From assembly GCA_041082215.1 (NCBI GenBank), contig JBDOIF010000041.1, forward strand, positions 62,001 to 126,000: a stretch of 64,000 nucleotides of DNA, read 5' to 3'. Position numbers and translations under genes: made by a program. This document shows positions 1-64,000 of this stretch, one piece after another; position 1 is the stretch's first letter, and each line of letters starts with the position of its first letter. The DNA is from Anaerolineae bacterium (GTDB lineage: Bacteria; Chloroflexota; Anaerolineae; B4-G1; DUEL01). The notes beneath the pieces were generated by a model that had not been told where the DNA came from, did not search any database, and worked only from the letters and a program-made list of their open reading frames with translations.

Positions 1-290
1 GCGGCCAGGTCGCCCGCCCGCTCGATCGCCGGCCCGGCAGTAGCCCGAATCGGCACCCCCATTTCGCGGGCGATGATGTGGGCCAGCGTCGTCTTCCCGA
101 GCCCGGGAGGGCCGTAGAAGAGGATATGGTCCAGCGCCTCGCCCCTCCCTCTGGCGGCCTCGATGAGAATGGTCAGATTCTCCCGCACCCGATTCTGCCC
201 GATCAGGTCGGCCAGCCGTCGGGGGCGGAGGGCCTGGTCCAACTGGACCTCGTCGTCCTGTAGCTGGGGTGAAATCAGGCGCTCGCTCAT
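1..290 (-). CDS. ruvB: Holliday junction branch migration helicase RuvB (5' part, runs off window edge)
   Basis: Not in the ORF track. Manual translation from ATG at 290: [32 protein letters not shown]...[25 protein letters not shown]..., with the LRP motif and Walker A typical of RuvB. Confidence 0.93.
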
Positions 291-348
291 ACGTTTAAGA
301 TTATACCGACTTTGGGGCAAAAAGGGAAGCAGAGAATTCCCAGCGGTG

Positions 349-390
349 AAAAACGGGCGGGCGCTCTCCGGAGGTGGAGAGAGCGCCCGC
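349..390 (-). terminator. Rho-independent terminator after degV
   Basis: Minus strand GCGGGCGCTCTC...GAGAGCGCCCGC stem followed by CCGTTTTT. Confidence 0.6.
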
Positions 391-419
391 TGAGGAAGCC
401 CGCTCGGCTGCCCAGGCCC

Positions 420-1277
420 TTATTGGGTGTAGAAAGCCACCCCCAGCGTCCCCGGCCCCGTGTGCGTGCCGATCACCGGGCTGACCTCCGCTATGTAGGA
501 CTCCTCAGGGTCCAGCACCTGCTGGGCCTTTTCTAATAGCTCCCGGCCCTCTTCCAGGGCGTTGGCGTGGACGACGGCTACCCGGGGCACCGGAGCTGCA
601 CCCCGACGCTCCAGCGCGATCTCCAGCAACCGATCCAGCGCCTTCTTCTTGGTCCGCACCTGTTCCAGCGCCTCGATCTTCCCACCCTCCAGTTCCAGAA
701 GCGGCTTGATCTTCAGTGCCGTCCCCAGAAACCGCTGCGCCCCGCCGATCCGCCCCCCCCGGTGGAGGAATTCCAGCGTATCCACGACGAAGAGGACCTG
801 CAGCCGATACCGCACCCGGTGGGCCGCCTCCAGCACCTCCTCCAGCGAGGCCCCTGCCTGAGCGGCCTCCGCCGCCGCCATGGCCTGGAATCCCTGCCCC
901 ATCGAGGTAGAGCGGGAATCCACCACCTCGACCCGCAGGTCGGAAAACATCGCCTTTGCCGCCTCCGCCGAGGCTACCGTGCCGCTTAACCCGGATGAGA
1001 TGAACACACCAACCACCGTATCGGTCTTCATCTGTTCCGCAACCTGGCGGAAAAAGTCCACAAACTCTCCGGCCGAAGGCTGGGAAGTGGTCGGCATGAC
1101 CTTAGCCGACCCCAGGCGCTGATAGAAGGCTGTGGGATAAATGTCCACCCCATCCTTCAACACCTCCTCGCCCCACAAAAGGTTCAGGGGGATCACCGGG
1201 ATGCGGAGCCGTTCCCGGACCTCGGGGGGGAGATAAGCTGTGCTGTCGGTTGCAACGGCAATACGCTGAGCGCACAT
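420..1277 (-). CDS. DegV family fatty acid-binding protein
   Basis: ATDSTA, TTSQPS, SSGLSGT, DSRSTSMG, L.RGGRIG and SPVIGTHTGPG motifs. Confidence 0.93.
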   Translation of the reverse strand: MCAQRIAVATDSTAYLPPEVRERLRIPVIPLNLLWGEEVLKDGVDIYPTAFYQRLGSAKVMPTTSQPSAGEFVDFFRQVAEQMKTDTVVGVFISSGLSGTVASAEAAKAMFSDLRVEVVDSRSTSMGQGFQAMAAAEAAQAGASLEEVLEAAHRVRYRLQVLFVVDTLEFLHRGGRIGGAQRFLGTALKIKPLLELEGGKIEALEQVRTKKKALDRLLEIALERRGAAPVPRVAVVHANALEEGRELLEKAQQVLDPEESYIAEVSPVIGTHTGPGTLGVAFYTQ

Positions 1278-1380
1278 CGGGATATCCTCCTTCCTCGTCT
1301 CTGAATCCACAAAGGATAACACCGGAGAGCGGCGAGGGATGCGCCGGGAGCGGTCATTCGAAGCGGGGAATTCAGCCTGT

Positions 1381-1414
1381 AAAAATGAGGAGGGGAGCTT
1401 ACTCCCCTCCTCAT
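1381..1414 (-). terminator. Rho-independent terminator after ndk
   Basis: ATGAGGAGGGGAG-TAAG-CTCCCCTCCTCAT perfect stem followed by a T tract on the minus strand. Confidence 0.75.
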
Positions 1415-1421
1415 CCTGATC

Positions 1422-1871
1422 CTACTCAAAGATCCAGCGGTCCGTATCCCGCGTATACGAGAGAATTTCCTCTTCCGTAAAGAAGAGCGGGATCTCGAAA
1501 GCCGCCGTATCTGGACCATCCGATCCGTGGACCAGATTGCGGCCCACCTCCAGTCCGAAATCGGCCCGGATGGTGCCCGGAGTGGCCTCTGCGGGGTTGG
1601 TGGCCCCCATCGTCCGCCGCACGATCTCGATAGCCCGGTTCCCCTCCAGCACCATCACCACGACGGGCGCGGAGGTGATGTACCGGATCAGGCCCTCGTA
1701 GAAAGGCTTTCCCCTATGGACCGCATAGTGGCGCTCTGCCAGTTCGGGCGTGATCTGCATCATTTTCATCGCCACGATCCGCAGCCCTCGCCGTTCAAAG
1801 CGGCCGGTGATCTCACCGATCAACCCCCGCTGCACTGCATCCGGCTTAATGATGACCAACGTGCGCTCCAC
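1422..1871 (-). CDS. ndk: Nucleoside diphosphate kinase
   Basis: ERTLVIIKPDAVQRG, PGTIRADFG and NLVHGSD motifs; GTG start with GGAGG RBS. Confidence 0.97.
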   Translation of the reverse strand: MERTLVIIKPDAVQRGLIGEITGRFERRGLRIVAMKMMQITPELAERHYAVHRGKPFYEGLIRYITSAPVVVMVLEGNRAIEIVRRTMGATNPAEATPGTIRADFGLEVGRNLVHGSDGPDTAAFEIPLFFTEEEILSYTRDTDRWIFE

Positions 1872-1957
1872 TTTTCCTCCTTGAACCTGAACGAGTCTCG
1901 GTCCACACAAACGGGCGGGGGATTCCCCCGCCCGGACCAGCCGATTTTTTCGGGCAA

Positions 1958-4471
1958 TCACAGGCTCTCCAGCGCCTCTCGATAGACCTCCAGCGCTTCC
2001 TCCAGCCGGCCGACGCGCATGTAAGCATCCCCCAGCACCCGCCGTACTGCCGGATCGGATGGGCGTTCCTCCACATAGGCCTCCATATCCGCCATCACCT
2101 CATCCACCTGTTTGCCGGACCGCAGGAGCTGCGAGTAGACTTCCAGCGAATCGGCATACAGACCCGCCCGCCACATCTCCCGGGCCAGCGCCAAACGGGC
2201 CTGATAGTCCCGTGGATGGGCCCGCACGTATCCGCGCAGGCTTTCCACTCCTTCCGGCAATGGTACCTCGACAATAGGAGGAGGCACTGCCTCCCCGCGG
2301 GGAGGTTTCGGCTCCCACGGCCGCCTCTCGACGCGCGTTTGCACCAGGGTCTCTTCCAGAGGCGGCACCTCCGCAGCCAGCTCGACCTGGGGCGGGGACG
2401 GTTCGGCCTCGAACTCGATCCAGCCGAACCCTTCTTCGACGGGCCGTGCAGCCTCAGGAGGTGCCGGTTCGGATGGCGCTTCCTCCACCCCAAAGGCCGT
2501 CCAGCCGAAGGCCTCCGGCTCCGCCGGGAGCACCTCCGCCCGTGGCACCTCCGGTGGAGAGAGTTCTTCCGGGCCGGGGAGCTCTTCCGGTATTGCCGGC
2601 CTGGGGGGAGGGGCCGGTTCAGGTGCCGCCGCGGCGATCAGCCATTCCGGCGCTGCTACCTCCTCCAGCTCTTCCAGCTCCAGCTCGCCCTCATGCGGGC
2701 CAGCTTCTTCCAGATATGGAGGAAAGGCTTCTACCCTCTCCTCTGCAGGAGGAGCGGCTTCCTTCACAGGCGGGGCCGCCTCCCGCGGACGCCCCATGAT
2801 CTCTGCCATCCGCGCCTCCGCCTCCGCCTCCGCTGCCGCCCTCAGCTCCTCCTCCTTGCCGGCCACCAGCGACTCCAGCCAGGCCAGCGCCTCATCTCCG
2901 CTCGGCAGCCCTTCTCCCTCCAGCCACGAGGGGGCTGCCCCTCCTTTCTCCTCTGGCGGCGGGGCCTCCACCTCTGGCTCGACAGGCGGCATCGCCGCCG
3001 CCTCCTTCAACCAGTCCGGGACCTCTCCCTCCTCCTCTGGCAGCAGGGACTCTTCCGGGAGCGGGACCTCTACCTCCGGCCCGACGGGCGGTAGAGATGC
3101 CGCTTCCATCAGCCAATCCGGGATCTCCCCTTCCTCCTCCTCCGGCAGTGGCTGTAACTCCTCCTCCGGCCAGCCCGGTGGGGCTTCTTCCTCAACTTCG
3201 CCCAGCCCCGGCGGGGCCATCTCCCTGAGCCATTCGGGAATTTCAGCAGGGACGGGGGGCTCGGCTGGGGGCCATCCGGCCTCCTCTTCCACCGCCCCTG
3301 TGCCAGCCAGCCAGTCGGGGAATTCCAGAGCCCCACCTTCCTCAGCGGTCTCCGGGGGTAACTGCTCCCCCCATTCGGCCTCCTCAAGCCCCCGCAACCA
3401 TTCTGGCTCCTCCTCGAGCGCCGGTGCCTCTTCCTCCGGGCCCTTCGCCATCTCCACACCGACCGGCCTGCCAAACGGCCGCTCCGGGACCTCAATAACC
3501 TCTTCGCCCCGGGGCATCGCTTCCTCAGGGAGCCCTTCTACCTCCTCTTCCTCCCCCGCTCCCAGCTCCTCCAGCCATGAGGGGATCTCGATCTGGATCC
3601 CCATTCCTGTCTCCAGGTCAACCAATCCCCGCTCGGCGCCGGCCATCCCGCCCTCCGCCTCGGCGGCGACCATCCAGGCCGGTCGCTCGGCAGCTTCCGG
3701 CAAGACGTATTCCAGGCGCGGCAGCCGGATCTCGCGCGGCTCAAGCGGAGAGCTATCGCCCAACAGCCTCACCGCTTCCTGATGCTCGGGGTCGAGCGCC
3801 TCCGCCCGTTCCAGGTGCACCCGCCCTTCCTCCCGCCCGCTGCGTGCCCATATCTCGCCCAGGATGAGATTGGCCTTCAGACAGTACGGCAGCTCCTCCA
3901 GAACGTGCAGGCAGGCTTCCTCTGCCTGAACCCGCTGATCGTTGCGCCAGCATGCCTCCGCCAGCGCCACCCACAGGTCTATTCGCCCTGGCTCCTCTGC
4001 CACCAGGGCCCGAAGTTCCTCGACGGCGCGAGAAAGGAGATTGCCCCGCAGGTAGAGGCGGGCCAGCCCTGCCCGTGTCAGGTGGAGGCGAGGGGGCTCC
4101 ACCCCATCCCGACGGCTATAGAGCTTTCGGAGCTCGTCCTGGATTGCATCGTTGTTCGGCTCCAGCTCGAAAGCCCGCTCCATATGCCAGATCGCCCGCT
4201 GGAGGTCCCCCCGGTGATCGGCGATGATGCTCATCCCCACCCGCGCCACGAAATCCTCGGGGTCCCCGCTGAGCACACGGAGGAACATATCTTCGGCCAG
4301 ATCGTGCCGTCCGGCCTCCACCATAGCTTTTCCCAGCAGCCGATAGACCGGCAGGTACTTGGGGTAATGCTGGAGGATATGCCGTCCATGGGCCAGGGCC
4401 TCATCATAGCCGCCCTGAGCGATGGCTTCGTCAATCTTCTGAAGATAGGCCTGCAGGCTGATCTCCGCCAT
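1958..4471 (-). CDS. Tetratricopeptide repeat protein with a long acidic, Pro-rich central region of PxWL motifs
   Basis: N- and C-terminal TPR-like helices; middle has IPSWL, EPEWL, FPDWL, IPEWL, IPDWL, VPDWL, APSWL, APEWL; start set at MAEISL because the upstream ORF part overlaps the HDAC gene. Confidence 0.8.
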   Translation of the reverse strand: MAEISLQAYLQKIDEAIAQGGYDEALAHGRHILQHYPKYLPVYRLLGKAMVEAGRHDLAEDMFLRVLSGDPEDFVARVGMSIIADHRGDLQRAIWHMERAFELEPNNDAIQDELRKLYSRRDGVEPPRLHLTRAGLARLYLRGNLLSRAVEELRALVAEEPGRIDLWVALAEACWRNDQRVQAEEACLHVLEELPYCLKANLILGEIWARSGREEGRVHLERAEALDPEHQEAVRLLGDSSPLEPREIRLPRLEYVLPEAAERPAWMVAAEAEGGMAGAERGLVDLETGMGIQIEIPSWLEELGAGEEEEVEGLPEEAMPRGEEVIEVPERPFGRPVGVEMAKGPEEEAPALEEEPEWLRGLEEAEWGEQLPPETAEEGGALEFPDWLAGTGAVEEEAGWPPAEPPVPAEIPEWLREMAPPGLGEVEEEAPPGWPEEELQPLPEEEEGEIPDWLMEAASLPPVGPEVEVPLPEESLLPEEEGEVPDWLKEAAAMPPVEPEVEAPPPEEKGGAAPSWLEGEGLPSGDEALAWLESLVAGKEEELRAAAEAEAEARMAEIMGRPREAAPPVKEAAPPAEERVEAFPPYLEEAGPHEGELELEELEEVAAPEWLIAAAAPEPAPPPRPAIPEELPGPEELSPPEVPRAEVLPAEPEAFGWTAFGVEEAPSEPAPPEAARPVEEGFGWIEFEAEPSPPQVELAAEVPPLEETLVQTRVERRPWEPKPPRGEAVPPPIVEVPLPEGVESLRGYVRAHPRDYQARLALAREMWRAGLYADSLEVYSQLLRSGKQVDEVMADMEAYVEERPSDPAVRRVLGDAYMRVGRLEEALEVYREALESL

Positions 4472-4510
4472 ACTCTCCCCCTTACCGCTATACAACAACC
4501 CCCTTTTTCC

Positions 4511-4539
4511 ATTATGCACCAATTTCCGAGAAAAGTCAA
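4511..4539 (-). promoter_or_regulatory. Sigma70-type promoter for the TPR gene
   Basis: TTGACT-17 bp-CATAAT on the minus strand. Confidence 0.55.
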
Positions 4540-4545
4540 AAGCCT

Positions 4546-5574
4546 CTAGCTCAATCCGTGGACCTCCCGCAGGCGGTCCAGCAGCGGGCTGATATCCGGC
4601 TCCGGAGAGGCCGGCAGGCCAAAGGGATCGGAAACCTCGCTCTCCCCCAAAAGGGCACGGAAGGTGTTGAGCACGCCGTTGGCCAGGACGTCCAGGTGGT
4701 ATCCCCCCTCCAGGGTGAAGAGGATCCGCCCACCGCACAGCTCGTTTGCCATCGCCACCAGCTCCCGCGAGAGATAAGCGTATCCATCCAGCGAAAGCCG
4801 CATCATCGCCAGCGGGTCCTGCCAGTGGCCGTCGTAGCCAGCGGAGACCAGGATCAGGTCGGGCTGGAAGCGGCGGGCCAGCGGCCACACCAGCTCCTCG
4901 AAGACGCGGGCGTAACCGCGGTCGCCCACCCCGGCCGGCAGGGGGACATCCAGCACCGTCCCCCTTCCCTCCCCCTCCCCGACCTCGCTCCAATGGCCGG
5001 TGCCGGGGTAGAAGGGGTACTCATGCGTGGAGAAATAGAACACGCCGGGATCGTCCTCGAAGACGGCCTGTGTGCCGTTGCCGTGGTGAACGTCGAAATC
5101 GGCAATGAAGACCCGCCGGACCGATGGGAAGGTCTGAGCATGCCGGGCTGCCACCGCCACATTGTTGAATAGACAAAATCCCATCCCTCGATCCGGCAGG
5201 GCATGGTGGCCTGGAGGGCGGACCAGGGCGAAGCCGTTGGCGATGCGGCCATCCAGCAGCGCTTCCACTGCCGCCAGCAGGCCGCCCGCGGCCATCTGCG
5301 CCGCCTCGTAGGAGCGGGCGTTCATGTACGTGTCGGGGTCGAGATGCCCCCCGCCCCGTTCCGCCACCCGCCGCACCTGCTCGATGTAGGTCCGTGTATG
5401 GACCCGCTCCAGTTCCTCCGGCGCCGCCAGTCGCGCCTCTACTGCGGTCAGCCGTTCCAGCAGGCCGCTCTTCTCCAGCAGCTCCATAATGCGCCGGAGT
5501 CGACCGGCGTTCTCTGGATGGCCTGGCAGGTCATGTTCCAGGTAGACCGGGTGGTAGACATACCCTGTTGCCAT
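4546..5574 (-). CDS. Histone deacetylase family (Zn-dependent acetyl-lysine/acetylpolyamine deacetylase)
   Basis: HPE, RPPGHHA, GFCLFNN, DFDVHHGNGT, SAGYD and LEGGY motifs. Confidence 0.93.
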   Translation of the reverse strand: MATGYVYHPVYLEHDLPGHPENAGRLRRIMELLEKSGLLERLTAVEARLAAPEELERVHTRTYIEQVRRVAERGGGHLDPDTYMNARSYEAAQMAAGGLLAAVEALLDGRIANGFALVRPPGHHALPDRGMGFCLFNNVAVAARHAQTFPSVRRVFIADFDVHHGNGTQAVFEDDPGVFYFSTHEYPFYPGTGHWSEVGEGEGRGTVLDVPLPAGVGDRGYARVFEELVWPLARRFQPDLILVSAGYDGHWQDPLAMMRLSLDGYAYLSRELVAMANELCGGRILFTLEGGYHLDVLANGVLNTFRALLGESEVSDPFGLPASPEPDISPLLDRLREVHGLS

Positions 5575-5696
5575 TGCCGCACCTCCTTTCCCGACATGGC
5601 AGGCCGGGCACCCTAACATCCCTCCGAAGACCACAGGGCAGAGAGGGACGTCGAGTGCCCGGCCCCGTTCCGCTTACTTCCCGTTTGGAGGCGAGA

Positions 5697-8018
5697 TTAT
5701 GGCCTCTCTCCGGGATCCGATCCTCCTGACGGCTGGGTCACCGCCACAAGGTCAGAAACTGCACCCGAACCCGCCACCACGACGTCTCGTTTACTCTGCC
5801 GCAGCGCCCACAGGAACAGACCCAGCAGGATCACCCCCGCCACGCTGAGCGCTGCTGGTTGGTCCCTGTATTGAACCAGGATCGGTGCAGCCAGGAGGCT
5901 GATCAGGTTGACCACCTTGATCATCGGGTTGAGGGCCGGGCCGGCCGTATCCTTCAACGGATCGCCGACAGTATCGCCAACGACCCCGGCCTTATGGGCC
6001 TCCGACCCCTTGCCGCCCAGGTGGCCGTCCTCGATATACTTCTTGGCGTTATCGAGCGCGCCACCGGCGATAGCCATAAAGACCGCCAGGAGCTGTCCGG
6101 AGAGGATCACCCCGGCCAGGAAGGCCCCCAGCGCCTCCACCTGGAAGACAATCCCGACCAGCAGCGGCACGGCTACGGATAGGACCACCAGGCTGACCAG
6201 CTCCTTTTGAGCAGCCGCCGTCGTGATCGCCACCACGCGGCCATAATCCGGCTTGACCTTCCATTCCATCACCCCAGGGATACGGAACTGCCGCCGCACC
6301 TCCTCCACGACCAGAGAGGCTCCCCGGCTGACCGCCCGCAGGGCGAAGGAGGAGAAAAGGAAGGGCAACGCCGCGCCCAGCAGGAAACCGATGGTCCCCT
6401 CCAGAAGCGAGACACGGATGCCAGTATTCAGGAGCCGTTGCTCGATCGGGATACCCATCCGCTCCTGCACCAGGGAGACATCGGTCACGAACGAGAAGAA
6501 GAGGCTTGTGGCAGCCACGACCGCCGAGGCGATGGCAACCTGCTTGGTGATCGCTTTCGTCGTGTTGCCGACGGAGTCCAGCTCCGCCATAATGTGCATT
6601 GCCTCCGGGTCAACCCCCACCATCTCGGCGATGCCGTTGGCGTTATCGGCGATCGGCCCGTAGGAGTCCATCGCCACGTTGTTGCCGGTATGGGAGAGCA
6701 TACCGATGCCCACCATTGCCACACCGTAAAGCATGTGGAGGGGCTGCCCGTGGTAGATCAGGTAGGCCACCCCCAGGGAGATGGCGATGACCACCACGCT
6801 CCACACACTGGTCTCCATCCCCACCGCCAGACCGGAAAGGACCGTCGTCGCGGAGCCCGTGCGGGTGGCCTCCACGATTTCGCGGACCGGCTTCCTCTTT
6901 GCGGAGGTGAAATACGAAGTGATGGGGTTGAAGCTCACCGCCAGGCCCACCCCGACCGCGTTGAGCAAAGCCAGCCGCCAGTCCTGGACATACCACCAGG
7001 CGAAGAGGAAGGACCAGAGGACGGTGTTAACGCTGGAGACCTCGTAGGAGCGGAACATCGCCTCTTCGGCATCCCGCGCGCGAAGGAGCCTGAGGGGAAA
7101 TCCTTCCCAGATCGGCACGGTGAAGGTGCCCAGTATCGAGGAGACGACGCCGATGGCCCGCACGATCAGGGGGTAAACAATCCAGACGATCTGGCCCGTG
7201 GCATAGGCCAGGGCGATGCCCAGGATCAGCGTGGAGACGATGGTGACCTCGTAGGACTCGAAGATATCGGCGGCCATACCGGCGCAGTCGCCGACATTAT
7301 CCCCCACCAGGTCGGCCACGACGGCGGCATTGCGCGGGTCGTCCTCCGGCACGCCCGCTTCCACCTTGCCCACCAGGTCCGCTCCGACATCGGCCGCCTT
7401 GGTATAGATGCCGCCGCCGATCCGCATGAAGAGGGCTACCAGTGTGCCGCCGAAGCCGAAACCCAGAAGGGCGTCTGGCGCGGCGCGGCCGAAGATCATA
7501 AAGATCGAGGTGCCGCCCAGCAACCCCAGGCCATCGGTGAGCATCCCGGTGAAGGTGCCCGCCCGGTACGCCACAGTGAGCGCGCCGTTGTAGTTGCGGC
7601 GCACCGCCTCCGCCGCCACGCGCACGTTCCCCTCAACGGCCACCCGCATCCCCAACTGGCCAACAAGGATGGAAAAGGTCGCTCCCAGGATGAAGGCCCC
7701 CGCCCGTCCCAGGGCAATGATCAGCTTGGCCCGATCGCCAAACAGCTCCTGGGCTTCCCGGGAGGGGGTGACCACATAGACACTCAAGAAGAGCAGGACG
7801 ACGAGGAGGAGGAGAACCGGCAGCATGGTCCTGAGCTGCCGTCGCAGATAGGCGTTGGCCCCCACCCGAATGCTTTCCCAGACCTCCTGCATCTCCTTCG
7901 CCCCCTTGTCCCGGCGGATCGTATCCCGCCAGAGCCAGAGAGCGTAGAGGAGGCCAACGAAGGCAACGAGGATGACCCCCCAGAGCATGGATTGTTCGAT
8001 CGCGTTCAGCTCACTCAC
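5697..8018 (-). CDS. hppA: Membrane-bound pyrophosphatase, K+-independent H+-PPase type
   Basis: DVGADLVGKVE and DNVGD motifs, many TM segments; GNTTKA carries Lys at the K+-dependence position. Confidence 0.93.
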   Translation of the reverse strand: MSELNAIEQSMLWGVILVAFVGLLYALWLWRDTIRRDKGAKEMQEVWESIRVGANAYLRRQLRTMLPVLLLLVVLLFLSVYVVTPSREAQELFGDRAKLIIALGRAGAFILGATFSILVGQLGMRVAVEGNVRVAAEAVRRNYNGALTVAYRAGTFTGMLTDGLGLLGGTSIFMIFGRAAPDALLGFGFGGTLVALFMRIGGGIYTKAADVGADLVGKVEAGVPEDDPRNAAVVADLVGDNVGDCAGMAADIFESYEVTIVSTLILGIALAYATGQIVWIVYPLIVRAIGVVSSILGTFTVPIWEGFPLRLLRARDAEEAMFRSYEVSSVNTVLWSFLFAWWYVQDWRLALLNAVGVGLAVSFNPITSYFTSAKRKPVREIVEATRTGSATTVLSGLAVGMETSVWSVVVIAISLGVAYLIYHGQPLHMLYGVAMVGIGMLSHTGNNVAMDSYGPIADNANGIAEMVGVDPEAMHIMAELDSVGNTTKAITKQVAIASAVVAATSLFFSFVTDVSLVQERMGIPIEQRLLNTGIRVSLLEGTIGFLLGAALPFLFSSFALRAVSRGASLVVEEVRRQFRIPGVMEWKVKPDYGRVVAITTAAAQKELVSLVVLSVAVPLLVGIVFQVEALGAFLAGVILSGQLLAVFMAIAGGALDNAKKYIEDGHLGGKGSEAHKAGVVGDTVGDPLKDTAGPALNPMIKVVNLISLLAAPILVQYRDQPAALSVAGVILLGLFLWALRQSKRDVVVAGSGAVSDLVAVTQPSGGSDPGERP

Positions 8019-8174
8019 GGCAACCTCCGGACAAAAGGATTTCAGCGGTCATACTGGCCGGAGAAGCTGGTGGCCCCGTACCGCCCGACACCACAAACAT
8101 CAACGGAACCGCCGGTCCCCGTGGAACCGGAAGGCCGGCGGGAGCACACCGTTCATCCCGACAGGAATGGGGAG

Positions 8175-8202
8175 ATTGTATCCAGTTCCGGAAATAAGTC
8201 AA
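8175..8202 (-). promoter_or_regulatory. Sigma70-type promoter upstream of hppA
   Basis: TTGACT-16 bp-TACAAT on the minus strand, about 150 nt before the start. Confidence 0.5.
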
Positions 8203-8212
8203 GCAGACGAGA

Positions 8213-8839
8213 TCACCCTGCCAGCAACCGCTCCAGCTCTCGCCTGGAAGCTGTCCCCACCTCTTCATGGATCGAGCGGCCGTGGCTATCCATGGTCACC
8301 ACCACCGGAAAGTCCTTTGCGCAGACCACCCAGAAGGCCTCCGGCACACCAAATTCATCCTTTTTATGAACTGCTACCACCTCCCTCATCGTATCTGCGA
8401 TGAGCGTGGCCGCTCCACCGACCGCATGGAAGTAGACTGCACCGTACTTCTTACAGGCTTCGAGGGTGCGCTCCCCCATCCCTCCCTTACCGACCACCCC
8501 CCGCAGGCCGAAATGGGCGATGACATCGGCCTCATAGGGCTCCTCACGGATGGAGGTCGTGGGGCCGGCGGCGACGAACTCCCAGCGCCCGTCCTCCCGC
8601 TGGCGGACCACCGGCCCGCAGTGATAGATGACGCCCCCCTTCAACAGTCGCCTCAGCTCTTCGTACAGGGCACGCTCACCCTCCGGCACAACCCCGGCCC
8701 GGATGAGGGTCTCCACCATATACTTATGGGCCGCATCCCGTCCGGTAACGATCAGGCCAGAGAGGAAGACCGTATCACCGACGTGCAAAGCGCGGATAGC
8801 TTCTTCGGAAATCGGCGTCTCCAGCTCGTACGTTGCCAT
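8213..8839 (-). CDS. Class I fumarate hydratase / tartrate dehydratase, beta subunit
   Basis: TGRDAAHK, YHCGPV, AGPTTS.R, GKGGM and MDSHG motifs. Confidence 0.9.
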   Translation of the reverse strand: MATYELETPISEEAIRALHVGDTVFLSGLIVTGRDAAHKYMVETLIRAGVVPEGERALYEELRRLLKGGVIYHCGPVVRQREDGRWEFVAAGPTTSIREEPYEADVIAHFGLRGVVGKGGMGERTLEACKKYGAVYFHAVGGAATLIADTMREVVAVHKKDEFGVPEAFWVVCAKDFPVVVTMDSHGRSIHEEVGTASRRELERLLAG

Positions 8840-8853
8840 CCCCACCTCCTGAG

Positions 8854-8883
8854 CTGCAGGACAGGCTGAAGCCTGTCCTACAG
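8854..8883. repeat. GTAG-type REP-like palindrome between the fumarase subunit genes
   Basis: Minus strand CTGTAGGACAGGCTTCAGCCTGTCCTGCAG, a near-perfect inverted repeat. Confidence 0.6.
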
Positions 8884-8887
8884 AAGT

Positions 8888-9757
8888 TTAACGATAGGTC
8901 ACCTCGCCGTCCCGGACCTCCATCCGTGCCCGCCGACACGCCCAGCACATATAGGCTACGGTGACAAAGTAGCAGGCGGGCAGGCGGTGATAAGCCCCGA
9001 TCTTGACACCGAAGATGGTCGTCTTTCCGCCGAAGCCCATCGGTCCAACACCCAGTTCATTACATTCCCGCAGCAGGCGCTCTTCCAGTGCTGCCAGCTC
9101 CGGCACCGGGTTGATGTCGTCCAGCGGGCGGAAGAGCTGCTCTTTGGCGTGGACGTAGCCCGTACCCCGGTCGGCGCCGATGGCCACTCCCAGCACCCCC
9201 GGCGCGCATCCTTCCCCCTGCGCCCGAAACACCGCGTCCAGCACCACCCGCCGCACCCCCTCCAGGTCCCGCCCCGCCTTCAGGGGCGCATAGGGAAGGC
9301 TGTACTGTGTGCTCACGTTTTCACTCCCGCCTCCCTTGAGAAGCAGGGCTACCTGCAGGACCGGCTCTTCCCACTCCTCAAAATGGAAGGTGGGGAAGCC
9401 CTCTCCCAGGTTATTTCCGCTGTTGCGTCCGGTCACCGAATCCACTGCGTTGGGGCGCAGGTACGCGCGGCGGGTGGCCTCGGCCACGGCCGCCTCCAGT
9501 TCGGCGCGCAACCGGGCGGTGCTCACCCCATGGGGATGACGCACGTAGAAAATGGGGGTTCCGGTATCCTGACAGACAGGTGCGGAACGGGACCGGGCCA
9601 GGGCCACGTTCTCCAAGATGGTGTTCAACGCACTGGCAGCCGGGGAACCGGCCACCTCCCGATCGCGGGCAGCCCGCAGCGCCGCCTCCACATCCGCCGG
9701 CAAATCCGATGACGCCCGTCGGATCAGTTCGACGAAATGTTCAACCAGCTCGTCCAT
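8888..9757 (-). CDS. Class I fumarate hydratase / tartrate dehydratase, alpha subunit
   Basis: PVCQDTG, LRPN, KGGGSEN, GCAP, GPMGFGG and CWACRR motifs. Confidence 0.9.
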   Translation of the reverse strand: MDELVEHFVELIRRASSDLPADVEAALRAARDREVAGSPAASALNTILENVALARSRSAPVCQDTGTPIFYVRHPHGVSTARLRAELEAAVAEATRRAYLRPNAVDSVTGRNSGNNLGEGFPTFHFEEWEEPVLQVALLLKGGGSENVSTQYSLPYAPLKAGRDLEGVRRVVLDAVFRAQGEGCAPGVLGVAIGADRGTGYVHAKEQLFRPLDDINPVPELAALEERLLRECNELGVGPMGFGGKTTIFGVKIGAYHRLPACYFVTVAYMCWACRRARMEVRDGEVTYR

Positions 9758-9784
9758 CACACACTCCCACTGTACAACTACACA

Positions 9785-9828
9785 GAGTACGGAATACGGA
9801 GCGCGTATTGCGTACTGCGTACTGCGTG
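9785..9828. repeat. Heptamer (cgtaYtS) tandem/inverted repeat element
   Basis: agtacgg aatacgg ... cgtattg cgtactg cgtactg. Confidence 0.75.
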
Positions 9829-9834
9829 ATCATC

Positions 9835-10788
9835 CTATGGCTTTGGAATCGCCAGGTCCGCCGGCCCCAGTTCGGAGAGCTTCAGGTGGGGATGGGTGGC
9901 CTGGATCAGTTCGTGGATGATCTGGGCGTATTTCACCTTCTCCCGCGCCTGCCAGGCCAGGAAGTCGGGGCTGGTCCACGGCTTGTACCAGGCCCCGGCC
10001 CCCGCTGCCAGCGCCGGCCCCGGCTCGATCTTGAAGTAGCAGGGCGCACAGACGCGGGCCATCTCCGCCCCTTCATAAAACCGGTTAAAACCGCCGAAGG
10101 AGTCGGAGAGGTAAATGTGCAGGTCCATCGGAATATCAATCGCCTGGCGGATGGAGGCCAGTTGGGGAAGGGAAAGGTCGCCCAGCGGGTTGAACGTGGA
10201 GGCCCCCAGCATCTGAAGGACCTTTCCTCCGGCTGCGGAGGCGTGGCCGGCGAAGATGCTCACTTTGAAGACCACATCCCTGGGGATGTCGCCGGTCTTC
10301 TTCAACTGATTGACCACCCAGAGCAGCCCCTCATCTATGACCAGGAAGCCACGGAAGCCAATGTCAATACAGCGGAGGAATTCGGCGATGACGAAAGAGA
10401 GCTGGTCGGACCCCCGGTAGCGCAGGCCGGAGAGGCTGCCCTCCGGCGTCGCCAACTGCCGCCCCACGTCCCATCCGGAGCGGGGGCCGGGGGTGATGAT
10501 CACTTCTAACTTCGCCTCCGCCGCCATCTGGGCGAAGGCCCGCAGCTCCGCGTCGTCCAGCAGGGTGGAACCCATCACCGTTGAGATCAGCCGGTGGATG
10601 GGGACCTTCCGCCTGTTCATCTCATCAATCAACGCTTCCAGCACCTGCGGCCGCTCCACGCCGGAGATCTCCATCCGGTAGTGGGCGCCGTCCGGAAACC
10701 GCTTGGGGCTATCCGGCAGATCGTAGGCGTCCCGCCCCGGGATACCCACCTTCTCCAGCATCTTCTGGACCTCATGCAGATCGCGCAT
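9835..10788 (-). CDS. Uncharacterised TIM-barrel protein, U32-peptidase-like family
   Basis: LPDSPKRFPDGAHYRMEI, GPR..WD.G, GFLVIDEGLL, FKVS...GH and GGFNRFYE; resemblance to U32-annotated proteins from memory only. Confidence 0.5.
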   Translation of the reverse strand: MRDLHEVQKMLEKVGIPGRDAYDLPDSPKRFPDGAHYRMEISGVERPQVLEALIDEMNRRKVPIHRLISTVMGSTLLDDAELRAFAQMAAEAKLEVIITPGPRSGWDVGRQLATPEGSLSGLRYRGSDQLSFVIAEFLRCIDIGFRGFLVIDEGLLWVVNQLKKTGDIPRDVVFKVSIFAGHASAAGGKVLQMLGASTFNPLGDLSLPQLASIRQAIDIPMDLHIYLSDSFGGFNRFYEGAEMARVCAPCYFKIEPGPALAAGAGAWYKPWTSPDFLAWQAREKVKYAQIIHELIQATHPHLKLSELGPADLAIPKP

Positions 10789-10821
10789 CGTCTTTTCCTC
10801 CTGACAAATCACTCGACGGCA

Positions 10822-11550
10822 TCAATATGGGATCAGCCTCCCTCCCTCCCGTGCAGACCGGAGGCTGCCCTGCTTCCACCGCAGATAGGACGGTCCTTGC
10901 AGGAACCCTTCCACAGTGACCGCCATTTCGTTCAACTGCATCCAGGCCGGCAGGAACTGCGCGTTGGTGTAGTAGTGCGTCCGGCCGTCGTAGGCGTCAA
11001 TCAGATAGACGCCCCGCTCATCGTAGCCGACGGCGATGAAGGTGTGTTCCCACTGGACAACGATGGAGAGAGAGCCATCGGCGGAGACCCAGGAAGCGAC
11101 CTCCGGCCTGAGCATCCGATAAGTGGCCCAGACCATCACCGGCCGTCCGGCGGCCAGCTCTGCCCTGAGCCGATCCAGCGTCAACCAGCGGTGGGCCTGA
11201 GCGTCCAGGCCGTATCGGCGGAGCGTCCGGGCCACAGGTTCAGCGTAGACCCCGTAGCCGCCGGGCGGCAGGCTCCCCGGCGGATCGTCCACGTTCCCCA
11301 CAAACCCTTCGTGGGGATTATCGGACTTGGGAAGCGCCTTGAAAAAGGTCTCCTCCGTGACCTCCACACCCCAGAAGGCGGCCAGGTCCACTGCCGAGCG
11401 GGCCTCGCAACTGAGGGGCCGGACCTGTCGGTGGCCGACGACGCCGTCCACGTAAGACCGCACCGGCGCGCCGGGATCGGCGAGCGCCCGACCGGGAAGG
11501 GCCATGGAGGCCATCGCCGCAGCCAGAGCCAGGACCCACCCTCGCCGCAC
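10822..11550 (-). CDS. Secreted C39-like (papain-fold) peptidase
   Basis: Signal-peptide-like N-terminus, Q..PLSCE catalytic Cys, PHEGFVG, EHT..AVGYD...YLID. Confidence 0.75.
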   Translation of the reverse strand: MRRGWVLALAAAMASMALPGRALADPGAPVRSYVDGVVGHRQVRPLSCEARSAVDLAAFWGVEVTEETFFKALPKSDNPHEGFVGNVDDPPGSLPPGGYGVYAEPVARTLRRYGLDAQAHRWLTLDRLRAELAAGRPVMVWATYRMLRPEVASWVSADGSLSIVVQWEHTFIAVGYDERGVYLIDAYDGRTHYYTNAQFLPAWMQLNEMAVTVEGFLQGPSYLRWKQGSLRSAREGGRLIPY

Positions 11551-11554
11551 CCTC

Positions 11555-12346
11555 TTACTCCTCCCCGCCGACGGCCTCCAGGGCTTCCACCACGACCTGC
11601 GCCTCCGCCACCGCCTGAGGGGCGGCCTCATACACAGCGATCCCCCTCAGGTCCGCCTCCACGATCTGAGGGCTGGCGGAGAGATAGCCGATCACCGGCA
11701 GCGGGCTTCGTCCAGCGACAAAAGCGCGGTCGGCCTCTGAGCGAATCCTGTTCCCCACCGCATACAGCCGCCTCAGGCCCAGGTCGTGGGCCAGATCGCG
11801 GATGCGTTCGGCCACCTGGAGGCTCCGCTGGCCCGGCTCCACGACCACCAGCATCGCATCCACCGCCTGTGCGGTCGCCCGGCCCAGGTGCTCCACCCCC
11901 GCTTCCATGTCCATGATCATCACCTCGTTCCGGTAGAGCAGGAGGTGGGTCACCAGAGCCTTCAACAGGGCGCTCTCCGGGCATATACAGCCAGAGCCGC
12001 CCGCCTCGATCGTCCCCAGCCTGAGCAGTCGGACGCCGCCGTAGGAGATGCTGAAGCGGTCCGGGATGTCGTCCACCCGGGGGTTCAGGCTGAAGAACCC
12101 GCCGTAGGAGCCGGGTTTGGCCCCCGTCCGTTCATAGATCAGCTCCTCCATCTCCGCAATGGGCATCAGCTTTTCGAGCAGCTCGGACGGAAAGCCCAGG
12201 GCCCCGGCCAGCCCTCCGGCGGGGTCGGCGTCAACGGCGATAACGTCGCGCCCCTTCCCGGCGTAGATGTGGGCGATCAGCGCAGCCAGCGTCGTCTTGC
12301 CGACGCCCCCCTTCCCGCTGATGGCAATCTTCCTTAATCCCCCCAT
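11555..12346 (-). CDS. cooC: CooC/AcsF nickel-insertion ATPase
   Basis: SGKGGVGKTT, GSGCICPE and DMEAGVEHLGR motifs. Confidence 0.92.
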   Translation of the reverse strand: MGGLRKIAISGKGGVGKTTLAALIAHIYAGKGRDVIAVDADPAGGLAGALGFPSELLEKLMPIAEMEELIYERTGAKPGSYGGFFSLNPRVDDIPDRFSISYGGVRLLRLGTIEAGGSGCICPESALLKALVTHLLLYRNEVMIMDMEAGVEHLGRATAQAVDAMLVVVEPGQRSLQVAERIRDLAHDLGLRRLYAVGNRIRSEADRAFVAGRSPLPVIGYLSASPQIVEADLRGIAVYEAAPQAVAEAQVVVEALEAVGGEE

Positions 12347-12357
12347 CGGCCCATCCC

Positions 12358-13773
12358 TCAGAGAAGCCCTTTTCCCTGCAACAGCGGACGGGGGTCTACC
12401 AGGTTCTTCCTCAACTCCGCCACCTCCTCCCCCAGGCCAAAGGCGAGAGCCATCAACTGTGTGATGTAGAGGACCGGTATCTCGAAGTCAAGCCCCATCT
12501 GCTTCTGTCGGTCCGAGATGTTGACCTGGCACAGAGGACAGGCGGTGACGATCAGGTCCGCCCCATACGCCTTCGCGCTCTTGAGAATCCGGGCAGAAAG
12601 ATCCAGCGCCACGGGGGTCTGGGTGATCCCCAGGCTGGAGCCGCAGCAATCCGTCTTGGCCGACCAGTCAACCGGCTCTGCTCCCAGGGCCCCGACTACC
12701 TCATCCATACTGGTGGGATTCTCGGGATTATCCACCCCTGTATATTTGGGCGGCCGGGTCGTCGCGCAGCCGTAGTAGGAAGCCACCTTCAACCCCTTCA
12801 ACGGCTTCTGGACACGCTGACGGATAGCATCCAGCCCGGCATATGCAAGAAGGGTCTCCACCGCATGCCTGGCCTCGACCGTTCCCCTGTATCGGTAGCC
12901 GATCCGTTCTGCCACCTTATCGGCCAGCTCCGGGTTATGGCGGACCTCGTAGGAGCCAGCCCGGAACCGCTGGTAGCATCCCAGGCATGGGGCCACCACA
13001 TCCTCCAGCCCCATTCGCTCAACGAGCGAAAGGTTGACGACGGCGTAGTAGCCTGCCAGGACCGGGTCGGTGGTGTGGGCAGGGGTGGAGCCACAGCAGA
13101 CCCACCCGGGCGGCTCGACCAGCTCGATCCCCAGCGCCTGGCACACAGCGCGGAAGGTATGATCGTACTCCGTGGCGGTGGACTCCAGCGAGCAGCCAGG
13201 GTAGTAGGCGATCGTCTTCGGGCCAGCATCCACTTTCTGTACCCTCCTGGGGGGACGGACGAACTCCGGCAGGAGGCGGATCTTGCGCTTAAGGATCATC
13301 TCCACGCCCAGGTCCATATCCTTCATCGGCTGCAACGTCAGGACGTTCATCGCTGCCATCAGGCCCGCCTCGTAGAGACGGCCCGCTGCGCCGATCGTTT
13401 TGAGGAAGACCTGAGTGAAGAGTTCCACCTCACGGATGGGCGGCTTGATCCCCCGTTTCCGCGATTCGATCCGCAGCGTGTCCATCACGCCGGCCACGTC
13501 AATCCCCTGGGGGCAGCGGGTCGTGCAGGTGACACAGGCCGCACAGACCCAGGGGGTCTTCGCCTCAAGGACCCGTTCGTCGTTAAACTGAATCGCCCGC
13601 ATGACCTGATTGGGCAGGAGGTCCATATACTCTGCCACAGGGCAGCCGCTGGAGCAGCGCACACACTGATAACAGAGGTACGGGTTCGATCCGGTATGCT
13701 CCTCGACGATCTCAGCCAGCGTCTCCGTCGCCACACGTTCTCTTGTCGCCATGCTCGTCTCCCGTGCGACCAT
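12358..13773 (-). CDS. HdrC-HdrB fusion (2x[4Fe-4S] plus two CCG domains)
   Basis: CYQCVRCSSGCP and CAACVTCTTRCP, then YYPGC, VCCGS, PCLGC, YYGC, DCCGS, ACPLCQ. Confidence 0.88.
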   Translation of the reverse strand: MVARETSMATRERVATETLAEIVEEHTGSNPYLCYQCVRCSSGCPVAEYMDLLPNQVMRAIQFNDERVLEAKTPWVCAACVTCTTRCPQGIDVAGVMDTLRIESRKRGIKPPIREVELFTQVFLKTIGAAGRLYEAGLMAAMNVLTLQPMKDMDLGVEMILKRKIRLLPEFVRPPRRVQKVDAGPKTIAYYPGCSLESTATEYDHTFRAVCQALGIELVEPPGWVCCGSTPAHTTDPVLAGYYAVVNLSLVERMGLEDVVAPCLGCYQRFRAGSYEVRHNPELADKVAERIGYRYRGTVEARHAVETLLAYAGLDAIRQRVQKPLKGLKVASYYGCATTRPPKYTGVDNPENPTSMDEVVGALGAEPVDWSAKTDCCGSSLGITQTPVALDLSARILKSAKAYGADLIVTACPLCQVNISDRQKQMGLDFEIPVLYITQLMALAFGLGEEVAELRKNLVDPRPLLQGKGLL

Positions 13774-14756
13774 CAGACCTGCGGCCGTGGCAGGAGTCCC
13801 GCTCCCTCAACGATAGGCCGCACCGCCTCTTCCCACTCGATCGCCATAATATGCACGCCAGCGACCCCCTCGATCTCACGAAGCTGCTGGATCTGTTCGA
13901 TGGCGATGCGGATCCCCTCCTGTTGCCAGGCCTCGCGGCGAGCCTCCTTATCCTCCTTGGGGATGTTCTTCACCGCCGCATCCATCCGCTCCACGTACTC
14001 TTCAGCCACCAGCATGCCCGGAACCTTATCCCGCATATACCGGGCCGCGCCAGCGGACTTCAGGGGGCCGATCCCGGCCAGAATGTAGACCTTCTCGTGC
14101 AGCCCCATATCCACTACCCGCTTCATGTACTCCCTGAAGCGAGGAATGTCAAGGACGATCTGGGTCTGGATGAAGTCCACCCCGGCGGCGACCTTCTTCG
14201 CCAGCCGATAGGGGCGGAAGTCGAAGGGATCGGCGAAGGGGTTGACCGCTGCGCCGATGAAGAAGTGGGGCACCTCCCCTTTGATCGGGTCGCCGCACTG
14301 GAACCGCCCCTCGTCCCGCATTACCCTGACCATCTGGATCAACTGGACCGAATCCAGGTCGTGGACGTTCTTGGCCGTCGGGTGGTTGCCGAAACTCTGA
14401 TGGTCGCCCGTGAGGCACAGCAGGTTGCGGACACCCAGCGCGGATGCCCCCAGGAGGTCGGACTGAATCGCCAGCCGGTTCCGATCCCGGCAGGTCATCT
14501 GCGCGATCGGTTCGAGACCCTCCCCTATCACAAGGACCGCAGAGGCGATGCTGGACATGCGGACGATGGCGGTCTGGTTATCGGTAATGTTCACCGCATC
14601 GGCGACCCCCTTCAGCAGTTGCGCTTTGCTGCGGATCACCTGCGGGTCGGCGCTTTGAGGTGGGCCCAGCTCTGCCGTGACCGCGAAGTGGCCGGCTCGC
14701 AGGATCTTTTCCAGATTGCTGCCCGACTTGTAACTGCTGGTCCGTTCCTCAGCCAT
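13773..14756 (-). CDS. metF: Methylenetetrahydrofolate reductase, catalytic subunit
   Basis: TAELGPP, NITDN, TCRDRNRLAIQSDLLGA, LTGD and FIQTQ motifs. Confidence 0.95.
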   Translation of the reverse strand: MAEERTSSYKSGSNLEKILRAGHFAVTAELGPPQSADPQVIRSKAQLLKGVADAVNITDNQTAIVRMSSIASAVLVIGEGLEPIAQMTCRDRNRLAIQSDLLGASALGVRNLLCLTGDHQSFGNHPTAKNVHDLDSVQLIQMVRVMRDEGRFQCGDPIKGEVPHFFIGAAVNPFADPFDFRPYRLAKKVAAGVDFIQTQIVLDIPRFREYMKRVVDMGLHEKVYILAGIGPLKSAGAARYMRDKVPGMLVAEEYVERMDAAVKNIPKEDKEARREAWQQEGIRIAIEQIQQLREIEGVAGVHIMAIEWEEAVRPIVEGAGLLPRPQV

Positions 14757-14765
14757 CGTTCCACC

Positions 14766-15446
14766 TCATTCAGCGTGGGTTAACCGGAGGTCCTCCCGCA
14801 CGATCTTGCGCGGGCCGCCGTCCCGGCTTCGTTGCCAGTTCTTGGGCGGCTGGACCTCCAGGAGTCGTTCGACCTGTCCGAGGGCGATCGCCCGCTCCCA
14901 GATCAACTGCCAGGCGCAGGGTATGTCCGGGTTCACCTCGCACACCCCCCTCTGGGAGCCGCCACAGGGGCCGTTGAGCAACTGCTTGGAGCAGCGGGCA
15001 ATGGGGCAGATGCCGAAGGTCACTCCCAGGATACAGTCTCCACAGGCCTGACATCGCTCCTCCCACACCCCCTGCTCCTCCGGCAGGCCCAGGAAGGTTG
15101 TGTTGAGGCCCGGCAGGGTCAGGGTGGCTGGAAAGCGCTCGTTCATCGCCTGGACGCCGATGCCGCAGGCCAGGCTGAGCACCACATCGTACTCCTCCAG
15201 CCGCGGCTTGAGCGGATCAATATACTCCCATTCACATTGTCGCTGCACCGTGACCTCATCCACCTCCATCGGGTGGCCATCCAGCTTGCTCTTCATCCGC
15301 AGCGCCGAGGCGAGGATCCCCACCTCCTTCTCGCCGCCGGCGAAGCAGACCGTCACACAGGTGCCACAGCCAGCGACCAGCACCTTCCGGGCATTGCCCA
15401 GCAGGGCCATGATCTCTTCCAGCGGTTTCTGTTCACCTACAATCAT
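14766..15446 (-). CDS. metV: Methylenetetrahydrofolate reductase small subunit MetV
   Basis: GCGTCVTVC..GG, RQCE, ACGIGVQ, CQACGDC, CPIARCSK.LLNGPCGG, CEV...PCAW. Confidence 0.93.
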   Translation of the reverse strand: MIVGEQKPLEEIMALLGNARKVLVAGCGTCVTVCFAGGEKEVGILASALRMKSKLDGHPMEVDEVTVQRQCEWEYIDPLKPRLEEYDVVLSLACGIGVQAMNERFPATLTLPGLNTTFLGLPEEQGVWEERCQACGDCILGVTFGICPIARCSKQLLNGPCGGSQRGVCEVNPDIPCAWQLIWERAIALGQVERLLEVQPPKNWQRSRDGGPRKIVREDLRLTHAE

Positions 15447-15455
15447 CGCATCCTC

Positions 15456-15483
15456 CGTATGACGTATGACTCATAACGTATGA
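15456..15483. repeat. Heptamer tandem repeat (cgtatga)
   Basis: cgtatga cgtatga ctcataa cgtatga, just upstream of the metV RBS. Confidence 0.65.
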
Positions 15484-15499
15484 GGTAATGGGCAAAACC

Positions 15500-15922
15500 T
15501 CACTCCTCTCGCAACGGATTCGGTCCCAACGCCCGCACCTTCTCCGTCATCTCCCTGACATATTCGGCGAACTGGACCGCCATCGCCGAGGAGAGGTTGA
15601 CCATCCGCACCCGTCCTCCGCCCAGCCCGATCTGATCGAGCAGGTCGGCCAGGTAGGCCACCCTTCTTTTGGCGTTGACATTACCCTCCAGGTAATGGCA
15701 CTCTCCCTCCAGTCAGCCGGCCACCATCAGGCCGTCAACGCCCCGCTCGAAGGCGTGGAGCATCTCCACCACCTCCACCCGGCCCGAGCATGGGACCTCG
15801 ACGATACGGACGTTGGGGGGGTACCGCAGCCGCATCGCTCCGGCCAGGTCGGCGGCAGCGTAGGCGCAGTGACGGCAGCAAAAGGCCAGAATCTTCGGCT
15901 CGAATGCGTCTCCCTCTGCCAT
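15500..15922 (-). CDS. mvhD: MvhD-like [2Fe-2S] protein containing selenocysteine (in-frame UGA at 15713-15715)
   Basis: The ORF track stops at ...GLMVAG*. The frame continues LEGECHYLEGNVNAKRRV...GPNPLREE*. The UGA aligns with the Cys in VACPLGNCH and GGCHPGDCH of the two paralogues in this window. Confidence 0.9.
15679..15697 (-). promoter_or_regulatory. Bacterial SECIS-like hairpin
   Basis: CAUUACC-UGGAG-GGUAAUG, a 7-bp perfect stem whose G-containing loop starts 23 nt after the UGA. Confidence 0.7.
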
Positions 15923-15938
15923 CCCCACCTCCTGCTCC

Positions 15939-15986
15939 ATGGCCCAATGGCCCAATGGCCCAATGACCCGATCACCCAATCACCTA
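15939..15986. repeat. Octamer tandem repeat at a gene junction
   Basis: atggccca x3, atgacccg, atcaccca, atcaccta; overlaps the hdrA stop. Confidence 0.75.
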
Positions 15987-18900
15987 AACCACAACCGCAT
16001 CCACCTTCGCCTCGATCTGCACATCCCGGTAATGGAGCAACTGGATGGCCTTCGCCGGGCACTCGCCGACGCAGACGCCGCACCCGTGACACTGAGCCGG
16101 TTCGATGTAGGCTGCGCCGATGATCCCTCCCACCCCTGTCAGGTCGGCACGGATCTGCGGGACGTGGTAGGGACAGATGCGGACGCAGGTCAGACAGCCG
16201 ACGCATTTCTCCGCATCCACCTGAGCGACGATGCCGCCCACTTCCAGGTAGTCCCGGCTCAGGATCGTCGCTGCGCGGGCAGCGGCGGCCTGGGCCTGTG
16301 CGATCGCCTCCCCCAGGAACTTGGGGTAATGGGCCATCCCGGCCAGGAAGAAGCCGTCGGAGGCAAAGTCCACCGGCCGCAGCTTGACGTGCGCCTCCAG
16401 GAAGAAACCATCCAGGTCCACCGGCAGTCGGAGTCGGGTAGAGAGCCCCCGTGCTCCTTCCGAAGGCACCACGGGCATGCTCAACACCACCAGGTCCGGC
16501 TGAAGGACCAGCTCCGTACCCAGCACCGGCTCCCACACCCGAACCTGCAATCTCGAATCGGCGACCTGCACCTGTGGCTTGCGGTCAAAGTCGTAACGGA
16601 TGAACACCACCCCGGCCCGCCGGGCCTCTTCGTAGATACGCTCCTTGAAGCCGAAGGTACGGATGTCCCGATAAAGGACGATCACCCGGGCCTTCGGGTT
16701 ACGCCGTTTGAGCATCAGCGCGTTCTTGAGGGCGGTGGTACAGCAGATGCGGGAGCAATACCGCTCGGCCGGACCGATGCACTGGATCATCACAACCGAC
16801 TCCGGCAGGTCCTTTCCCTCGGCCAGGCGCTCCTCGAACTCCTGTTGCGTCAGGATGCGCGGGTCGCTGCCATAGCCGTACTCCGGCCCCCGGTACTCCT
16901 GCCCGCCCGTAGCGACGATGGCGACGCCGTGGCGCACCTCCGACTCGCCCCGGGGTCCCCGCAGGCGGGAGGTGAAGTTCCCCACAAAGCCCCCGGTCTC
17001 CAGCACTTCTGTATTGAGATGGACCGTGATCAGCGGCTCCGCTTCGACCTGGGCGATCAATTCCTCGGCATAGGCGCGGGGATCGAGCCACACCCGTCCT
17101 CCAACCCCTGTCGCCTCCTGTAGCGAATAGCGAAGATGGAGCAGATTGCCTCCCAGAGAACCCGCCCGCTCTACCAGATGGACGGGGAAGCCCTGTCGGG
17201 CCAGGGTCAGGGCAGCGTTCATCCCCGCTGCTCCACCGCCGATCACCAGCGCCGTCTTCTGGACCTGTACCTGCGTCTTGTAGAGAGGTTCCAGCCGGGC
17301 AGCCTTCGCCACCGCCATCCGGACCAGGTCTTTGGCCTTCTCGGTGGCCGCTTCCCAGTTGCCAGGGTGGACCCAGGAGCACTGGTTGCGAATATTGGCC
17401 ATCTCAAAGAGGTTGGGGTTCAATCCGGCCTGGCGGATAGCATCCTGAAACAGCGGCTCGTGGGTGAGGGGGGTACAGGCAGCGACGACCACCCGGTTCA
17501 GCCCCTTTTCACGGACGACCTCCGCGATGTGGCGGATGCTATCCTGGGAGCAGGTGTACAGATTGTGCTCGGCATGAGCCACGCCGGGCAGTGTGGCCGC
17601 ATAAGCCGTCACCGCCGGCACATCCAGAAAGCCAGCGATATTCGATCCACAATGGCAGACGAAAACGCCGACCCGTGGCTCTTCGGTGGAAATATCCCGC
17701 TCAGGCGGCCAGACTACTTCCTCGGTCTCCGTCCAGCGGGCGGGGGCCAACAGCAGGCCCGCCAGCCCGGCCGCCCCGCTGGCCTCCACCACCGATTCGG
17801 GGATGTCCTTTGGCTCGTGGAAGGGTCCCAGGGCGAAGACCCCCGCCCGGCTTGTCTCCAGCGGAGCGAAGGGGGTTGTCCGGCAAAAGCCGTAGTCGTC
17901 CAGCTCCACCCCTGCCCGCCGCCCCAGGTCTCGCGCCGCTTCGGGGACCTCCATCCCTACGGAGAGCACCACCAGGTCGAAGGCTTCCTCACGTAGCGCA
18001 GGCTGACAGCCCGCGCCATCTGCGGGTTGAGAGCCTGCGCCACCGTCCACGTACCGGATGACCAGGTTACGGGTCTTCGGGTCCTCCTTTACCTCCGAGA
18101 CCCGGCAACGGACGAATCGGATCCCGTACCGTTCCTTCGCCCGTCGGTAGAACTCCTCGTACCCCTTGCTGAAGGCCCGCATATCCATCAAGAAGACGGC
18201 GATCTCGGTATCCGGCTCGTGCTCGATGGCGAGGATGGCCTCTTTGAGGGCGTACATGCAGCAGACGGAGGAACAGTAGTCGTGCTTCTGATCGCGGGAG
18301 CCAACGCACTGGATGAAGGCGATGCGTTTGGGCGTCCGTCCGTCGGAGGGGCGCTGGACGTGGCCCAGGGTGGGGCCGGAAGCGTTGAGGAGCCGCTCGA
18401 ACTGTAGGGAGGTGACGACGTTGGGATAGCGGCCCCAGCCGTACTCCCCGGCCTTCTCGGCGTCAAAGGCCGTGAAGCCCGGGGCCAGCAGGATGGCGCC
18501 GACATCCAGCTCTATCGTCTGCTCCACCATGTCATGATTGACGGCTCCAGCCTGACAGGCGTAAACGCAACTCAGGCACTCCGAGCAGATGCCGCAGGCC
18601 AGACAGCGAGCCGCCTCCGCCTGGGCCCGCTCGTCGGTGTATCCGGCGACCACCTCCTCGAAGGTGGAAAGCCGCTGCTCGACCGGCATGACTTCCATCG
18701 GGACGCGGGGCTGGATTTTGACCTCGCCGCGCGCGACCCGCTCCTCAATCTCGGCCCGGGAAAGTTCCACCACCGGCAGTTTGGGCCTTGCCGGTAGCTC
18801 AAGCTCCTCCCCCTGCAAATACCGATGGATCGCCTGTGCGGCCCGGTGACCGGCGGCGACGGCCTCGATGACGAACGCCGTCCCGGTGGCGACATCGCCG

Positions 18901-20501
18901 GCGGCGAAGACGCCCGGACGGCTGGTCGCCAGAGTGTTGGGGTTGACGGCGACCGTCGCCTGATCGGTAATGCCGACCCCGGCGCTCTCCGGGATGAAGG
19001 CCAGGCCGGCCCGCTGACCCACGGAGAAGATGACGTTGTCGCAGGGAATGAAGTGCTCCGAGCCGGGAACGACAACCGGCCTGCGGCGTCCGGTCTCATC
19101 GGGCAGGCCTGGCTCCGTGCGGACACACTTCATCCCAACCACCTGGCGGCCACCGTACCCCACAATCTCCACTGGCGTGACCTGCCAGTGGAAGACGACG
19201 CCTTCCTCCTCTGCCCGTTCCATCTCCTCCGGATCGGCGGTGGCCTCCTCGCGGGTCCGGCGATAGTAGACGTGGACTTCGGCGCCCAGGCGGCGCGCAG
19301 TACGTGCCACGTCCATCGCCACATCGCCCGCGCCGATGACGGCCACCATCTTACCCAGCGTCGGCGGATTGCCCAGCCGGACATCCCGCAGGAAGTGGGT
19401 GTTGATCAGCACACCCTCCAGGTCGGCGCCAGGGATGTTGAGCCGGATGCCCTCATGCGCGCCGACAGCGATAAGGACGGCATCAAACCCCTCTGCGAAG
19501 ACATCGTCCAGGTTGTCCACAGGGTGGTTGAGCCGCAACTCCACGCCCAGGTCCACGATGTCCTGGACCTCACGGTCCACTATCCACGAGGGCAGGCGGT
19601 ATTCCGGCACGCCGACGCGGAGCATCCCCCCGGCGACAGGCAGGGCCTCAAAGACTGTGACGCCGTAGCCCATCTTGCAGAGGTCCTGGGCAGCGGTCAG
19701 GCCGCAGGGGCCGGCGCCGATCACCGCGACCCGCTGGGAGTACAGGCGTGGGGCCGGTTCGGGCGGCACGCGCGGATGGGCGTATACTTTGTCTGTAACG
19801 AAACGCTTGAGGGCCCGGATGTTGATGGGTTCATCCAGTTTCCCCCGGTTGCAGGCGTCCTCGCAGCGATGGTTGCAGATGCGGCCGCAGATGCCGGGGA
19901 AGGGGTTATCTTCTTTAATGACTCGCAGCGCATCTTCGTAGCGGCCCTCGCGGATAAGCGCAATGTAGCCCTGGGCCCGCTGGCCGGCAGGACAGGCGTT
20001 GCGGCAGGGGGCGATGCCGCGTTTTTCTATGGCGTAAGCATTGGGAACGGCCTGGGGGTAGAGCTTGTAGGCTGCCCGCTGGACCTTCAATCCTTCATCG
20101 AAGTGGCTGGGGATGATGACAGGGCAGACGTTCCCGCATTCGCCGCAACCGGTGCATTTGTCCAGGTCAATGTAGCGGGGCCTCTTCCGCAGGCGGACGG
20201 TGAAGTTCCCCGCCTCCCCGTCCACGCTGAGGACCTCGGTATCCACCAGCAGTTCTATGTTGCGGTGGCGGCCAGCGTCAACCAGCTTGGGGCTGAGGAT
20301 ACACATGGCGCAGTCGTTGGTGGGGAAGGTCTTATCCAGTTGGGCCATATGCCCACCGATGGCGGACTTCTGCTCCACCAGATAGACCTTAAAGCCGGCC
20401 TCCGCCAGGTCCAGCGCGGCCTGAATCCCGGCGATGCCCCCGCCGACCACCATCGCTGCGCCGATCACTCTGCTGTTCCCATGAGAGCCCTGCCCGGACA
20501 T
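15984..20501 (-). CDS. hdrA: Large HdrA-family flavoprotein (HdrL type): tandem HdrA modules with an inserted GltD/NfnB-like NAD(P)H module
   Basis: LDKTFPTNDCAMC; GltD-like ICGRICNHRCE, GAGPCG, GVPEYRLP, GAGDVAMD, YRR; QCVGSRD, CSSVCC, PKDIP; VCHCG; second FAD module; C-terminal ferredoxin. Confidence 0.9.
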   Translation of the reverse strand: MSGQGSHGNSRVIGAAMVVGGGIAGIQAALDLAEAGFKVYLVEQKSAIGGHMAQLDKTFPTNDCAMCILSPKLVDAGRHRNIELLVDTEVLSVDGEAGNFTVRLRKRPRYIDLDKCTGCGECGNVCPVIIPSHFDEGLKVQRAAYKLYPQAVPNAYAIEKRGIAPCRNACPAGQRAQGYIALIREGRYEDALRVIKEDNPFPGICGRICNHRCEDACNRGKLDEPINIRALKRFVTDKVYAHPRVPPEPAPRLYSQRVAVIGAGPCGLTAAQDLCKMGYGVTVFEALPVAGGMLRVGVPEYRLPSWIVDREVQDIVDLGVELRLNHPVDNLDDVFAEGFDAVLIAVGAHEGIRLNIPGADLEGVLINTHFLRDVRLGNPPTLGKMVAVIGAGDVAMDVARTARRLGAEVHVYYRRTREEATADPEEMERAEEEGVVFHWQVTPVEIVGYGGRQVVGMKCVRTEPGLPDETGRRRPVVVPGSEHFIPCDNVIFSVGQRAGLAFIPESAGVGITDQATVAVNPNTLATSRPGVFAAGDVATGTAFVIEAVAAGHRAAQAIHRYLQGEELELPARPKLPVVELSRAEIEERVARGEVKIQPRVPMEVMPVEQRLSTFEEVVAGYTDERAQAEAARCLACGICSECLSCVYACQAGAVNHDMVEQTIELDVGAILLAPGFTAFDAEKAGEYGWGRYPNVVTSLQFERLLNASGPTLGHVQRPSDGRTPKRIAFIQCVGSRDQKHDYCSSVCCMYALKEAILAIEHEPDTEIAVFLMDMRAFSKGYEEFYRRAKERYGIRFVRCRVSEVKEDPKTRNLVIRYVDGGAGSQPADGAGCQPALREEAFDLVVLSVGMEVPEAARDLGRRAGVELDDYGFCRTTPFAPLETSRAGVFALGPFHEPKDIPESVVEASGAAGLAGLLLAPARWTETEEVVWPPERDISTEEPRVGVFVCHCGSNIAGFLDVPAVTAYAATLPGVAHAEHNLYTCSQDSIRHIAEVVREKGLNRVVVAACTPLTHEPLFQDAIRQAGLNPNLFEMANIRNQCSWVHPGNWEAATEKAKDLVRMAVAKAARLEPLYKTQVQVQKTALVIGGGAAGMNAALTLARQGFPVHLVERAGSLGGNLLHLRYSLQEATGVGGRVWLDPRAYAEELIAQVEAEPLITVHLNTEVLETGGFVGNFTSRLRGPRGESEVRHGVAIVATGGQEYRGPEYGYGSDPRILTQQEFEERLAEGKDLPESVVMIQCIGPAERYCSRICCTTALKNALMLKRRNPKARVIVLYRDIRTFGFKERIYEEARRAGVVFIRYDFDRKPQVQVADSRLQVRVWEPVLGTELVLQPDLVVLSMPVVPSEGARGLSTRLRLPVDLDGFFLEAHVKLRPVDFASDGFFLAGMAHYPKFLGEAIAQAQAAAARAATILSRDYLEVGGIVAQVDAEKCVGCLTCVRICPYHVPQIRADLTGVGGIIGAAYIEPAQCHGCGVCVGECPAKAIQLLHYRDVQIEAKVDAVVV
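17993..18043. repeat. GTAG REP-like palindrome inserted in frame in hdrA
   Basis: gtagcgcaggctgacagcccgc-gccatct-gcgggttgagagcctgcgccac; 51 nt, encodes GGAGSQPADGAGCQPAL. Confidence 0.7.
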
Positions 20502-20540
20502 CGCGCACCCTCCTTCCCAAGCCATCGGGTCGCTTCAGCC

Positions 20541-20567
20541 CCCAGTCACCCACTCACCCACTCACCC
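20541..20567. repeat. Octamer tandem repeat at a gene junction
   Basis: cccagtcacccactcacccactcaccc, overlapping the mvhD stop. Confidence 0.65.
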
Positions 20568-21005
20568 GGCCCTCCCCTTTAAAGGATTCGGCCCCAACTC
20601 CCTCACCTTCTCCGTCATCCTCCGCGCCGCTTCGGCAAACGTTGCTCCCATTCCACCGGATACAAAGACCATCTCCAGCCGCTCACCGCCGATTCCGATC
20701 TCGTCCAGCAGCTTCTTGACATACTTCACCCGTGCCAGCGCCCGCTCGTTCCCGTGGACGTGGTGGCAGTTGCCCAGAGGGCAGGCCACCACGTACACCC
20801 CATCTGCTCCCTGCTCGAACGCTCCCAGGATGTAGCGCACATCCACCTTGCCCGTACAGGGCAACCGCACCAGCTTGACGCTGGTCGGATACCGGATCCG
20901 CAGTGCCCCGGCGGTATCGGCAGCCATATAACCGCAATAGATGCAGGTGAAAGCCGTGATCTCCGGCGTGAACTCACCGCGCCCGTTGCCTTTATCCTCG
21001 CTCAC
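20562..21005 (-). CDS. mvhD: MvhD-like [2Fe-2S] protein
   Basis: FTCIYCGY.AAD.AG, LPCTGKV, VACPLGNCH and GPNP motifs; GTG start after GGAGGAGG. Confidence 0.92.
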   Translation of the reverse strand: MSEDKGNGRGEFTPEITAFTCIYCGYMAADTAGALRIRYPTSVKLVRLPCTGKVDVRYILGAFEQGADGVYVVACPLGNCHHVHGNERALARVKYVKKLLDEIGIGGERLEMVFVSGGMGATFAEAARRMTEKVRELGPNPLKGRAG

Positions 21006-21030
21006 ATCCTCCTCCAGAAATCCGATATAC

Positions 21031-21080
21031 AAGTCACCCAGTCCCCCAGTCACCCAATCACCCAGTCACCCAACTCCCCA
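21031..21080. repeat. Octamer tandem repeat (cagtcacc) at a gene junction
   Basis: aagtcacc cagtcccc cagtcacc caatcacc cagtcacc caactccc, spanning the hdrA stop. Confidence 0.75.
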
Positions 21081-24000
21081 ACGGCTGCGCCAAAATCTGT
21101 TCATCCTTATACGCCACCAACTGGATCGCCTTCGCCGGGCATTCCGCTACACAGGTCCCGCACCCCTGGCACAACCCCGGCTCGATGTAAGCTGCGCCCT
21201 TGATCCCGCCCACCCCCGTATCCTCGTACCGCACGCGGGGGATCTCGAAGGGACAGGTCCGCACGCAGGTGAGACACCCAACGCATTTCGACTGGTCCAC
21301 CTCTGCCACCACCCCACCGATGTAGAGGCGATCTTTGGTGAGGATGGTAAGCGCCCGACCCGCCGTCGCCTGGGCATTGGCGATGCACTCGTCTATGAAC
21401 TTGGGGTAATGGGCCATACCGCAGACGAAGATGCCCTCAGCGACGAAGTCCATAGGCCGCATCTTGAGGTGGGCCTCCATAAAGAAGCCCTCGCTGGAAA
21501 GCGGCACCCCCAGAATAGAAGACAGCTCCTCCGTCCCCTCAGCGGGCTGCACAGCCATGCTGAGGGAGACGAGGTCCGGGTAGAAAGCGATTTCCTGCCG
21601 CAGAGATGGGTCCCATGCCACCAGCTCCAACTGAGGGCCGACGAGGCGGATGGTTGGCCGGTGGGCGTCGTCGTAGCGCATGAAGATCACTCCGCGCCGA
21701 CGGGCCTCGGTGTAGAAATTCTCCCGGAAGCCGTAGGTGATGATATCCTGATAGAGGACGATCACCTGACAGCGAGGGTTCAGCATTTTCAGGCGAATGG
21801 CGTTCTTCATCGTGTTGGTGCAGCAGATGCGGCTGCAGTACTCCACCGCACCCGGCGGACGGACACACTGGATGAAGACCACCTGATTCAGGCCCGCGAT
21901 CCGCTCTGGCTGGTGGGTGATAATGTCTTCCAGCTCGAGAGAGGTGACCACGCGGGGGTCCCGCCCACGCATATAGACCTCGCCCTGCCACTCCTGCCCT
22001 CCGGTGGCGACAATGGTCACCGCGTGGGCGACCTCGCTTTCCGCCACCGTCCCATCCCGTCGCCGTGTCCGAAGCACGGAGCGAAAGTCCCCTACGCGCC
22101 CCGTTTGGGAGACCAGTTCGGTGCGGGTCAGCACCTGGATCCGCTCATGGCCGACCACCCGATTGACCAGGTCCCGCAACAGGCGCTGGGGGTTTTGCCC
22201 TTCCGCCACGTAGTAAACGTAACGCAGGTTGCCTCCCAGCTCCTCCGCCCGCTCTATCAACGTAACATCATAGCCAGCGTCGGCGATGGTGAGGGCTGCG
22301 GTCATGCCAGCGATCCCGCCGCCGATGACCAGCGCCCGGCTCACCGGCTTCACCGCCAGCTTGCGCACCGGTTCCGCTGCCCGCACGCGGGCCACTGCCA
22401 TCCGCACCAGCTCCTTCGCTTTTCGGGTCGCCCCGGCAGGATCGTCCACATGGGCCCAGGCGCACTGCTCCCGCACGTTGACCATCTCCAGCAGGTATGG
22501 ATTCAACCCTGCCTCCCGCACCGTCTTCTGGAACAACGGCTCGTGGGTCCGGTGGCTGCATGCCGCCACCACGACCCGGTTCAGCCCGTGCTCCTGGATC
22601 CCCGAACGGATCGCGGCCAGGCCTTCTTCGAAGCAGCCGTACTCCACTGCCTGCACGTGCACCACGTCTGGTAGCCCTTCGGCGAACCGCATCACCGCAT
22701 TCACATCCACCACACCGTCCAGCGTAGGGGTGCAGCGACAGAGGAACACCCCCACACGGGCCGGCTCGCCGCTCACGTCCCGCTCTGGCGGAAGCCTGTC
22801 CGGCTTCCAGAGGAAGGGATGCTCTCGACTGGAGGGCATCGCTCCCAGCCGGTCGCGCATCAGCCGCATCACGTCTCCGGCGGCACCGGCGGCGTCTATG
22901 ATCGTCTCCGCGATCTCCTTGGGGGACTGGAACGTGCCACAGACGTAAACCCCCGGACGGCTGGTTTCCAGCGGGGCGAACTTATCCGTCTCGCAGAAGC
23001 CGGACGGGTTCAGCTCGATCCCCAGCACGCGGGCCAGGTCCTGAGAGCCCTGTGGAGGACGGGCCCCCAGGGAGAGGACCACCAGATCGAACCGGTCCTC
23101 CCGCATCCGGCCCTCCTCGTCCGGATAACGGAGGATCAGGTCGTGGGTCTGAGGGTCTTCTTTTACCTCAGAGATGCGGCAGCGGGTGTACTCCACCTGG
23201 TACCGCTCGCGGGCCTGTTCGTAGTAGGCGTTGAACTCCTTGTTGAACGCCCGCTCGTCCATCATAAAGACCTGGCAATGGACCCCCGGGATGCGCTCTT
23301 TGGCGATCATCGCCTCTTTAGTGGCGTACATGCAGCAGATGGAGGAGCAGTAGGGGTACTTCTGGTCGCGGGAGCCGACGCACTGGAGCCAGGCAATACG
23401 CCTGGGGAGCTCTCCGTCGGAGGGGCGGCGGACGATGCCCTCCGTCGGGCCGGACCGGCTGGCAAGCCGTTCGTACTGCATGGAGTGGATGACGTTAGGG
23501 TAGCGGCCAAAGCCCAGCTCCGCATACTCGCCGGGATCGGAAAGGGTGTAGCCGATAGAAAGGATGATCGCCCCTGCGTGCACATCCCACTCGACCGGCT
23601 CTTCATCCAGGTGGATCGCCCCCGTGGGACAGACAGCCTCGCAGCGACGGCACGTCTCACACCGGGGGAGCTTATCCACGATGTAGGCGTCGGGCAGGGC
23701 CCGGGGCGCCATTTTGTAGACCGCCTTGCGGATCGCCAACTGCTCCTCGAAGGGGCTGGGAAGCTCGACCGGGCAGACCGCCGCGCAGAGGCCACAGTTG
23801 ATGCATTGTTCCGCCGTCACATAGGTGGGGCGACGGCGGAGGGTGACAACGAAGTCTCCCGCCTGCCCGGTCACATGGATCAGGTCGGTATTGGTGAGAA
23901 TCTCGATATTGGGATGCCGGTTGAAGTCAAGGAAGGCCGGAGAGATGGACGGGCGGGTACAGCCGTAGCCATGGTCGGATGTGCCCCGGCAGAGGACGCA

Positions 24001-24174
24001 ATCGTGGGTGGGAAACATATACCCCAGTTGCGCCACCCGTCCCCCCAACCAGGGCAGGCTTTCGGCCAGGTAGACTTTCAGGCCGGCCTCGGCCAGATCA
24101 ATGGCCGCCCGCATTCCGCCGACGCCCCCACCGACAACCAGCACCGCCCCAACGCTCTGATCACCCTCAGGCAT
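21058..24174 (-). CDS. hdrA: Tandem (double-module) HdrA-family flavoprotein
   Basis: GGGVGG FAD motif, FPTHDCVLC, inserted ferredoxin, QCVGSRD/CSSICC, LCRC N-type domain, second FAD module, C-terminal ferredoxin. Confidence 0.9.
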   Translation of the reverse strand: MPEGDQSVGAVLVVGGGVGGMRAAIDLAEAGLKVYLAESLPWLGGRVAQLGYMFPTHDCVLCRGTSDHGYGCTRPSISPAFLDFNRHPNIEILTNTDLIHVTGQAGDFVVTLRRRPTYVTAEQCINCGLCAAVCPVELPSPFEEQLAIRKAVYKMAPRALPDAYIVDKLPRCETCRRCEAVCPTGAIHLDEEPVEWDVHAGAIILSIGYTLSDPGEYAELGFGRYPNVIHSMQYERLASRSGPTEGIVRRPSDGELPRRIAWLQCVGSRDQKYPYCSSICCMYATKEAMIAKERIPGVHCQVFMMDERAFNKEFNAYYEQARERYQVEYTRCRISEVKEDPQTHDLILRYPDEEGRMREDRFDLVVLSLGARPPQGSQDLARVLGIELNPSGFCETDKFAPLETSRPGVYVCGTFQSPKEIAETIIDAAGAAGDVMRLMRDRLGAMPSSREHPFLWKPDRLPPERDVSGEPARVGVFLCRCTPTLDGVVDVNAVMRFAEGLPDVVHVQAVEYGCFEEGLAAIRSGIQEHGLNRVVVAACSHRTHEPLFQKTVREAGLNPYLLEMVNVREQCAWAHVDDPAGATRKAKELVRMAVARVRAAEPVRKLAVKPVSRALVIGGGIAGMTAALTIADAGYDVTLIERAEELGGNLRYVYYVAEGQNPQRLLRDLVNRVVGHERIQVLTRTELVSQTGRVGDFRSVLRTRRRDGTVAESEVAHAVTIVATGGQEWQGEVYMRGRDPRVVTSLELEDIITHQPERIAGLNQVVFIQCVRPPGAVEYCSRICCTNTMKNAIRLKMLNPRCQVIVLYQDIITYGFRENFYTEARRRGVIFMRYDDAHRPTIRLVGPQLELVAWDPSLRQEIAFYPDLVSLSMAVQPAEGTEELSSILGVPLSSEGFFMEAHLKMRPMDFVAEGIFVCGMAHYPKFIDECIANAQATAGRALTILTKDRLYIGGVVAEVDQSKCVGCLTCVRTCPFEIPRVRYEDTGVGGIKGAAYIEPGLCQGCGTCVAECPAKAIQLVAYKDEQILAQPLGSWVTG

Positions 24175-24200
24175 ACAGCCTCCTCAATCGAAGATCGTTC

Positions 24201-24272
24201 AACCACGGAAACGCAGAGAGCACAGAGCGCACTTTCTCTCTACGTTCTCTGTGTCCTCCCTGTCTCTGTGGT
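24201..24272. repeat. Nonamer-based inverted repeat element (accacaga...tctgtggt type)
   Basis: aaccacggaaacgcagagagcacagag ... ctctgtgtcctccctgtctctgtggt; overlaps the 3' end of the flavoprotein gene. Confidence 0.65.
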
Positions 24273-25886
24273 GAAACCCTGCTCATGTCGCGTGTAATCC
24301 GGCAGGAGGATGGGGGAGACGACACCGGTATCCACCCCCGCCTCCTCCAGCTCCCGGTTCCATACATCCAGATGGGCCAGGGTGGGCTTGCCCGGCCGGG
24401 CCTGATGGGCATAGGCCGCCGCAGACCGACCCGCCCGCCTGCCGAAGACGGTGATCTCCAGGAGAGAGTTGCCCATCAGTCGGTTGTGGCCGTGGACTCC
24501 CCCGCTGACCTCCCCGGCGATGAACAGGCCGGGCACGTCGCAGGAACTGTCCGCCTTCAGCCGCACCCCGCCGTTCTGGTAGTGCAGGGTGGGATAGACC
24601 AGCATCGGCTCCTTCGTAATGTCAATCCCGAAGCGGCCAAACTGGCGCACCATAGCCGGGAGTGCCCGCTGGATGGTGCCGGGGCCGTGGATGATGTCTA
24701 TCATCGGCGAGTCCAGCCAGACTCCGGGCTGTCCGGTAGGGGTGACGATGCCGTTGCCCCGCGCACACTCCCGGATGAAGGCCGCCGCTTCCACATCGCG
24801 CGGCTCCAGCGGGTAGACGAACTGCTCGCCGTATTTGTTAACGACCTGCGCGCCCAGCCCGCGCACCTTCTCGGTCACCAGCAGGCCCAGAATCTGCTCC
24901 GGGAACGCCGCACCGGTGGGGTGGTACTGCATAGACTCCAGATACCCCAGCCGCGCACCGACCCGGTAGGCCAGCACGACACCGTCGGCGGTGGCGCCGT
25001 AGTGGTTGGTGGTGGGGAAACCCTGGTAGTGGAGCCGTCCGCCGCCGCCCGTCGCCAGGACGACAGCCTTCGCCCTGATATAGCCCTTCGCGCCTGTCTC
25101 CAGGTTCATCACTACCGCGCCAGCAATCTGCCCTTTATCGTCCAGCACCAGTTCTATCGCCGGAGAGAACTCTATGACGATGATGTCCGGCTCCCGGTTG
25201 CGGACCTCGTCCCGCAGGGTGCGCATGATTTCCGCGCCGGTGTAGTCGCGGGCGGAGTGCATCCGCTTGCGGCTGGTGCCGCCACCGTGGGCCTCTATCA
25301 TCGTCCCGTCCGGCTCTTTGTCAAACATCATCCCCAAGTCTTCCAGCCATTTGATGACGAAGGGCGCATCCATCACCAGCGCCTCCACCAGCTCGGGTAC
25401 GTTGGTGAAGTGGCCGCCGCCGATGACGTCCAGATAGTGGATCGCAGGGTCATCGTTGGGACGGTCAGCAGCCTGGATGCCGCCCTGGGCCATCATCGTG
25501 TTGGCGTCGCCGAAACGGAGCTTGGTCACCAGGATGACCTTCGCGCCGTTATCGTGGGCCAGGAGCGCCGCCGACGCACCCGCGCCCCCCCCGCCGATGA
25601 CCAGGACATCCGTTTCGGCAATGGGATTGGAGAGATCAAAATCCGGGCCGATGTGGGGCCGGCCCTCCACAATATCCGCCAGTTCCAGCGGCATCCTCTG
25701 CTGTCCTTTGCTAACGCCAACGCGGATGGTGCGGAAGGTTTCTTCTTTGTAATCGGGGTGGTAGGCCTTGAGAATCGCCTCCCGCTCCTCCAGCGTCATC
25801 GTCGGGAAGGTCTCCTTCAGACGCCGGGGCCGGGTCGCCTCCACCAGTCGGATAGATTCCTGCATTTCCGGCGGGTAACCGCTCAT
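24240..25886 (-). CDS. Soluble fumarate reductase/succinate dehydrogenase-family flavoprotein (TfrA/FdrA-like)
   Basis: GGGGAG, AQGGI, QYHPT, LVTEKVRG.G, PRD, LHYQNGG and HGHNRLMGNSL dicarboxylate-site motifs. Confidence 0.85.
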   Translation of the reverse strand: MSGYPPEMQESIRLVEATRPRRLKETFPTMTLEEREAILKAYHPDYKEETFRTIRVGVSKGQQRMPLELADIVEGRPHIGPDFDLSNPIAETDVLVIGGGGAGASAALLAHDNGAKVILVTKLRFGDANTMMAQGGIQAADRPNDDPAIHYLDVIGGGHFTNVPELVEALVMDAPFVIKWLEDLGMMFDKEPDGTMIEAHGGGTSRKRMHSARDYTGAEIMRTLRDEVRNREPDIIVIEFSPAIELVLDDKGQIAGAVVMNLETGAKGYIRAKAVVLATGGGGRLHYQGFPTTNHYGATADGVVLAYRVGARLGYLESMQYHPTGAAFPEQILGLLVTEKVRGLGAQVVNKYGEQFVYPLEPRDVEAAAFIRECARGNGIVTPTGQPGVWLDSPMIDIIHGPGTIQRALPAMVRQFGRFGIDITKEPMLVYPTLHYQNGGVRLKADSSCDVPGLFIAGEVSGGVHGHNRLMGNSLLEITVFGRRAGRSAAAYAHQARPGKPTLAHLDVWNRELEEAGVDTGVVSPILLPDYTRHEQGFTTETGRTQRT

Positions 25887-25894
25887 ATGTCCTC

Positions 25895-25936
25895 CGTGTT
25901 GCGTACTCCGTGCCGTGTATTTCGTGTCGCGTATCG
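25895..25936. repeat. Degenerate heptamer tandem repeat
   Basis: cgtgttg cgtactc cgtgccg tgtattt cgtgtcg cgtatcg. Confidence 0.6.
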
Positions 25937-25958
25937 TAAAGTATCAGACCCCCGTTCT

Positions 25959-26678
25959 CTACTCCGGCTCTATGTCCCGCGCCTTATAGCGGGTTTTCAG
26001 GTCATCCATACTCAGATTCTTCAGCTCCTGGATTGCAGCGTCGAACCTGCCAGATCGGATTTCCTCCAGCCGCTTCTGCAGGTGCTCAGAGCGGGGGGCC
26101 AGGTAGCGGCCGTAGAGACGGCGGGCGAGGATGGCGATGTTGTACTGGGCCTCCTCCGCCGGGCAGCGGGCCGCGCAGAGGCCGCACATAATGCAGTCGA
26201 AGGAGAGGTCAGCCACGCGGGCGATATCGCCCCGCATCCCCGCCGCCATATAGGCCCGCACGTCGAGCTCCTGTGGGCAGGCCTTGGTGCACGTGCCACA
26301 GCCCAGGCACCGCAGGACCTCGGGATACAGGCTGAAGAGCGTGGTCGGCGTTGGCTCCAGTTCGGCAATGTTGTATGTGGCCCGGCGGGCAGGGAAGAAG
26401 GGGAGCTGGGCCAGGTACATCCCCGGTTGCACCACCGTCTGGCAGGCCAGGCCGAAATAGAGCTTGGGGTCCCCCTGGATGCGGTACGCCGTGGCACAGG
26501 CTCCGCAGAACCCGCCCCGACACCCGACCCCCCGGACCAACCTGTACCCCGCCCACTCCATCGCCTTCATAATCGTCAGTGCGGACGGCACCAGGTACTG
26601 CTTGCCCATAATGTAGACAGGTATCAGCTCCGCCTCCGCCACCTCGGGCTGCTGCTCCGTCATCTGTTCCGTCACCAT
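25959..26678 (-). CDS. Fe-S subunit of soluble fumarate reductase ([2Fe-2S] plus 2x[4Fe-4S]), FdrB-like
   Basis: GCRGGFCGAC...LACQT, CLGCGTCTKACP and CIMCGLCAARCP; adjacent to the flavoprotein gene. Confidence 0.82.
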   Translation of the reverse strand: MVTEQMTEQQPEVAEAELIPVYIMGKQYLVPSALTIMKAMEWAGYRLVRGVGCRGGFCGACATAYRIQGDPKLYFGLACQTVVQPGMYLAQLPFFPARRATYNIAELEPTPTTLFSLYPEVLRCLGCGTCTKACPQELDVRAYMAAGMRGDIARVADLSFDCIMCGLCAARCPAEEAQYNIAILARRLYGRYLAPRSEHLQKRLEEIRSGRFDAAIQELKNLSMDDLKTRYKARDIEPE

Positions 26679-26691
26679 TTGTCCTCCCACC

Positions 26692-26763
26692 TGATCGCCG
26701 AGTCACCCAGTCACCCAGTCACCCAGTTACCGAGTCACCGAGTCACCGAATCACCCAGTCACC
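26692..26763. repeat. Octamer tandem repeat, about 9 units (Sagtcacc)
   Basis: gagtcacc cagtcacc cagtcacc cagttacc gagtcacc gagtcacc gaatcacc cagtcacc. Confidence 0.85.
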
Positions 26764-27874
26764 TCTCCTCCCCCACCTCCGACCACTCATCCTCGCGGAA
26801 GGTGATCAGCGGCAACGGCTCCTCCACGCTGCGGCCGGGCACGTAGTCGAACGCCGCCTGGACCTGCTGGCCGACGGCGCGGAAGACGCGGGCCACCGGC
26901 AGGTCGGCGGGGCAGGCATCGGTGCAGACGCCGCACCCAATGCAGGAGAGGACCATATGGTTGAGCCGGGTGAGGTGGAAGAGGGTCGTATCGGCGGGCA
27001 GCCGGTAAGCCCCCTTACGGCGCGCCCAGTTCATATACTGGATCGGCTCGTGGTCGAAAACAGGGCTCTTGAAGAGGCAGGTCTTGCAGTAGCAGATGGG
27101 GCAGTTGGTCATGCAGTTGTGGCAGCGGATGCAGGCGGCGAAGACCCCCTCGATGCCCTCTTTCTCCAGCCGGCCGCGGATCTCGGCGAAGACCGCGTCG
27201 CGGGCCCGGGTGCGGGCCTGGGCGACCTTATCCACCACCTCAGCCCGCCGACCGTCCCCCGGCGCAGCCTCCAGGCCCAGCCGTCCGGCCAGTTCGTCGG
27301 AGAGGACAACGGGGATGCCCGCCGAGAGGTCGGCGCCGAAGAGTTCTATACGGATGTCGCCGCCCGTAGCTGCGAAATTCTCGCACATCTGGCAGGCGTC
27401 ACGGAAAGCGTATCCACTCTGGGGAGCCAGGTCGCCGCCCTGGAGTGCCGCCAGCAGCGCCGCCCGGTCCACCCCGCCGTTCGCCCGCATCGCCTCGTAG
27501 TCCGGCACAGAGTAGGTGCCCGGGCAATCCACCACCACCGTCACCAGGTCCTCCAGGCTGGCCTGCTGGAGCTTCACCAGCTCGACCAGCGCCCGGTACT
27601 CGCAGGGCCGCAACACCGCCGCGATGCGCCCCCGGGGCTTCCGGATCGAGGCCGGCCCGACCACCCGCGCTGCGTTCAGCCCCATCACCGGAGCCAGCGG
27701 GTCGGCTGCATCCAGGAGTGCCGGGTCCACCACCAGCGCCGGTGTCACTACCCCGGACGGGGTCCTCATCGGCACCAGAACGGCCTCCACCGTCCCTGTC
27801 TCCAGCAGCCGTCGGAGGAAGCTCCTCAGGGCTGCCAAAGTGTCCTGGTTTTCAACGGGAATTCTTACTCTCAT
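26759..27874 (-). CDS. FdhB/FrhB-family (FlxC-like) Fe-S protein
   Basis: LRPCE.RA..EL, DCPGT, RDACQMC, CIRCHNCMTNCPICYCKTC, FHLTR..H..SCIGCGVCTDACP. Confidence 0.8.
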   Translation of the reverse strand: MRVRIPVENQDTLAALRSFLRRLLETGTVEAVLVPMRTPSGVVTPALVVDPALLDAADPLAPVMGLNAARVVGPASIRKPRGRIAAVLRPCEYRALVELVKLQQASLEDLVTVVVDCPGTYSVPDYEAMRANGGVDRAALLAALQGGDLAPQSGYAFRDACQMCENFAATGGDIRIELFGADLSAGIPVVLSDELAGRLGLEAAPGDGRRAEVVDKVAQARTRARDAVFAEIRGRLEKEGIEGVFAACIRCHNCMTNCPICYCKTCLFKSPVFDHEPIQYMNWARRKGAYRLPADTTLFHLTRLNHMVLSCIGCGVCTDACPADLPVARVFRAVGQQVQAAFDYVPGRSVEEPLPLITFREDEWSEVGEER

Positions 27875-28454
27875 CGTCTCTCCTTAATATTAGGGAAAAT
27901 TCTCTGCGCAGACGACGATACTCTTCCAGGAGGGTGGAATCATCCAAGGCCCGCTCAAACTGCCGCAACCAGCACTCTATATACCCATCGTCCAGATCAT
28001 CCCCTTGCCGATGGACAACACCAGCCGCGTCCTCGTGATCTCTAGGGCGGGTGGAGATCAGCTTGTAAATCAGCAAATCTTCAGCGCTGCAAACGTAGAT
28101 AACCCTATCAGGTCCAATCTCTACAGGCCGGGCCCGGCGGACAACCTCCCGGTCAAACTCCGTATCTGCCAGCAACAGGTCCAGCCTTACCCCTGTCCTG
28201 TCCTGAACGAACAGAAAGCCAAGCTTCCTCAACGTTCCCAGCGGGTCATCGGCAAGAAGCAGATACTCATCGGCCAGCACAGAGAGCAGCCGAGAGGCCT
28301 CTTCGCGCTCCAGCAGGACTCGCACATCTACATCGCGGGTCGCGCGAGGCTCGCCCCAGACGCTCAGAGCGATCCCGCCAACAACCGCGGACGGGATTCC
28401 TTCGCTCCGAAGCTGCTCCTGCAGGACCCAGAGAGCCTCAATCAGGTTCTCCAC
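27852..28454 (-). CDS. Nucleotidyltransferase (AbiEii/DUF6036-like)
   Basis: VGGIAL..WG.PRATRDVD, SAEDL.IYKL...RPRD..D. Confidence 0.75.
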   Translation of the reverse strand: MENLIEALWVLQEQLRSEGIPSAVVGGIALSVWGEPRATRDVDVRVLLEREEASRLLSVLADEYLLLADDPLGTLRKLGFLFVQDRTGVRLDLLLADTEFDREVVRRARPVEIGPDRVIYVCSAEDLLIYKLISTRPRDHEDAAGVVHRQGDDLDDGYIECWLRQFERALDDSTLLEEYRRLRREFSLILRRDDESKNSR

Positions 28455-28665
28455 GCTGCTCCTTCCGCCACCAGTCCAGCCTCTCCAGCCGCCGTTGGAG
28501 TTCGATCAGGTAGGCCACCCGCTGCGGACGGAAGAGGGCCTCCGTCGCCTGGAACTGCGGCTCCAGGGCCCGCTGCAGGGCCAGATATTGCTGCAGGCTC
28601 TCCTGCACCGTCATCTGGCGCAGCAGCCGCACCCGTTCCGCTGCCAGTGCCTTCCAGTCAATCAT
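28438..28665 (-). CDS. Small helical protein, probable partner/antitoxin of the nucleotidyltransferase
   Basis: 75 aa ORF overlapping the NTase start. Confidence 0.55.
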   Translation of the reverse strand: MIDWKALAAERVRLLRQMTVQESLQQYLALQRALEPQFQATEALFRPQRVAYLIELQRRLERLDWWRKEQRGEPD

Positions 28666-28672
28666 CGCTTCT

Positions 28673-28697
28673 CGCAATACGGAATACGCAGTACGTA
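28673..28697. repeat. Heptamer repeat (aatacgS)
   Basis: cgc aatacgg aatacgc agtacgt, between the mvhD stop and the cassette start. Confidence 0.6.
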
Positions 28698-28701
28698 CCT
28701 T

Positions 28702-29130
28702 TCACACCGCCCACTCCCGCTTCATCGGGTTGGGCCCCTTCTCCCTGAGGAACTCCGTCATCTTCGTCACCGTGTCGGCGAACCGTTGCCCCTCGGAGGC
28801 GGAGATCCAGCGGAGCCACACCCGGTCCTCTTCCATCCCGGCCTGCCTGAGGATTTCCTTGAGGGCGATGACCCGCCGCCGGGCCTTGTAGTTGCCGGAT
28901 TGATAATGGCAGTCGCCGGGGTGACAGCCGCCGATGAGCACCCCGTCTGCCCCATCCAGCAGCGCCTTGAGGACGTAAGTGGGGTCCACCGACCCGGAGC
29001 ACATCAGACGGATGATGCGGACGTTGGGCGGGTACTGGATGCGGGACGTCCCCGCCAGGTCCGCCCCGGTGTAGGTACACCAGTTGCAGAGGAAAGCGAC
29101 GATTTTCGGTTCGAAGCCGTTGTCGGACAT
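28702..29130 (-). CDS. mvhD: MvhD/FlxD-like [2Fe-2S] protein
   Basis: FLCNWCTY.GADLAG, MCSG, GGCHPGDCHY and WISASEG motifs. Confidence 0.95.
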   Translation of the reverse strand: MSDNGFEPKIVAFLCNWCTYTGADLAGTSRIQYPPNVRIIRLMCSGSVDPTYVLKALLDGADGVLIGGCHPGDCHYQSGNYKARRRVIALKEILRQAGMEEDRVWLRWISASEGQRFADTVTKMTEFLREKGPNPMKREWAV

Positions 29131-29196
29131 CTTACCCCCTGGAATAAGCATTTGGATAGCGCAGCACTCCACGCAGGCCTTCCTTACCAGCGCCGA

Positions 29197-29964
29197 TCAT
29201 CTGGAACAAGGGCCGGCCTTATACCCTCCCACATAGATACTGACCACATACTGCGCATAAGGGTCGCCCCAACCAGGCGAACCCTCCACAGTGATGTTTA
29301 CATCCTGCAATCCGGACCCCTCCACAATCTCTCTGTACTCATCAACCAATACTGCCCCCGCGACGCACCCCACATAGGCCTCAACATTTTCCCGGACCTG
29401 CTGGGGAAGCTCCCTGAGGAGGGCGACATCCGCGATCGCAATTCTGCCGCCCGGTTTCAGGACCCTATAGATCTCCTGGAAGACCCTCTTTTTATCAGCC
29501 GACAGGTTGATCACGCAGTTGCTGATGACCACATCCACAGAGTTATCCTCTACGGGAAGATTCTCTATCTCACCCAGCCGGAATTCCACATTGTTGAACC
29601 CGTTCCGCGCTGCGATGCTTCGCGCCCGTCCAACCATTTCCGGCGTCATATCCACCCCGATGACTCTGCCGTTTGGGCCGACCCTGGCTGCGGCCAGGAA
29701 GCAATCTATCCCAGCACCCGACCCGAGATCGAGCACCACCTCACCTTCTTTCAGGTCGGCCAGTGCTGTCGGGTTCCCACAGCCCAAAGCCAGATTCGCC
29801 TCATCGGGAACGGCCTCCAGCTCCTCCATTGAATAGCCGATCGCTCTGGCAAGCGTTGCAGGGTCAGGCTCGCAACAGGAGGGACTGCACCCGCACCCTC
29901 CCTGGCCTTGAGCAATCCTACCGTAGGCCTCCCTTACGATTTCCCGGACTGCTTTTTCGCCCAT
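29197..29964 (-). CDS. arsM: Arsenite S-adenosylmethionine methyltransferase
   Basis: CGCSPSCC, LGCGNP, LDLGSGAG.D, ISNCVINL and GCVAGA motifs. Confidence 0.88.
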   Translation of the reverse strand: MGEKAVREIVREAYGRIAQGQGGCGCSPSCCEPDPATLARAIGYSMEELEAVPDEANLALGCGNPTALADLKEGEVVLDLGSGAGIDCFLAAARVGPNGRVIGVDMTPEMVGRARSIAARNGFNNVEFRLGEIENLPVEDNSVDVVISNCVINLSADKKRVFQEIYRVLKPGGRIAIADVALLRELPQQVRENVEAYVGCVAGAVLVDEYREIVEGSGLQDVNITVEGSPGWGDPYAQYVVSIYVGGYKAGPCSR

Positions 29965-30001
29965 TTCCTCACCCTCACCAGTACATAACATATCCCACCG
30001 C

Positions 30002-31693
30002 CTACCCCCACTCCACCAGCGCGTCCACCTGCGCCAGGATCTGGTCCGGTGTGAAGTGATGGACCTGGATCGCTTTGGATGGGCAGGTGACGGCGCAGGC
30101 CCCGCACCCCTTACAGAGCACCGGGTTGACACGGGAGACCCCCCACAGTGGGTCCAGGGCCGGCGCACCGAAGGGGCAGACCTCCACGCACATCCCGCAA
30201 CCGGCGCAAAGCTCCGGGTCCACCGCCGCTGTCTCGGAAATGATCGGCACGGTACCCCGCAGGAGCGGGATCATCGCCGAAGCGGCGGCCGCCTTCGCCT
30301 GAGCGACCGTATCCGGGATGTCCTTCGGTCCCTGGCAGCATCCGGCCAGGAAGACACCGTCCATAGCCGTATCCACCGGCCGCAGCTTGGGGTGGGCCTC
30401 CAGGAAAAACCCGTCGGCCGAGCGGGGGAGTTTCAAGAGCGAGGCAATCGCAGCAGCATCTGCCCTCGCCTCCATCCCCACCGCCAGCACCACCAGGTCC
30501 GCCTCATGCTCCAGCGTGCGTCTGAGCAGTGTATCCTCCACCCGCACCACCACCCGGTCGCCCCGGCGGTAGATCTCGGAGACGTTCCCCCGCCGGTAGC
30601 GGACCCCCGAACGGCGAGCCTCGTCGTAGAACTCCTCGCCCCGCTTGCCGAAGGTCCGCACGTCAATGTAGAAGACGGTCACCTGCGCCTCGGGGAGCGC
30701 CTGGCGAACCAGTTGGGCCTGTTTGGCGCTCACCATACAGCAGACGCGGGAGCAGTAGGGGTGGCCCAACTGCTTGTCGCGGGAGCCGACGCATTTGACA
30801 AAGACCACATCCCTGGGCGTCTTCCCGTTCACCGTCAGGTCCCCCTCCGCCAGCCGACGCTCCATCTCCAGGGTAGTGATGACCTGCGGGTAGCGGCCGT
30901 AACCGAACTCCGGCTTGGCGTGGGGGTCGAAGACGTTGTAGCCAGTGGCGACGATGATGGCCCCCACCCGTATCGGCTCGGATAAACCCGAAACCTTCAC
31001 CTCGAAGTTGCCCACGTACCCCTCGACCTGCGTAACCTGGGCGTTGAGGAAGACGGTGATATTCGGATGGGATTGGACCCGCCCGATGAGGTCAGGCAGC
31101 CAATCGCCCACTGGCTCCAGGTCGGGGAAGGTGCGGTTCAGCTCGGCTACCCGACCCCCCAGGCGGTCGCTCTTCTCGACAATGCAGGCCGGGAACCCGG
31201 CGTCGGCCACATCCAGCGCTGCGACCATTCCGGCCACCCCGCCGCCGATGACCACCACGCCGGGCGTGACCCCCACCTCCCGTTCCTCCAGCGGCTCCAG
31301 CCGGGTCGCCTTTGCCACCGCCGCGGCGACCAGCGCCCTGGCCTTTTCCGTTGCCTCCTGGGGATCGTGGTGGACCCAGGAGCACTGCTCCCGGATATTG
31401 GCCATTTCGAACTGGTAGGGATTGACCCCGCCCTCCTGGGAGGCGGCGCGGAAGGTCGGCTCGTGCATCCGGGGGGAACAGGAGGCCACCACCACCCGGT
31501 CCAGCCCCAGCTCCCGGCTATCCTGCTTGATCAGGGCCTGGCCTGGTTCAGAGCACATATAGGTATAGTGCCGGGCCACCACTACCCCCGGCAGGCTTCT
31601 GGCAAACTCCGTCACCGCCTCCACGTCCACCGTCGAGGCAATGTTCGTGCCGCAGTGGCAGATGTATACGCCGATCCGTGGTCGAGACGCCAT
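30002..31693 (-). CDS. hdrA: HdrA-family flavoprotein, short form (no inserted ferredoxin)
   Basis: ICHCGTNI, YMCS.PG, SCSP..HE, NIREQC, CVGSRD, CSRVCC, QGPKDIP, C-terminal 2x[4Fe-4S]. Confidence 0.9.
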   Translation of the reverse strand: MASRPRIGVYICHCGTNIASTVDVEAVTEFARSLPGVVVARHYTYMCSEPGQALIKQDSRELGLDRVVVASCSPRMHEPTFRAASQEGGVNPYQFEMANIREQCSWVHHDPQEATEKARALVAAAVAKATRLEPLEEREVGVTPGVVVIGGGVAGMVAALDVADAGFPACIVEKSDRLGGRVAELNRTFPDLEPVGDWLPDLIGRVQSHPNITVFLNAQVTQVEGYVGNFEVKVSGLSEPIRVGAIIVATGYNVFDPHAKPEFGYGRYPQVITTLEMERRLAEGDLTVNGKTPRDVVFVKCVGSRDKQLGHPYCSRVCCMVSAKQAQLVRQALPEAQVTVFYIDVRTFGKRGEEFYDEARRSGVRYRRGNVSEIYRRGDRVVVRVEDTLLRRTLEHEADLVVLAVGMEARADAAAIASLLKLPRSADGFFLEAHPKLRPVDTAMDGVFLAGCCQGPKDIPDTVAQAKAAAASAMIPLLRGTVPIISETAAVDPELCAGCGMCVEVCPFGAPALDPLWGVSRVNPVLCKGCGACAVTCPSKAIQVHHFTPDQILAQVDALVEWG

Positions 31694-31708
31694 CGTTATC
31701 CCCTTCCT

Positions 31709-31736
31709 CCAGTCACCCAGTCACCCAGCCACCCCA
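31709..31736. repeat. Octamer tandem repeat at a gene junction
   Basis: cagtcacc cagtcacc cagccacc. Confidence 0.65.
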
Positions 31737-32870
31737 TTACAACGCCCCCGCCGCCAGCTCCAGAATATCCATCACCTTCAGCCGCTCCTCCAGCCCCTGC
31801 ACTTTGACCGCGTCGGTGAGCATAGAGAGACAGAAAGGACAGGCCACAGCCAGCACCTCGGCTCCGGTCTCCACGGCCTCATGCACCCGCTGGAAGGCCA
31901 GCCGCTCCTCGGTGTTGGTCCCCTCAAACCACATCCGCCCGCCGCCTCCCTCGCAGCAGAGACTCCGCTCCCGGATGCGGTCCATCTCCACAAACTCCAC
32001 GCCGGGGATAGCCCGGAGGATTGTCCGTGGTTCGTCAAAAATCCGGTTCTGCTTGCCCAGGAAACAGGGGTCGTGGTACGTCACCCGCTTCTCCACCCTC
32101 CCTGAAAAGGTCAGTTTCCCCTCGGCGATGAGCCGGGCGAGGAACTGGGTATAGTGGAGGACCTCTATCCCCTGCAGGCCATATTCGTGCTTGAAGGTGT
32201 TGAAGCAGTGGGGGGAGGTGGTCACCATCGTCGGTGCGCCGACGCTTTCCAGGAGCGGCTTCCCCTCCTCGACCAGCATCTCGAAGAGGCCCATCTCCCC
32301 CACCCGGCGCACCTCATTGCCGCAGCAGGTCTCCTCCGTACCCAGATGTCCGAAGTCCACCCCGGCGGCCCTCAACACCCGTACCAGCGCCTTCGTCGCC
32401 GCCTGGGCGCGGATGTCGTAGGCGGAGCTGCAACAGGTGAAGAGGAGCGTCTCGCAGCCCTCCCTGGCCGGCTTGACCTCCAGTCCGTCCATCCAGGCGG
32501 CCCGGTCCGCCCGTGCAAAGCCCAGCGGGTTCCCCTGGCGGAAGATGCCCATCAGCGCATCGCCGATGGTGCCGGGGATTTTCCCGCTCTCCACCAGCTG
32601 GCTCCGCAGAGTGATGATCAGCTCCGCCGGGCGCACATCCTTCGGACACCGCTCCACGCAGGTGAAACAGGTGGTGCAGTCCCACAGCTCCTCCATGCTC
32701 CCTGGATTGGGCAGCGCGCCCACCAGCGCCTCGTAGACCAGGAAGCGGACGTTGAGGGCAGTGGTGATGGAGATGGGACAGCCGCCAGTGCACTTGCCGC
32801 ACTGGATACAGCCGAGAAGGTCGAGTCCGAGACCCAGTTCGTTAGCCAGTTCCTGGATGTCCGTCTGCAT
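31737..32870 (-). CDS. HdrD/GlpC-like Fe-S oxidoreductase (2x[4Fe-4S] plus CCG domains)
   Basis: CIQCGKCTGGCP, CTTCFTCVERCP, ETCCG, SPHC, YHDPC, LCCEGGGG and ACPFC motifs. Confidence 0.88.
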   Translation of the reverse strand: MQTDIQELANELGLGLDLLGCIQCGKCTGGCPISITTALNVRFLVYEALVGALPNPGSMEELWDCTTCFTCVERCPKDVRPAELIITLRSQLVESGKIPGTIGDALMGIFRQGNPLGFARADRAAWMDGLEVKPAREGCETLLFTCCSSAYDIRAQAATKALVRVLRAAGVDFGHLGTEETCCGNEVRRVGEMGLFEMLVEEGKPLLESVGAPTMVTTSPHCFNTFKHEYGLQGIEVLHYTQFLARLIAEGKLTFSGRVEKRVTYHDPCFLGKQNRIFDEPRTILRAIPGVEFVEMDRIRERSLCCEGGGGRMWFEGTNTEERLAFQRVHEAVETGAEVLAVACPFCLSMLTDAVKVQGLEERLKVMDILELAAGAL

Positions 32871-33006
32871 GTAAGCCTCCTGCACCTTTATCGGATGTCG
32901 TCGGACGCCGAACGACAGAAGAGCCACCGAGTCTACGGAGCGCCTCTTCGACAGCCTGCGCGTCAGGCCATCTGAGCACGGACGAATTCAAGGATCTCAC
33001 GGGCAT
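32871..33006 (-). pseudogene. Remnant of an MNT-type nucleotidyltransferase gene
   Basis: An ATG 2 nt after the hdrA stop gives MPVRSLNSSVLRWPDAQAVEEALRR, an N-terminus I recognise from MNT antitoxins; no GS..RG/DxD catalytic motif follows. Confidence 0.5.
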
Positions 33007-33008
33007 AC

Positions 33009-34322
33009 TCAACCGCCTGCCGCCTGTCGCAGCACCACCATCGCCGAGGACGCCGCCGCTTTGGCCTGGGCCACTGTATCCGGGATGTCCTTCGGTCCCT
33101 GACAGCATCCGGCCAGGAAAACCCCCGGTCGGTTGCTCTCCACCGGTCGGAACTTGGGGTGGGCCTCTTTGAAGAAGCCGTCGGGCGTACGCTCCAGACC
33201 CAGCAGTTGTGCTACTGCCTCCGAGTCCACCCGCGGCACGACCGCCGTCGCCAGCACCACCAGGTCCGCCTCCACCTCCACCGTCCGCCGCAGGACCGAA
33301 TCCTCGGCACGGACCACGAGCCGCTCCCCCCGCCGGTAGACCTCCGACGGCTCCCCCCGCCGGTAGATCACACGCTCCTCCTTCACCCGGTCGTAGAACT
33401 CCTCATACCCCTTGCCGAAGGCCCGCATATCAATGTAGAAGACGGTGATCCGGGCATCGGGCAGCTTATCCCGCACCAGATGGGCGTGCTTGGCGGTGTA
33501 CATACAGCAGATGCGAGAGCAGTAGGGCACACCGGTGTGGGGGTCCCGTGAGCCGACACAGTGGATAAAGACGACGTCCTTCGGCTCCTTTCCGTCGAGG
33601 AGGATCTTCCCCGTCGTCGGCCCCGAAGCGGAGGAGAGCCGCTCGAACTCCAGCCCGGTGAGAACGCCGGGGTAGACCCCGTAGCCGAACTCCGGCTTGG
33701 TGCGCGGGTCAATCAGATCGAAGCCGGTGGCGACGACAATCGTTGCCACGTCCAGTTCGACAAACCGCTCCTTCTGCTCAAAGTTGATGGCATCGGCGGG
33801 ACAGGCGTCTTTGCACTTAAAGGTCTTGCCGCACACCCCCCGGGTGAGGTAGAGGCAGGCAGCAGGGTCCACCGTATAGATCAGGGGGACCGCCTGGGGG
33901 AAGGGGACGTAGATGGCAGCCCGCTTCCCCAGCCCCTGGTTGAAGGCATCGGTCACTCGCCCGTGCATCCGGCATTCCTGGGCACAGAGGCCACACCCCC
34001 GGCACCTGTCCTCCTCCACATAGCGGGGCTTCTTCCGGACGGTGACATGGAATGCCCCCGCCTCCCCCTCGACGGCGACGACCTCGGAATAGGTCATCAG
34101 TTCGATGTTGGGATGCTGGCCCACATCCACCATCTTCGGCGTCAGGATGCAGGAGGAGCAATCCAGCGTGGGAAAGGTTTTGTCCAACTGGGACATCCGC
34201 CCGCCCACACTGGGCTCCCGCTCCACCAGATAGACCGGGAAGCCGGCGTCGGCGATGTCCAGCGCCGCCTGGATGCCGGCGATGCCTGCGCCGATGACCA
34301 AAGCCGCGGGTTTCTGGGTCAT
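33009..34322 (-). CDS. hdrA: HdrA-family core module (FAD domain plus inserted ferredoxin; lacks N-terminal and C-terminal domains)
   Basis: Starts at GAGIAG, LDKTFPTLDCSSC, CRGCGLCAQEC, CVGSRD, CSRICC, QGPKDIP; ends shortly after. Confidence 0.88.
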   Translation of the reverse strand: MTQKPAALVIGAGIAGIQAALDIADAGFPVYLVEREPSVGGRMSQLDKTFPTLDCSSCILTPKMVDVGQHPNIELMTYSEVVAVEGEAGAFHVTVRKKPRYVEEDRCRGCGLCAQECRMHGRVTDAFNQGLGKRAAIYVPFPQAVPLIYTVDPAACLYLTRGVCGKTFKCKDACPADAINFEQKERFVELDVATIVVATGFDLIDPRTKPEFGYGVYPGVLTGLEFERLSSASGPTTGKILLDGKEPKDVVFIHCVGSRDPHTGVPYCSRICCMYTAKHAHLVRDKLPDARITVFYIDMRAFGKGYEEFYDRVKEERVIYRRGEPSEVYRRGERLVVRAEDSVLRRTVEVEADLVVLATAVVPRVDSEAVAQLLGLERTPDGFFKEAHPKFRPVESNRPGVFLAGCCQGPKDIPDTVAQAKAAASSAMVVLRQAAGG

Positions 34323-34357
34323 ACTGACGGTTCCTCCTCCGTCCACCATCGGTGAAC

Positions 34358-37300
34358 TCACACCACCGCATCCATCATCTCATACACCCGGCGCGCGGCG
34401 TAGCCGACCTGCTGGGTGGCCTTGTTCGGGCAGACCATAGCGCAGACCCCGCAGCCCTGGCAGAGGGCTTCGATCACTTCGGCGTAGGGGCCGCCCGGCT
34501 CCAGCACCCGCGCCCCGTAGGGACAGGCCTCCACACACAGCCCGCACGCCGAACAGAGCCGGGTATTGACCTGTGCTACCGTCGGCTGCGCTTCTATCCG
34601 TCCCCGAGCCAGCAGGCTCACCGCCCGCATCGCCGCCCCCTTCGCCATCAGGATGGTCTCATCCACCGCACGCGGCGAATGGGCCAGCCCGCAGACAAAG
34701 AGACCCCGCTGGGTGAAATCGAGCGGCCGCATCTTGGGATGCTCCTCCCGGAAAAATCCGTTGCCGTCCAGCTCCACCCCCAGCGCCTCAGCCAGTGCCC
34801 GGTTGTCCTCCGGCTCGATCCCCACGCTCAGGACCAGCAGCCCCGCCGGGATCACCACTTCCTGCCCGGCTATTGGCTCCACCAGCCGGACCCGCAGGCC
34901 GTCCGGTTCTACTGTCACCACGGGCTTATCCGGCAGCTCGTACCGCAGGAACACCACCCCCTTCTCTCGCGCCTCCCGGTAGGCGTCCTCCCGAAAACCG
35001 TAGGTGCGGATCTCCCGGTAGAGGACGGTGACACGGGCTTCGGGGTTCCGCTCCTTGATCGCCAGCGCGTTGACGATCGCCTTGGTACAGCAGATGCGGC
35101 TGCAGTAAGGCCGTTCTGGCTCCCTGGAACCCACGCACTGGATCATCACAACATCCGAAGGGACCTCCTTCCCCTCGGCCAGCATTTCCTCTAACTGCCG
35201 CTGGGTCACGACGCGCGGGTCCTCCCCGTAGCAGTACTCTGTCGGCGTCACCTCCTGCCCGCCGGTAGCGACGATCACCGCGCCGTACACCTCCTCCTGC
35301 GCCTCGCCTCCCACCTCTCCCAGCGTAGCCCGGAATTGCCCCAGTCGTCCGGAGACCGCCCGGACCTCGGTCCTCATCCGCACGCGGATGCGGGGCTGCC
35401 TGCCCACTCGTTCGATCAGCGAGGCCAGCGCTGCCTGGGGGTCGGCGCCGCCCAGGAGGATGTGAAGGTGGCGAAGCTGCCCACCAAGCCTGTCGGACCG
35501 CTCCACCAGGTCCACCGGGATGCCCATCTCGGCCAGGGTCAATGCGGCGGTCATCCCTGCCAGCCCGCCGCCGATCACCAGCACCCGTCGGGCCAGCTCC
35601 TCCTGGGGCGGGCGGAAAGGCTCCCGCCGGATCGCCCCGGCCACACCCGCCGCCACCAGTTCCTTTGCCGCCTCCGTCGCCACCCGCCCGTTGACGCCGA
35701 AGGCCCCCGCCACCTCACCCCGCAGGTTGACCCACTCCAGCAGGTTGGGGTTCAGGCCGGCAGAGGCCACCGCCTGCCGGAACGGCCCCTGCAATCGCCG
35801 ATCGGCAGAGCCGGCAACGACCACCCGGTTGAGGTTCTGCTCCCGGACCACCGCGGCCACCGTCGCCGGGCCTTCCCGACGGAAACCATCGTCCACGACC
35901 TGCACCCACACAACGTCGGGGAGCGTCCGGGCATAAGCGGCCACCGCCTCCAGATCAATTGCCTCGCCGATTTCCCCCCGCTGGTCGTAGAGGAAGACGC
36001 CCACGCGGGGCCACTCCCAGGTGACATCGCGCTCTTCGGGCCTCACCCCTCCCCCGGCGGCTTCGCCACCACGGGAGGGCATAGGGGGTAGGGTGAGGGT
36101 CGCCGCGGCCGCCACTGCCGACGCCTCCACCACCGTCTCCGGGATGTCCTTCGGCTCACGGAAAGAGCCGGCCAGGAAGACGCCGGGACGGGTGCTCTGT
36201 TCCGGCATGAAGGGGTCGGCCACGCCGAAACCGTATGAGTTCAGCGCCACCCCCAGCTCCCTGCCCAGCGCCTGCACCCCGGATGGCGGGCCGAACCCCA
36301 CCCCCAGCACGACCATGTCGAACGGCTCCTCCCGCACCTCCCCGTCCTCCGCCACGTAGTTGACCAGAAGATCGCCGGTCGTGGGGACCTCGTGGACGGA
36401 GGAGACCATGCTGCGGCGATAGGTCACCCCCGGCAGGGACCTGACCCGGTCGAAATACTCCTCGAAGTCCTTGCCGTGGGTGCGAATATCCATAAAGAAG
36501 ACCGTGACCTCCAGCTCCGGCTGCAGGAACTTGGCCACTCTCACCTGCTTGGCAGTGTACATGCAGCAGACCGAGGAGCAATACCCTTTACCAATAGACA
36601 CATCCCGTGAGCCGACGCAGTGGATAAAGGCGATCCGCCCCGGCGGACGGCCGTCGGAGGGGCGGATGATGTGAGCGCCGGTGGCCCCAGCGTGGCTGAT
36701 CATCCGCTCGAACTGGATGCTGGAGAGGACGTTTTCATAGTAGCCGAAGCCGTACTCCCCCTTCAGTCGGGCGTCGAAAGGCTCGAATCCCGGGCTCAGG
36801 ATCACCGCCCCCACCGCCAGCTCGTCCGCTACGGGCTGCATATCCAGGTCAATAGCGTCAGTGGGGCAGACCTCCACACACCTGCCGCAGCGGGTGCAGC
36901 GGTCCATATCAATCACATAGGCCAGCGGGACGGCCCGCAGCGGCGGGCGGTAGATCGCCTTGCGGGGGGTTTCGGGCCTGATGGTCTCAGGTCCACCGGG
37001 CCTGAAACCCGAAACATCATAACCTGCAACCACGTCGGGCCGTTCGGCAGGGCAGACCTCAGCACAGCGCCCGCAGTTGATACACCGCTCCACGGAGACA
37101 TAGCGCGCCTTGCGCCAGATGCGGGCTGTAAAGGCGCCTGGCTCCCCGTCAAGGGCCAGCAGTTCGGCATAGGGAACGATCTCGATATTCGGATGCAGGT
37201 CGCATTCGATGGTTGGGCAGTAAGCGGCCCGCCCCGGCAGCATATGGCAGATGCCACAGGAGTCAGTGGGGAAGGTGCGGTCGAGGAGGTGCATCGAGCC

Positions 37301-37438
37301 GCCGATCCCCGGCGCGGGATCCAGCAGATAGACCTTGTAGCCGGCCTCTGCCAAAAGCAGCGCCGATTGCATTCCGCCGATCCCTGCGCCGACGATCAGG
37401 ACAGCGTTGTTTCCAGAGCTGGTGTCGTTCTTGGTCAC
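34358..37438 (-). CDS. hdrA: Tandem (double-module) HdrA-family flavoprotein
   Basis: LDRTFPTDSCGIC, inserted ferredoxin, CVGSRD/CSSVCC, PKDIP, second FAD module, C-terminal ferredoxin. Confidence 0.9.
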   Translation of the reverse strand: MTKNDTSSGNNAVLIVGAGIGGMQSALLLAEAGYKVYLLDPAPGIGGSMHLLDRTFPTDSCGICHMLPGRAAYCPTIECDLHPNIEIVPYAELLALDGEPGAFTARIWRKARYVSVERCINCGRCAEVCPAERPDVVAGYDVSGFRPGGPETIRPETPRKAIYRPPLRAVPLAYVIDMDRCTRCGRCVEVCPTDAIDLDMQPVADELAVGAVILSPGFEPFDARLKGEYGFGYYENVLSSIQFERMISHAGATGAHIIRPSDGRPPGRIAFIHCVGSRDVSIGKGYCSSVCCMYTAKQVRVAKFLQPELEVTVFFMDIRTHGKDFEEYFDRVRSLPGVTYRRSMVSSVHEVPTTGDLLVNYVAEDGEVREEPFDMVVLGVGFGPPSGVQALGRELGVALNSYGFGVADPFMPEQSTRPGVFLAGSFREPKDIPETVVEASAVAAAATLTLPPMPSRGGEAAGGGVRPEERDVTWEWPRVGVFLYDQRGEIGEAIDLEAVAAYARTLPDVVWVQVVDDGFRREGPATVAAVVREQNLNRVVVAGSADRRLQGPFRQAVASAGLNPNLLEWVNLRGEVAGAFGVNGRVATEAAKELVAAGVAGAIRREPFRPPQEELARRVLVIGGGLAGMTAALTLAEMGIPVDLVERSDRLGGQLRHLHILLGGADPQAALASLIERVGRQPRIRVRMRTEVRAVSGRLGQFRATLGEVGGEAQEEVYGAVIVATGGQEVTPTEYCYGEDPRVVTQRQLEEMLAEGKEVPSDVVMIQCVGSREPERPYCSRICCTKAIVNALAIKERNPEARVTVLYREIRTYGFREDAYREAREKGVVFLRYELPDKPVVTVEPDGLRVRLVEPIAGQEVVIPAGLLVLSVGIEPEDNRALAEALGVELDGNGFFREEHPKMRPLDFTQRGLFVCGLAHSPRAVDETILMAKGAAMRAVSLLARGRIEAQPTVAQVNTRLCSACGLCVEACPYGARVLEPGGPYAEVIEALCQGCGVCAMVCPNKATQQVGYAARRVYEMMDAVV
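36041..36099. repeat. REP-like palindrome (cctcaccc...gggtgagg) inside the hdrA linker
   Basis: cctcacccctcccccgg...gggagggcatagggggtagggtgagg; encodes TLTLPPMPSRGGEAAGGGVR. Confidence 0.55.
36968..37031. repeat. Degenerate heptamer (cctgaaa) inverted element inside hdrA
   Basis: gtttcggg...tctcagg / cctgaaa cccgaaa catcataa cctgcaa; adds about 15 aa relative to the paralogues. Confidence 0.55.
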
Positions 37439-37454
37439 AGGCTCCTCCATCATA

Positions 37455-37520
37455 CAACACGTGATACGCAGTACGCAGTACGCAATACGCAATACGCATC
37501 ACGTATTCCGTATTCCGTAT
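37455..37520. repeat. Heptamer tandem/inverted repeat element
   Basis: atacgca gtacgca gtacgca atacgca atacgca / cgtattc cgtattc cgtat; supplies the last codons of hdrB. Confidence 0.85.
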
Positions 37521-38353
37521 TTCTCCAAGACCGGTCTGGGATCCACGGTATGCTTTCTCAGCCACTTCTCCACGTCGGTCAGGCCGAAGGCCAGGGCCAT
37601 CAGCTCCGTGAAGTAGAGGACAGGGACCTTTTTCTCCAGCGCCTGACGGGTGTCCAGATTGATCTGGCACATCCCGCAGGCGCAGGCGATCACATCGGCC
37701 CCGGCCTCCTGGGCCGCCCGGGCCAGCCGGGTAGAGAGGGTGACGACCACTTCACTCCGGCTCAGGGAGAGGCTGGCCCCGCAGCAATCCACCTTGTACG
37801 ACCAATCCACCGGCTCTGCGCCGATCGCCTCCATGAGCCGATCCATCCGCTCCGGGTGCTCAGGGTGGTCCCAGCCGGTGATCTCCGGTGGGCGGACCAG
37901 GACGCAGCCGTAGTAAGAGACCACCCGCAGCCCTTTCAGGGGGTGGACGACCTTCTGCCGGACCCGCTCCACTACGTCTGGTTCGCTGAGGACCTCCAGC
38001 AGGTGGCGGGGGCGGCCCCTGCCGGTATAGGTGAAGCCCAGCATCTTTTCCATCTCCTGCCGCCACGACGGGTCTTCCCTGAGCTTGAGGTCGGCGGCAA
38101 GGACGTGCTGATAACAGGCCGGGCAGGGAGCGACGATGTCCAATCCCGTCTCCTGAGCCAGCGCCACGTTCCGGGCCGGCAGCCGGAGGGCAAGCTCATG
38201 GTCCAGGCTGTGGGCCGAAGAAGCCCCGCAGCAGTTCCAATCCTCCAGCTCGACCAGCTCCACACCCAGCGCCTCACAGACGTGGTCGGTGGAGAGGCCA
38301 AACTCGATGGCCGTAGTACCGATGGTGCATCCGGGATAGTAGGCGTATTTCAC
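37499..38353 (-). CDS. hdrB: Heterodisulfide reductase subunit B
   Basis: YYPGC, DWNCCGA, PCPAC, YYGC, DCCGA and ACGMCQ.NLD motifs. Confidence 0.93.
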   Translation of the reverse strand: MKYAYYPGCTIGTTAIEFGLSTDHVCEALGVELVELEDWNCCGASSAHSLDHELALRLPARNVALAQETGLDIVAPCPACYQHVLAADLKLREDPSWRQEMEKMLGFTYTGRGRPRHLLEVLSEPDVVERVRQKVVHPLKGLRVVSYYGCVLVRPPEITGWDHPEHPERMDRLMEAIGAEPVDWSYKVDCCGASLSLSRSEVVVTLSTRLARAAQEAGADVIACACGMCQINLDTRQALEKKVPVLYFTELMALAFGLTDVEKWLRKHTVDPRPVLEKYGIRNT

Positions 38354-38393
38354 GGTGTGCCCTCCTCGCTCAAGGAAACAGTAGACAAGGGAA

Positions 38394-38954
38394 CTAGAGT
38401 GAACCCTCGCCTACTTGCCTGCCTGTATCCTCCCTTTCGTACAACCGCCGGACCTGTGCCAGCCCCCGGATCCGCTCCGGCAGGAAGGAGATCTTGCCCT
38501 TCAGAATCAGGCCAACGCCCATCAACAGATCGGAGAACAGGTCCCGGCTGCGCAGCTTGTATTCCATCAGCATGCTCAGCTCATGCACCCGGCCCCATAT
38601 GCGGATACTATCCAGGAAGGAGCGGTGAAGGGCATAAACTGCCGGATCGGGTTTATATCCCTTTTCCAGGGCTATATAGCGAAGCGTGTCGAACATTGGG
38701 GCCAGCCGAATCTGGTTGGGACAGCGGGTCCCACAGGTCTCACACCCCACACAGAGCCAGATCGCCGAGCTGGAGAGCACCTTTTCCTCCTGTCCCAACT
38801 GGACCAGCCGTACCACCTGCGCGGGCTTGTAGTCCATCGCATAGGCGACGGGGCAACCAGCAGAGCACTTCTGGCAGAAATAGCAGCGCAGCAGCGGCAC
38901 GCCGCTCCGCTCCTGAACAGCCCGACCGAAGGTCAGGTCTGGCAAGTAGGCCAT
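38394..38954 (-). CDS. hdrC: Heterodisulfide reductase subunit C
   Basis: CYFCQKCSAGCP and IWLCVGCETCGTRCP motifs. Confidence 0.92.
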   Translation of the reverse strand: MAYLPDLTFGRAVQERSGVPLLRCYFCQKCSAGCPVAYAMDYKPAQVVRLVQLGQEEKVLSSSAIWLCVGCETCGTRCPNQIRLAPMFDTLRYIALEKGYKPDPAVYALHRSFLDSIRIWGRVHELSMLMEYKLRSRDLFSDLLMGVGLILKGKISFLPERIRGLAQVRRLYEREDTGRQVGEGSL

Positions 38955-38981
38955 TGCCACCTCCCGAAATCTGAAAAAGAG

Positions 38982-39554
38982 CTAGAACCTGCCTGCGTTG
39001 TCCACCAGTCGGAGCACCAGGATCGCCATATCCAGCGTCTCGCCGGTGCTGGTGATGAAATAATCCCGCAGGGTCACCTCGTGCTGAAAGCCCATATCGA
39101 GGAACCCCTGGATGATCTGGGGTTGGGTGGTGACGATCTCTCCGTATAACTGGTGGAGGCCCAATCGCCTGGCGATCTCGATCAGGCTCTGCACCATCAG
39201 CGTGCCAATCCCCCGGCGACGGTACTCCTTATCCAGGAAGATGCGCACCCAGGCCAGATGGCGATGGTAGTGCTCGCCGAAATGGAGCGTGGCATCCCCC
39301 ACCAGCCTGTCGCCCACGAAGGCGATGAGAGGGAAGACCCGATGGTAGTCCAGGTGGTCCACCCACCCTTCCACCACTTTGGGGTCTGCTGCGTCTATGC
39401 GGTACCACTCCAGGTCCTGCCGGGACGCCCGGGCGAACAGGTCCACCAGGGCCTCCCTGTCCCCCTTCTGGAGTGGCCGCAGGAGCAGCCGTGAGCCATC
39501 CGGAAGGGTCTTCACTTTCCGGTAGTTAGCCAACTGATCCCAGACGTCGCTCAT
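38982..39554 (-). CDS. GNAT family N-acetyltransferase
   Basis: LPDG..LLLRPL N-terminus, YRRRGIGT acetyl-CoA loop, MGF. Confidence 0.85.
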   Translation of the reverse strand: MSDVWDQLANYRKVKTLPDGSRLLLRPLQKGDREALVDLFARASRQDLEWYRIDAADPKVVEGWVDHLDYHRVFPLIAFVGDRLVGDATLHFGEHYHRHLAWVRIFLDKEYRRRGIGTLMVQSLIEIARRLGLHQLYGEIVTTQPQIIQGFLDMGFQHEVTLRDYFITSTGETLDMAILVLRLVDNAGRF

Positions 39555-41260
39555 TCCTTCCTCCTTTCAGCCAGCACATCTGCCATCGCCAGCATCTGTT
39601 CTGGCTCCCAGTTATGGATCCGGCTGGCTTTGTTGGGGCAGGCCACCACGCAGGCGCCACAGGTCTGGCAGAGGGCGGCGTTGACGGTAGCGACCCTGCG
39701 TACTGGATGGACCTCCCTGGCCCCATAGGGGCAGACCGCCACGCATGCACCGCAGGCAGAACAAAGGTCTTCCACCACATAGGCAACCGTCGGCTCCTGA
39801 ACCATCGCCTCCTGAGCAAACAACTGCAACACCTTTGCGGCCGCGCCGCCGGCCTGAGCCACGGCCTCCGGGATGTCCTTCGGTCCCTGCCCGGCCCCGG
39901 CCAGGAAGATGCCAGCCGTCAGGCTTTCCACCGGCCGCAGCTTGGGATGGGCCTCGCTGTAGAAACCGTAGCTATCGGTCTGAATGTGCAGCGTCTGGGC
40001 CAGTGGGACCGCCTCCCGGCTGGGCAACATCGGCGTGGCCAGCACCACCAGGTCCGCCTCCACCTCCACAGGACGGCCAGCCAGTGTATCCGCCCCCCAC
40101 ACCACCACCCGATCCCCACGGCGGAAGATTTTGCTCACCCTTCCCCGCAGGTAGAGCACGTCGTGCACCTCCATCGCCTGCTGGACATACTCATCGTACC
40201 CCCTGCCGGCGGAACGGATGTCTATGTAGAAGACGTAGGCCTGGCCCTCCGGGACCCGCTCCTTGAACATCATCGCCTGTTTGGCAACATACATACAGCA
40301 GACCTTGGAGCAGTAGGAAACGCCCCGTTCCGGGTCGCGGGAGCCAGCGCACTGGACAAAGACAACCTCGCGGGGAACGCGGCCATCGGAGGGACGGCGC
40401 AGCTCTCCCTCCCGCAGCATTCCCTCGAAGGTGAGGCCGTCCACCACGTCTGGCACCTCCCCGCCGCCGTATTCCGGCAGGCGGGCCAGCGGGTAGGGGT
40501 CCCACCCTGTAGCCACCACCACCGCGCCGACCTCAACAGCCTCCGCTTTCAGGTCCGGGCCTGACACCTCGGCCCTGAAGTTCCCCACGTACCCCTCCAG
40601 GCCCGTTACCTGCGTGTTCAGCATCACCCGGATATTGGGATGGCTCAGGGCCCGCTCGACCCGCTGTTGCAGAAGGTCGGCCGCGGCCTCGAAGTTGAGA
40701 TAGGTGCCGGAGAGACGGGCCATCTTCCCCCCGAGGCGGTCCTCCCGTTCGACCAGGACCACCGGATAGCCAGCGCTGGCGATGTCCAGGGCCGCCTCCA
40801 GCCCCGCCACCCCGCCGCCGATGACCAGGGCCTGCCGGGTGATGGGGAGCTTCGAAGGAACCAGCGGCTCATCCCGCCGGACCTTCTCCACCATTGCGCG
40901 GACGATCTCGACCGCCTTCCCGGTGGCCTGGTCCGGCTCATTTTGATGGACCCAGGAGCACTGCTCACGGATATTGGCGATCTCGCAGCGGTAGGGGTTC
41001 AGCCCGGCTGCTGCCACCGCTGCCCGGAAGGTCTTTTCGTGCATCCCTGGCGAGCAGGCAGCCACGACGACCCCATCCAGCCCGTGTTCGGCTATCGCGT
41101 CCCGGATCAACTGCTGCCCTGGATCAGAGCACATATACTTGTAATCGGTGGCGAAGGCGACGTGGGGATCCCCCCTCATCGCTTCCGCTACCCGCTCCAC
41201 ATCCACCGTAGCGGCGATGTTGATCCCACAATGACAGACGAAGACGCCGATACGGTTCAT
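39551..41260 (-). CDS. hdrA: HdrA-family flavoprotein, short form (no inserted ferredoxin)
   Basis: VCHCGINI, YMCSDPG, ACSP..HE, NIREQC, QCAGSRD, CSKVCC, QGPKDIP, C-terminal ferredoxin. Confidence 0.9.
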   Translation of the reverse strand: MNRIGVFVCHCGINIAATVDVERVAEAMRGDPHVAFATDYKYMCSDPGQQLIRDAIAEHGLDGVVVAACSPGMHEKTFRAAVAAAGLNPYRCEIANIREQCSWVHQNEPDQATGKAVEIVRAMVEKVRRDEPLVPSKLPITRQALVIGGGVAGLEAALDIASAGYPVVLVEREDRLGGKMARLSGTYLNFEAAADLLQQRVERALSHPNIRVMLNTQVTGLEGYVGNFRAEVSGPDLKAEAVEVGAVVVATGWDPYPLARLPEYGGGEVPDVVDGLTFEGMLREGELRRPSDGRVPREVVFVQCAGSRDPERGVSYCSKVCCMYVAKQAMMFKERVPEGQAYVFYIDIRSAGRGYDEYVQQAMEVHDVLYLRGRVSKIFRRGDRVVVWGADTLAGRPVEVEADLVVLATPMLPSREAVPLAQTLHIQTDSYGFYSEAHPKLRPVESLTAGIFLAGAGQGPKDIPEAVAQAGGAAAKVLQLFAQEAMVQEPTVAYVVEDLCSACGACVAVCPYGAREVHPVRRVATVNAALCQTCGACVVACPNKASRIHNWEPEQMLAMADVLAERRKE

Positions 41261-41745
41261 AGCCGCGCCTGCTCCACTGCTTCCAGAAAGTCCGCAAAAG
41301 CGCTCAGCTCAGCCCGCACTGTTGACCACAGAGCAGGCAAGACAGATACCAACCCGGCTACTTTCTCCAGCGAGAGGCTCATCGTGTATACGTTTCGCAC
41401 TAGGTGGCGAAACCTGCGGAACTCGTCCAGAGCCTTCCCGCTTTCCCGGCTGATAACAGCAGGACGTACGTTGGGGACATCCTGTGTCATCCGCCAAAGC
41501 AGGTCTCGGTGCCACATTTCGCCGCCCGGAAGTAAGCCATCCACGTGTCGCGCGATAAGTTCAAAAAGACGCTCCAATCCGGAGTAAAAGCCGTGCAGGT
41601 TCAAGGCAACCGAGTCCAGATAGGCACTTTCTTCCGGTTTCTGTCTCGCCTGTGCCCAGGCTGCCTGAACTCGTTGTACTGTGTAGTCCAGGTTGGGGAT
41701 CTCCCCTCGGATGCGTTCCACCAGTTCCAGAAGCGGAAAGTTCAC
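41257..41745 (-). CDS. HEPN-domain protein (HepT-like toxin)
   Basis: LHGFYSG.E, WHRDLL and FRHLVRNVY (R-x4-6-H-like site with Asn); coupled to the MNT gene. Confidence 0.75.
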   Translation of the reverse strand: MNFPLLELVERIRGEIPNLDYTVQRVQAAWAQARQKPEESAYLDSVALNLHGFYSGLERLFELIARHVDGLLPGGEMWHRDLLWRMTQDVPNVRPAVISRESGKALDEFRRFRHLVRNVYTMSLSLEKVAGLVSVLPALWSTVRAELSAFADFLEAVEQARL

Positions 41746-42122
41746 AATTCCACCCCATATCGCTCAATCGCTCGGCGAAGGGATTCCCCTGCCATTTCCA
41801 GTTCGATCAGGTCTACCGCACGGTCTCCAATGATTTCCTCCGCCAGCCGCCATGCTTCCCAGTAATCCTTCTCTGCTAGCCCCTCAACCACCAGGTCTAC
41901 ATCCGAATCGGGAACAAACCAGGCTCCGTGAGCCAGGGAGCCGAAAAGGATGACCCGCTTCACCCCGAAACGGGCTTTGAGAGCTTCGGCCACCTGGCGT
42001 GCAAGAGATAGGAGGCGCTCCCGTTCCGGATGCTCCGAATACGCAGGCTCTATCCGGCGGCGCCGGGCCGCCTCTAAGAAAGATTTCCAGCCATCCCGAG
42101 CCAGCTCTAAAGCAGTCGGCAT
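41742..42122 (-). CDS. Minimal nucleotidyltransferase (MNT antitoxin)
   Basis: VILFGSLAHG...SDVDL motif; real start at MPTAL, upstream ORF part overlaps the aminotransferase. Confidence 0.85.
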   Translation of the reverse strand: MPTALELARDGWKSFLEAARRRRIEPAYSEHPERERLLSLARQVAEALKARFGVKRVILFGSLAHGAWFVPDSDVDLVVEGLAEKDYWEAWRLAEEIIGDRAVDLIELEMAGESLRRAIERYGVEL

Positions 42123-42148
42123 AGTATGTCCTTCGTTCCCCGTTTCAG

Positions 42149-43288
42149 TTACACCATCCCCACCATACTCGTCCCCGCCGGCACCGCAAACCCTTTCCCC
42201 CGCAGGAACTCCTCCACGGCGAAGAGGAACTCCATCAGATAGGGTCGGGTAGCTGCCTTGCCCATATGCCCCACGCGGAAGATCTTCCCGGCCAGCGGCC
42301 CAAGCCCTCCGGATACGAGAATGCCGTGTTCCCGGGCCAGGTAGCCCATCAATGCGCCCGCATCCAGCTCCGGCCGGACCTTCACCGCTGTGGCGATAGG
42401 CGAAGCGAAAGGCTCTTCCACCAGCATCTCGAAGCCGAGCGCCTCCAGCCCCCGCCTGACCGCCTGAGCGGCCTGCCGGTAGCGGGCGAAGTGGGCCTCC
42501 AGCCCTTCCTCCAGGATCCGCGCGAGGCTCACACGCAGCCCCAGGATATTGTTGGTGGGCAGAGTGACCGGATAGGGATGCCAATCCGCCCAGTCGGTAG
42601 CGTACCGCCGCCAGGTACGCAGGTTCAGGTACCATCCCGGCTGACTGTCGTTGCCATCCACCCATTCCCAGGCCCGAGGCCCCACGGAGATGAAGGCCAG
42701 CCCTGGAGGACACTCCAGGCACTTGTTCGCCACCGTCACGCAGACGTCAACCCCCCACTCATCCACCGGCAGTGGGGTGCCGCCGAGGGAGGCAATGGCG
42801 TCCACGATTATGGGAAGCCCTGCCTCGTGGGTCGCCTCCACCAGCTCCCGGAGCGGATTGAGGACGGTAGTGGAGGTTTCATGATGGACCACGGCCACTG
42901 CCCGCGCCGACGGCTCCCGGGCCAGTGTCGAACGGAGATCGTCGGGGTCCAGCGGCCGGCCGAGGGGCGCCTCGAAGGGGACGACCCGCAGGCCGTGGGA
43001 GGCGGCGATCTCCACCAGCCGCTCGCCGAAGAAGCCGTTCTGCCCGACAATCACTGTCTTCCCGGCCGCCAGCAGGCTGCCGATGGCCATATCCATCCCC
43101 GCCGAACCGGCCCCTGGCACCAGAAATATGTCGTTATCGGTCTGAAAGACGCGCTTCAAAAGCCCCACCGTCTCCCGATAGACCTCCATCCACTCCGGGC
43201 CGTAATGGCGGGGCGTGGGCCGGGCCATCGCCTCCAGCACGGCCTCATCAACCTCACAGGGTCCAGGAATGAACAACTTGTAGCGCAT
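42149..43288 (-). CDS. Class V PLP aminotransferase (alanine/serine-glyoxylate aminotransferase family)
   Basis: IPGP, NGFFGER, HHETST, VDAIASLGG, NKCL..PPG and FRVGHMG motifs. Confidence 0.9.
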   Translation of the reverse strand: MRYKLFIPGPCEVDEAVLEAMARPTPRHYGPEWMEVYRETVGLLKRVFQTDNDIFLVPGAGSAGMDMAIGSLLAAGKTVIVGQNGFFGERLVEIAASHGLRVVPFEAPLGRPLDPDDLRSTLAREPSARAVAVVHHETSTTVLNPLRELVEATHEAGLPIIVDAIASLGGTPLPVDEWGVDVCVTVANKCLECPPGLAFISVGPRAWEWVDGNDSQPGWYLNLRTWRRYATDWADWHPYPVTLPTNNILGLRVSLARILEEGLEAHFARYRQAAQAVRRGLEALGFEMLVEEPFASPIATAVKVRPELDAGALMGYLAREHGILVSGGLGPLAGKIFRVGHMGKAATRPYLMEFLFAVEEFLRGKGFAVPAGTSMVGMV

Positions 43289-43301
43289 CCGCTGCCCCCT
43301 C

Positions 43302-44375
43302 TTATCCCACCTCCGACGGGTGAAGCCCGTCAAAGGCTGGCTCGCTGGGCGCGACCACAAATAGATAATCCCCCTCCCGCAGGAGGATGTCCTCTTTGGG
43401 ATTGATCATCAGGTGGTCTCCCTGCTCAACGGCCAGCAGGATCATCTGCAGCCGCTCTCCCATATCCACAAAAGCCTGGCGGAAGGTCCAACCGACGTAG
43501 GCGGCAGGGACCGGCACGCGATAGATCTCATCCCCCTCTCCGAAGCTCAGCAGGGAGGCGAAGAGGCGAGAGAGGCCATGGCTGACGGAGGACTGCAGGA
43601 TCAGGTACTCGCTGAACTGATTCAGGCAGACCACCTCGTCCACATTGGCGTGGCGAAAGTGATGGACGTTATCCGGATCAACGACCTCGACGGTTGTGTA
43701 GATTTCCGGGTTGAGATGTTCAACGGCCAGGGTGGTCAGGAGGGTCCTTGCATCGGGGTCGGGATGAAGGGGATCGGCCAGCACGATCGCGCCATAGGCC
43801 TCCCTGATCCCTGCCCGCAGGAGCGTCTCGTCCCTCGTCGGGTCGCCTCCGACAAAAGCGACATCCAGGTCAGGCACAGGGTTCTCGGCAAGGTCGGCCA
43901 CCAGCACCAGCGGCCGGACGTTCTTGAGGTCTTCCGACTGTAATTGCTGGATCAGACGCCGGGTCTTCGTCGTCCACCCCAGGATGATGATGTGGTCTTT
44001 CATCTCCTCCACCGCCCCTTTTCGCCCCCGCAGTTGCAGTACTGTCAACGAGGCGACCACCGTTGAGAGGAGGGTCATCCCCTCCAGGATTCCGATCACG
44101 GCCAGGATGCGGCCGCCCAGTGTGACCGGGGCGAAATCCGCGCCGCTGAAGAGGAAGATAGCGATCGCCCACAGCGCCTCGAGCGTTCCCACGGGCCCCT
44201 GGCTGATCTCCGGATTATGGTCCCGCTCGCACAGCCAGAACAGCACACCCTGAAGGAGGATGAGGGCGACCAGCAGAACGACGATGTGACCGGCGGAGAG
44301 GTGGCGCCAGAGCGTGCGGAGGTCTTTCAGCCACCTCTTTCCGCGCCTGTCCCTGGATCGCGATCGCCCCTTCAT
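43302..44375 (-). CDS. 2-TM ion channel with RCK (TrkA-N/TrkA-C) gating domains
   Basis: TM-pore-TM (LWAIAIFLFSGADFAPVTLGGR), HIIILGW, GDPT...L.RAG, D.RT, INP...L.EGD. Confidence 0.82.
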   Translation of the reverse strand: MKGRSRSRDRRGKRWLKDLRTLWRHLSAGHIVVLLVALILLQGVLFWLCERDHNPEISQGPVGTLEALWAIAIFLFSGADFAPVTLGGRILAVIGILEGMTLLSTVVASLTVLQLRGRKGAVEEMKDHIIILGWTTKTRRLIQQLQSEDLKNVRPLVLVADLAENPVPDLDVAFVGGDPTRDETLLRAGIREAYGAIVLADPLHPDPDARTLLTTLAVEHLNPEIYTTVEVVDPDNVHHFRHANVDEVVCLNQFSEYLILQSSVSHGLSRLFASLLSFGEGDEIYRVPVPAAYVGWTFRQAFVDMGERLQMILLAVEQGDHLMINPKEDILLREGDYLFVVAPSEPAFDGLHPSEVG

Positions 44376-44401
44376 CGCCCTCCTGCCAAAGCGGCAAGCC
44401 C

Positions 44402-45265
44402 TTATTCGACCCGGCCTGCAAACAGAGGGCGGGGGTCCACATAATGCCCCTCCATACCCCAGTCCTCCTCCGCAAGCCCCAGTGCGACGGCCATCAGTTG
44501 AGTGAAATAGATCACCGGGATTTCGTCGCCAGCGCGCCCGACCCCCTTCTCCCGCTGGGGCCAGTCCAGGTTAAACTGGCAGAGGGGGCAGGCGGTGACG
44601 ATGACCTGGGCGCCGTGCTCCCGTGCCGATGCGACGATGTCCCGGGACATCCTTTCCGAAATCTGGGGGTCCTTCACCGTGATATAGGAGCCACAACACT
44701 CGACGTTGTACGGGAAGTCCACCACCTCCGCGCCCAATGCCCGGAGCAGGTCATGAAGGATAGCGGGGGCTTCCGGATCATCCATCCCGATCTCATCGTA
44801 GGGCCGGAGGAGGAGGCAGCCGTAATAGGGTGCAGCCCGCAGCCCGACCAGGGGGCGAGTCACCCGCCGGGCCAACCCCTCCCAGCCCAGCTCGTCCCGC
44901 AGCAGCTCCAGCAGATGGACCACCCGGACCCGGCCCTGGTATTCCTGCTCGGTGAACCAGTTGATGCGCTCCCGCATCGCCTCGTCACGCGCCAGCGCGG
45001 TCTGGGTGCGTTTGAGGACGTGGTAGCAGATGGCGCAGAGGGCAGCCACCCGTTCACCCGCCCGTTCTGCCTGATAGAGAACCCGCGTGGGAGCGATCAG
45101 GGCCATGGAGTTATCCGTCGCCAGAGGGAAGGTTGCCCCACAGCACTGCCAATCAGGCAGCTCCACCAGCTCCATCCCCAGCGCAGCCGCCACTGCTCGC
45201 CCAGAGCGGTCGTATCCCTTCGCCTTCGTGGACAACGTGCATCCGGGATAGTACGGGATTTTCAT
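44402..45265 (-). CDS. hdrB: Heterodisulfide reductase subunit B
   Basis: YYPGC, DWQCCGA, LCAIC, YYGC, ECCGS and ACPLCQFNLD motifs. Confidence 0.93.
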   Translation of the reverse strand: MKIPYYPGCTLSTKAKGYDRSGRAVAAALGMELVELPDWQCCGATFPLATDNSMALIAPTRVLYQAERAGERVAALCAICYHVLKRTQTALARDEAMRERINWFTEQEYQGRVRVVHLLELLRDELGWEGLARRVTRPLVGLRAAPYYGCLLLRPYDEIGMDDPEAPAILHDLLRALGAEVVDFPYNVECCGSYITVKDPQISERMSRDIVASAREHGAQVIVTACPLCQFNLDWPQREKGVGRAGDEIPVIYFTQLMAVALGLAEEDWGMEGHYVDPRPLFAGRVE

Positions 45266-45266
45266 A

Positions 45267-45290
45267 GCGTACTCCGTACTGCGTATTCCG
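45267..45290. repeat. Heptamer repeat filling the hdrC-hdrB gap
   Basis: cgtactc cgtactg cgtattc. Confidence 0.7.
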
Positions 45291-45291
45291 C

Positions 45292-45696
45292 CTATTTAAT
45301 GTACTTGCGGAAGCCGCCGACGATGGCCAGTTGCGGGAGTTCGCTCACCAGGTCCTTCGGCAACCGGTTCAGGTCTATCTCGGTTGCGCCCGCCCGCAGC
45401 GAGATCTCCCGCAACGCCTCCATCAGCCGGGGCAGGTCCACCCCCTTGGGACAGCGGGAGACGCAGGTGAGACAGGAGGCGCAGATCCAGATGGTGCGGC
45501 TTTCCAGCACCTCCTCCATCCCCAACTGGGCCATCCGGATCACCTGACTGGGCAACAGGTCCATCACCGCCGCCACAGGGCAACCGGCGCTGCACTTGCC
45601 GCACTGATTGCAGGCCAGCAGGTCTTCCCCGCTGATCTCCTCCACCTCGCGGACGAACGCACCACGCACTTTATTGACCGAGATGGTCGTTCGCAT
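45292..45696 (-). CDS. hdrC: Heterodisulfide reductase subunit C (short)
   Basis: CNQCGKCSAGCP and IWICASCLTCVSRCP motifs. Confidence 0.92.
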   Translation of the reverse strand: MRTTISVNKVRGAFVREVEEISGEDLLACNQCGKCSAGCPVAAVMDLLPSQVIRMAQLGMEEVLESRTIWICASCLTCVSRCPKGVDLPRLMEALREISLRAGATEIDLNRLPKDLVSELPQLAIVGGFRKYIK

Positions 45697-45713
45697 ACCG
45701 CTCCTCAATGCTT

Positions 45714-45812
45714 CACCACAGAGACACGGAGGAAGCGAAGGTTCTACAGGGTTTTCCCCAGAGTTTCCATCCCCTCAGTGTGCCCTTTGCGTTCTCCGTG
45801 CCTCTGTGGTTT
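45714..45812. repeat. Nonamer-based inverted repeat element
   Basis: accacagagacacggag...ctccgtgcctctgtggt arms; similar to the element at 24201. Confidence 0.75.
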
Positions 45813-45814
45813 CC

Positions 45815-46699
45815 CTACAACAGGCCCGCAGCCCGCTTGGCCGAGGTCAGGGTATTCTTCAGGAGCATCGCGATAGTCATCGGGCCCACGCCGCCGGGGA
45901 CGGGGGTGATATAGCCAGCGACCTCTTTGGCCTCTTCAAAGTCCACGTCGCCGACGATGCGATACCCCTGCTTGGCCGAGGGGTCGTCCACCCGGTTGAT
46001 CCCCACATCAATTACCGCCGCGCCAGGCTTGATCCAATCCCCCTTGACCATCCGCGGGCGGCCCACTGCGGCGATCAGGATGTCCGCACGACGGCAGATC
46101 GCAGGCAGGTCCTTGCTGCGGGAGTGGCAGATGGTGATGGAGGCATTCCGGTGCAGCAGGAGCATCGCCACCGGCAGCCCGACGATGTTGCTGCGGCCCA
46201 GCACCACCGCGTCCTTCCCCTCGATCTCGATACCGTATCGGTCCAGCAGCTCGATGCAACCAGCGGGGGTGCAGGGGACGAACATCGGCTTGCGCCCCTT
46301 CATGGCCAGCCGACCGATGTTGATGGGATGGAAGCCGTCCACGTCCTTATCTATGCCGATGGCCGCCAGCACCCGCTCCTCATCCAGATGCCCCGGCAGG
46401 GGGAGCTGGACCAGGATACCGTGGACCTCCGGGTTGGCGTTCAACTCCGCCACCAGCCTCTCCACCTCTTCCTGAGAGGCGTTCTCCGGCAACTCGTGGC
46501 CGAAGGAGCGGATGCCCACCTCGCCGCACTTCTTCTGCTTGGAACGGACGTAGAACTGGGAAGCGGGGTTCTCCCCCACCAGCACCGTCGCCAGCCCGGG
46601 GACGATGCCGTACTTGCTCTTGAGCTCCTCTACCTCGGCCCGGACCTCCTCGTGGATCGCCGCCGCTGTGGCATTGCCGTCAATCAGTTGTGCGCCCAT
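45815..46699 (-). CDS. folD: Methylene-THF dehydrogenase/cyclohydrolase
   Basis: [33 protein letters not shown] and [11 protein letters not shown] motifs. Confidence 0.97.
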
Positions 46700-46726
46700 T
46701 TTGCCTCCTCAGCAATCTCGAATCCG

Positions 46727-47650
46727 CTACAGCCGCAAGTACGAATCCGTATAGATCACCTTGTTCAGCAGCACCTGCACCGTCTTCCAGACCGCCACCT
46801 GCTCCGGGTCGGACATATCCACATCTTCCGGCTGGAGTTCCTCCATCGCCGCCACCCGGTCGTGGAGCTTGAGAAGCAGGCGGTTGAGGGCTGTGCTCTC
46901 ATCCCGTTCCTCGACCACGCGGATCCACTCCATCAGCTCCTTATCGAGCGGGTCGGCGATGACCATATCAATGCCGGCGCCCATCAGCATCACCATATAG
47001 GTGCGGTTGAGCAACGGGCGCATCTCGTTAGGGACGGCGTTAGAGACGTTGGATAGGCCGCCATTGGTCAACGGTGGGGGATCCCACGCAAACTTCAGCG
47101 TGCGCACTGCCTCGATGCATTCCGGGCAGTACTCCTGACAGCCGGAGACGGTGAGCACCAGGGGGTCAATGATCAGGTCGCCGATAGGGAAGTCAATCTC
47201 CAGCATGCGGGGGATGAGGACCTCCAGAGCGATGTTGACCCGCTCATCCGCCTTGACAGGGATCATCCCCTCCCCCATGGTGAGGGCGATCAGCCGGGTG
47301 TTATACTTCTTGGCCACCAGCGGCACCCGCTCCAGCCGTTCCGGCGCCGCTGAGGTGGAGTTGATGATCGGCTGAGCCTTGGTGACCACCTCGCAGGCCG
47401 CCTCGATCGCCGCCAGGTTGGTGGTGTCGAAACAGAGCGGCACATCCACCACCTGCTGGACGGCCTCGGCCAGCCAGGGCAGGATTTCGTGGCCCTGCTT
47501 CTTTTGAGGGCCGATGTTCAGGTCAACGGCGCTGGCCCCTGCCTCCACCAGCCGCACGGCCAGGTCCTGGAAGAACCGGGCATTCCGTTCCGCGATCGCC
47601 TCCTTCACTTTAGGGGAGATAATGTGAATATTCTCAGCGATAATGTACAT
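46727..47650 (-). CDS. acsE: Methyl-THF:corrinoid Fe-S protein methyltransferase
   Basis: IAENI, DLNIG, DTTN, INS, IDPL and GLSNVS pterin-binding motifs; located in the acs cluster. Confidence 0.88.
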   Translation of the reverse strand: MYIIAENIHIISPKVKEAIAERNARFFQDLAVRLVEAGASAVDLNIGPQKKQGHEILPWLAEAVQQVVDVPLCFDTTNLAAIEAACEVVTKAQPIINSTSAAPERLERVPLVAKKYNTRLIALTMGEGMIPVKADERVNIALEVLIPRMLEIDFPIGDLIIDPLVLTVSGCQEYCPECIEAVRTLKFAWDPPPLTNGGLSNVSNAVPNEMRPLLNRTYMVMLMGAGIDMVIADPLDKELMEWIRVVEERDESTALNRLLLKLHDRVAAMEELQPEDVDMSDPEQVAVWKTVQVLLNKVIYTDSYLRL

Positions 47651-47679
47651 TTCATACCTCCTGTTTCCCACCTCACGTT

Positions 47680-48462
47680 TCACGCCCTGCGCATTACCTG
47701 CTCTGCGATCCCTCTCACAGCCTGATACACCGCTGTATCAGCCGGCAGCTCCACCAGCGGACGGCCCCTGAACTCAAACTCCGCCATTGTCGGGTCTTCC
47801 GGCACCAAACCGATCATCTCCAGGCCGGTCCGGGCGACGGCTTCCGCCAGGGGGGCGGGCAACTCCCCCCGCACCCGATTGACGACCAGATAGGTCGCCC
47901 CCACTGCGATCTGCAATCCCGGCACCATTTTCGCCATCTGCTCCGCGGCGACGATCCCCCGCCGGGTGGGGTCCGTCACCAGGAGCAGGACGTCCACGTC
48001 GCGGGTGGTGCGGCGGCTCAGATGCTCCATTCCCGCCTCGTTGTCAATGACCACATAGTCATACTGCTTTCCCAGCCGGTCCACGATCAGGCGCAGCATC
48101 TGGTTGGCCGCACAATAACAGCCCGGCCCCTCCGGCCGGCCCATCGCCAGAAGGTCCACCCGGTTCCCTTCCACCAGCGCCATCTGCACCTGATAGTCCA
48201 GGTAGTCCTGCTTGCTCATACCGCCGGGCATAGAGCCCGCCAGCGCGCCGCTGGACTGGACCAGGCCCAGCATATCCTCGCGGATATCGCCGACGGTGGT
48301 TTCCACCTCCATCCCCAGGACCAGCGGCAGGTTCATCGCCGGGTCGGCGTCAATGGCCAGCACCGAACCGCCCCGCTCCTCCAGCAGGTAACGGATCAGG
48401 CAGGCCGCGATCGTCGTTTTTCCGGTGCCTCCCTTACCGGCCAGCGCGATGGTAACCGTCAA
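47680..48462 (-). CDS. acsF: CooC/AcsF nickel-insertion ATPase
   Basis: GKGGTGKTT, GRPEGPGCYC and DNEAGMEHLSRRT motifs. Confidence 0.9.
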   Translation of the reverse strand: MTVTIALAGKGGTGKTTIAACLIRYLLEERGGSVLAIDADPAMNLPLVLGMEVETTVGDIREDMLGLVQSSGALAGSMPGGMSKQDYLDYQVQMALVEGNRVDLLAMGRPEGPGCYCAANQMLRLIVDRLGKQYDYVVIDNEAGMEHLSRRTTRDVDVLLLVTDPTRRGIVAAEQMAKMVPGLQIAVGATYLVVNRVRGELPAPLAEAVARTGLEMIGLVPEDPTMAEFEFRGRPLVELPADTAVYQAVRGIAEQVMRRA

Positions 48463-49364
48463 TTCAGACCCTCCCCGTACATCTGACCCGGCCCCAACAC
48501 TTCCGGGAATCGTGTTCGCAACAGGGCCCGCATCTCGTAGCAGAGGTGGCAGGCATCTACATACGCCTCCTGGTGGGGAAGCGCATACCGCCGGGCCAGT
48601 TCCGTCGGCCCTCCAGCCAGGAGCGGCCCGACAATCGGGTGAGACTGCGGGTTGTACGACTCCACGATCTCCACCAGGCTTCGTTCAAACAGGCTGCCCA
48701 TCGTCAGCCCCTGGCAGAGGTGGAGGTTGCCGTAGCAATCCACATGTACCCGCCCGGGGCGATCCAGCCGCTCATGCGGGCACTCTGCGAACTCTCCCCA
48801 GGGCCGCCGCGCCAGACCCTCCACCAGTCTCACAGCGGCTCGCCCCTTGAACATGATCGGGCCGCTCTCCACAGGTTCGCCCGGTTCCTGCACGGGGTAG
48901 CCTGGGGCCCCCTCCGGCACCTGGCAGATGATGGTATCGGAGGGGATGCCCAGTTGCTCCGCCGCCGCCAGCGCATTGCGGGCCTGAGCGCTCACCACCT
49001 CGTCGTAGTGGAACAGATCGGTCGAGACCGTCAGATCGTCCACAAGGCCCGCCAGCGGTCGCAGCCACTCGGCGGCATCTTCGACGGTGGTCGCCCAGTA
49101 GACGTTGCTCAGCAGGCCCACGTGGAAGCCCAGGGCGGCTGCCTCCTGGGCTGCCCGCACCATAACCGGATAGTACAGAAACGGCTCTCCCCCCTCCAGA
49201 TAAATCCACTCCACCGTTCCCAGTTCCCGCGCCTGGCGGTAGATGTCCCGGATCTGCGCCAGCGTCATCGTGCCTTTCTGAGCAGGGCTTCCCCAGACGA
49301 AGCAGTGGTCGCACTCATAGTTACACACGTAGGTCAGGAGGATATGCAGCCCTGTGAGATTCAT
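48459..49364 (-). CDS. Radical SAM protein of unknown function
   Basis: CNYECDHC, GGEP; C-terminal Cys set (C, HLCQG, ACHLC). Confidence 0.85.
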   Translation of the reverse strand: MNLTGLHILLTYVCNYECDHCFVWGSPAQKGTMTLAQIRDIYRQARELGTVEWIYLEGGEPFLYYPVMVRAAQEAAALGFHVGLLSNVYWATTVEDAAEWLRPLAGLVDDLTVSTDLFHYDEVVSAQARNALAAAEQLGIPSDTIICQVPEGAPGYPVQEPGEPVESGPIMFKGRAAVRLVEGLARRPWGEFAECPHERLDRPGRVHVDCYGNLHLCQGLTMGSLFERSLVEIVESYNPQSHPIVGPLLAGGPTELARRYALPHQEAYVDACHLCYEMRALLRTRFPEVLGPGQMYGEGLN

Positions 49365-51268
49365 CCTCCCTCCACCAGCGCCGCCACCGACGGGAACTGG
49401 GCCATATCCGTATGAGGAAGGAAGAGGGCCGCGTTAAATTCGTCGAAGAAGGTGTTGTCGGCGGAAAGCTCCAGATAGGTCATCATCTGCCCGGCCTCGG
49501 CCACCCGCCGACGCATCTCGCGGGAAACCAGCGCGTAGTAAGCCCCCCGCACCGACGTGTTGCCCAGAAAATGAAAGCGGTCATAGGGCATATCGGGCAG
49601 CATGCCGATCTGGATCGCCTTTTCCACGTTGATGTACTGGCCGAAGGCTCCGCCGATGAGCACCCGGCTCACATCCTGCAGGCTCAGCCCCACGCTTCGG
49701 GCCAGGACGGAGAAGCCGGCGTAGATGGCCGCTTTCGCCCGCATCAGGTTATCAATGTCCACCGCTGTGATAGCGATGTCCTCCCCTGTAGCCGTCTCCC
49801 TGCCCCAGGCCACCACATATTCCGGCCCGTGTTCTCCCCTCCGCACCCGATCCGTGGGCAGGTCGAGGTTGATGTTGCCGCTCTTGTCCATCACCCCGGC
49901 GACAAACATCTCCCCCATCAACGAGATCAGGCCGGAGCCGCAGATCCCGCGGGGCCTCTCCCCGCCGATGACCCGATAGGTCGCTTCGTAGGTCTCCGGA
50001 TGGATCCACACCTCCTCGATGGCCCCGGCGGTAGCCCGCATCCCGTGGACCACGCCCGCCCCTTCAAAGGCCGGGCCGGCGGAGCAGGCGCAGGCGATGA
50101 GCCAGGAACAATCCCCCAGCACCATCTCCCCGTTGGTCCCGATGTCCACAAAGAGGGTCAGTTCCCCAGCTTCACACATCCCGGAGCTGACCACCCCGGC
50201 GGTGATGTCGGCCCCCACATAGGAGGCGATGCCGGGCAGGCAATCCACCGTCGCCTCAGGGTTGACTCCCAGGCCGATCTCCCGGGCCGGGAAGGGGGGC
50301 AGGTGGTTGACGACAGGGATGAAGGGCATCAGACGGATGGACTCGGGGGGGATGCCGGCGAAGAGGTGAAGCATGGTCGTATTGCCTGCCACGACGACTT
50401 TGTAGATTTCGCTGGTGGAGATCCCTCGCTCCCGGGCGACCTGCTCCAGAAGCCGATTTAATGTCCCCACCACCAGCCCCTGCAACTCCTGGAGGCCATT
50501 CCCCCTGGAGGCGTAGATGATGCGGGAGATGACGTCCTCGCCACGGGCGATCTGGCCGTTGTAGTCAGCCGCCTGGGCCATCACCTCCCCGCCGATCAGG
50601 TCCACCAGCCAGACCACGTTGCTGGTTGTGCCGATGTCAATGGCCGCCGCCCACAGGCTCTCCTGGCGGTCGCCGGGGAGGACATCCAGGACGCGCGGCG
50701 GCCCCTCGGGCCGATCCCATGTATCCAGCTCCACCACCACCGTGACCGTCCACTCCCCCTCCCGGAGCGCGGGGGCCAGCCTGCGCAGCACAGGCAGGGA
50801 AGCCTGGAGGTCGCGCAGGTTGTAGCGGCGGGCCAGCTCCCGTCGGAGGCGGGACCAGTCGTCGGTCTGATCCTCCAGGGAGGGCGGGGGCAGGGTGACG
50901 ACGAACTTGCGCAGGGGCTGGTCGTGGAGGGTATAGGGGAAGGGAAGCTCGACCCTGGCTGCCCGCTTGCTCTCCTTGATCCGCCGCTCGATCTTCTCCT
51001 GAGGCGGCACAGTGACGACCAGGTCCCCTTCCACCACGGTCTGGCAGGCCAGCGCATAGCCGGCCGCCACATCTTCGGGGGAGATATGGCGTGTGGAGCG
51101 GCGGCGCACCTTCCCTTCTTCGACAATGACGGCGCAGCGGCCGCACCGCCCCTGCCCGCCGCAGGGCATAAGGATTTCCACCCCTGCCTTCTGGGCGGCG
51201 TCGCTCAGGAGGGTACCGGCGGGCACCTCCACCCGCTTATCGGCGGTCCTGAAACAAACGGTGGCCAT
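49361..51268 (-). CDS. acsV: Corrinoid reductive activator (RACo/AcsV; [2Fe-2S] plus ASKHA)
   Basis: CGGQGRCGRC..LACQ, DIGTTS, G.DVISRI, DIGTNGE, AGPAFEG and GICGSG motifs. Confidence 0.93.
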   Translation of the reverse strand: MATVCFRTADKRVEVPAGTLLSDAAQKAGVEILMPCGGQGRCGRCAVIVEEGKVRRRSTRHISPEDVAAGYALACQTVVEGDLVVTVPPQEKIERRIKESKRAARVELPFPYTLHDQPLRKFVVTLPPPSLEDQTDDWSRLRRELARRYNLRDLQASLPVLRRLAPALREGEWTVTVVVELDTWDRPEGPPRVLDVLPGDRQESLWAAAIDIGTTSNVVWLVDLIGGEVMAQAADYNGQIARGEDVISRIIYASRGNGLQELQGLVVGTLNRLLEQVARERGISTSEIYKVVVAGNTTMLHLFAGIPPESIRLMPFIPVVNHLPPFPAREIGLGVNPEATVDCLPGIASYVGADITAGVVSSGMCEAGELTLFVDIGTNGEMVLGDCSWLIACACSAGPAFEGAGVVHGMRATAGAIEEVWIHPETYEATYRVIGGERPRGICGSGLISLMGEMFVAGVMDKSGNINLDLPTDRVRRGEHGPEYVVAWGRETATGEDIAITAVDIDNLMRAKAAIYAGFSVLARSVGLSLQDVSRVLIGGAFGQYINVEKAIQIGMLPDMPYDRFHFLGNTSVRGAYYALVSREMRRRVAEAGQMMTYLELSADNTFFDEFNAALFLPHTDMAQFPSVAALVEGG

Positions 51269-51285
51269 GCGCGTGATGGATTGCC

Positions 51286-51360
51286 TCCCCCTCCTCCCGT
51301 CCCCTCCCCCTCTCCCCGGCGAGGGGAAAGGGGGAGGGGTAAAGAAGGGGGTGGGAGGGT
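51286..51360. repeat. Pyrimidine/purine REP-like hairpin between acsC and acsV
   Basis: cccctccccctctccccggcgaggggaaagggggagggg inverted arms within a longer imperfect hairpin. Confidence 0.55.
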
Positions 51361-52700
51361 CAGGAGGGGCTCCAGAGCTTGAGGAAGCCAGGCAGGTCCA
51401 CTGCCTCGCGCGGCCCGACCAGGATCTCCCAGCCGGGCAGCTCTTCCTCCAGCTCGCCCAGGAGCACCGCCACGTGACCGGGGATAATGAGCTTGCGGTG
51501 GCTGATCTTCTCCTCGATACCGGTTGTCTTCACCGTCTTGGCGATCCGCTCGGCGTCGAACTTGCCCGCAGCCCAGGCAGTGAGGACGCTCATCCCCTCC
51601 GCGTCCGCCACCAGCAGCCATCCGGGCAACCCGCTGCCATCCACCTCATTGGCCACGGAGAAGTAGGTGATGGAGAAATTGGTGGTGACCATAACCGGCG
51701 AATCGGCCTTGGGGCTGTTGATCTCGTAGACGCCCGGCTGCACCTTGATCGGTTCCTGCGGGTTGGTGTAGATATTGGTCCGCCAGGCCAGGAGGGCGTA
51801 GGCCAGGGCCGGTGTGAACCGGTCCAGGACGATGAAGCCGCCGTATTTGGCGATGTGTTGCACCGCCAGTTGGGCCTCCTCGATCCCGTCCGCTGCCCCT
51901 TCGCCGGGGAAGGCGATGAGTGGATACCCCAGCGGGCGGAAGTTCTTTTTCAGGGCCAGCCGGCGCAGTTGGGTGAAGGCCGTCAGGCTCTCCAGCGGCC
52001 CCCGCACGCCGGGGTCGAGGACCATATCCTCCACCCCTGCTCCCTTGATCTTCTCTGTCAGCTCGGCCAGCCCGTCCAGTGTGCTGGCGCGGACAGCGAC
52101 GGGGGCGCCTGTCTGCTTGCCCAACGCGGCAACCGCCTGCCAGTTCTCCTCCGTGGCGGCGTAGAGAAGGGGCCGACCGCCCTTGTCTGCCTCCACCCCT
52201 GCCTTCAGCACCTCGGGGTTCTCTGCCATCAGGATCAACGGACGGTCGGTCACCTCTCGCACCGCCCTGACCGCCCCGGCGAACGTTGTCGCGCTGCCCG
52301 AGGCTGCCTCTACTGCCACGCCGTCGAGGAAGAGGCTCATCCCCACGTACTCAACGGCATACCCCATCGCCGCTTCCGCCGCCGCTCTGACGTTGTCGGA
52401 GTCCTTCACACGGACAAAGAGACCGCACGGGTGATAAAAGGTCTTCTCGTGACGGAAGAGCACGGTCTCGTTACCGACCTCCACCCTATGGCCTGGCCCC
52501 TCGACCGTCACCAGGCGGATGGGCGGCGCGGCCGCGGCCGCAAGCTGCGCCTTTGCTTCTTCGGAGACGTACGGGCAGGCCGCCAGCTCTGCCTGCTTGG
52601 CCGCCAGCTTCATCGCGAAGGCCAGGCAGGTGGGGAAACCGCACTCTTTGCAGTTGGTCTGCGGGAGCAGTTTGTAGATTTGCAATCCGGTGAGTGCCAT
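51360..52700 (-). CDS. acsC: Corrinoid Fe-S protein large subunit
   Basis: LPQTNCKECGFPTCLAFA, FRHEKTF, TTNFSITY, SVLTAWAAGKF and GPREA motifs. Confidence 0.96.
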   Translation of the reverse strand: MALTGLQIYKLLPQTNCKECGFPTCLAFAMKLAAKQAELAACPYVSEEAKAQLAAAAAPPIRLVTVEGPGHRVEVGNETVLFRHEKTFYHPCGLFVRVKDSDNVRAAAEAAMGYAVEYVGMSLFLDGVAVEAASGSATTFAGAVRAVREVTDRPLILMAENPEVLKAGVEADKGGRPLLYAATEENWQAVAALGKQTGAPVAVRASTLDGLAELTEKIKGAGVEDMVLDPGVRGPLESLTAFTQLRRLALKKNFRPLGYPLIAFPGEGAADGIEEAQLAVQHIAKYGGFIVLDRFTPALAYALLAWRTNIYTNPQEPIKVQPGVYEINSPKADSPVMVTTNFSITYFSVANEVDGSGLPGWLLVADAEGMSVLTAWAAGKFDAERIAKTVKTTGIEEKISHRKLIIPGHVAVLLGELEEELPGWEILVGPREAVDLPGFLKLWSPS

Positions 52701-52729
52701 CTTCTCCCTCCTCGCAGGAGAATCCTGCG

Positions 52730-53692
52730 CTACTTCTCCATCAGCCTGCCGATAAATGCCTTGACCCGTTTCACCGTCTCCGGGTGGCGCAGGACAACGA
52801 TGTCGGCCCCCGACTCGATGAGGGAGGTCGCTGTCAGCGTCTCCCAGAGGATGGCGCGCTCCCGCCAGTCACCCCACGACCCCGGCACCCCCTGGCCGAC
52901 CTTGGCCTCCTTCTGTCGCCAGGCCTCGTAGCCCGGAGTGACCAGCATCGGGAACTGGGTCATCTTATCCCCCTGGAGCGCCGCCAGGCGGAGTCGCTCC
53001 ATCACCGAGTAGCCGTACTCGATACCATATCCCAGCCCTGCGGTGGTGGGGTCCATAATGATGCGGTCCAGCGGCAGCCCCATATCGGAGATGAGGATAT
53101 TGAGCTGCTTGGCCAGGTTCACATCCATCGCTGTACGGCCATTCACCAGGTGGCCGTGGGCCAGGGCCGCGGCGACGATGGTGCGGTAGTTTTTCTCCTC
53201 GCAGATGCCAAGCACGATCCGCTCGCCGACCGCCTCTTCTGCCACCGCCACCAGCAGCTCGTTATCGGCATCCACCTGCCCCGGGCCGAAGACCAGGATG
53301 GGCAGGCCGGTGGCCTGCAGCACAGCCCGGGTGACCGCCCGGGCATCCCTGGCGGTGGTGGGAGCCCCTCCATCGCGTGTCAGGCTCAACTGGAGGAGGA
53401 CCAGGTCCGCCCCGGCCTCCTCAGCCGCCCTGGCCCAGGCCGCCGGGTCGCCCACCACACTCCCCCAGGCCTCCAGCAGAAGCGGCGACCAGTCATCGGG
53501 GCGGTGATCGGCGATCTCGATCGCTACCCGGGGGGGATGAGGAATCTCCCCTTCAAAGTGGAGAAAAGGCAACGTCGTCTCGCCGCCAACGACCACAGTC
53601 CGGCTCCGGGTTCCTCCCTCCGCGGGGGTGGCTCCAAGCGTCACCTCCAGCACCCTTCCCGACCATTTCTCTGCGGGTATCTCAACGGTCAT
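52730..53692 (-). CDS. acsD: Corrinoid Fe-S protein small subunit
   Basis: GGETTLPF..FEG, DVNLAKQLN, MDPTTAGLGYGIEY and MERLRLAAL motifs. Confidence 0.95.
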   Translation of the reverse strand: MTVEIPAEKWSGRVLEVTLGATPAEGGTRSRTVVVGGETTLPFLHFEGEIPHPPRVAIEIADHRPDDWSPLLLEAWGSVVGDPAAWARAAEEAGADLVLLQLSLTRDGGAPTTARDARAVTRAVLQATGLPILVFGPGQVDADNELLVAVAEEAVGERIVLGICEEKNYRTIVAAALAHGHLVNGRTAMDVNLAKQLNILISDMGLPLDRIIMDPTTAGLGYGIEYGYSVMERLRLAALQGDKMTQFPMLVTPGYEAWRQKEAKVGQGVPGSWGDWRERAILWETLTATSLIESGADIVVLRHPETVKRVKAFIGRLMEK

Positions 53693-53842
53693 AGGAACAA
53701 CCTCCTCGAATAGATGGGACGGATACGCGCTGGCAGGGCATACCACGAGCAACGGCCCCGGGGCAGCCACCCATAGGGTACGTCACAACGTCGTTTCCGT
53801 CAAGTGACGGCTCTCGCCTCTCCAGCGTGATGTCTCTCCTTG

Positions 53843-53880
53843 AAAGCGGGGGGCCACCGCCCGGCGGCGATGGCCCCCCT
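53843..53880 (-). terminator. Terminator-like or mRNA-stabilising hairpin after acsB
   Basis: GGGGGGCCATCGCC-GCCG-GGCGGTGGCCCCCC followed by GCTTT. Confidence 0.55.
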
Positions 53881-53906
53881 CGCCGCCCTTCAACCAGCGC
53901 CGGCAG

Positions 53907-56171
53907 CTAGAACAGGGACGGCATGGTCAGGGCGGGATGGCCCTTCTCCTCCAGGAACTGGAGCAGCCCTTCCACGTCGGTGCAGATTGTCTCGTCGGCT
54001 ACCTTATCCAGGAAGTCGGGCTCCCCGATCCGCTCGCAGACCTGCCTGAGCTCTTCGGCCATCGTCTGCTTGAGGAAGGAGGACATCCAGACCACCCGCT
54101 TGAAGCCGCCGTCGGCGGAGATGAACTTGGGGCTGGTCAGATAGTACTTACCGACCCCCATGATCCCCGGTGTCTGCAGGCCGCCGCCGGCCATACCGGC
54201 CAGGGTGGAGAAGGTCATCCCGGCAGGGGTCATGCTCGGGTCCTCCCGGCTGACGACCATCACCCCGTTGGCCTCGGGGATGACCATGACGATGCACTCG
54301 AAGCAGCCGCAGGCGGTCATCGGGTTCTCCATAATGGAGTACATCGAGACCGTCTCCACAGTGCCCTGGGAGGCCTGCCGGGCGTACTCGTTGATCCCTG
54401 TGAAGTACCCCCTCTCCGGGTCCAGGCACTGCCCCTTAACGATGGGCTGGTTAGGCCCGGTGGGGTTGATCTCGTAGGAGGCCTTGCAGTCCAGCCAGTT
54501 GTACGCCCCGCACAGCCCCAACCGCTGAGGGCTGACCACACAGACGTGGGTAGGGGCAAAGGACTGGCAGAGGATGCAGGAGTAGAAGGTGTCCACCGCC
54601 TCGTCGGTCAGGTCGGCCAGGCGGCGGTTGCGTCGGTCATAGGCTGCCCGCGCCTTCTCCAGCCACTCGGCATGGAGCTGCGGATCGGTGATGATCTTCA
54701 CCTGCACCTTGTCCACGATAGCGCCGAAGTCAGCGTGGAGCCGGGCGTAGAGGATGTCGCCGAAGTGGCGGAGGTTGAATCCCTTCTCCGCCGCCGCTTT
54801 CGAGATGCGGATCCAGGCGATGTCCCGCTGGCCGATATGCTGGACGCCGTTGGCCCCGTTGACAAAGTAGTGGATCTGCCGTTCCAGCACCGGCTCGAAG
54901 TCCTCCTGCATCTTCCGGCCAGCCACCTCGACCAGGATCCCCAGGTCCATCGCCCCACCCTCTTCGACATTTTCAAAGCCGGGGCCGATGACCTCGATCC
55001 TGCCATCCTCCACCTGGTCCATGGGGACCATCCGCAGGTACTCGAAGGCGCGGCTGTTTTTGCCGCCGAACTCGACCCGCATGTCGGCCCGGCGGACCAC
55101 CTCACCCTCGAAGGCGGAGCCATACGGCACGGGGATGGGGACCTCGGTGATCTTGACTTTGACACCCCGGACCTCGATTGCCCGCTGGACCAGCTTGGCG
55201 GCCTTTTCTGTGTCCGTCTCGGCGTCAATCTCGTTCCACGGCATGGAGATGACGTGCTCGTACTGAGTGACGCCGGTGGGCAGGATCTGGGGGATGACGG
55301 TGTCGGCGATAGTGGGGAAGCCGTAGGAGATGGCCCCCGCGGCGGCGGCGTATTTGAGGTCGTCCACCTCGCCCATCGCCAGGACGAAGGCGAAGACCCG
55401 GTACTTGTTGTAGAGGAGGATTTCCCGCCACTGGCCGGGCTTGAGGCCGCCGAAGGTGAGGGCGGAGCGGGTGGCGAACCCCAGGGCGTAGATAGCGGAG
55501 ATGGTGTCCCGGCCGAAGGGGACGATGTAGGTATCGTACCCCATCTCCACCCCTTCCTCGCGCAACTGGTCAATGATGGAGCGGCCGTTGACGTTGCCGG
55601 AGAGGAAGATCAGGATGTTGCGCCGCTGGAGTTCGCGGATGATAGCGACGGCCGCCTCGTTGCTGGGAGCCGCGCCGACGATGGCGGCGAAGCCTGGCAT
55701 TCGGCCGTCCACCAGCTGGATACCCCAGGAGCGGAGCTGAATGTCGTCTATGGGGCCGTTGAGGTGGCCGCCCTCCAGGCCAGGATAGTCGGTCCCACCG
55801 GCCAGCTCCAGCCCCGGATATAGCTCCGGCTGCTGGCCCAGCGCGAAGCGGACCCCCTCGATCGTCTCCGCCGCCAGGAGCGTCGCCATCCCGCAGTCCA
55901 GCGTCTCCCCCAGGTAGGGAGTCCAGAGCTGCTCATCCGGCAGCGGGTGGAGCAGCTTCTTGGCGTGTTCCACCACCGGCACCAGGTCATCCAGCTTAGT
56001 CACCTGATGGGCCAGCATGCCGTAGATGACCGGCAGGTAGTAAGCGGTGTTGGGGAAGGCGACCGGGGTATCTCCGCCCTTCTCGGCGATGGCCCTGTTC
56101 AGCAGTTGCTCCGCTTCAGCGACCAGGGCGTTCGCCCCACGGATGGCTCGGGTTGCGATATATCGAGACAT
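53907..56171 (-). CDS. acsB: Acetyl-CoA synthase
   Basis: FPNTAYYLP N-domain; A-cluster ligands CILCQSFAPTHVC, LCGA and TACGCFEC. Confidence 0.97.
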   Translation of the reverse strand: MSRYIATRAIRGANALVAEAEQLLNRAIAEKGGDTPVAFPNTAYYLPVIYGMLAHQVTKLDDLVPVVEHAKKLLHPLPDEQLWTPYLGETLDCGMATLLAAETIEGVRFALGQQPELYPGLELAGGTDYPGLEGGHLNGPIDDIQLRSWGIQLVDGRMPGFAAIVGAAPSNEAAVAIIRELQRRNILIFLSGNVNGRSIIDQLREEGVEMGYDTYIVPFGRDTISAIYALGFATRSALTFGGLKPGQWREILLYNKYRVFAFVLAMGEVDDLKYAAAAGAISYGFPTIADTVIPQILPTGVTQYEHVISMPWNEIDAETDTEKAAKLVQRAIEVRGVKVKITEVPIPVPYGSAFEGEVVRRADMRVEFGGKNSRAFEYLRMVPMDQVEDGRIEVIGPGFENVEEGGAMDLGILVEVAGRKMQEDFEPVLERQIHYFVNGANGVQHIGQRDIAWIRISKAAAEKGFNLRHFGDILYARLHADFGAIVDKVQVKIITDPQLHAEWLEKARAAYDRRNRRLADLTDEAVDTFYSCILCQSFAPTHVCVVSPQRLGLCGAYNWLDCKASYEINPTGPNQPIVKGQCLDPERGYFTGINEYARQASQGTVETVSMYSIMENPMTACGCFECIVMVIPEANGVMVVSREDPSMTPAGMTFSTLAGMAGGGLQTPGIMGVGKYYLTSPKFISADGGFKRVVWMSSFLKQTMAEELRQVCERIGEPDFLDKVADETICTDVEGLLQFLEEKGHPALTMPSLF

Positions 56172-56187
56172 CTTCGTTCACCTCCCC

Positions 56188-58176
56188 CTATTTCTTGCCA
56201 TACACAGCGGCGATCCGTTCCTCGAGCGGAAGCTCCAGCACCTCGCGGATCCGCCAGTCGCCGGACCGGCCCCACTTGGAGGGGTCGTATTCCGCCAGCC
56301 CCAGCGCAGCGCGCTTCCGGTCAATATGGGCCAGCGCCCGACGGACGATCTCCTCACCGTCGGGGATGAACTCCAGCCGCCCACCGACCTTCTTTTCCCA
56401 GCCGTCGCTGATCAGGCGGACCACCTCCTCGCTGCCCCGCACCGGCCCCTCGCCGCCCATGATGACGTAAGCGCCAGAAGCGACGCAGTAGGTGGCGATG
56501 GAGAGCGCCTTCTCGCTCATCCACTCCGGAGCCATACCGACGGCCGGGATGTCGGCGATGTCATCTCCCAGCCCGGTCTCGGTGGCCATCTGGGCCAGCA
56601 CGGTGAGGATGCGGGAGTTATCCACGCAGGATCCGAGGTGGAGCACCGGCGAGATGCCGATGGCTTCACAGACCTCGCGCAACCCTGGGCCGGCCAGCTC
56701 GAAAGCGGCTTCGGGCATCATGAAGCCGGCCTTTGCCCCGGCGATCGCCCCGCATCCGGTCTCCACCACCAGCACATCGTTCTTCAGGAACTGTTCGACC
56801 ACGTACCGATGGAGCTCATCCTGACACATGCGGGCGTTGTTGCAGCCGATGTTAGCCACCACGCCCCGGATGCGGCCAGCAACGATGGCGTCGTTGAGCG
56901 GGCGGAAGGAACCGCGGTAGATGCCGCCGAGGGCGTAGTCAATGTACTCGTGGGAGAAGCCGGGGACCAGGGGATTGCGGATGTCCGGGATGAAGGTCTC
57001 GCCCCGGAGCGGGAAGCGGTCAATCGCCCGGCGGACGATCTCCCTGGCGATCTCCAGCGCCCGCGATTCATCGAACTGGATGTGGGTGGCGCCGGTGATC
57101 CTCACCTTGGGCGAGGTGGTGATCAGCTCGGTGTGGAACTGCTCGGCGACCGGGACCAGCCCCTGCATGATGCACTGCACGTCCACCACCATCGCCTCGA
57201 CAGCGCCGGTGAGGATGGCCAGCTCCTGCTGGAGGAAGTTGCCCGCCAGCGGGATACCCTCCCGCATCAGCGTCTCATTCGCGGTGCAGCAGATGCCGGC
57301 CAGGTTGATGCCGGCCGCCCCCTTGCTCCTGGCATAGGCGATCAGCTCGGGGTCCTGGGCCGCAGCGACGATCATCTCCGAGAGGGTCGGCTCGTGGCCG
57401 TGGATGATGATGTTGACCATATCCTCCCGCAGCACGCCCAGGTTGGCCTGGGAACGGATCGGGGAGGGGGTGCCGAAAAGGATGTCGGAGATGTCGGTGG
57501 CCAGCATCGAGCCGCCCCACCCGTCGGACAGGGCGCACCGCATCGCCTGATCCAGCAGGTGCTCCGCGTCCTGATCGTTGCCGATGTGGGTGCGGTGGAG
57601 CAGGTCCACCACCTCCCGGTCAATACTGCGGGGGGTGATGCCCAGTTCGCGCCAGATCTTCTGCCGCTTGAGCGGGGCGCGCTTCACATAGAGCAGCTCG
57701 CCCTGTACGCGGCCGAACTCACCCAGCGCAGCCAGGGCCACGTCGCGGGCGATTTCGTTGATACCCCGCCCGTCCGTCTTGACCCCCAGGTAGCCCGCCA
57801 CCTCCATCAGCTTGTAGGGGTCGCGGATTTTGTAATCGGGCGCCTTACCCTCGGCCGCCTCCAGGAGCGCATAGGCCATGTCCCGGCCGTGGTCGGAGTG
57901 GGAGGCTGCGCCGACGGCGACGGCACGGCAGAAGTTCCGCGCCACGACCGTGGCCCGTGTCGCCCCACAGACGCCGCGCTCCGTCTTCCCCACCAGCCGG
58001 CATGGACCCATCGCGCAGTTTTTGCAGCAGAGGCCCTCGGAGCCGATAGGGCAGGGGGTGATGTCGTCGGCCCGGGCGAAGGAGGTCTCCACCTCCATCC
58101 GCATCGCGCGCTCCAGCATCGCCCGCGTTGCCTCATCCCGGCTGGCCTCTTCTGGTGTCCGCATTGCCTTTGGCAT
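56188..58176 (-). CDS. cooS: Anaerobic Ni-CO dehydrogenase
   Basis: C..G..G.CCKNCAMGPC, HSDH, HGHEP, GICCTANE, DVQC, GCNN, GSCVD and EWMSEKA motifs. Confidence 0.97.
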   Translation of the reverse strand: MPKAMRTPEEASRDEATRAMLERAMRMEVETSFARADDITPCPIGSEGLCCKNCAMGPCRLVGKTERGVCGATRATVVARNFCRAVAVGAASHSDHGRDMAYALLEAAEGKAPDYKIRDPYKLMEVAGYLGVKTDGRGINEIARDVALAALGEFGRVQGELLYVKRAPLKRQKIWRELGITPRSIDREVVDLLHRTHIGNDQDAEHLLDQAMRCALSDGWGGSMLATDISDILFGTPSPIRSQANLGVLREDMVNIIIHGHEPTLSEMIVAAAQDPELIAYARSKGAAGINLAGICCTANETLMREGIPLAGNFLQQELAILTGAVEAMVVDVQCIMQGLVPVAEQFHTELITTSPKVRITGATHIQFDESRALEIAREIVRRAIDRFPLRGETFIPDIRNPLVPGFSHEYIDYALGGIYRGSFRPLNDAIVAGRIRGVVANIGCNNARMCQDELHRYVVEQFLKNDVLVVETGCGAIAGAKAGFMMPEAAFELAGPGLREVCEAIGISPVLHLGSCVDNSRILTVLAQMATETGLGDDIADIPAVGMAPEWMSEKALSIATYCVASGAYVIMGGEGPVRGSEEVVRLISDGWEKKVGGRLEFIPDGEEIVRRALAHIDRKRAALGLAEYDPSKWGRSGDWRIREVLELPLEERIAAVYGKK

Positions 58177-58195
58177 ATCTCACCTCACTCTCAGG

Positions 58196-58531
58196 CTACC
58201 ACTTGCGGAAGTCGCCGGACATCTCGATGTCGGCCCGATAGGTCTCGCTTCTGCGGAAGCCCAGCACTTCCCACCGTGGGTCCCGGGCCTTCTCATCCCG
58301 CTGGGCCAGAATGGGGGTCTCCCCCTGACCCACAGGATACCCGGCCTCGGCCAGGGCCTTCTCGATCGCTTCCCGGTTGATCCTGGCCGGGTCGTAGGCC
58401 ACCAGGACCTGTTTCCAGGCCGAACTGACGTATGCTTCCTCCACCCCATCCAGGCTCCCCAGCACGTCCCATACCTTAAGGGTGTGATGGTCAGCCCAGA
58501 GGAGAGGGACATCCAGCACAATCTTTTCCAT
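58196..58531 (-). CDS. HMA-fold small protein with DHH in place of CxxC
   Basis: VPLLWADHHTLKV...L..LDGV......V.YDP...I..AL..AGY follows the CopZ/HMA pattern. Confidence 0.7.
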   Translation of the reverse strand: MEKIVLDVPLLWADHHTLKVWDVLGSLDGVEEAYVSSAWKQVLVAYDPARINREAIEKALAEAGYPVGQGETPILAQRDEKARDPRWEVLGFRRSETYRADIEMSGDFRKW

Positions 58532-58549
58532 AGCTCCACTCCTTTCTGG

Positions 58550-58602
58550 TGCGTATTGCGTATTCCGTTAACGGAACACGGAATACGCAATACGCAACAC
58601 GC
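58550..58602. repeat. Heptamer-based palindrome after fhs
   Basis: 19-bp perfect inverted arms tgcgtattgcgtattccgt (58550-58568) and acggaatacgcaatacgca (58578-58596). Confidence 0.85.
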
Positions 58603-58604
58603 TC

Positions 58605-60458
58605 CTAGAACAACCCGACAACCTTGCCCGTCTTCAGGTCAATATCCACATCCACGAAAGCCGGGCGGCTGGGCAGGCCGGGCATCGTCCGCATCGCGCC
58701 GCAGAGCGGGTAGAGGAAGCCGGCGCCGACGCTGGCGCGGATATCGCGGATGGGCAGTCGCCAGCCCCGTGGAGCACCCTTGATTTTCGGGTCGTGAGTG
58801 AAGGAAAGGTGAGTCTTGGCCATGTTGAGCGGCAGTTTATCATAGCCCATCGCGGTATAGAGCTCGATCTTCCGCTCCGCCTCAGGCAGGTAGTCCACCC
58901 CGTCGGCGCGGTAGATCTCGCGGGCGATAGTCTCGATCTTCTCCTTGATGGGGATATCCAGCGGGTAGAGGAAGCGGAATCCATTGGGTTGCTCGCAGGC
59001 CCGGACCACCGCCTCGGCCAGTGCTGCGCCGCCCTCGCCGCCCTTGGCCCACACCTCGCTGATGAGGCAGTCGAAGGCGCCGGCCTTCATCGCTTCCTCT
59101 TTGATCATGCCGATCTCCCGGTCAGTATCCGAGTTGAAACGGTTGATGGCAACAACCACCGGGATACCGAACTTCTGGACGTTCTCCACGTGCTGGATCA
59201 GGTTAGGCAGCCCCTTCTGGAGAAGTTCCAGATTCTCCTCCGTGTAGGCGGGGTCAAGGGGCCGTCCGGGGATCACCTCGGGCCCGCCGCCATGCATCTT
59301 CAGCGCCCGGACCGAGCAGACCAGGACGACGCAGTTGGGGATGAGGCCGGAGTAGCGGCACTTGATGTCGAAGAACTTCTCCATGCCGCAGTCGGCGCCG
59401 AAGCCGGACTCGGTGACCACGTACCCATCCGGCCCCACCAGCTTAAGGGCGATCTGGTCGGCGATGATGGAAGAGTTGCCATGGGCGATGTTGGCGAACG
59501 GCCCGGCGTGGACGAAGGCGGGGGTGCCCTCCAGTGTCTGCATCAGGTTGGGCATCAGCGCATCCTTCATCAGGACGGTCATCGCACCGGCGACCTTCAG
59601 GTCCTCGGCCGTCAGCGGGCGCCCGTCTTTGCTGAAGCCCCAGACGATGCGGCCCAACCGTTCCCGCAGGTCCGCCAGTCCTTTGTAGCCATCCACCAGG
59701 GCCAGGATGGCCATAATCTCCGAGGCGACGGTGATGTCGTAGCCGGTGACACGGGGGACACCGTCGGTGCCGTAAGGGAGATGGGCCACCAACTCCCGCA
59801 GCGTGCCCGCCTCTTCCGGCAGCGGCTTATCAGCCTGCCCAGCCTGCAGACCGATGACCACGTTGCGCAGCGCCCGGTCGTTGACGTCCACCACCCGGGT
59901 CCAGAGGATGGAGTTGGGATCGATATTCAGGCGAGGGATCTCCGGGCAGAACTTCGCCAGTTGCTCATCGGTGAGTTGTCGCTCGTGGAGAATACGGGCA
60001 TCAATGGCCGCGGCCAGGAGGTTGTGGGCCACACCCACCGCATGGATGTCGCCGGTCAGGTGGAGGTTGAAGTCCTCCATCGGCACCACCTGGGAGTAGC
60101 CGCCGCCGGCCGCGCCGCCCTTGATCCCGAAGGTCGGGCCCATAGACGGCTGGCGGATGCAGGTGAAGACCTTCTTACCGATGTAGCCCAGCGCCTGGCT
60201 CACGCCGATGGTGGTGACGGTCTTGCCCTCCCCCAACGGCGTGGGGGTGATGGCCGTCACATCAACGTACCTGCCGTTGGGCCGATCCTTGAGCCGTTGA
60301 AGGACATCGAGATGGACCTTGGCCTTCCATTTCCCGTAGAGGTCAATCTCATCCTCCGAAAGGCCGATACTGCGGGCGACCTCGACGATCGGGATCAGGT
60401 CGGCTGCCTGAGCAATCTCGATGTCGCTTGGAACCGGATACACACGCTTGACTGGCAT
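58605..60458 (-). CDS. fhs: Formate-tetrahydrofolate ligase
   Basis: [51 protein letters not shown] and TMPGLP motifs. Confidence 0.98.
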
Positions 60459-60528
60459 CTCGTCTACCTCCTCTAGATTGGTGGATCATTCTAAGTTGCC
60501 ACAAGCAACCAGCTTCCAGCAACCAGCA

Positions 60529-61650
60529 TCAGGCCGACTCGCTCCGCCCCTCCGGCACCAGGTAGGCCGCCCGGGGCAGGAGGGAGGCGATCTCCACCTC
60601 CACTGCCTGACGCATCACCTGACCGGACAGGTGGAGGAGGGTATCCCCCAGGCTCCGTTCGATCACCATCCCTGCCAGACAGGGATAGTGATGGTGAAGA
60701 ATACCGGCCTGGAGCACCGCCTCACTCACCGGCATTCCCACCAGCTCCTCCGCCACGAACCGGGCGCAGCCGCAGGCGGCATCCCGCTCCACATCCACCT
60801 CTTTGATGACGCCGTCCTCACACCGGATGCGAAACACCGGCCGGCCGAAATGGCGGGCAAAGGCAGAGATCCAGGGGTTCAGATAGGCCACCCGCTGATG
60901 GCGGAGGTTGTAGCCGTCTTCGGTGAGAGAGCAGAAAGGGCGCGGGAAGACCGCCGCGACCCCCATCTGCCGTAACCGCTCCTCCAACTGGCGGACCAGC
61001 CCTTCTGGCAGCCAGGAGAGATGGTCCACCGGGGCGATCACCGCCTGTGCGCCGGCGCGGCGGGCGATGTCGGGGATCAACTGGGCGACGGCGGGGCTTT
61101 CACCGAGGGCCAGGATCAGATCGGCGGGAGGAACGTGGAGAGGGAGATAGCGGGCCGGGTCGTCCACCACCGCGGGCAGGTCCGGCGGCCGCCAGCACTC
61201 CACCGTCCACCCCTTCGGGCCATGGGCGCGGATGTTCTCGACGATCCGCTGGCCGTACCATCCCTGCACCAGGGCGAAGATACGCATCGCCGCCGGGCGG
61301 GGGCCTCCCCACTCCAGCGGCTGTCGGATCGCATCCACCAGGTCCTCCACCTGCCGGCCCACTTTGACCTGCTGGTAGTAGATACGGATGCGGTTATCGT
61401 CCAGATTCAGCCCGACAACCTTGATGCCGGACACCTCCCGGAAGAGGTAGGAAACGATGGATTCCTGCTCCTCGCCCGAGGCGCCGACCACGACGACATC
61501 TGGAGCCGCAGACCGAAGCCGGGAGAGGACGTCGGGGGTCATCCCCCCTACCCCAATGACCTCCAGCCCCGCTTGCTCCCGCAGGAGGGTCTCGACGCTC
61601 TCGGCAAAGAGCGAATGGCTGGTGAGGATAAAGACTCGACAGGAAGGCAT
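60529..61650 (-). CDS. Pseudo-receiver domain fused to DUF166 domain
   Basis: N-terminal ~115 aa receiver-like without the acidic pocket or Asp; C-terminal QG.YG.RI, DDP, PFCSL, FGRP, AACG, HHYPC, DTLLH. Confidence 0.7.
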   Translation of the reverse strand: MPSCRVFILTSHSLFAESVETLLREQAGLEVIGVGGMTPDVLSRLRSAAPDVVVVGASGEEQESIVSYLFREVSGIKVVGLNLDDNRIRIYYQQVKVGRQVEDLVDAIRQPLEWGGPRPAAMRIFALVQGWYGQRIVENIRAHGPKGWTVECWRPPDLPAVVDDPARYLPLHVPPADLILALGESPAVAQLIPDIARRAGAQAVIAPVDHLSWLPEGLVRQLEERLRQMGVAAVFPRPFCSLTEDGYNLRHQRVAYLNPWISAFARHFGRPVFRIRCEDGVIKEVDVERDAACGCARFVAEELVGMPVSEAVLQAGILHHHYPCLAGMVIERSLGDTLLHLSGQVMRQAVEVEIASLLPRAAYLVPEGRSESA

Positions 61651-61683
61651 AGCTGACCGCCGGTCAGTTACAGACCGACGTTT

Positions 61684-61712
61684 ATTATACGCCTTCTTCT
61701 GTCGCCCGTCTA
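61684..61712 (-). promoter_or_regulatory. Sigma70-type promoter heading the fhs-acs-hdr cluster
   Basis: TAGACG-17 bp-TATAAT on the minus strand. Confidence 0.65.
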
Positions 61713-61759
61713 TAGCTCAAATGGACCATTTCGCTCCGCTTTTAGTCCTTTTGAGCTAT
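61712..61759. promoter_or_regulatory. Inverted repeat abutting the -35 (operator or stem-loop)
   Basis: atagctcaaatggac-18 nt-gtccttttgagctat; 15-bp arms with 1 mismatch. Confidence 0.55.
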
Positions 61760-62415
61760 TCCTGTGGGTCCAGAAGGCCAGCGCGGACAGCGTAAACGGC
61801 GGCCTGGACCCGGTTACGGAGTTCCAGTTTTTCCAGGATGCTGCGCACGTGGTTGCGCACGGTATTGACGGTCACTCCCAGCTCTTCGGCGATCTCGGCG
61901 TTGGAAAGCCCTTCGGCCAGCAGGACCAGCACTTCCCGCTCCCGGGAGGAGAGCGCCTCCGGCGAGGATGGCGGAGCGGCTGGTCGGCTGGCGCGGGCCA
62001 GTTGCCGCAGGAGCTTGCCGGTCATCGAGCGGGAGAGGGGGGCCTCTCCCTGGGCCATCCCCCGCAGCTCCTGGAACAGCCCTTCCGGCCGCATATCTTT
62101 GACCAGGTAGCCGTCGGCTCCGCAGCGGATGGCGGCAAAGAAGTCCTGCTCGTCTTCGGACACGCTGAGCATCACCACCCGCACAGAGGGGAGCTCCCGC
62201 TTGATCCGGCGGGTCGCCTCCAGGCCATCGCAGACCGGCATCCGGAGGTCCATCAGCACCACATCCGGCCGCAAAGCCCTTGCCTGCTCCAGCGCTTCCA
62301 GCCCGTCGGCCGCCTCCCCCACTACCTGGAAGTCCGGCTGGGCGTCCAGCAGCCGGGCCAGCCCTTTGCGGAACAGAATATGGTCGTCCACCAGCAGGAT
62401 ACGCAGCGGCTCCAT
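61756..62415 (-). CDS. NarL/LuxR-family DNA-binding response regulator
   Basis: VDDH, LMDLRMP..DG, YLVK; LS.RE.EVL...GLSN.EIA...TV.NH HTH. Confidence 0.95.
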   Translation of the reverse strand: MEPLRILLVDDHILFRKGLARLLDAQPDFQVVGEAADGLEALEQARALRPDVVLMDLRMPVCDGLEATRRIKRELPSVRVVMLSVSEDEQDFFAAIRCGADGYLVKDMRPEGLFQELRGMAQGEAPLSRSMTGKLLRQLARASRPAAPPSSPEALSSREREVLVLLAEGLSNAEIAEELGVTVNTVRNHVRSILEKLELRNRVQAAVYAVRAGLLDPQE

Positions 62416-62423
62416 CGGGTGGG

Positions 62424-62451
62424 ATTATACACTCTTCCGGTGTCCTGGCAA
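62424..62451 (-). promoter_or_regulatory. Sigma70-type promoter, probably leaderless transcript
   Basis: TTGCCA-16 bp-TATAAT, 8 nt before ATG, no SD. Confidence 0.55.
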
Positions 62452-62488
62452 TACCGGCTGTCAGGTTGGGCAGAATGAAAGGTCACCC

Positions 62489-62674
62489 CTACCCACGGTT
62501 CAGCCGTGCCGCACCCCATATTCGGGCGATAACAAAAGCCGCCGCAACCACGAAGGCAATCATGAAGCCGACAGTGGGCCAGTCCATCCTCATGCCGGGC
62601 CTGAACAACCAGATAGACCAGTTCATGGACGTGTGCAGCAAAAGGGCGGCCAGGACACTGCCGCCAGTATGGTT
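62489..62674 (-). pseudogene. C-terminal fragment of a CPBP (CAAX/Abi) intramembrane protease
   Basis: Manual translation NHTGGSVLAALLLHTSMNWSIW...FMIAFVVAAAFVIARIWG...*, with the TGS....I..H...N motif; the N-terminal EExxxR half is absent. Confidence 0.55.
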
Positions 62675-62686
62675 TTTCTCCTCTGA

Positions 62687-63955
62687 TTACGTTGCCGGCC
62701 GACCGTGTATCTCCCTTTCTATCCGCCGCAGGTCGTCGGCGTGGGCCTGAATCTTCCGCAGCGCCGCCACCACATCGTCTATCCCCTGCCGTCCCGCCCG
62801 GAAGACGCATTCGTCCAGCCAGACCGCCTCCCGCTCACAGGCCCGCTCCGCCTCCGGCAGCCGCATCCGGTCAAAGGCGAAGTACTCTGGAAAGGCGGTG
62901 GGGACCGGCAGCCGGGAGAGCTGCGGCTGGAATAGGGTGTAACGGTGCATGGCCTCGTATCCAACCCAGCAGGGAATCCCCTCGGCCTCCAGCGCCGCAC
63001 ACACAAGCTCGTGCCCGGCTCCGAACACCTCCGGGTCAATGGCGAAGATGTACCGGTAGAACGAACGGGTGGTGTGGCGGGGATCCCGCCGCAATAGCCG
63101 CACGCCCGGCACTTCGCTCAGGCTTTCCTCCAGATAGTCGGCCATCGCCTCCCGCTGCCGGACCTGTTCGGGGAAGCGCTCCAGCCCCACCACGCCCAGC
63201 GCCGCCTGCAGTTCGGTCATCCGGTAATTGGCGCCCATTGTGTACAACTGCCCCGCCTCGTCGTGGGGACGGCCGCAGTCTATGATGCTGGCCGCGCGGG
63301 CCGCCAGTTCCGCCGTCCGGCACAGGAGCACCCCACCTTCCCCGGCGGTGAGGATTTTGGACGATTGCAGGCTGAACGACCCGAAGTCCCCGATGGTTCC
63401 CGCTCCCTGTCCCCGCCAGCGCGCCCCGTGGGCGTGGGCGCAGTCCTCCACCACCACCAGGTTGTGGCGGCGCGCGATGTCCATAATGGCGTCCATGTCC
63501 GCCATCTGTGCGCCCAGATGGACCGGGATGACCGCCCGCGTGCGGGGCGTGACCGCCGCTTCCACCTGTCGGGGGTCTATACAGTAGTTCTCGGGGTCAA
63601 TATCCACGATGACCGGGATGGCCCCGGCGGCCATGACCGCCGCCGCTGTGGCCTGAAAGGTGTAGGCAGGGACGATGACCTCATCCCCCCAGCCGATGCC
63701 GGCCGCGCGCAGCGCCACCTCCATGGTGACCGTGCCGTTCGCCATCAGGACGGCATACCCGCCGCCCTGCAGTTCGGCAAAGCGTCGGGCAAATTCCGCT
63801 GTGTACGGCCCCGGATAGGGATAGCCACCCCAGCGCCCGGAGCGGATGACCGCCGTCACGGCCTCTATATCCCGCCCGTCCCAGACGGGCCATTCGGGGT
63901 AGGGTTCGGTGCGGGTTCTCGGACCGCCGAGAAGAGCCAGTTCGGACATGTTCAT
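62687..63955 (-). CDS. DegT/DnrJ/EryC1/StrS family PLP aminotransferase
   Basis: NGT, VPAYTF.AT, PVHLG, EDCAHAHG, FSLQSSK.LTAGEGG and NYRMTE motifs. Confidence 0.93.
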   Translation of the reverse strand: MNMSELALLGGPRTRTEPYPEWPVWDGRDIEAVTAVIRSGRWGGYPYPGPYTAEFARRFAELQGGGYAVLMANGTVTMEVALRAAGIGWGDEVIVPAYTFQATAAAVMAAGAIPVIVDIDPENYCIDPRQVEAAVTPRTRAVIPVHLGAQMADMDAIMDIARRHNLVVVEDCAHAHGARWRGQGAGTIGDFGSFSLQSSKILTAGEGGVLLCRTAELAARAASIIDCGRPHDEAGQLYTMGANYRMTELQAALGVVGLERFPEQVRQREAMADYLEESLSEVPGVRLLRRDPRHTTRSFYRYIFAIDPEVFGAGHELVCAALEAEGIPCWVGYEAMHRYTLFQPQLSRLPVPTAFPEYFAFDRMRLPEAERACEREAVWLDECVFRAGRQGIDDVVAALRKIQAHADDLRRIEREIHGRPAT

Positions 63956-64000
63956 CCTCCTCGGTATTTATCCGGCTTTCCTCACCTCACCCCCAGCGGC

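Follow-up and report, generated by a model that had tools for sequence, protein, structure and literature searches.

We found that the region between positions 61650 and 11555 of the analysed stretch (64,000 nucleotides of an Anaerolineae bacterium, hereafter the window) is a merger of two operons, one for the Wood-Ljungdahl pathway with a type IV methylene-THF reductase, and the other a class-wide operon for an Hdr-linked fumarate reductase. Our overall reading, to which we assign a probability of roughly 55%, is that this merger brings together about five HdrA dimers and a soluble fumarate reductase (SdhBA) that would act as a bifurcation sink, with no disulfide involved and reduced ferredoxin as the yield. 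The merger and the predicted docking are new; both modules were known in print beforehand, and the component parts were known or earlier hypothesised.

The region comprises 41 genes, all on the minus strand, with intergenic gaps of at most 214 bp. The original prediction described a co-directional, often overlapping run; the genes are indeed co-directional, but "often overlapping" was too strong because just 8 of the 40 junctions overlap (some start codons were chosen by us). Its inventory was recovered (fhs, acsA/B/D/C/V/E, two cooC, folD and metV/metF; six hdrA, three mvhD, two hdrCB pairs, an HdrC-HdrB fusion, an HdrD-like and one FdhB/FlxC-like gene), although the third mvhD is complete only if an in-frame UGA is read as selenocysteine; a soluble SdhB-like/SdhA-like pair in mid-cluster was absent from its list. 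The first gene (60529..61650), encoding a receiver-like N-terminus with DUF166, is kept at the cluster head in relatives, and a LuxR/NarL response regulator gene (61756..62415, minus strand) precedes the cluster in six relatives' contigs. Sigma70-like sites lie around the regulator gene (62451-62424 and 61712-61684), and the count of promoter-like sites was not significant (5 vs 2.8 ± 1.8 by chance). A co-directional tail (8213..11550, minus strand) encodes a C39 peptidase-like protein, a conserved unknown protein (317 aa), and fumarase alpha and beta. Because the fumarase genes (8213-9757) lie past the bounds first proposed, the unit probably extends to about 8200; neither the weak terminator-like site at 8119-8105 nor the promoter-like site at 8202, before hppA, was above chance. 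The single RNA run yielded short contigs at low depth, and nothing longer.

The 5′ Wood-Ljungdahl block comprises fhs for formyl-THF synthetase (58605..60458; PF01268, E 2e-249), a gene for a small HMA-fold protein without CxxC that is kept between fhs and acsA (58196..58531; PF00403 at cut-off), acsA/cooS for Ni-CO dehydrogenase (56188..58176; TIGR01702, above cut-off), acsB for acetyl-CoA synthase (53907..56171; NF040764, above cut-off), acsD and acsC (corrinoid Fe-S protein) with acsV (RACo activator) at 49361..53692, and a radical SAM gene, cooC1, acsE and folD (45815..49364), where the block ends. Fhs, FolD, MetF, AcsE, AcsC/D and AcsA/B make up the bacterial Wood-Ljungdahl set, with FdhA genes elsewhere in the genome. 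The type IV core (11555..15446) consists of metV, metF, the fused hdrC-hdrB gene (12358-13773) and cooC2, and lies with hdrA5-mvhD2 (20562..24174), hdrA6 (15984..20501) and mvhD3 (15500..15922; selenocysteine at residue 70), for which a tRNA-Sec gene is present on the same contig. This arrangement matches the definition of type IV methylene-THF reductases, which asks for metV and metF in one cluster with hdrA, hdrB/C and mvhD (PMC8760232). HdrA5 is an alpha-beta fusion with no nucleotide module. HdrA6 (HdrL), also an alpha-beta fusion, has two HA4 motifs and an NfnB-like insert with an NADPH-like motif (GAGDVA..YYRR; PRK12771/gltA matches over residues 164-675), in agreement with the two FAD modules and NAD(P)H-oxidising module of type IV HdrA; an NAD(P)H site is therefore encoded within the window. 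MetVF-HdrCB may have alternative heads, HdrA5-MvhD2 without the module and HdrL-Sec-MvhD3 with it. Only two of the six HdrA adjoin MetVF, and the proposed organisation around methylene-THF redox held for these two sets alone: hdrA1, hdrA2, and the HdrC1B1, HdrC2B2, MvhD1 and FdhB genes fall outside it because they come from the class-wide fumarate reductase operon, which elsewhere stands apart from Wood-Ljungdahl genes. We agree that the direction of the methyl branch cannot be read from sequence; the fumarate arm looks reductive.

The inserted operon (45696-24240, 21.5 kb) lies between folD and hdrA5, and begins with hdrC1-hdrB1 (44402..45696). It continues with a K+ channel gene, a class V aminotransferase gene and an MNT-HepT pair as passengers (41257..44375), hdrA1 (39551..41260), a GNAT acetyltransferase gene with hdrC2 and hdrB2 (37499..39554), hdrA2 (34358..37453), hdrA3, an hdrD-like gene and hdrA4 (30002..34322), an arsenite-methyltransferase-like passenger (arsM, 29197..29964; PRK11873), mvhD1 (28702..29130; PF02662), and genes for an FdhB-like (FlxC-like) Fe-S flavoprotein-type adaptor (26759..27874), an SdhB-like protein (25959..26678) and an SdhA/TfrA-like flavoprotein (24240..25886), where the insert ends. 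The K+ channel, MNT-HepT pair and arsM were not found in the relatives' clusters examined, and the aminotransferase stands where family f2 has an alpha-half hdrA. The FdhB-like protein matches FdhB of 7bkb/9t1s/8rvu over its full length (E 1e-18 to 1e-21). HdrB1 has SdhE of MFR as its best NCBIfam match (179.5 bits, below the cut-off of 500), and HdrB reached 163-169 bits against a cut-off of 345 for the methanogen CoM-S-S-CoB reductase.

SdhB carries one [2Fe-2S] and two [4Fe-4S] motifs, with no [3Fe-4S] motif and no membrane anchor gene alongside. The best NCBIfam match of SdhA is TfrA, at 339.5 bits and below the cut-off of 718. The QYHPT, TE, PRD, HY and GHNRL motifs of SdhA align with Frd/Sdh structures, as expected for the dicarboxylate site of TfrAB, and we take these residues to form the active site. 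Asn replaces the covalent-FAD His in 39/39 motif matches (some loci belong to duplicate genomes); together with the two [4Fe-4S] motifs of SdhB, this points to fumarate reduction. From these motifs, SdhBA appears to be a soluble fumarate reductase with a non-covalent FAD site.

The six HdrA are 34-60% identical and all under purifying selection (dN/dS 0.08-0.25), ruling out near-identical recent duplicates, and an assembly chimera is ruled out by recurrence of the layout in relatives' contigs. Each HdrA module clustered in a tree with orthologues from other genomes, and 8/9 FAD modules carry the features of bifurcating HdrA (the bifurcation-associated Lys409 and Glu356 equivalents, with HA4 cysteines at FAD). 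These results uphold the prediction of several distinct HdrA-based complexes, but six HdrA overcount the machines because the genes encode complementary halves and fusions. We infer about five asymmetric dimers, A0-in-trans/A1, A2, A3/A4, A5 and A6. HdrA1 is a beta half: it has the N-terminal cluster domain, an FAD core bearing the Lys and a C-terminal ferredoxin, but not the Cys197 motif. Its alpha partner is probably encoded outside the window at C100:18024-19334, 83 kb off. HdrA2 (dN/dS 0.24) is a fused alpha-beta dimer whose BamE-like beta FAD module is without the Lys409 equivalent and the N-terminal cluster cysteines, and the alpha half HdrA3 and beta half HdrA4 form a split pair flanking HdrD. 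The N-terminal cluster domain and the Cys197 expected to complete it from the partner are distributed in complementary fashion in A3/A4, A5, A6 and A0/A1, a pattern that is degenerate in A2.

The hosts of the merged cluster are a group of Chloroflexota from hot springs and sediments. Among 13 genomes examined, the complete layout was colinear on one contig in 3 others from two families, and colinear as far as the contig ends in 5 more. The merger, with the insert after folD, is limited to two families of this order, and the operons are separate elsewhere in the class. G147, from a different family, has the window layout without the insert, and hdrA5-mvhD2 accompanies metVF without Sdh in both G147 and G118. 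Outside the order, sdh/fdhB/hdrB1 occurred in 0/10 Wood-Ljungdahl loci, and fhs/folD/acsA-E/metVF in 0/20 sdhA loci. These 20 sdhA loci included hdrB1 in 17 (contig ends truncate the other 3), the A0 and A1 halves together in 16, and fumarase genes in 11, with mvhD1 and fdhB absent from 6 uncut loci; the constant partners of SdhBA are HdrC1B1 and the split HdrA pair, not MvhD/FdhB. The set of HdrC1B1, SdhBA and the split HdrA pair was found in 68/251 sampled Anaerolineae genomes. Outside the order, acsB was present in 55/61 genomes with this SdhA versus 130/241 overall, and, in keeping with separable modules, 75 acsB genomes were without this SdhA, all counts being taken among related genomes. 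The two modules are separable within the order, an observation that goes against our reading: three genomes (G037, G031, G029) kept the fumarate block with the type IV block replaced by plain metVF, and in one (G039) the Hdr block was lost while the pathway stayed.

Complex prediction for HdrB1, HdrC1 and SdhB gave a score of 0.62 (runs of 0.62, 0.79 and 0.62), whereas the best of three controls scored 0.00, as did the complex with HdrB1 swapped for another chain. The score mark was reached by 116/157 solved pairs and 2/215 mismatched pairs in a calibration set up differently from this job, which used three chains and our own alignments. The runs shared at least 52% of contacts, partner pLDDT was at least 75, and SdhB C124/C127 lies opposite HdrB1 C9/C41. 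The model suggests that SdhB docks at the HdrB1 non-cubane cluster, where methanogens bind the disulfide. Against our reading, hdrB1 and sdhB are 18 kb apart within the window, and the HdrA1 alpha partner is 83 kb off. The SdhB ferredoxin domain resembles HdrC, a caveat on the docking model. A sequence search of the PDB found no SdhB-CCG complex; ETF on BamD, described in a preprint, is an earlier case of a protein accepting electrons at the non-cubane clusters of an Hdr (bioRxiv 10.64898/2026.04.10.717634).

The window, as first stated, encodes no hydrogenase, FdhA, FlxA, Rnf, Ech, DsrC or TusA; the genome (96% complete) encodes all of these but RnfD, group 4/Ech hydrogenase and DsrC. FeFe hydrogenase, citrate synthase and aconitase were likewise not found in the genome, nor was an Rnf or Ech respiratory complex of the kind that defines Rnf-/Ech-type acetogens. 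The only NiFe hydrogenases, one Mvh-type and one group 3b-like, are accompanied by a NuoBCDI set, and flxA and flxB with hdrABC, not found within the window, have a counterpart in a separate flxABC-like/hdrCBA-mvhD cluster on contig C83. The original prediction named neither the donors nor the disulfide substrate; enzymes for the donor side are encoded elsewhere in the genome (hydrogenases, Fdh, Flx, Nfn), and the SdhB-HdrB1 model implies that a disulfide is perhaps needless for the fumarate arm. In the mechanism we propose, a mid-potential donor (H2, formate or NAD(P)H) would pass electrons via an MvhD adaptor to the HdrA flavin, where they would be split. The high-potential electron would travel from HdrC1 through the HdrB1 non-cubane clusters and the modelled contact to SdhB and fumarate, which would stand in for the disulfide as high-potential sink, and the low-potential electron would reduce ferredoxin for CODH/ACS and 2-oxoacid oxidoreductases. 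The fumarase of the fumarate module would have been relocated to the cluster tail. The cell, without Rnf and Ech, would gain reduced ferredoxin, and succinate (towards succinyl-CoA, 2-oxoglutarate or propionate) despite having no citrate synthase or aconitase. A further-reaching reading seems to us distinctly unlikely: one wired network across the merged operon, with fumarate as the co-acceptor, in which SdhBA would dock on HdrB1 and possibly on fused HdrCB too, disulfide-free bifurcation at HdrA would supply fumarate-driven ferredoxin for CO2 fixation, and methyl-THF oxidation or methylene-THF reduction would be balanced, all in an acetogen-like cell without Rnf/Ech.

A credible though doubtful alternative is that independent operons were fused for co-regulation only, with an anabolic fumarate reductase fed by ferredoxin or NAD(P)H as a reductive TCA arm, and with neither bifurcation nor a Wood-Ljungdahl link. 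In the rest of the class, acsB and sdhA shared a contig in 0/55 genomes, and metV and sdhA in 0/47, consistent with mere co-location, as are the independent loss of either block within the order and korDABC after fumAB in 5 genomes of family f2. The minimal fumarate operons carry no mvhD, the adaptor that our reading places at the donor port, which also goes against that reading. However, the HdrA flavin Lys and Glu and all HA4 cysteines are retained in both halves, the merger is stable over two families, and SdhA carriers are enriched for acsB (55/61).

The HdrB cysteines bear on another, unlikely, explanation, in which HdrB1, HdrB2, HdrD and fused HdrCB would share a diffusible or protein-bound thiol/disulfide, e.g. 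a GcvH-like carrier bearing lipoate; the MTHFR complex would reduce the disulfide, and HdrB1/HdrD-SdhBA would re-oxidise the thiols with fumarate. All ten CCG cysteines are retained in HdrB1, HdrB2 and HdrCB, in HdrB1 as a thiol/disulfide enzyme would retain them and at odds with our reading. HdrD best matches the C-terminal part of TfrB in NCBIfam, the genome has three GcvH genes, of which one adjoins the Mvh hydrogenase, another Hdr-Flx cluster includes a lipoate ligase, and Tfr chemistry is on record from methanogens (PMC2754724). Nevertheless, no examined cluster contains a carrier gene, and the His after YGC of methanogen HdrB is missing from 60/60 matches. Furthermore, the model lays SdhB over the HdrB1 C9/C41 cluster, presumably the entry site for a thiol substrate. 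The order mvhD1-fdhB-sdhB-sdhA, seen in the window and most order-level loci, would suit SdhBA at the donor port via the FdhB-like protein and MvhD1 (like FdhA of methanogens), as would the methylmalonyl-CoA mutases, epimerase, carboxyltransferase and succinyl-CoA synthetase of the genome; confurcation would then push succinate oxidation uphill, in the manner of syntrophic propionate oxidation where the Wood-Ljungdahl pathway runs in reverse. We regard this as highly improbable: six uncut sdhBA operons are without mvhD1 and fdhB, FdhB-like genes stand beside HdrL/MvhD without sdhBA in four loci, the non-covalent FAD site and second [4Fe-4S] speak against succinate oxidation, and a +30 mV couple cannot serve as mid-potential partner of a disulfide.

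Compared with the type IV MetFV-HdrABC-MvhD of Moorella thermoacetica and the marine Anaerolineae form hdrA-mvhD-metVF-fused hdrCB (PMC5736913), the region shares an HdrL-type fused HdrA with NAD(P)H module, MvhD, MetV, MetF and fused HdrCB near acs, but differs in the second head HdrA5-MvhD2, the Sec-MvhD, the NADPH-like motif, and its placement within a 53-kb run that also carries a fumarate module. For Anaerolineae, a MetVF block with fused hdrCB was published by Sewell et al. in 2017 (PMC5736913); the merged layout is new. PMC8760232 gives bifurcation as still unproven for the Moorella enzyme itself. Clusters predicted in tubeworm symbionts (Hdr-Flx/KorABCD/TfrAB; PMC6315080, PMC11636981) and found in Cloacimonadota (Mvh-Hdr-TFR-OGOR-fumarase; PMC8542988) likewise combine a soluble TfrA-like flavoprotein and Fe-S subunit with hdr and fumarase, and bifurcation to fumarate and ferredoxin is a proposal there too; the operon described here differs in its split alpha/beta HdrA pair in place of a canonical HdrA, in being without Flx or hydrogenase, and in being linked to Wood-Ljungdahl genes rather than rTCA, judging by the missing citrate synthase and aconitase. 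TfrAB (Methanothermobacter) and type E SdhABEF (PMC2754724) also pair SdhA and an SdhB bearing a second [4Fe-4S] with a CCG-domain partner. Here, however, a stand-alone HdrB, accompanied by HdrC and HdrA, takes that part, SdhB has no CCG domain of the TfrB kind, CoM/CoB and an SdhE/SdhF membrane anchor are absent, scores fall under the TfrA/TfrB/SdhE cut-offs, and the FAD site is non-covalent, unlike type E succinate:quinone reductase.

Complementary and fused HdrA dimers are known from ANME (PMC9012536), and Cys197/N-terminal-domain complementarity is shared with these and with BamE-BamD-BamF of class II benzoyl-CoA reductase (bioRxiv 10.64898/2026.04.10.717634), which HdrA2 resembles in pairing an FAD module that bears the Lys with a degenerate one. 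Unlike the dimers described in those accounts, the five here lie in one region and, by a quick tree, arose at least three times independently, their fusions begin with the Cys197 half, and the predicted acceptor is SdhB instead of the ETF of Bam. The hdrC2B2-hdrA2 (HdrL in relatives)-mvhD1-FdhB-like set, which has no catalytic subunit of Fdh or hydrogenase, resembles Sfum_0819-0824 of Syntrophobacter fumaroxidans (PMC5947623), unlike which the present genome is without sulfate reduction and DsrC.

The locus shows that asymmetric HdrA dimers evolved repeatedly, with hopping of the NAD(P)H module, and bears on two acceptors: the one at high potential used by bacterial Hdr-like complexes that have neither DsrC nor CoM/CoB, and the second one of type IV methylene-THF reductase. 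Together with the split HdrA pair, HdrC1-HdrB1-SdhB-SdhA offers a small, defined test object for a specific prediction, that of a fumarate reductase bound straight onto an Hdr non-cubane cluster. If true, this would provide Wood-Ljungdahl bacteria without Rnf/Ech with a fumarate-driven path to reduced ferredoxin.

All 41 genes of the run from 61650 to 11555 lie on the minus strand; no gap between them exceeds 214 bp, and 8 of the 40 junctions are overlaps. The run belongs to contig C100 of a 3.53-Mb source genome (96% complete); GC content is even across the window, and hot-spring metagenomes contain its DNA. The gene inventory of the original prediction (Wood-Ljungdahl, hdr and mvhD genes) holds, and to it we add a soluble SdhB/SdhA-like pair (26678-24240), fumarase alpha and beta genes (fumAB, 9757-8213), an NAD(P)H module within the sixth HdrA (A6, or HdrL) and the selenocysteine of MvhD3. 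This selenocysteine is called because the UGA of mvhD3 is conserved (in 10 other loci, with TGC in one) and tRNA-Sec was found in the source genome; a SECIS-like hairpin 3' of the UGA was not significant (z -0.87).

The six HdrA paralogues (A1 to A6) are 34-60% identical to one another, and dN/dS against two relatives was 0.08-0.13, with HdrA2 at 0.24. Comparison of window 33001-53000 with other samples revealed contigs from two of them bridging the folD-hdrC1-hdrB1 junction (X2, 44952-46528; X5, 44980-46125), and identical gene order occurs in other genomes. Paralogue divergence and purifying dN/dS, together with these bridging contigs, therefore rule out both an assembly chimera and recent, near-identical duplicates, the two artefacts considered in the original prediction; a quick HdrA tree likewise excludes recent duplication. 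Contigs from an RNA run (X10) were short and covered 26 of 30 bins at depth 2-5, which DNA carry-over would fit, and promoter/terminator scans of 43000-62900 and 4000-23000 did not rise above shuffles. Several small features interrupt the run: a repeated element between hdrB2 and hdrA2 (37465-37504), where many unrelated contigs pile up to a depth of 198, and nucleotidyltransferase-type pairs inserted in register at 41257-42100 (MNT-HepT) and 27852-28665 (a 75-aa gene with DUF6036). Many such insertions lie between core genes in clusters of genus g5. A 317-aa protein (9835-10788) matching no Pfam or NCBIfam family is kept just upstream of fumarase, with 69-95% identity in relatives.

We then compared gene order across related genomes. 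Of 40 relatives, 31 yielded acsB, 28 SdhA and 27 MetV, every one of them from family f1 or f2 of the host's order and none from f3. The whole order stands on a single contig in 3 of the 13 first-fetched genomes (G014, G010 and G033, the last without hdrA1) and is kept up to contig ends in five (G012, G001, G008, G027, G011); G016 and G021 are partial and G025 is rearranged. Plain metVF replaces hdrA5-hdrCB in G037 (G031 and G029 are similar), and the Hdr block has been lost entirely from G039. Of 251 genomes sampled across the class, 68 held SdhA, 136 acsB and 98 window-type MetV. For genomes outside the order, the tables show 25 in which acsB and metV occur on one contig; sdhA is never on one with acsB (0 of 55) or with metV (0 of 47), and sdh, fdhB and hdrB1 are absent from all 10 fetched Wood-Ljungdahl loci. 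One of these genomes, G147, carries fhs-acs-cooC-acsE-folD-(one gene)-hdrA5-mvhD2-hdrL-mvhD3-metVF-hdrCB-cooC2, the window minus a 21.5-kb insert (the fumarate-Hdr operon, 45696-24240), and G118 has hdrA5-mvhD2-metVF-hdrCB without HdrL. Conversely, 20 of 61 outside-order sdhA loci, picked for long contigs, revealed a stand-alone operon, fumAB-hdrC1-hdrB1-hdrA(alpha)-hdrA1(beta)-[hdrC2B2-GNAT-hdrA2 or HdrL-mvhD1-fdhB]-sdhB-sdhA, with hdrB1 in 17 (the other 3 being cut), both HdrA halves in 16, fumarase genes in 11, and mvhD1 with fdhB in 13 but missing from 6 uncut loci; fhs, folD, acsA-E and metVF occurred in none of the 20. Absences in distant genomes rest partly on blastp/tblastn, because the gene caller, a hexamer model trained on the source genome, misses or truncates genes there. 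Insert-free Wood-Ljungdahl loci and stand-alone fumarate operons elsewhere indicate, from gene order, that the supercluster is a lineage-specific merger of two operons.

Further arrangements were seen in these loci. A probable AcsB-AcsD fusion (AcsB-matching ORFs of about 1220-1250 aa, no separate acsD call) occurs in f2 and some other Anaerolineae (L036-L037, G025:C25; L016, G033:C2; L026, G037:C8), and one Anaerolineae locus (L130-L131, G063:C50) reads korDA-hdrA-flxCBA-korB-hdrC-hdrB-sdhB-sdhA, interleaved as in tubeworm symbionts. At the Wood-Ljungdahl head, a 111-aa HMA-fold protein with WADHH in place of CxxC (58196-58531) is conserved in Wood-Ljungdahl operons of Anaerolineae, where its gene separates fhs from acsA; it is a candidate nickel chaperone for CODH/ACS. 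In most relatives a receiver-like domain-DUF166 fusion (60529-61650 in the window) heads the operon, preceded by a LuxR regulator, and a second, stand-alone DUF166 (C48:16880-17626) adjoins an Mrp antiporter operon.

HdrA halves were assigned by comparison with solved HdrA (5odc): an alpha half has the FAD core, TFPTxDCxxC with the Cys197 equivalent and an inserted ferredoxin, and a beta half an N-terminal cluster domain, FAD core and C-terminal ferredoxin. On this basis A3 is an alpha half, A1 and A4 beta halves, and A2, A5 and A6 alpha-beta fusions; complementary HdrA dimers are known from ANME and Moorella (PMC9012536). The likely partner of the orphan beta A1 is an orphan alpha (A0) at C100:18024-19334, kept at 72% identity or more in 24 of 24 f1 and 5 of 8 f2 genomes; genes of this type adjoin an A1-like gene in all five f2 loci fetched. 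A0 is not the direct orthologue of the f2 in-cluster alpha half (56-60% versus 72-89% identity), and the two are paralogues inside one clade. Ahead of A0 lies a transcarboxylase-like set with genes for a carboxyltransferase, carboxylase subunit B and a biotin carrier (C100:12958-19334), a context partly kept in G014. The quick tree (SH-aLRT support only) was built from 120 FAD-core segments of the window, its own genome and 19 further genomes, after removal of proteins of up to 350 aa, segments below 200 aa and duplicates. Each window HdrA module clusters with orthologues from other genomes, and A0+A1 (98), A3+A4 (91) and the fused types are placed in distinct clades, which suggests that asymmetric HdrA dimers arose at least three times. 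The HdrA cluster motif marks 13 genes genome-wide. An NfnB-like insert hops between A3 (G001, G025, L066) and the A2 slot (G037, G027, L070); we take its YRR motif as NADPH-like and CLES as NADH-like, and the window's insert has the NADPH-like motif, the same as the source genome's NfnB. The Lys409 equivalent is present in 8 of 9 FAD modules, the exception being the A2 beta module, which lacks it in the window and in 16 of 17 relatives' motifs listed. This resembles BamE, in which bifurcation is confined to the first FAD (bioRxiv 10.64898/2026.04.10.717634).

In the fumarate module, the best NCBIfam match of SdhA is TfrA, under cut-off; its dicarboxylate-site motifs are kept, and each of 39 matches has Asn in place of the covalent-FAD His. 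L-aspartate oxidase was rejected as its identity, a separate nadB-like gene being present with nadA/nadC on C39. SdhB carries motifs for one [2Fe-2S] and two [4Fe-4S] clusters, like type E enzymes (PMC2754724), and the module encodes no membrane anchor. HdrC1B1 and the split HdrA pair are the constant neighbours of SdhBA, so HdrB1+HdrC1+SdhB was modelled; the survey of 20 outside-order loci had led us to drop the idea that SdhB pairs with HdrD or FdhB. The predicted complex scored 0.62 (best of three controls, 0.00), with at least 52% of contacts agreeing between runs and partner pLDDT of at least 75, and replacing HdrB1 abolished the score. Of 157 solved complexes 116 attain the mark, as do 2 of 215 mismatched pairs, counts that hold only roughly because our own alignments and three chains were used. 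SdhB 122-128 (C124, C127) is predicted to contact HdrB1 8-14, 38-41 and 54-61 (C9, C41) and the HdrC1 C-terminal helix, a model that HdrB-HdrC likeness may favour. A sequence search of the PDB found no SdhB-CCG complex; the BCRII preprint offers a direct precedent for such a protein acceptor, ETF taking the high-potential electron at BamD non-cubane clusters with no disulfide (bioRxiv 10.64898/2026.04.10.717634). A GNAT gene (38982-39554) stays even in the cluster of G039, without any hdr genes, and an HDAC-family deacetylase lies downstream (4546-5574). A CBS-ACT gene (C80:20928-21569), which we take to be AcuB-like, recurs within outside-order fumarate-Hdr operons; acetylation control is possible.

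The genome encodes potential donors and carriers outside the window. Of its two NiFe hydrogenases, one is Mvh-type and lies with HdrA on C10, and the other, on C83, is group 3b-like. Its five molybdopterin enzymes include a Sec-FdhA that adjoins an HdrA-MvhD-FdhB-like cluster and an FdhF that adjoins a second CooS. An flxABC-like set beside hdrCBA-mvhD, NfnAB, and three genes each for TusA and GcvH are also present. A 30-kb redox region (C83:44600-75000) combines the group 3b-like hydrogenase, flxABC-like genes, hdrCB, mvhD, HdrD, two HdrA read through UGA, lipoate ligase, a formate channel, FdhB-like and Sec-FdhA. F420 was rejected as donor to the FdhB-like protein, as no CofE was found. NuoCD is the only complex-I-like large subunit, in a nuoB-nuoCD-nuoI set (C118:8479-11421) with no adjoining membrane subunits. 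RnfD, DsrC, FeFe hydrogenase, acetate kinase, Si-citrate synthase, aconitase and PF00056 malate dehydrogenase were not found in the 96% complete genome; a Re-citrate synthase motif scan gave no match but is weak, having overlooked an Iso_dh fragment found otherwise. Succinyl-CoA synthetase, two methylmalonyl-CoA mutases and a carboxyltransferase set are present, as presumably is an ADP-forming acetyl-CoA-synthetase-like gene, named from the start of its sequence.

We favour, at a probability of roughly 0.55, the insert as a soluble HdrA-linked fumarate reductase: donors encoded elsewhere would feed its HdrA via MvhD adaptors, fumarate would take the high-potential electrons and ferredoxin would be the low-potential product, while the tail would be a type IV methylene-THF reductase served by two alternative heads. 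Counting against it, each block is gained or lost independently of the other, and mvhD is missing from the minimal fumarate operons. Mere co-regulation of independent modules, compatible with SdhB docking, is a weaker but serious contender. Thiol-mediated coupling is rather unlikely, and succinate oxidation by SdhBA at the donor port is improbable.

Each module has been described or proposed separately. The type IV block with fused hdrCB is described for Anaerolineae (PMC5736913) and Actinobacteria (PMC7325909), and the type IV reductase is defined, its acceptor unsolved, in PMC8760232 and PMC5861303. Hdr-linked Tfr-like enzymes are proposed in PMC6315080, PMC11636981 and PMC8542988, and an HdrABC/HdrL-MvhD-FdhB-like cluster is described in PMC5947623. 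In the literature searched, mostly open papers without supplements, neither the joining of a Wood-Ljungdahl operon to one for an Hdr-linked fumarate reductase nor the binding of SdhB to HdrB was found described, and PMC6895022 and PMC11650866 contributed nothing specific; Text S1/Fig. S5 of PMC6315080 may be relevant to novelty, as may Fig. 2 of PMC5736913. The merged operon and the predicted docking thus appear new as far as found.

In five f2 genomes korDABC comes after fumAB. A set of korDABC, split alpha/beta hdrA pair, mvhD, hdrD, hdrC, hdrB and UGA-split hdrA lies at C7:53849-66812, and in G033 such a set directly follows fumAB at the supercluster end. Under the favoured fumarate reductase reading, the cell would require a reductive route to succinyl-CoA/2-oxoglutarate, and co-location of the two operons would suit a cell without Rnf or Ech that needs reduced ferredoxin for CODH/ACS.
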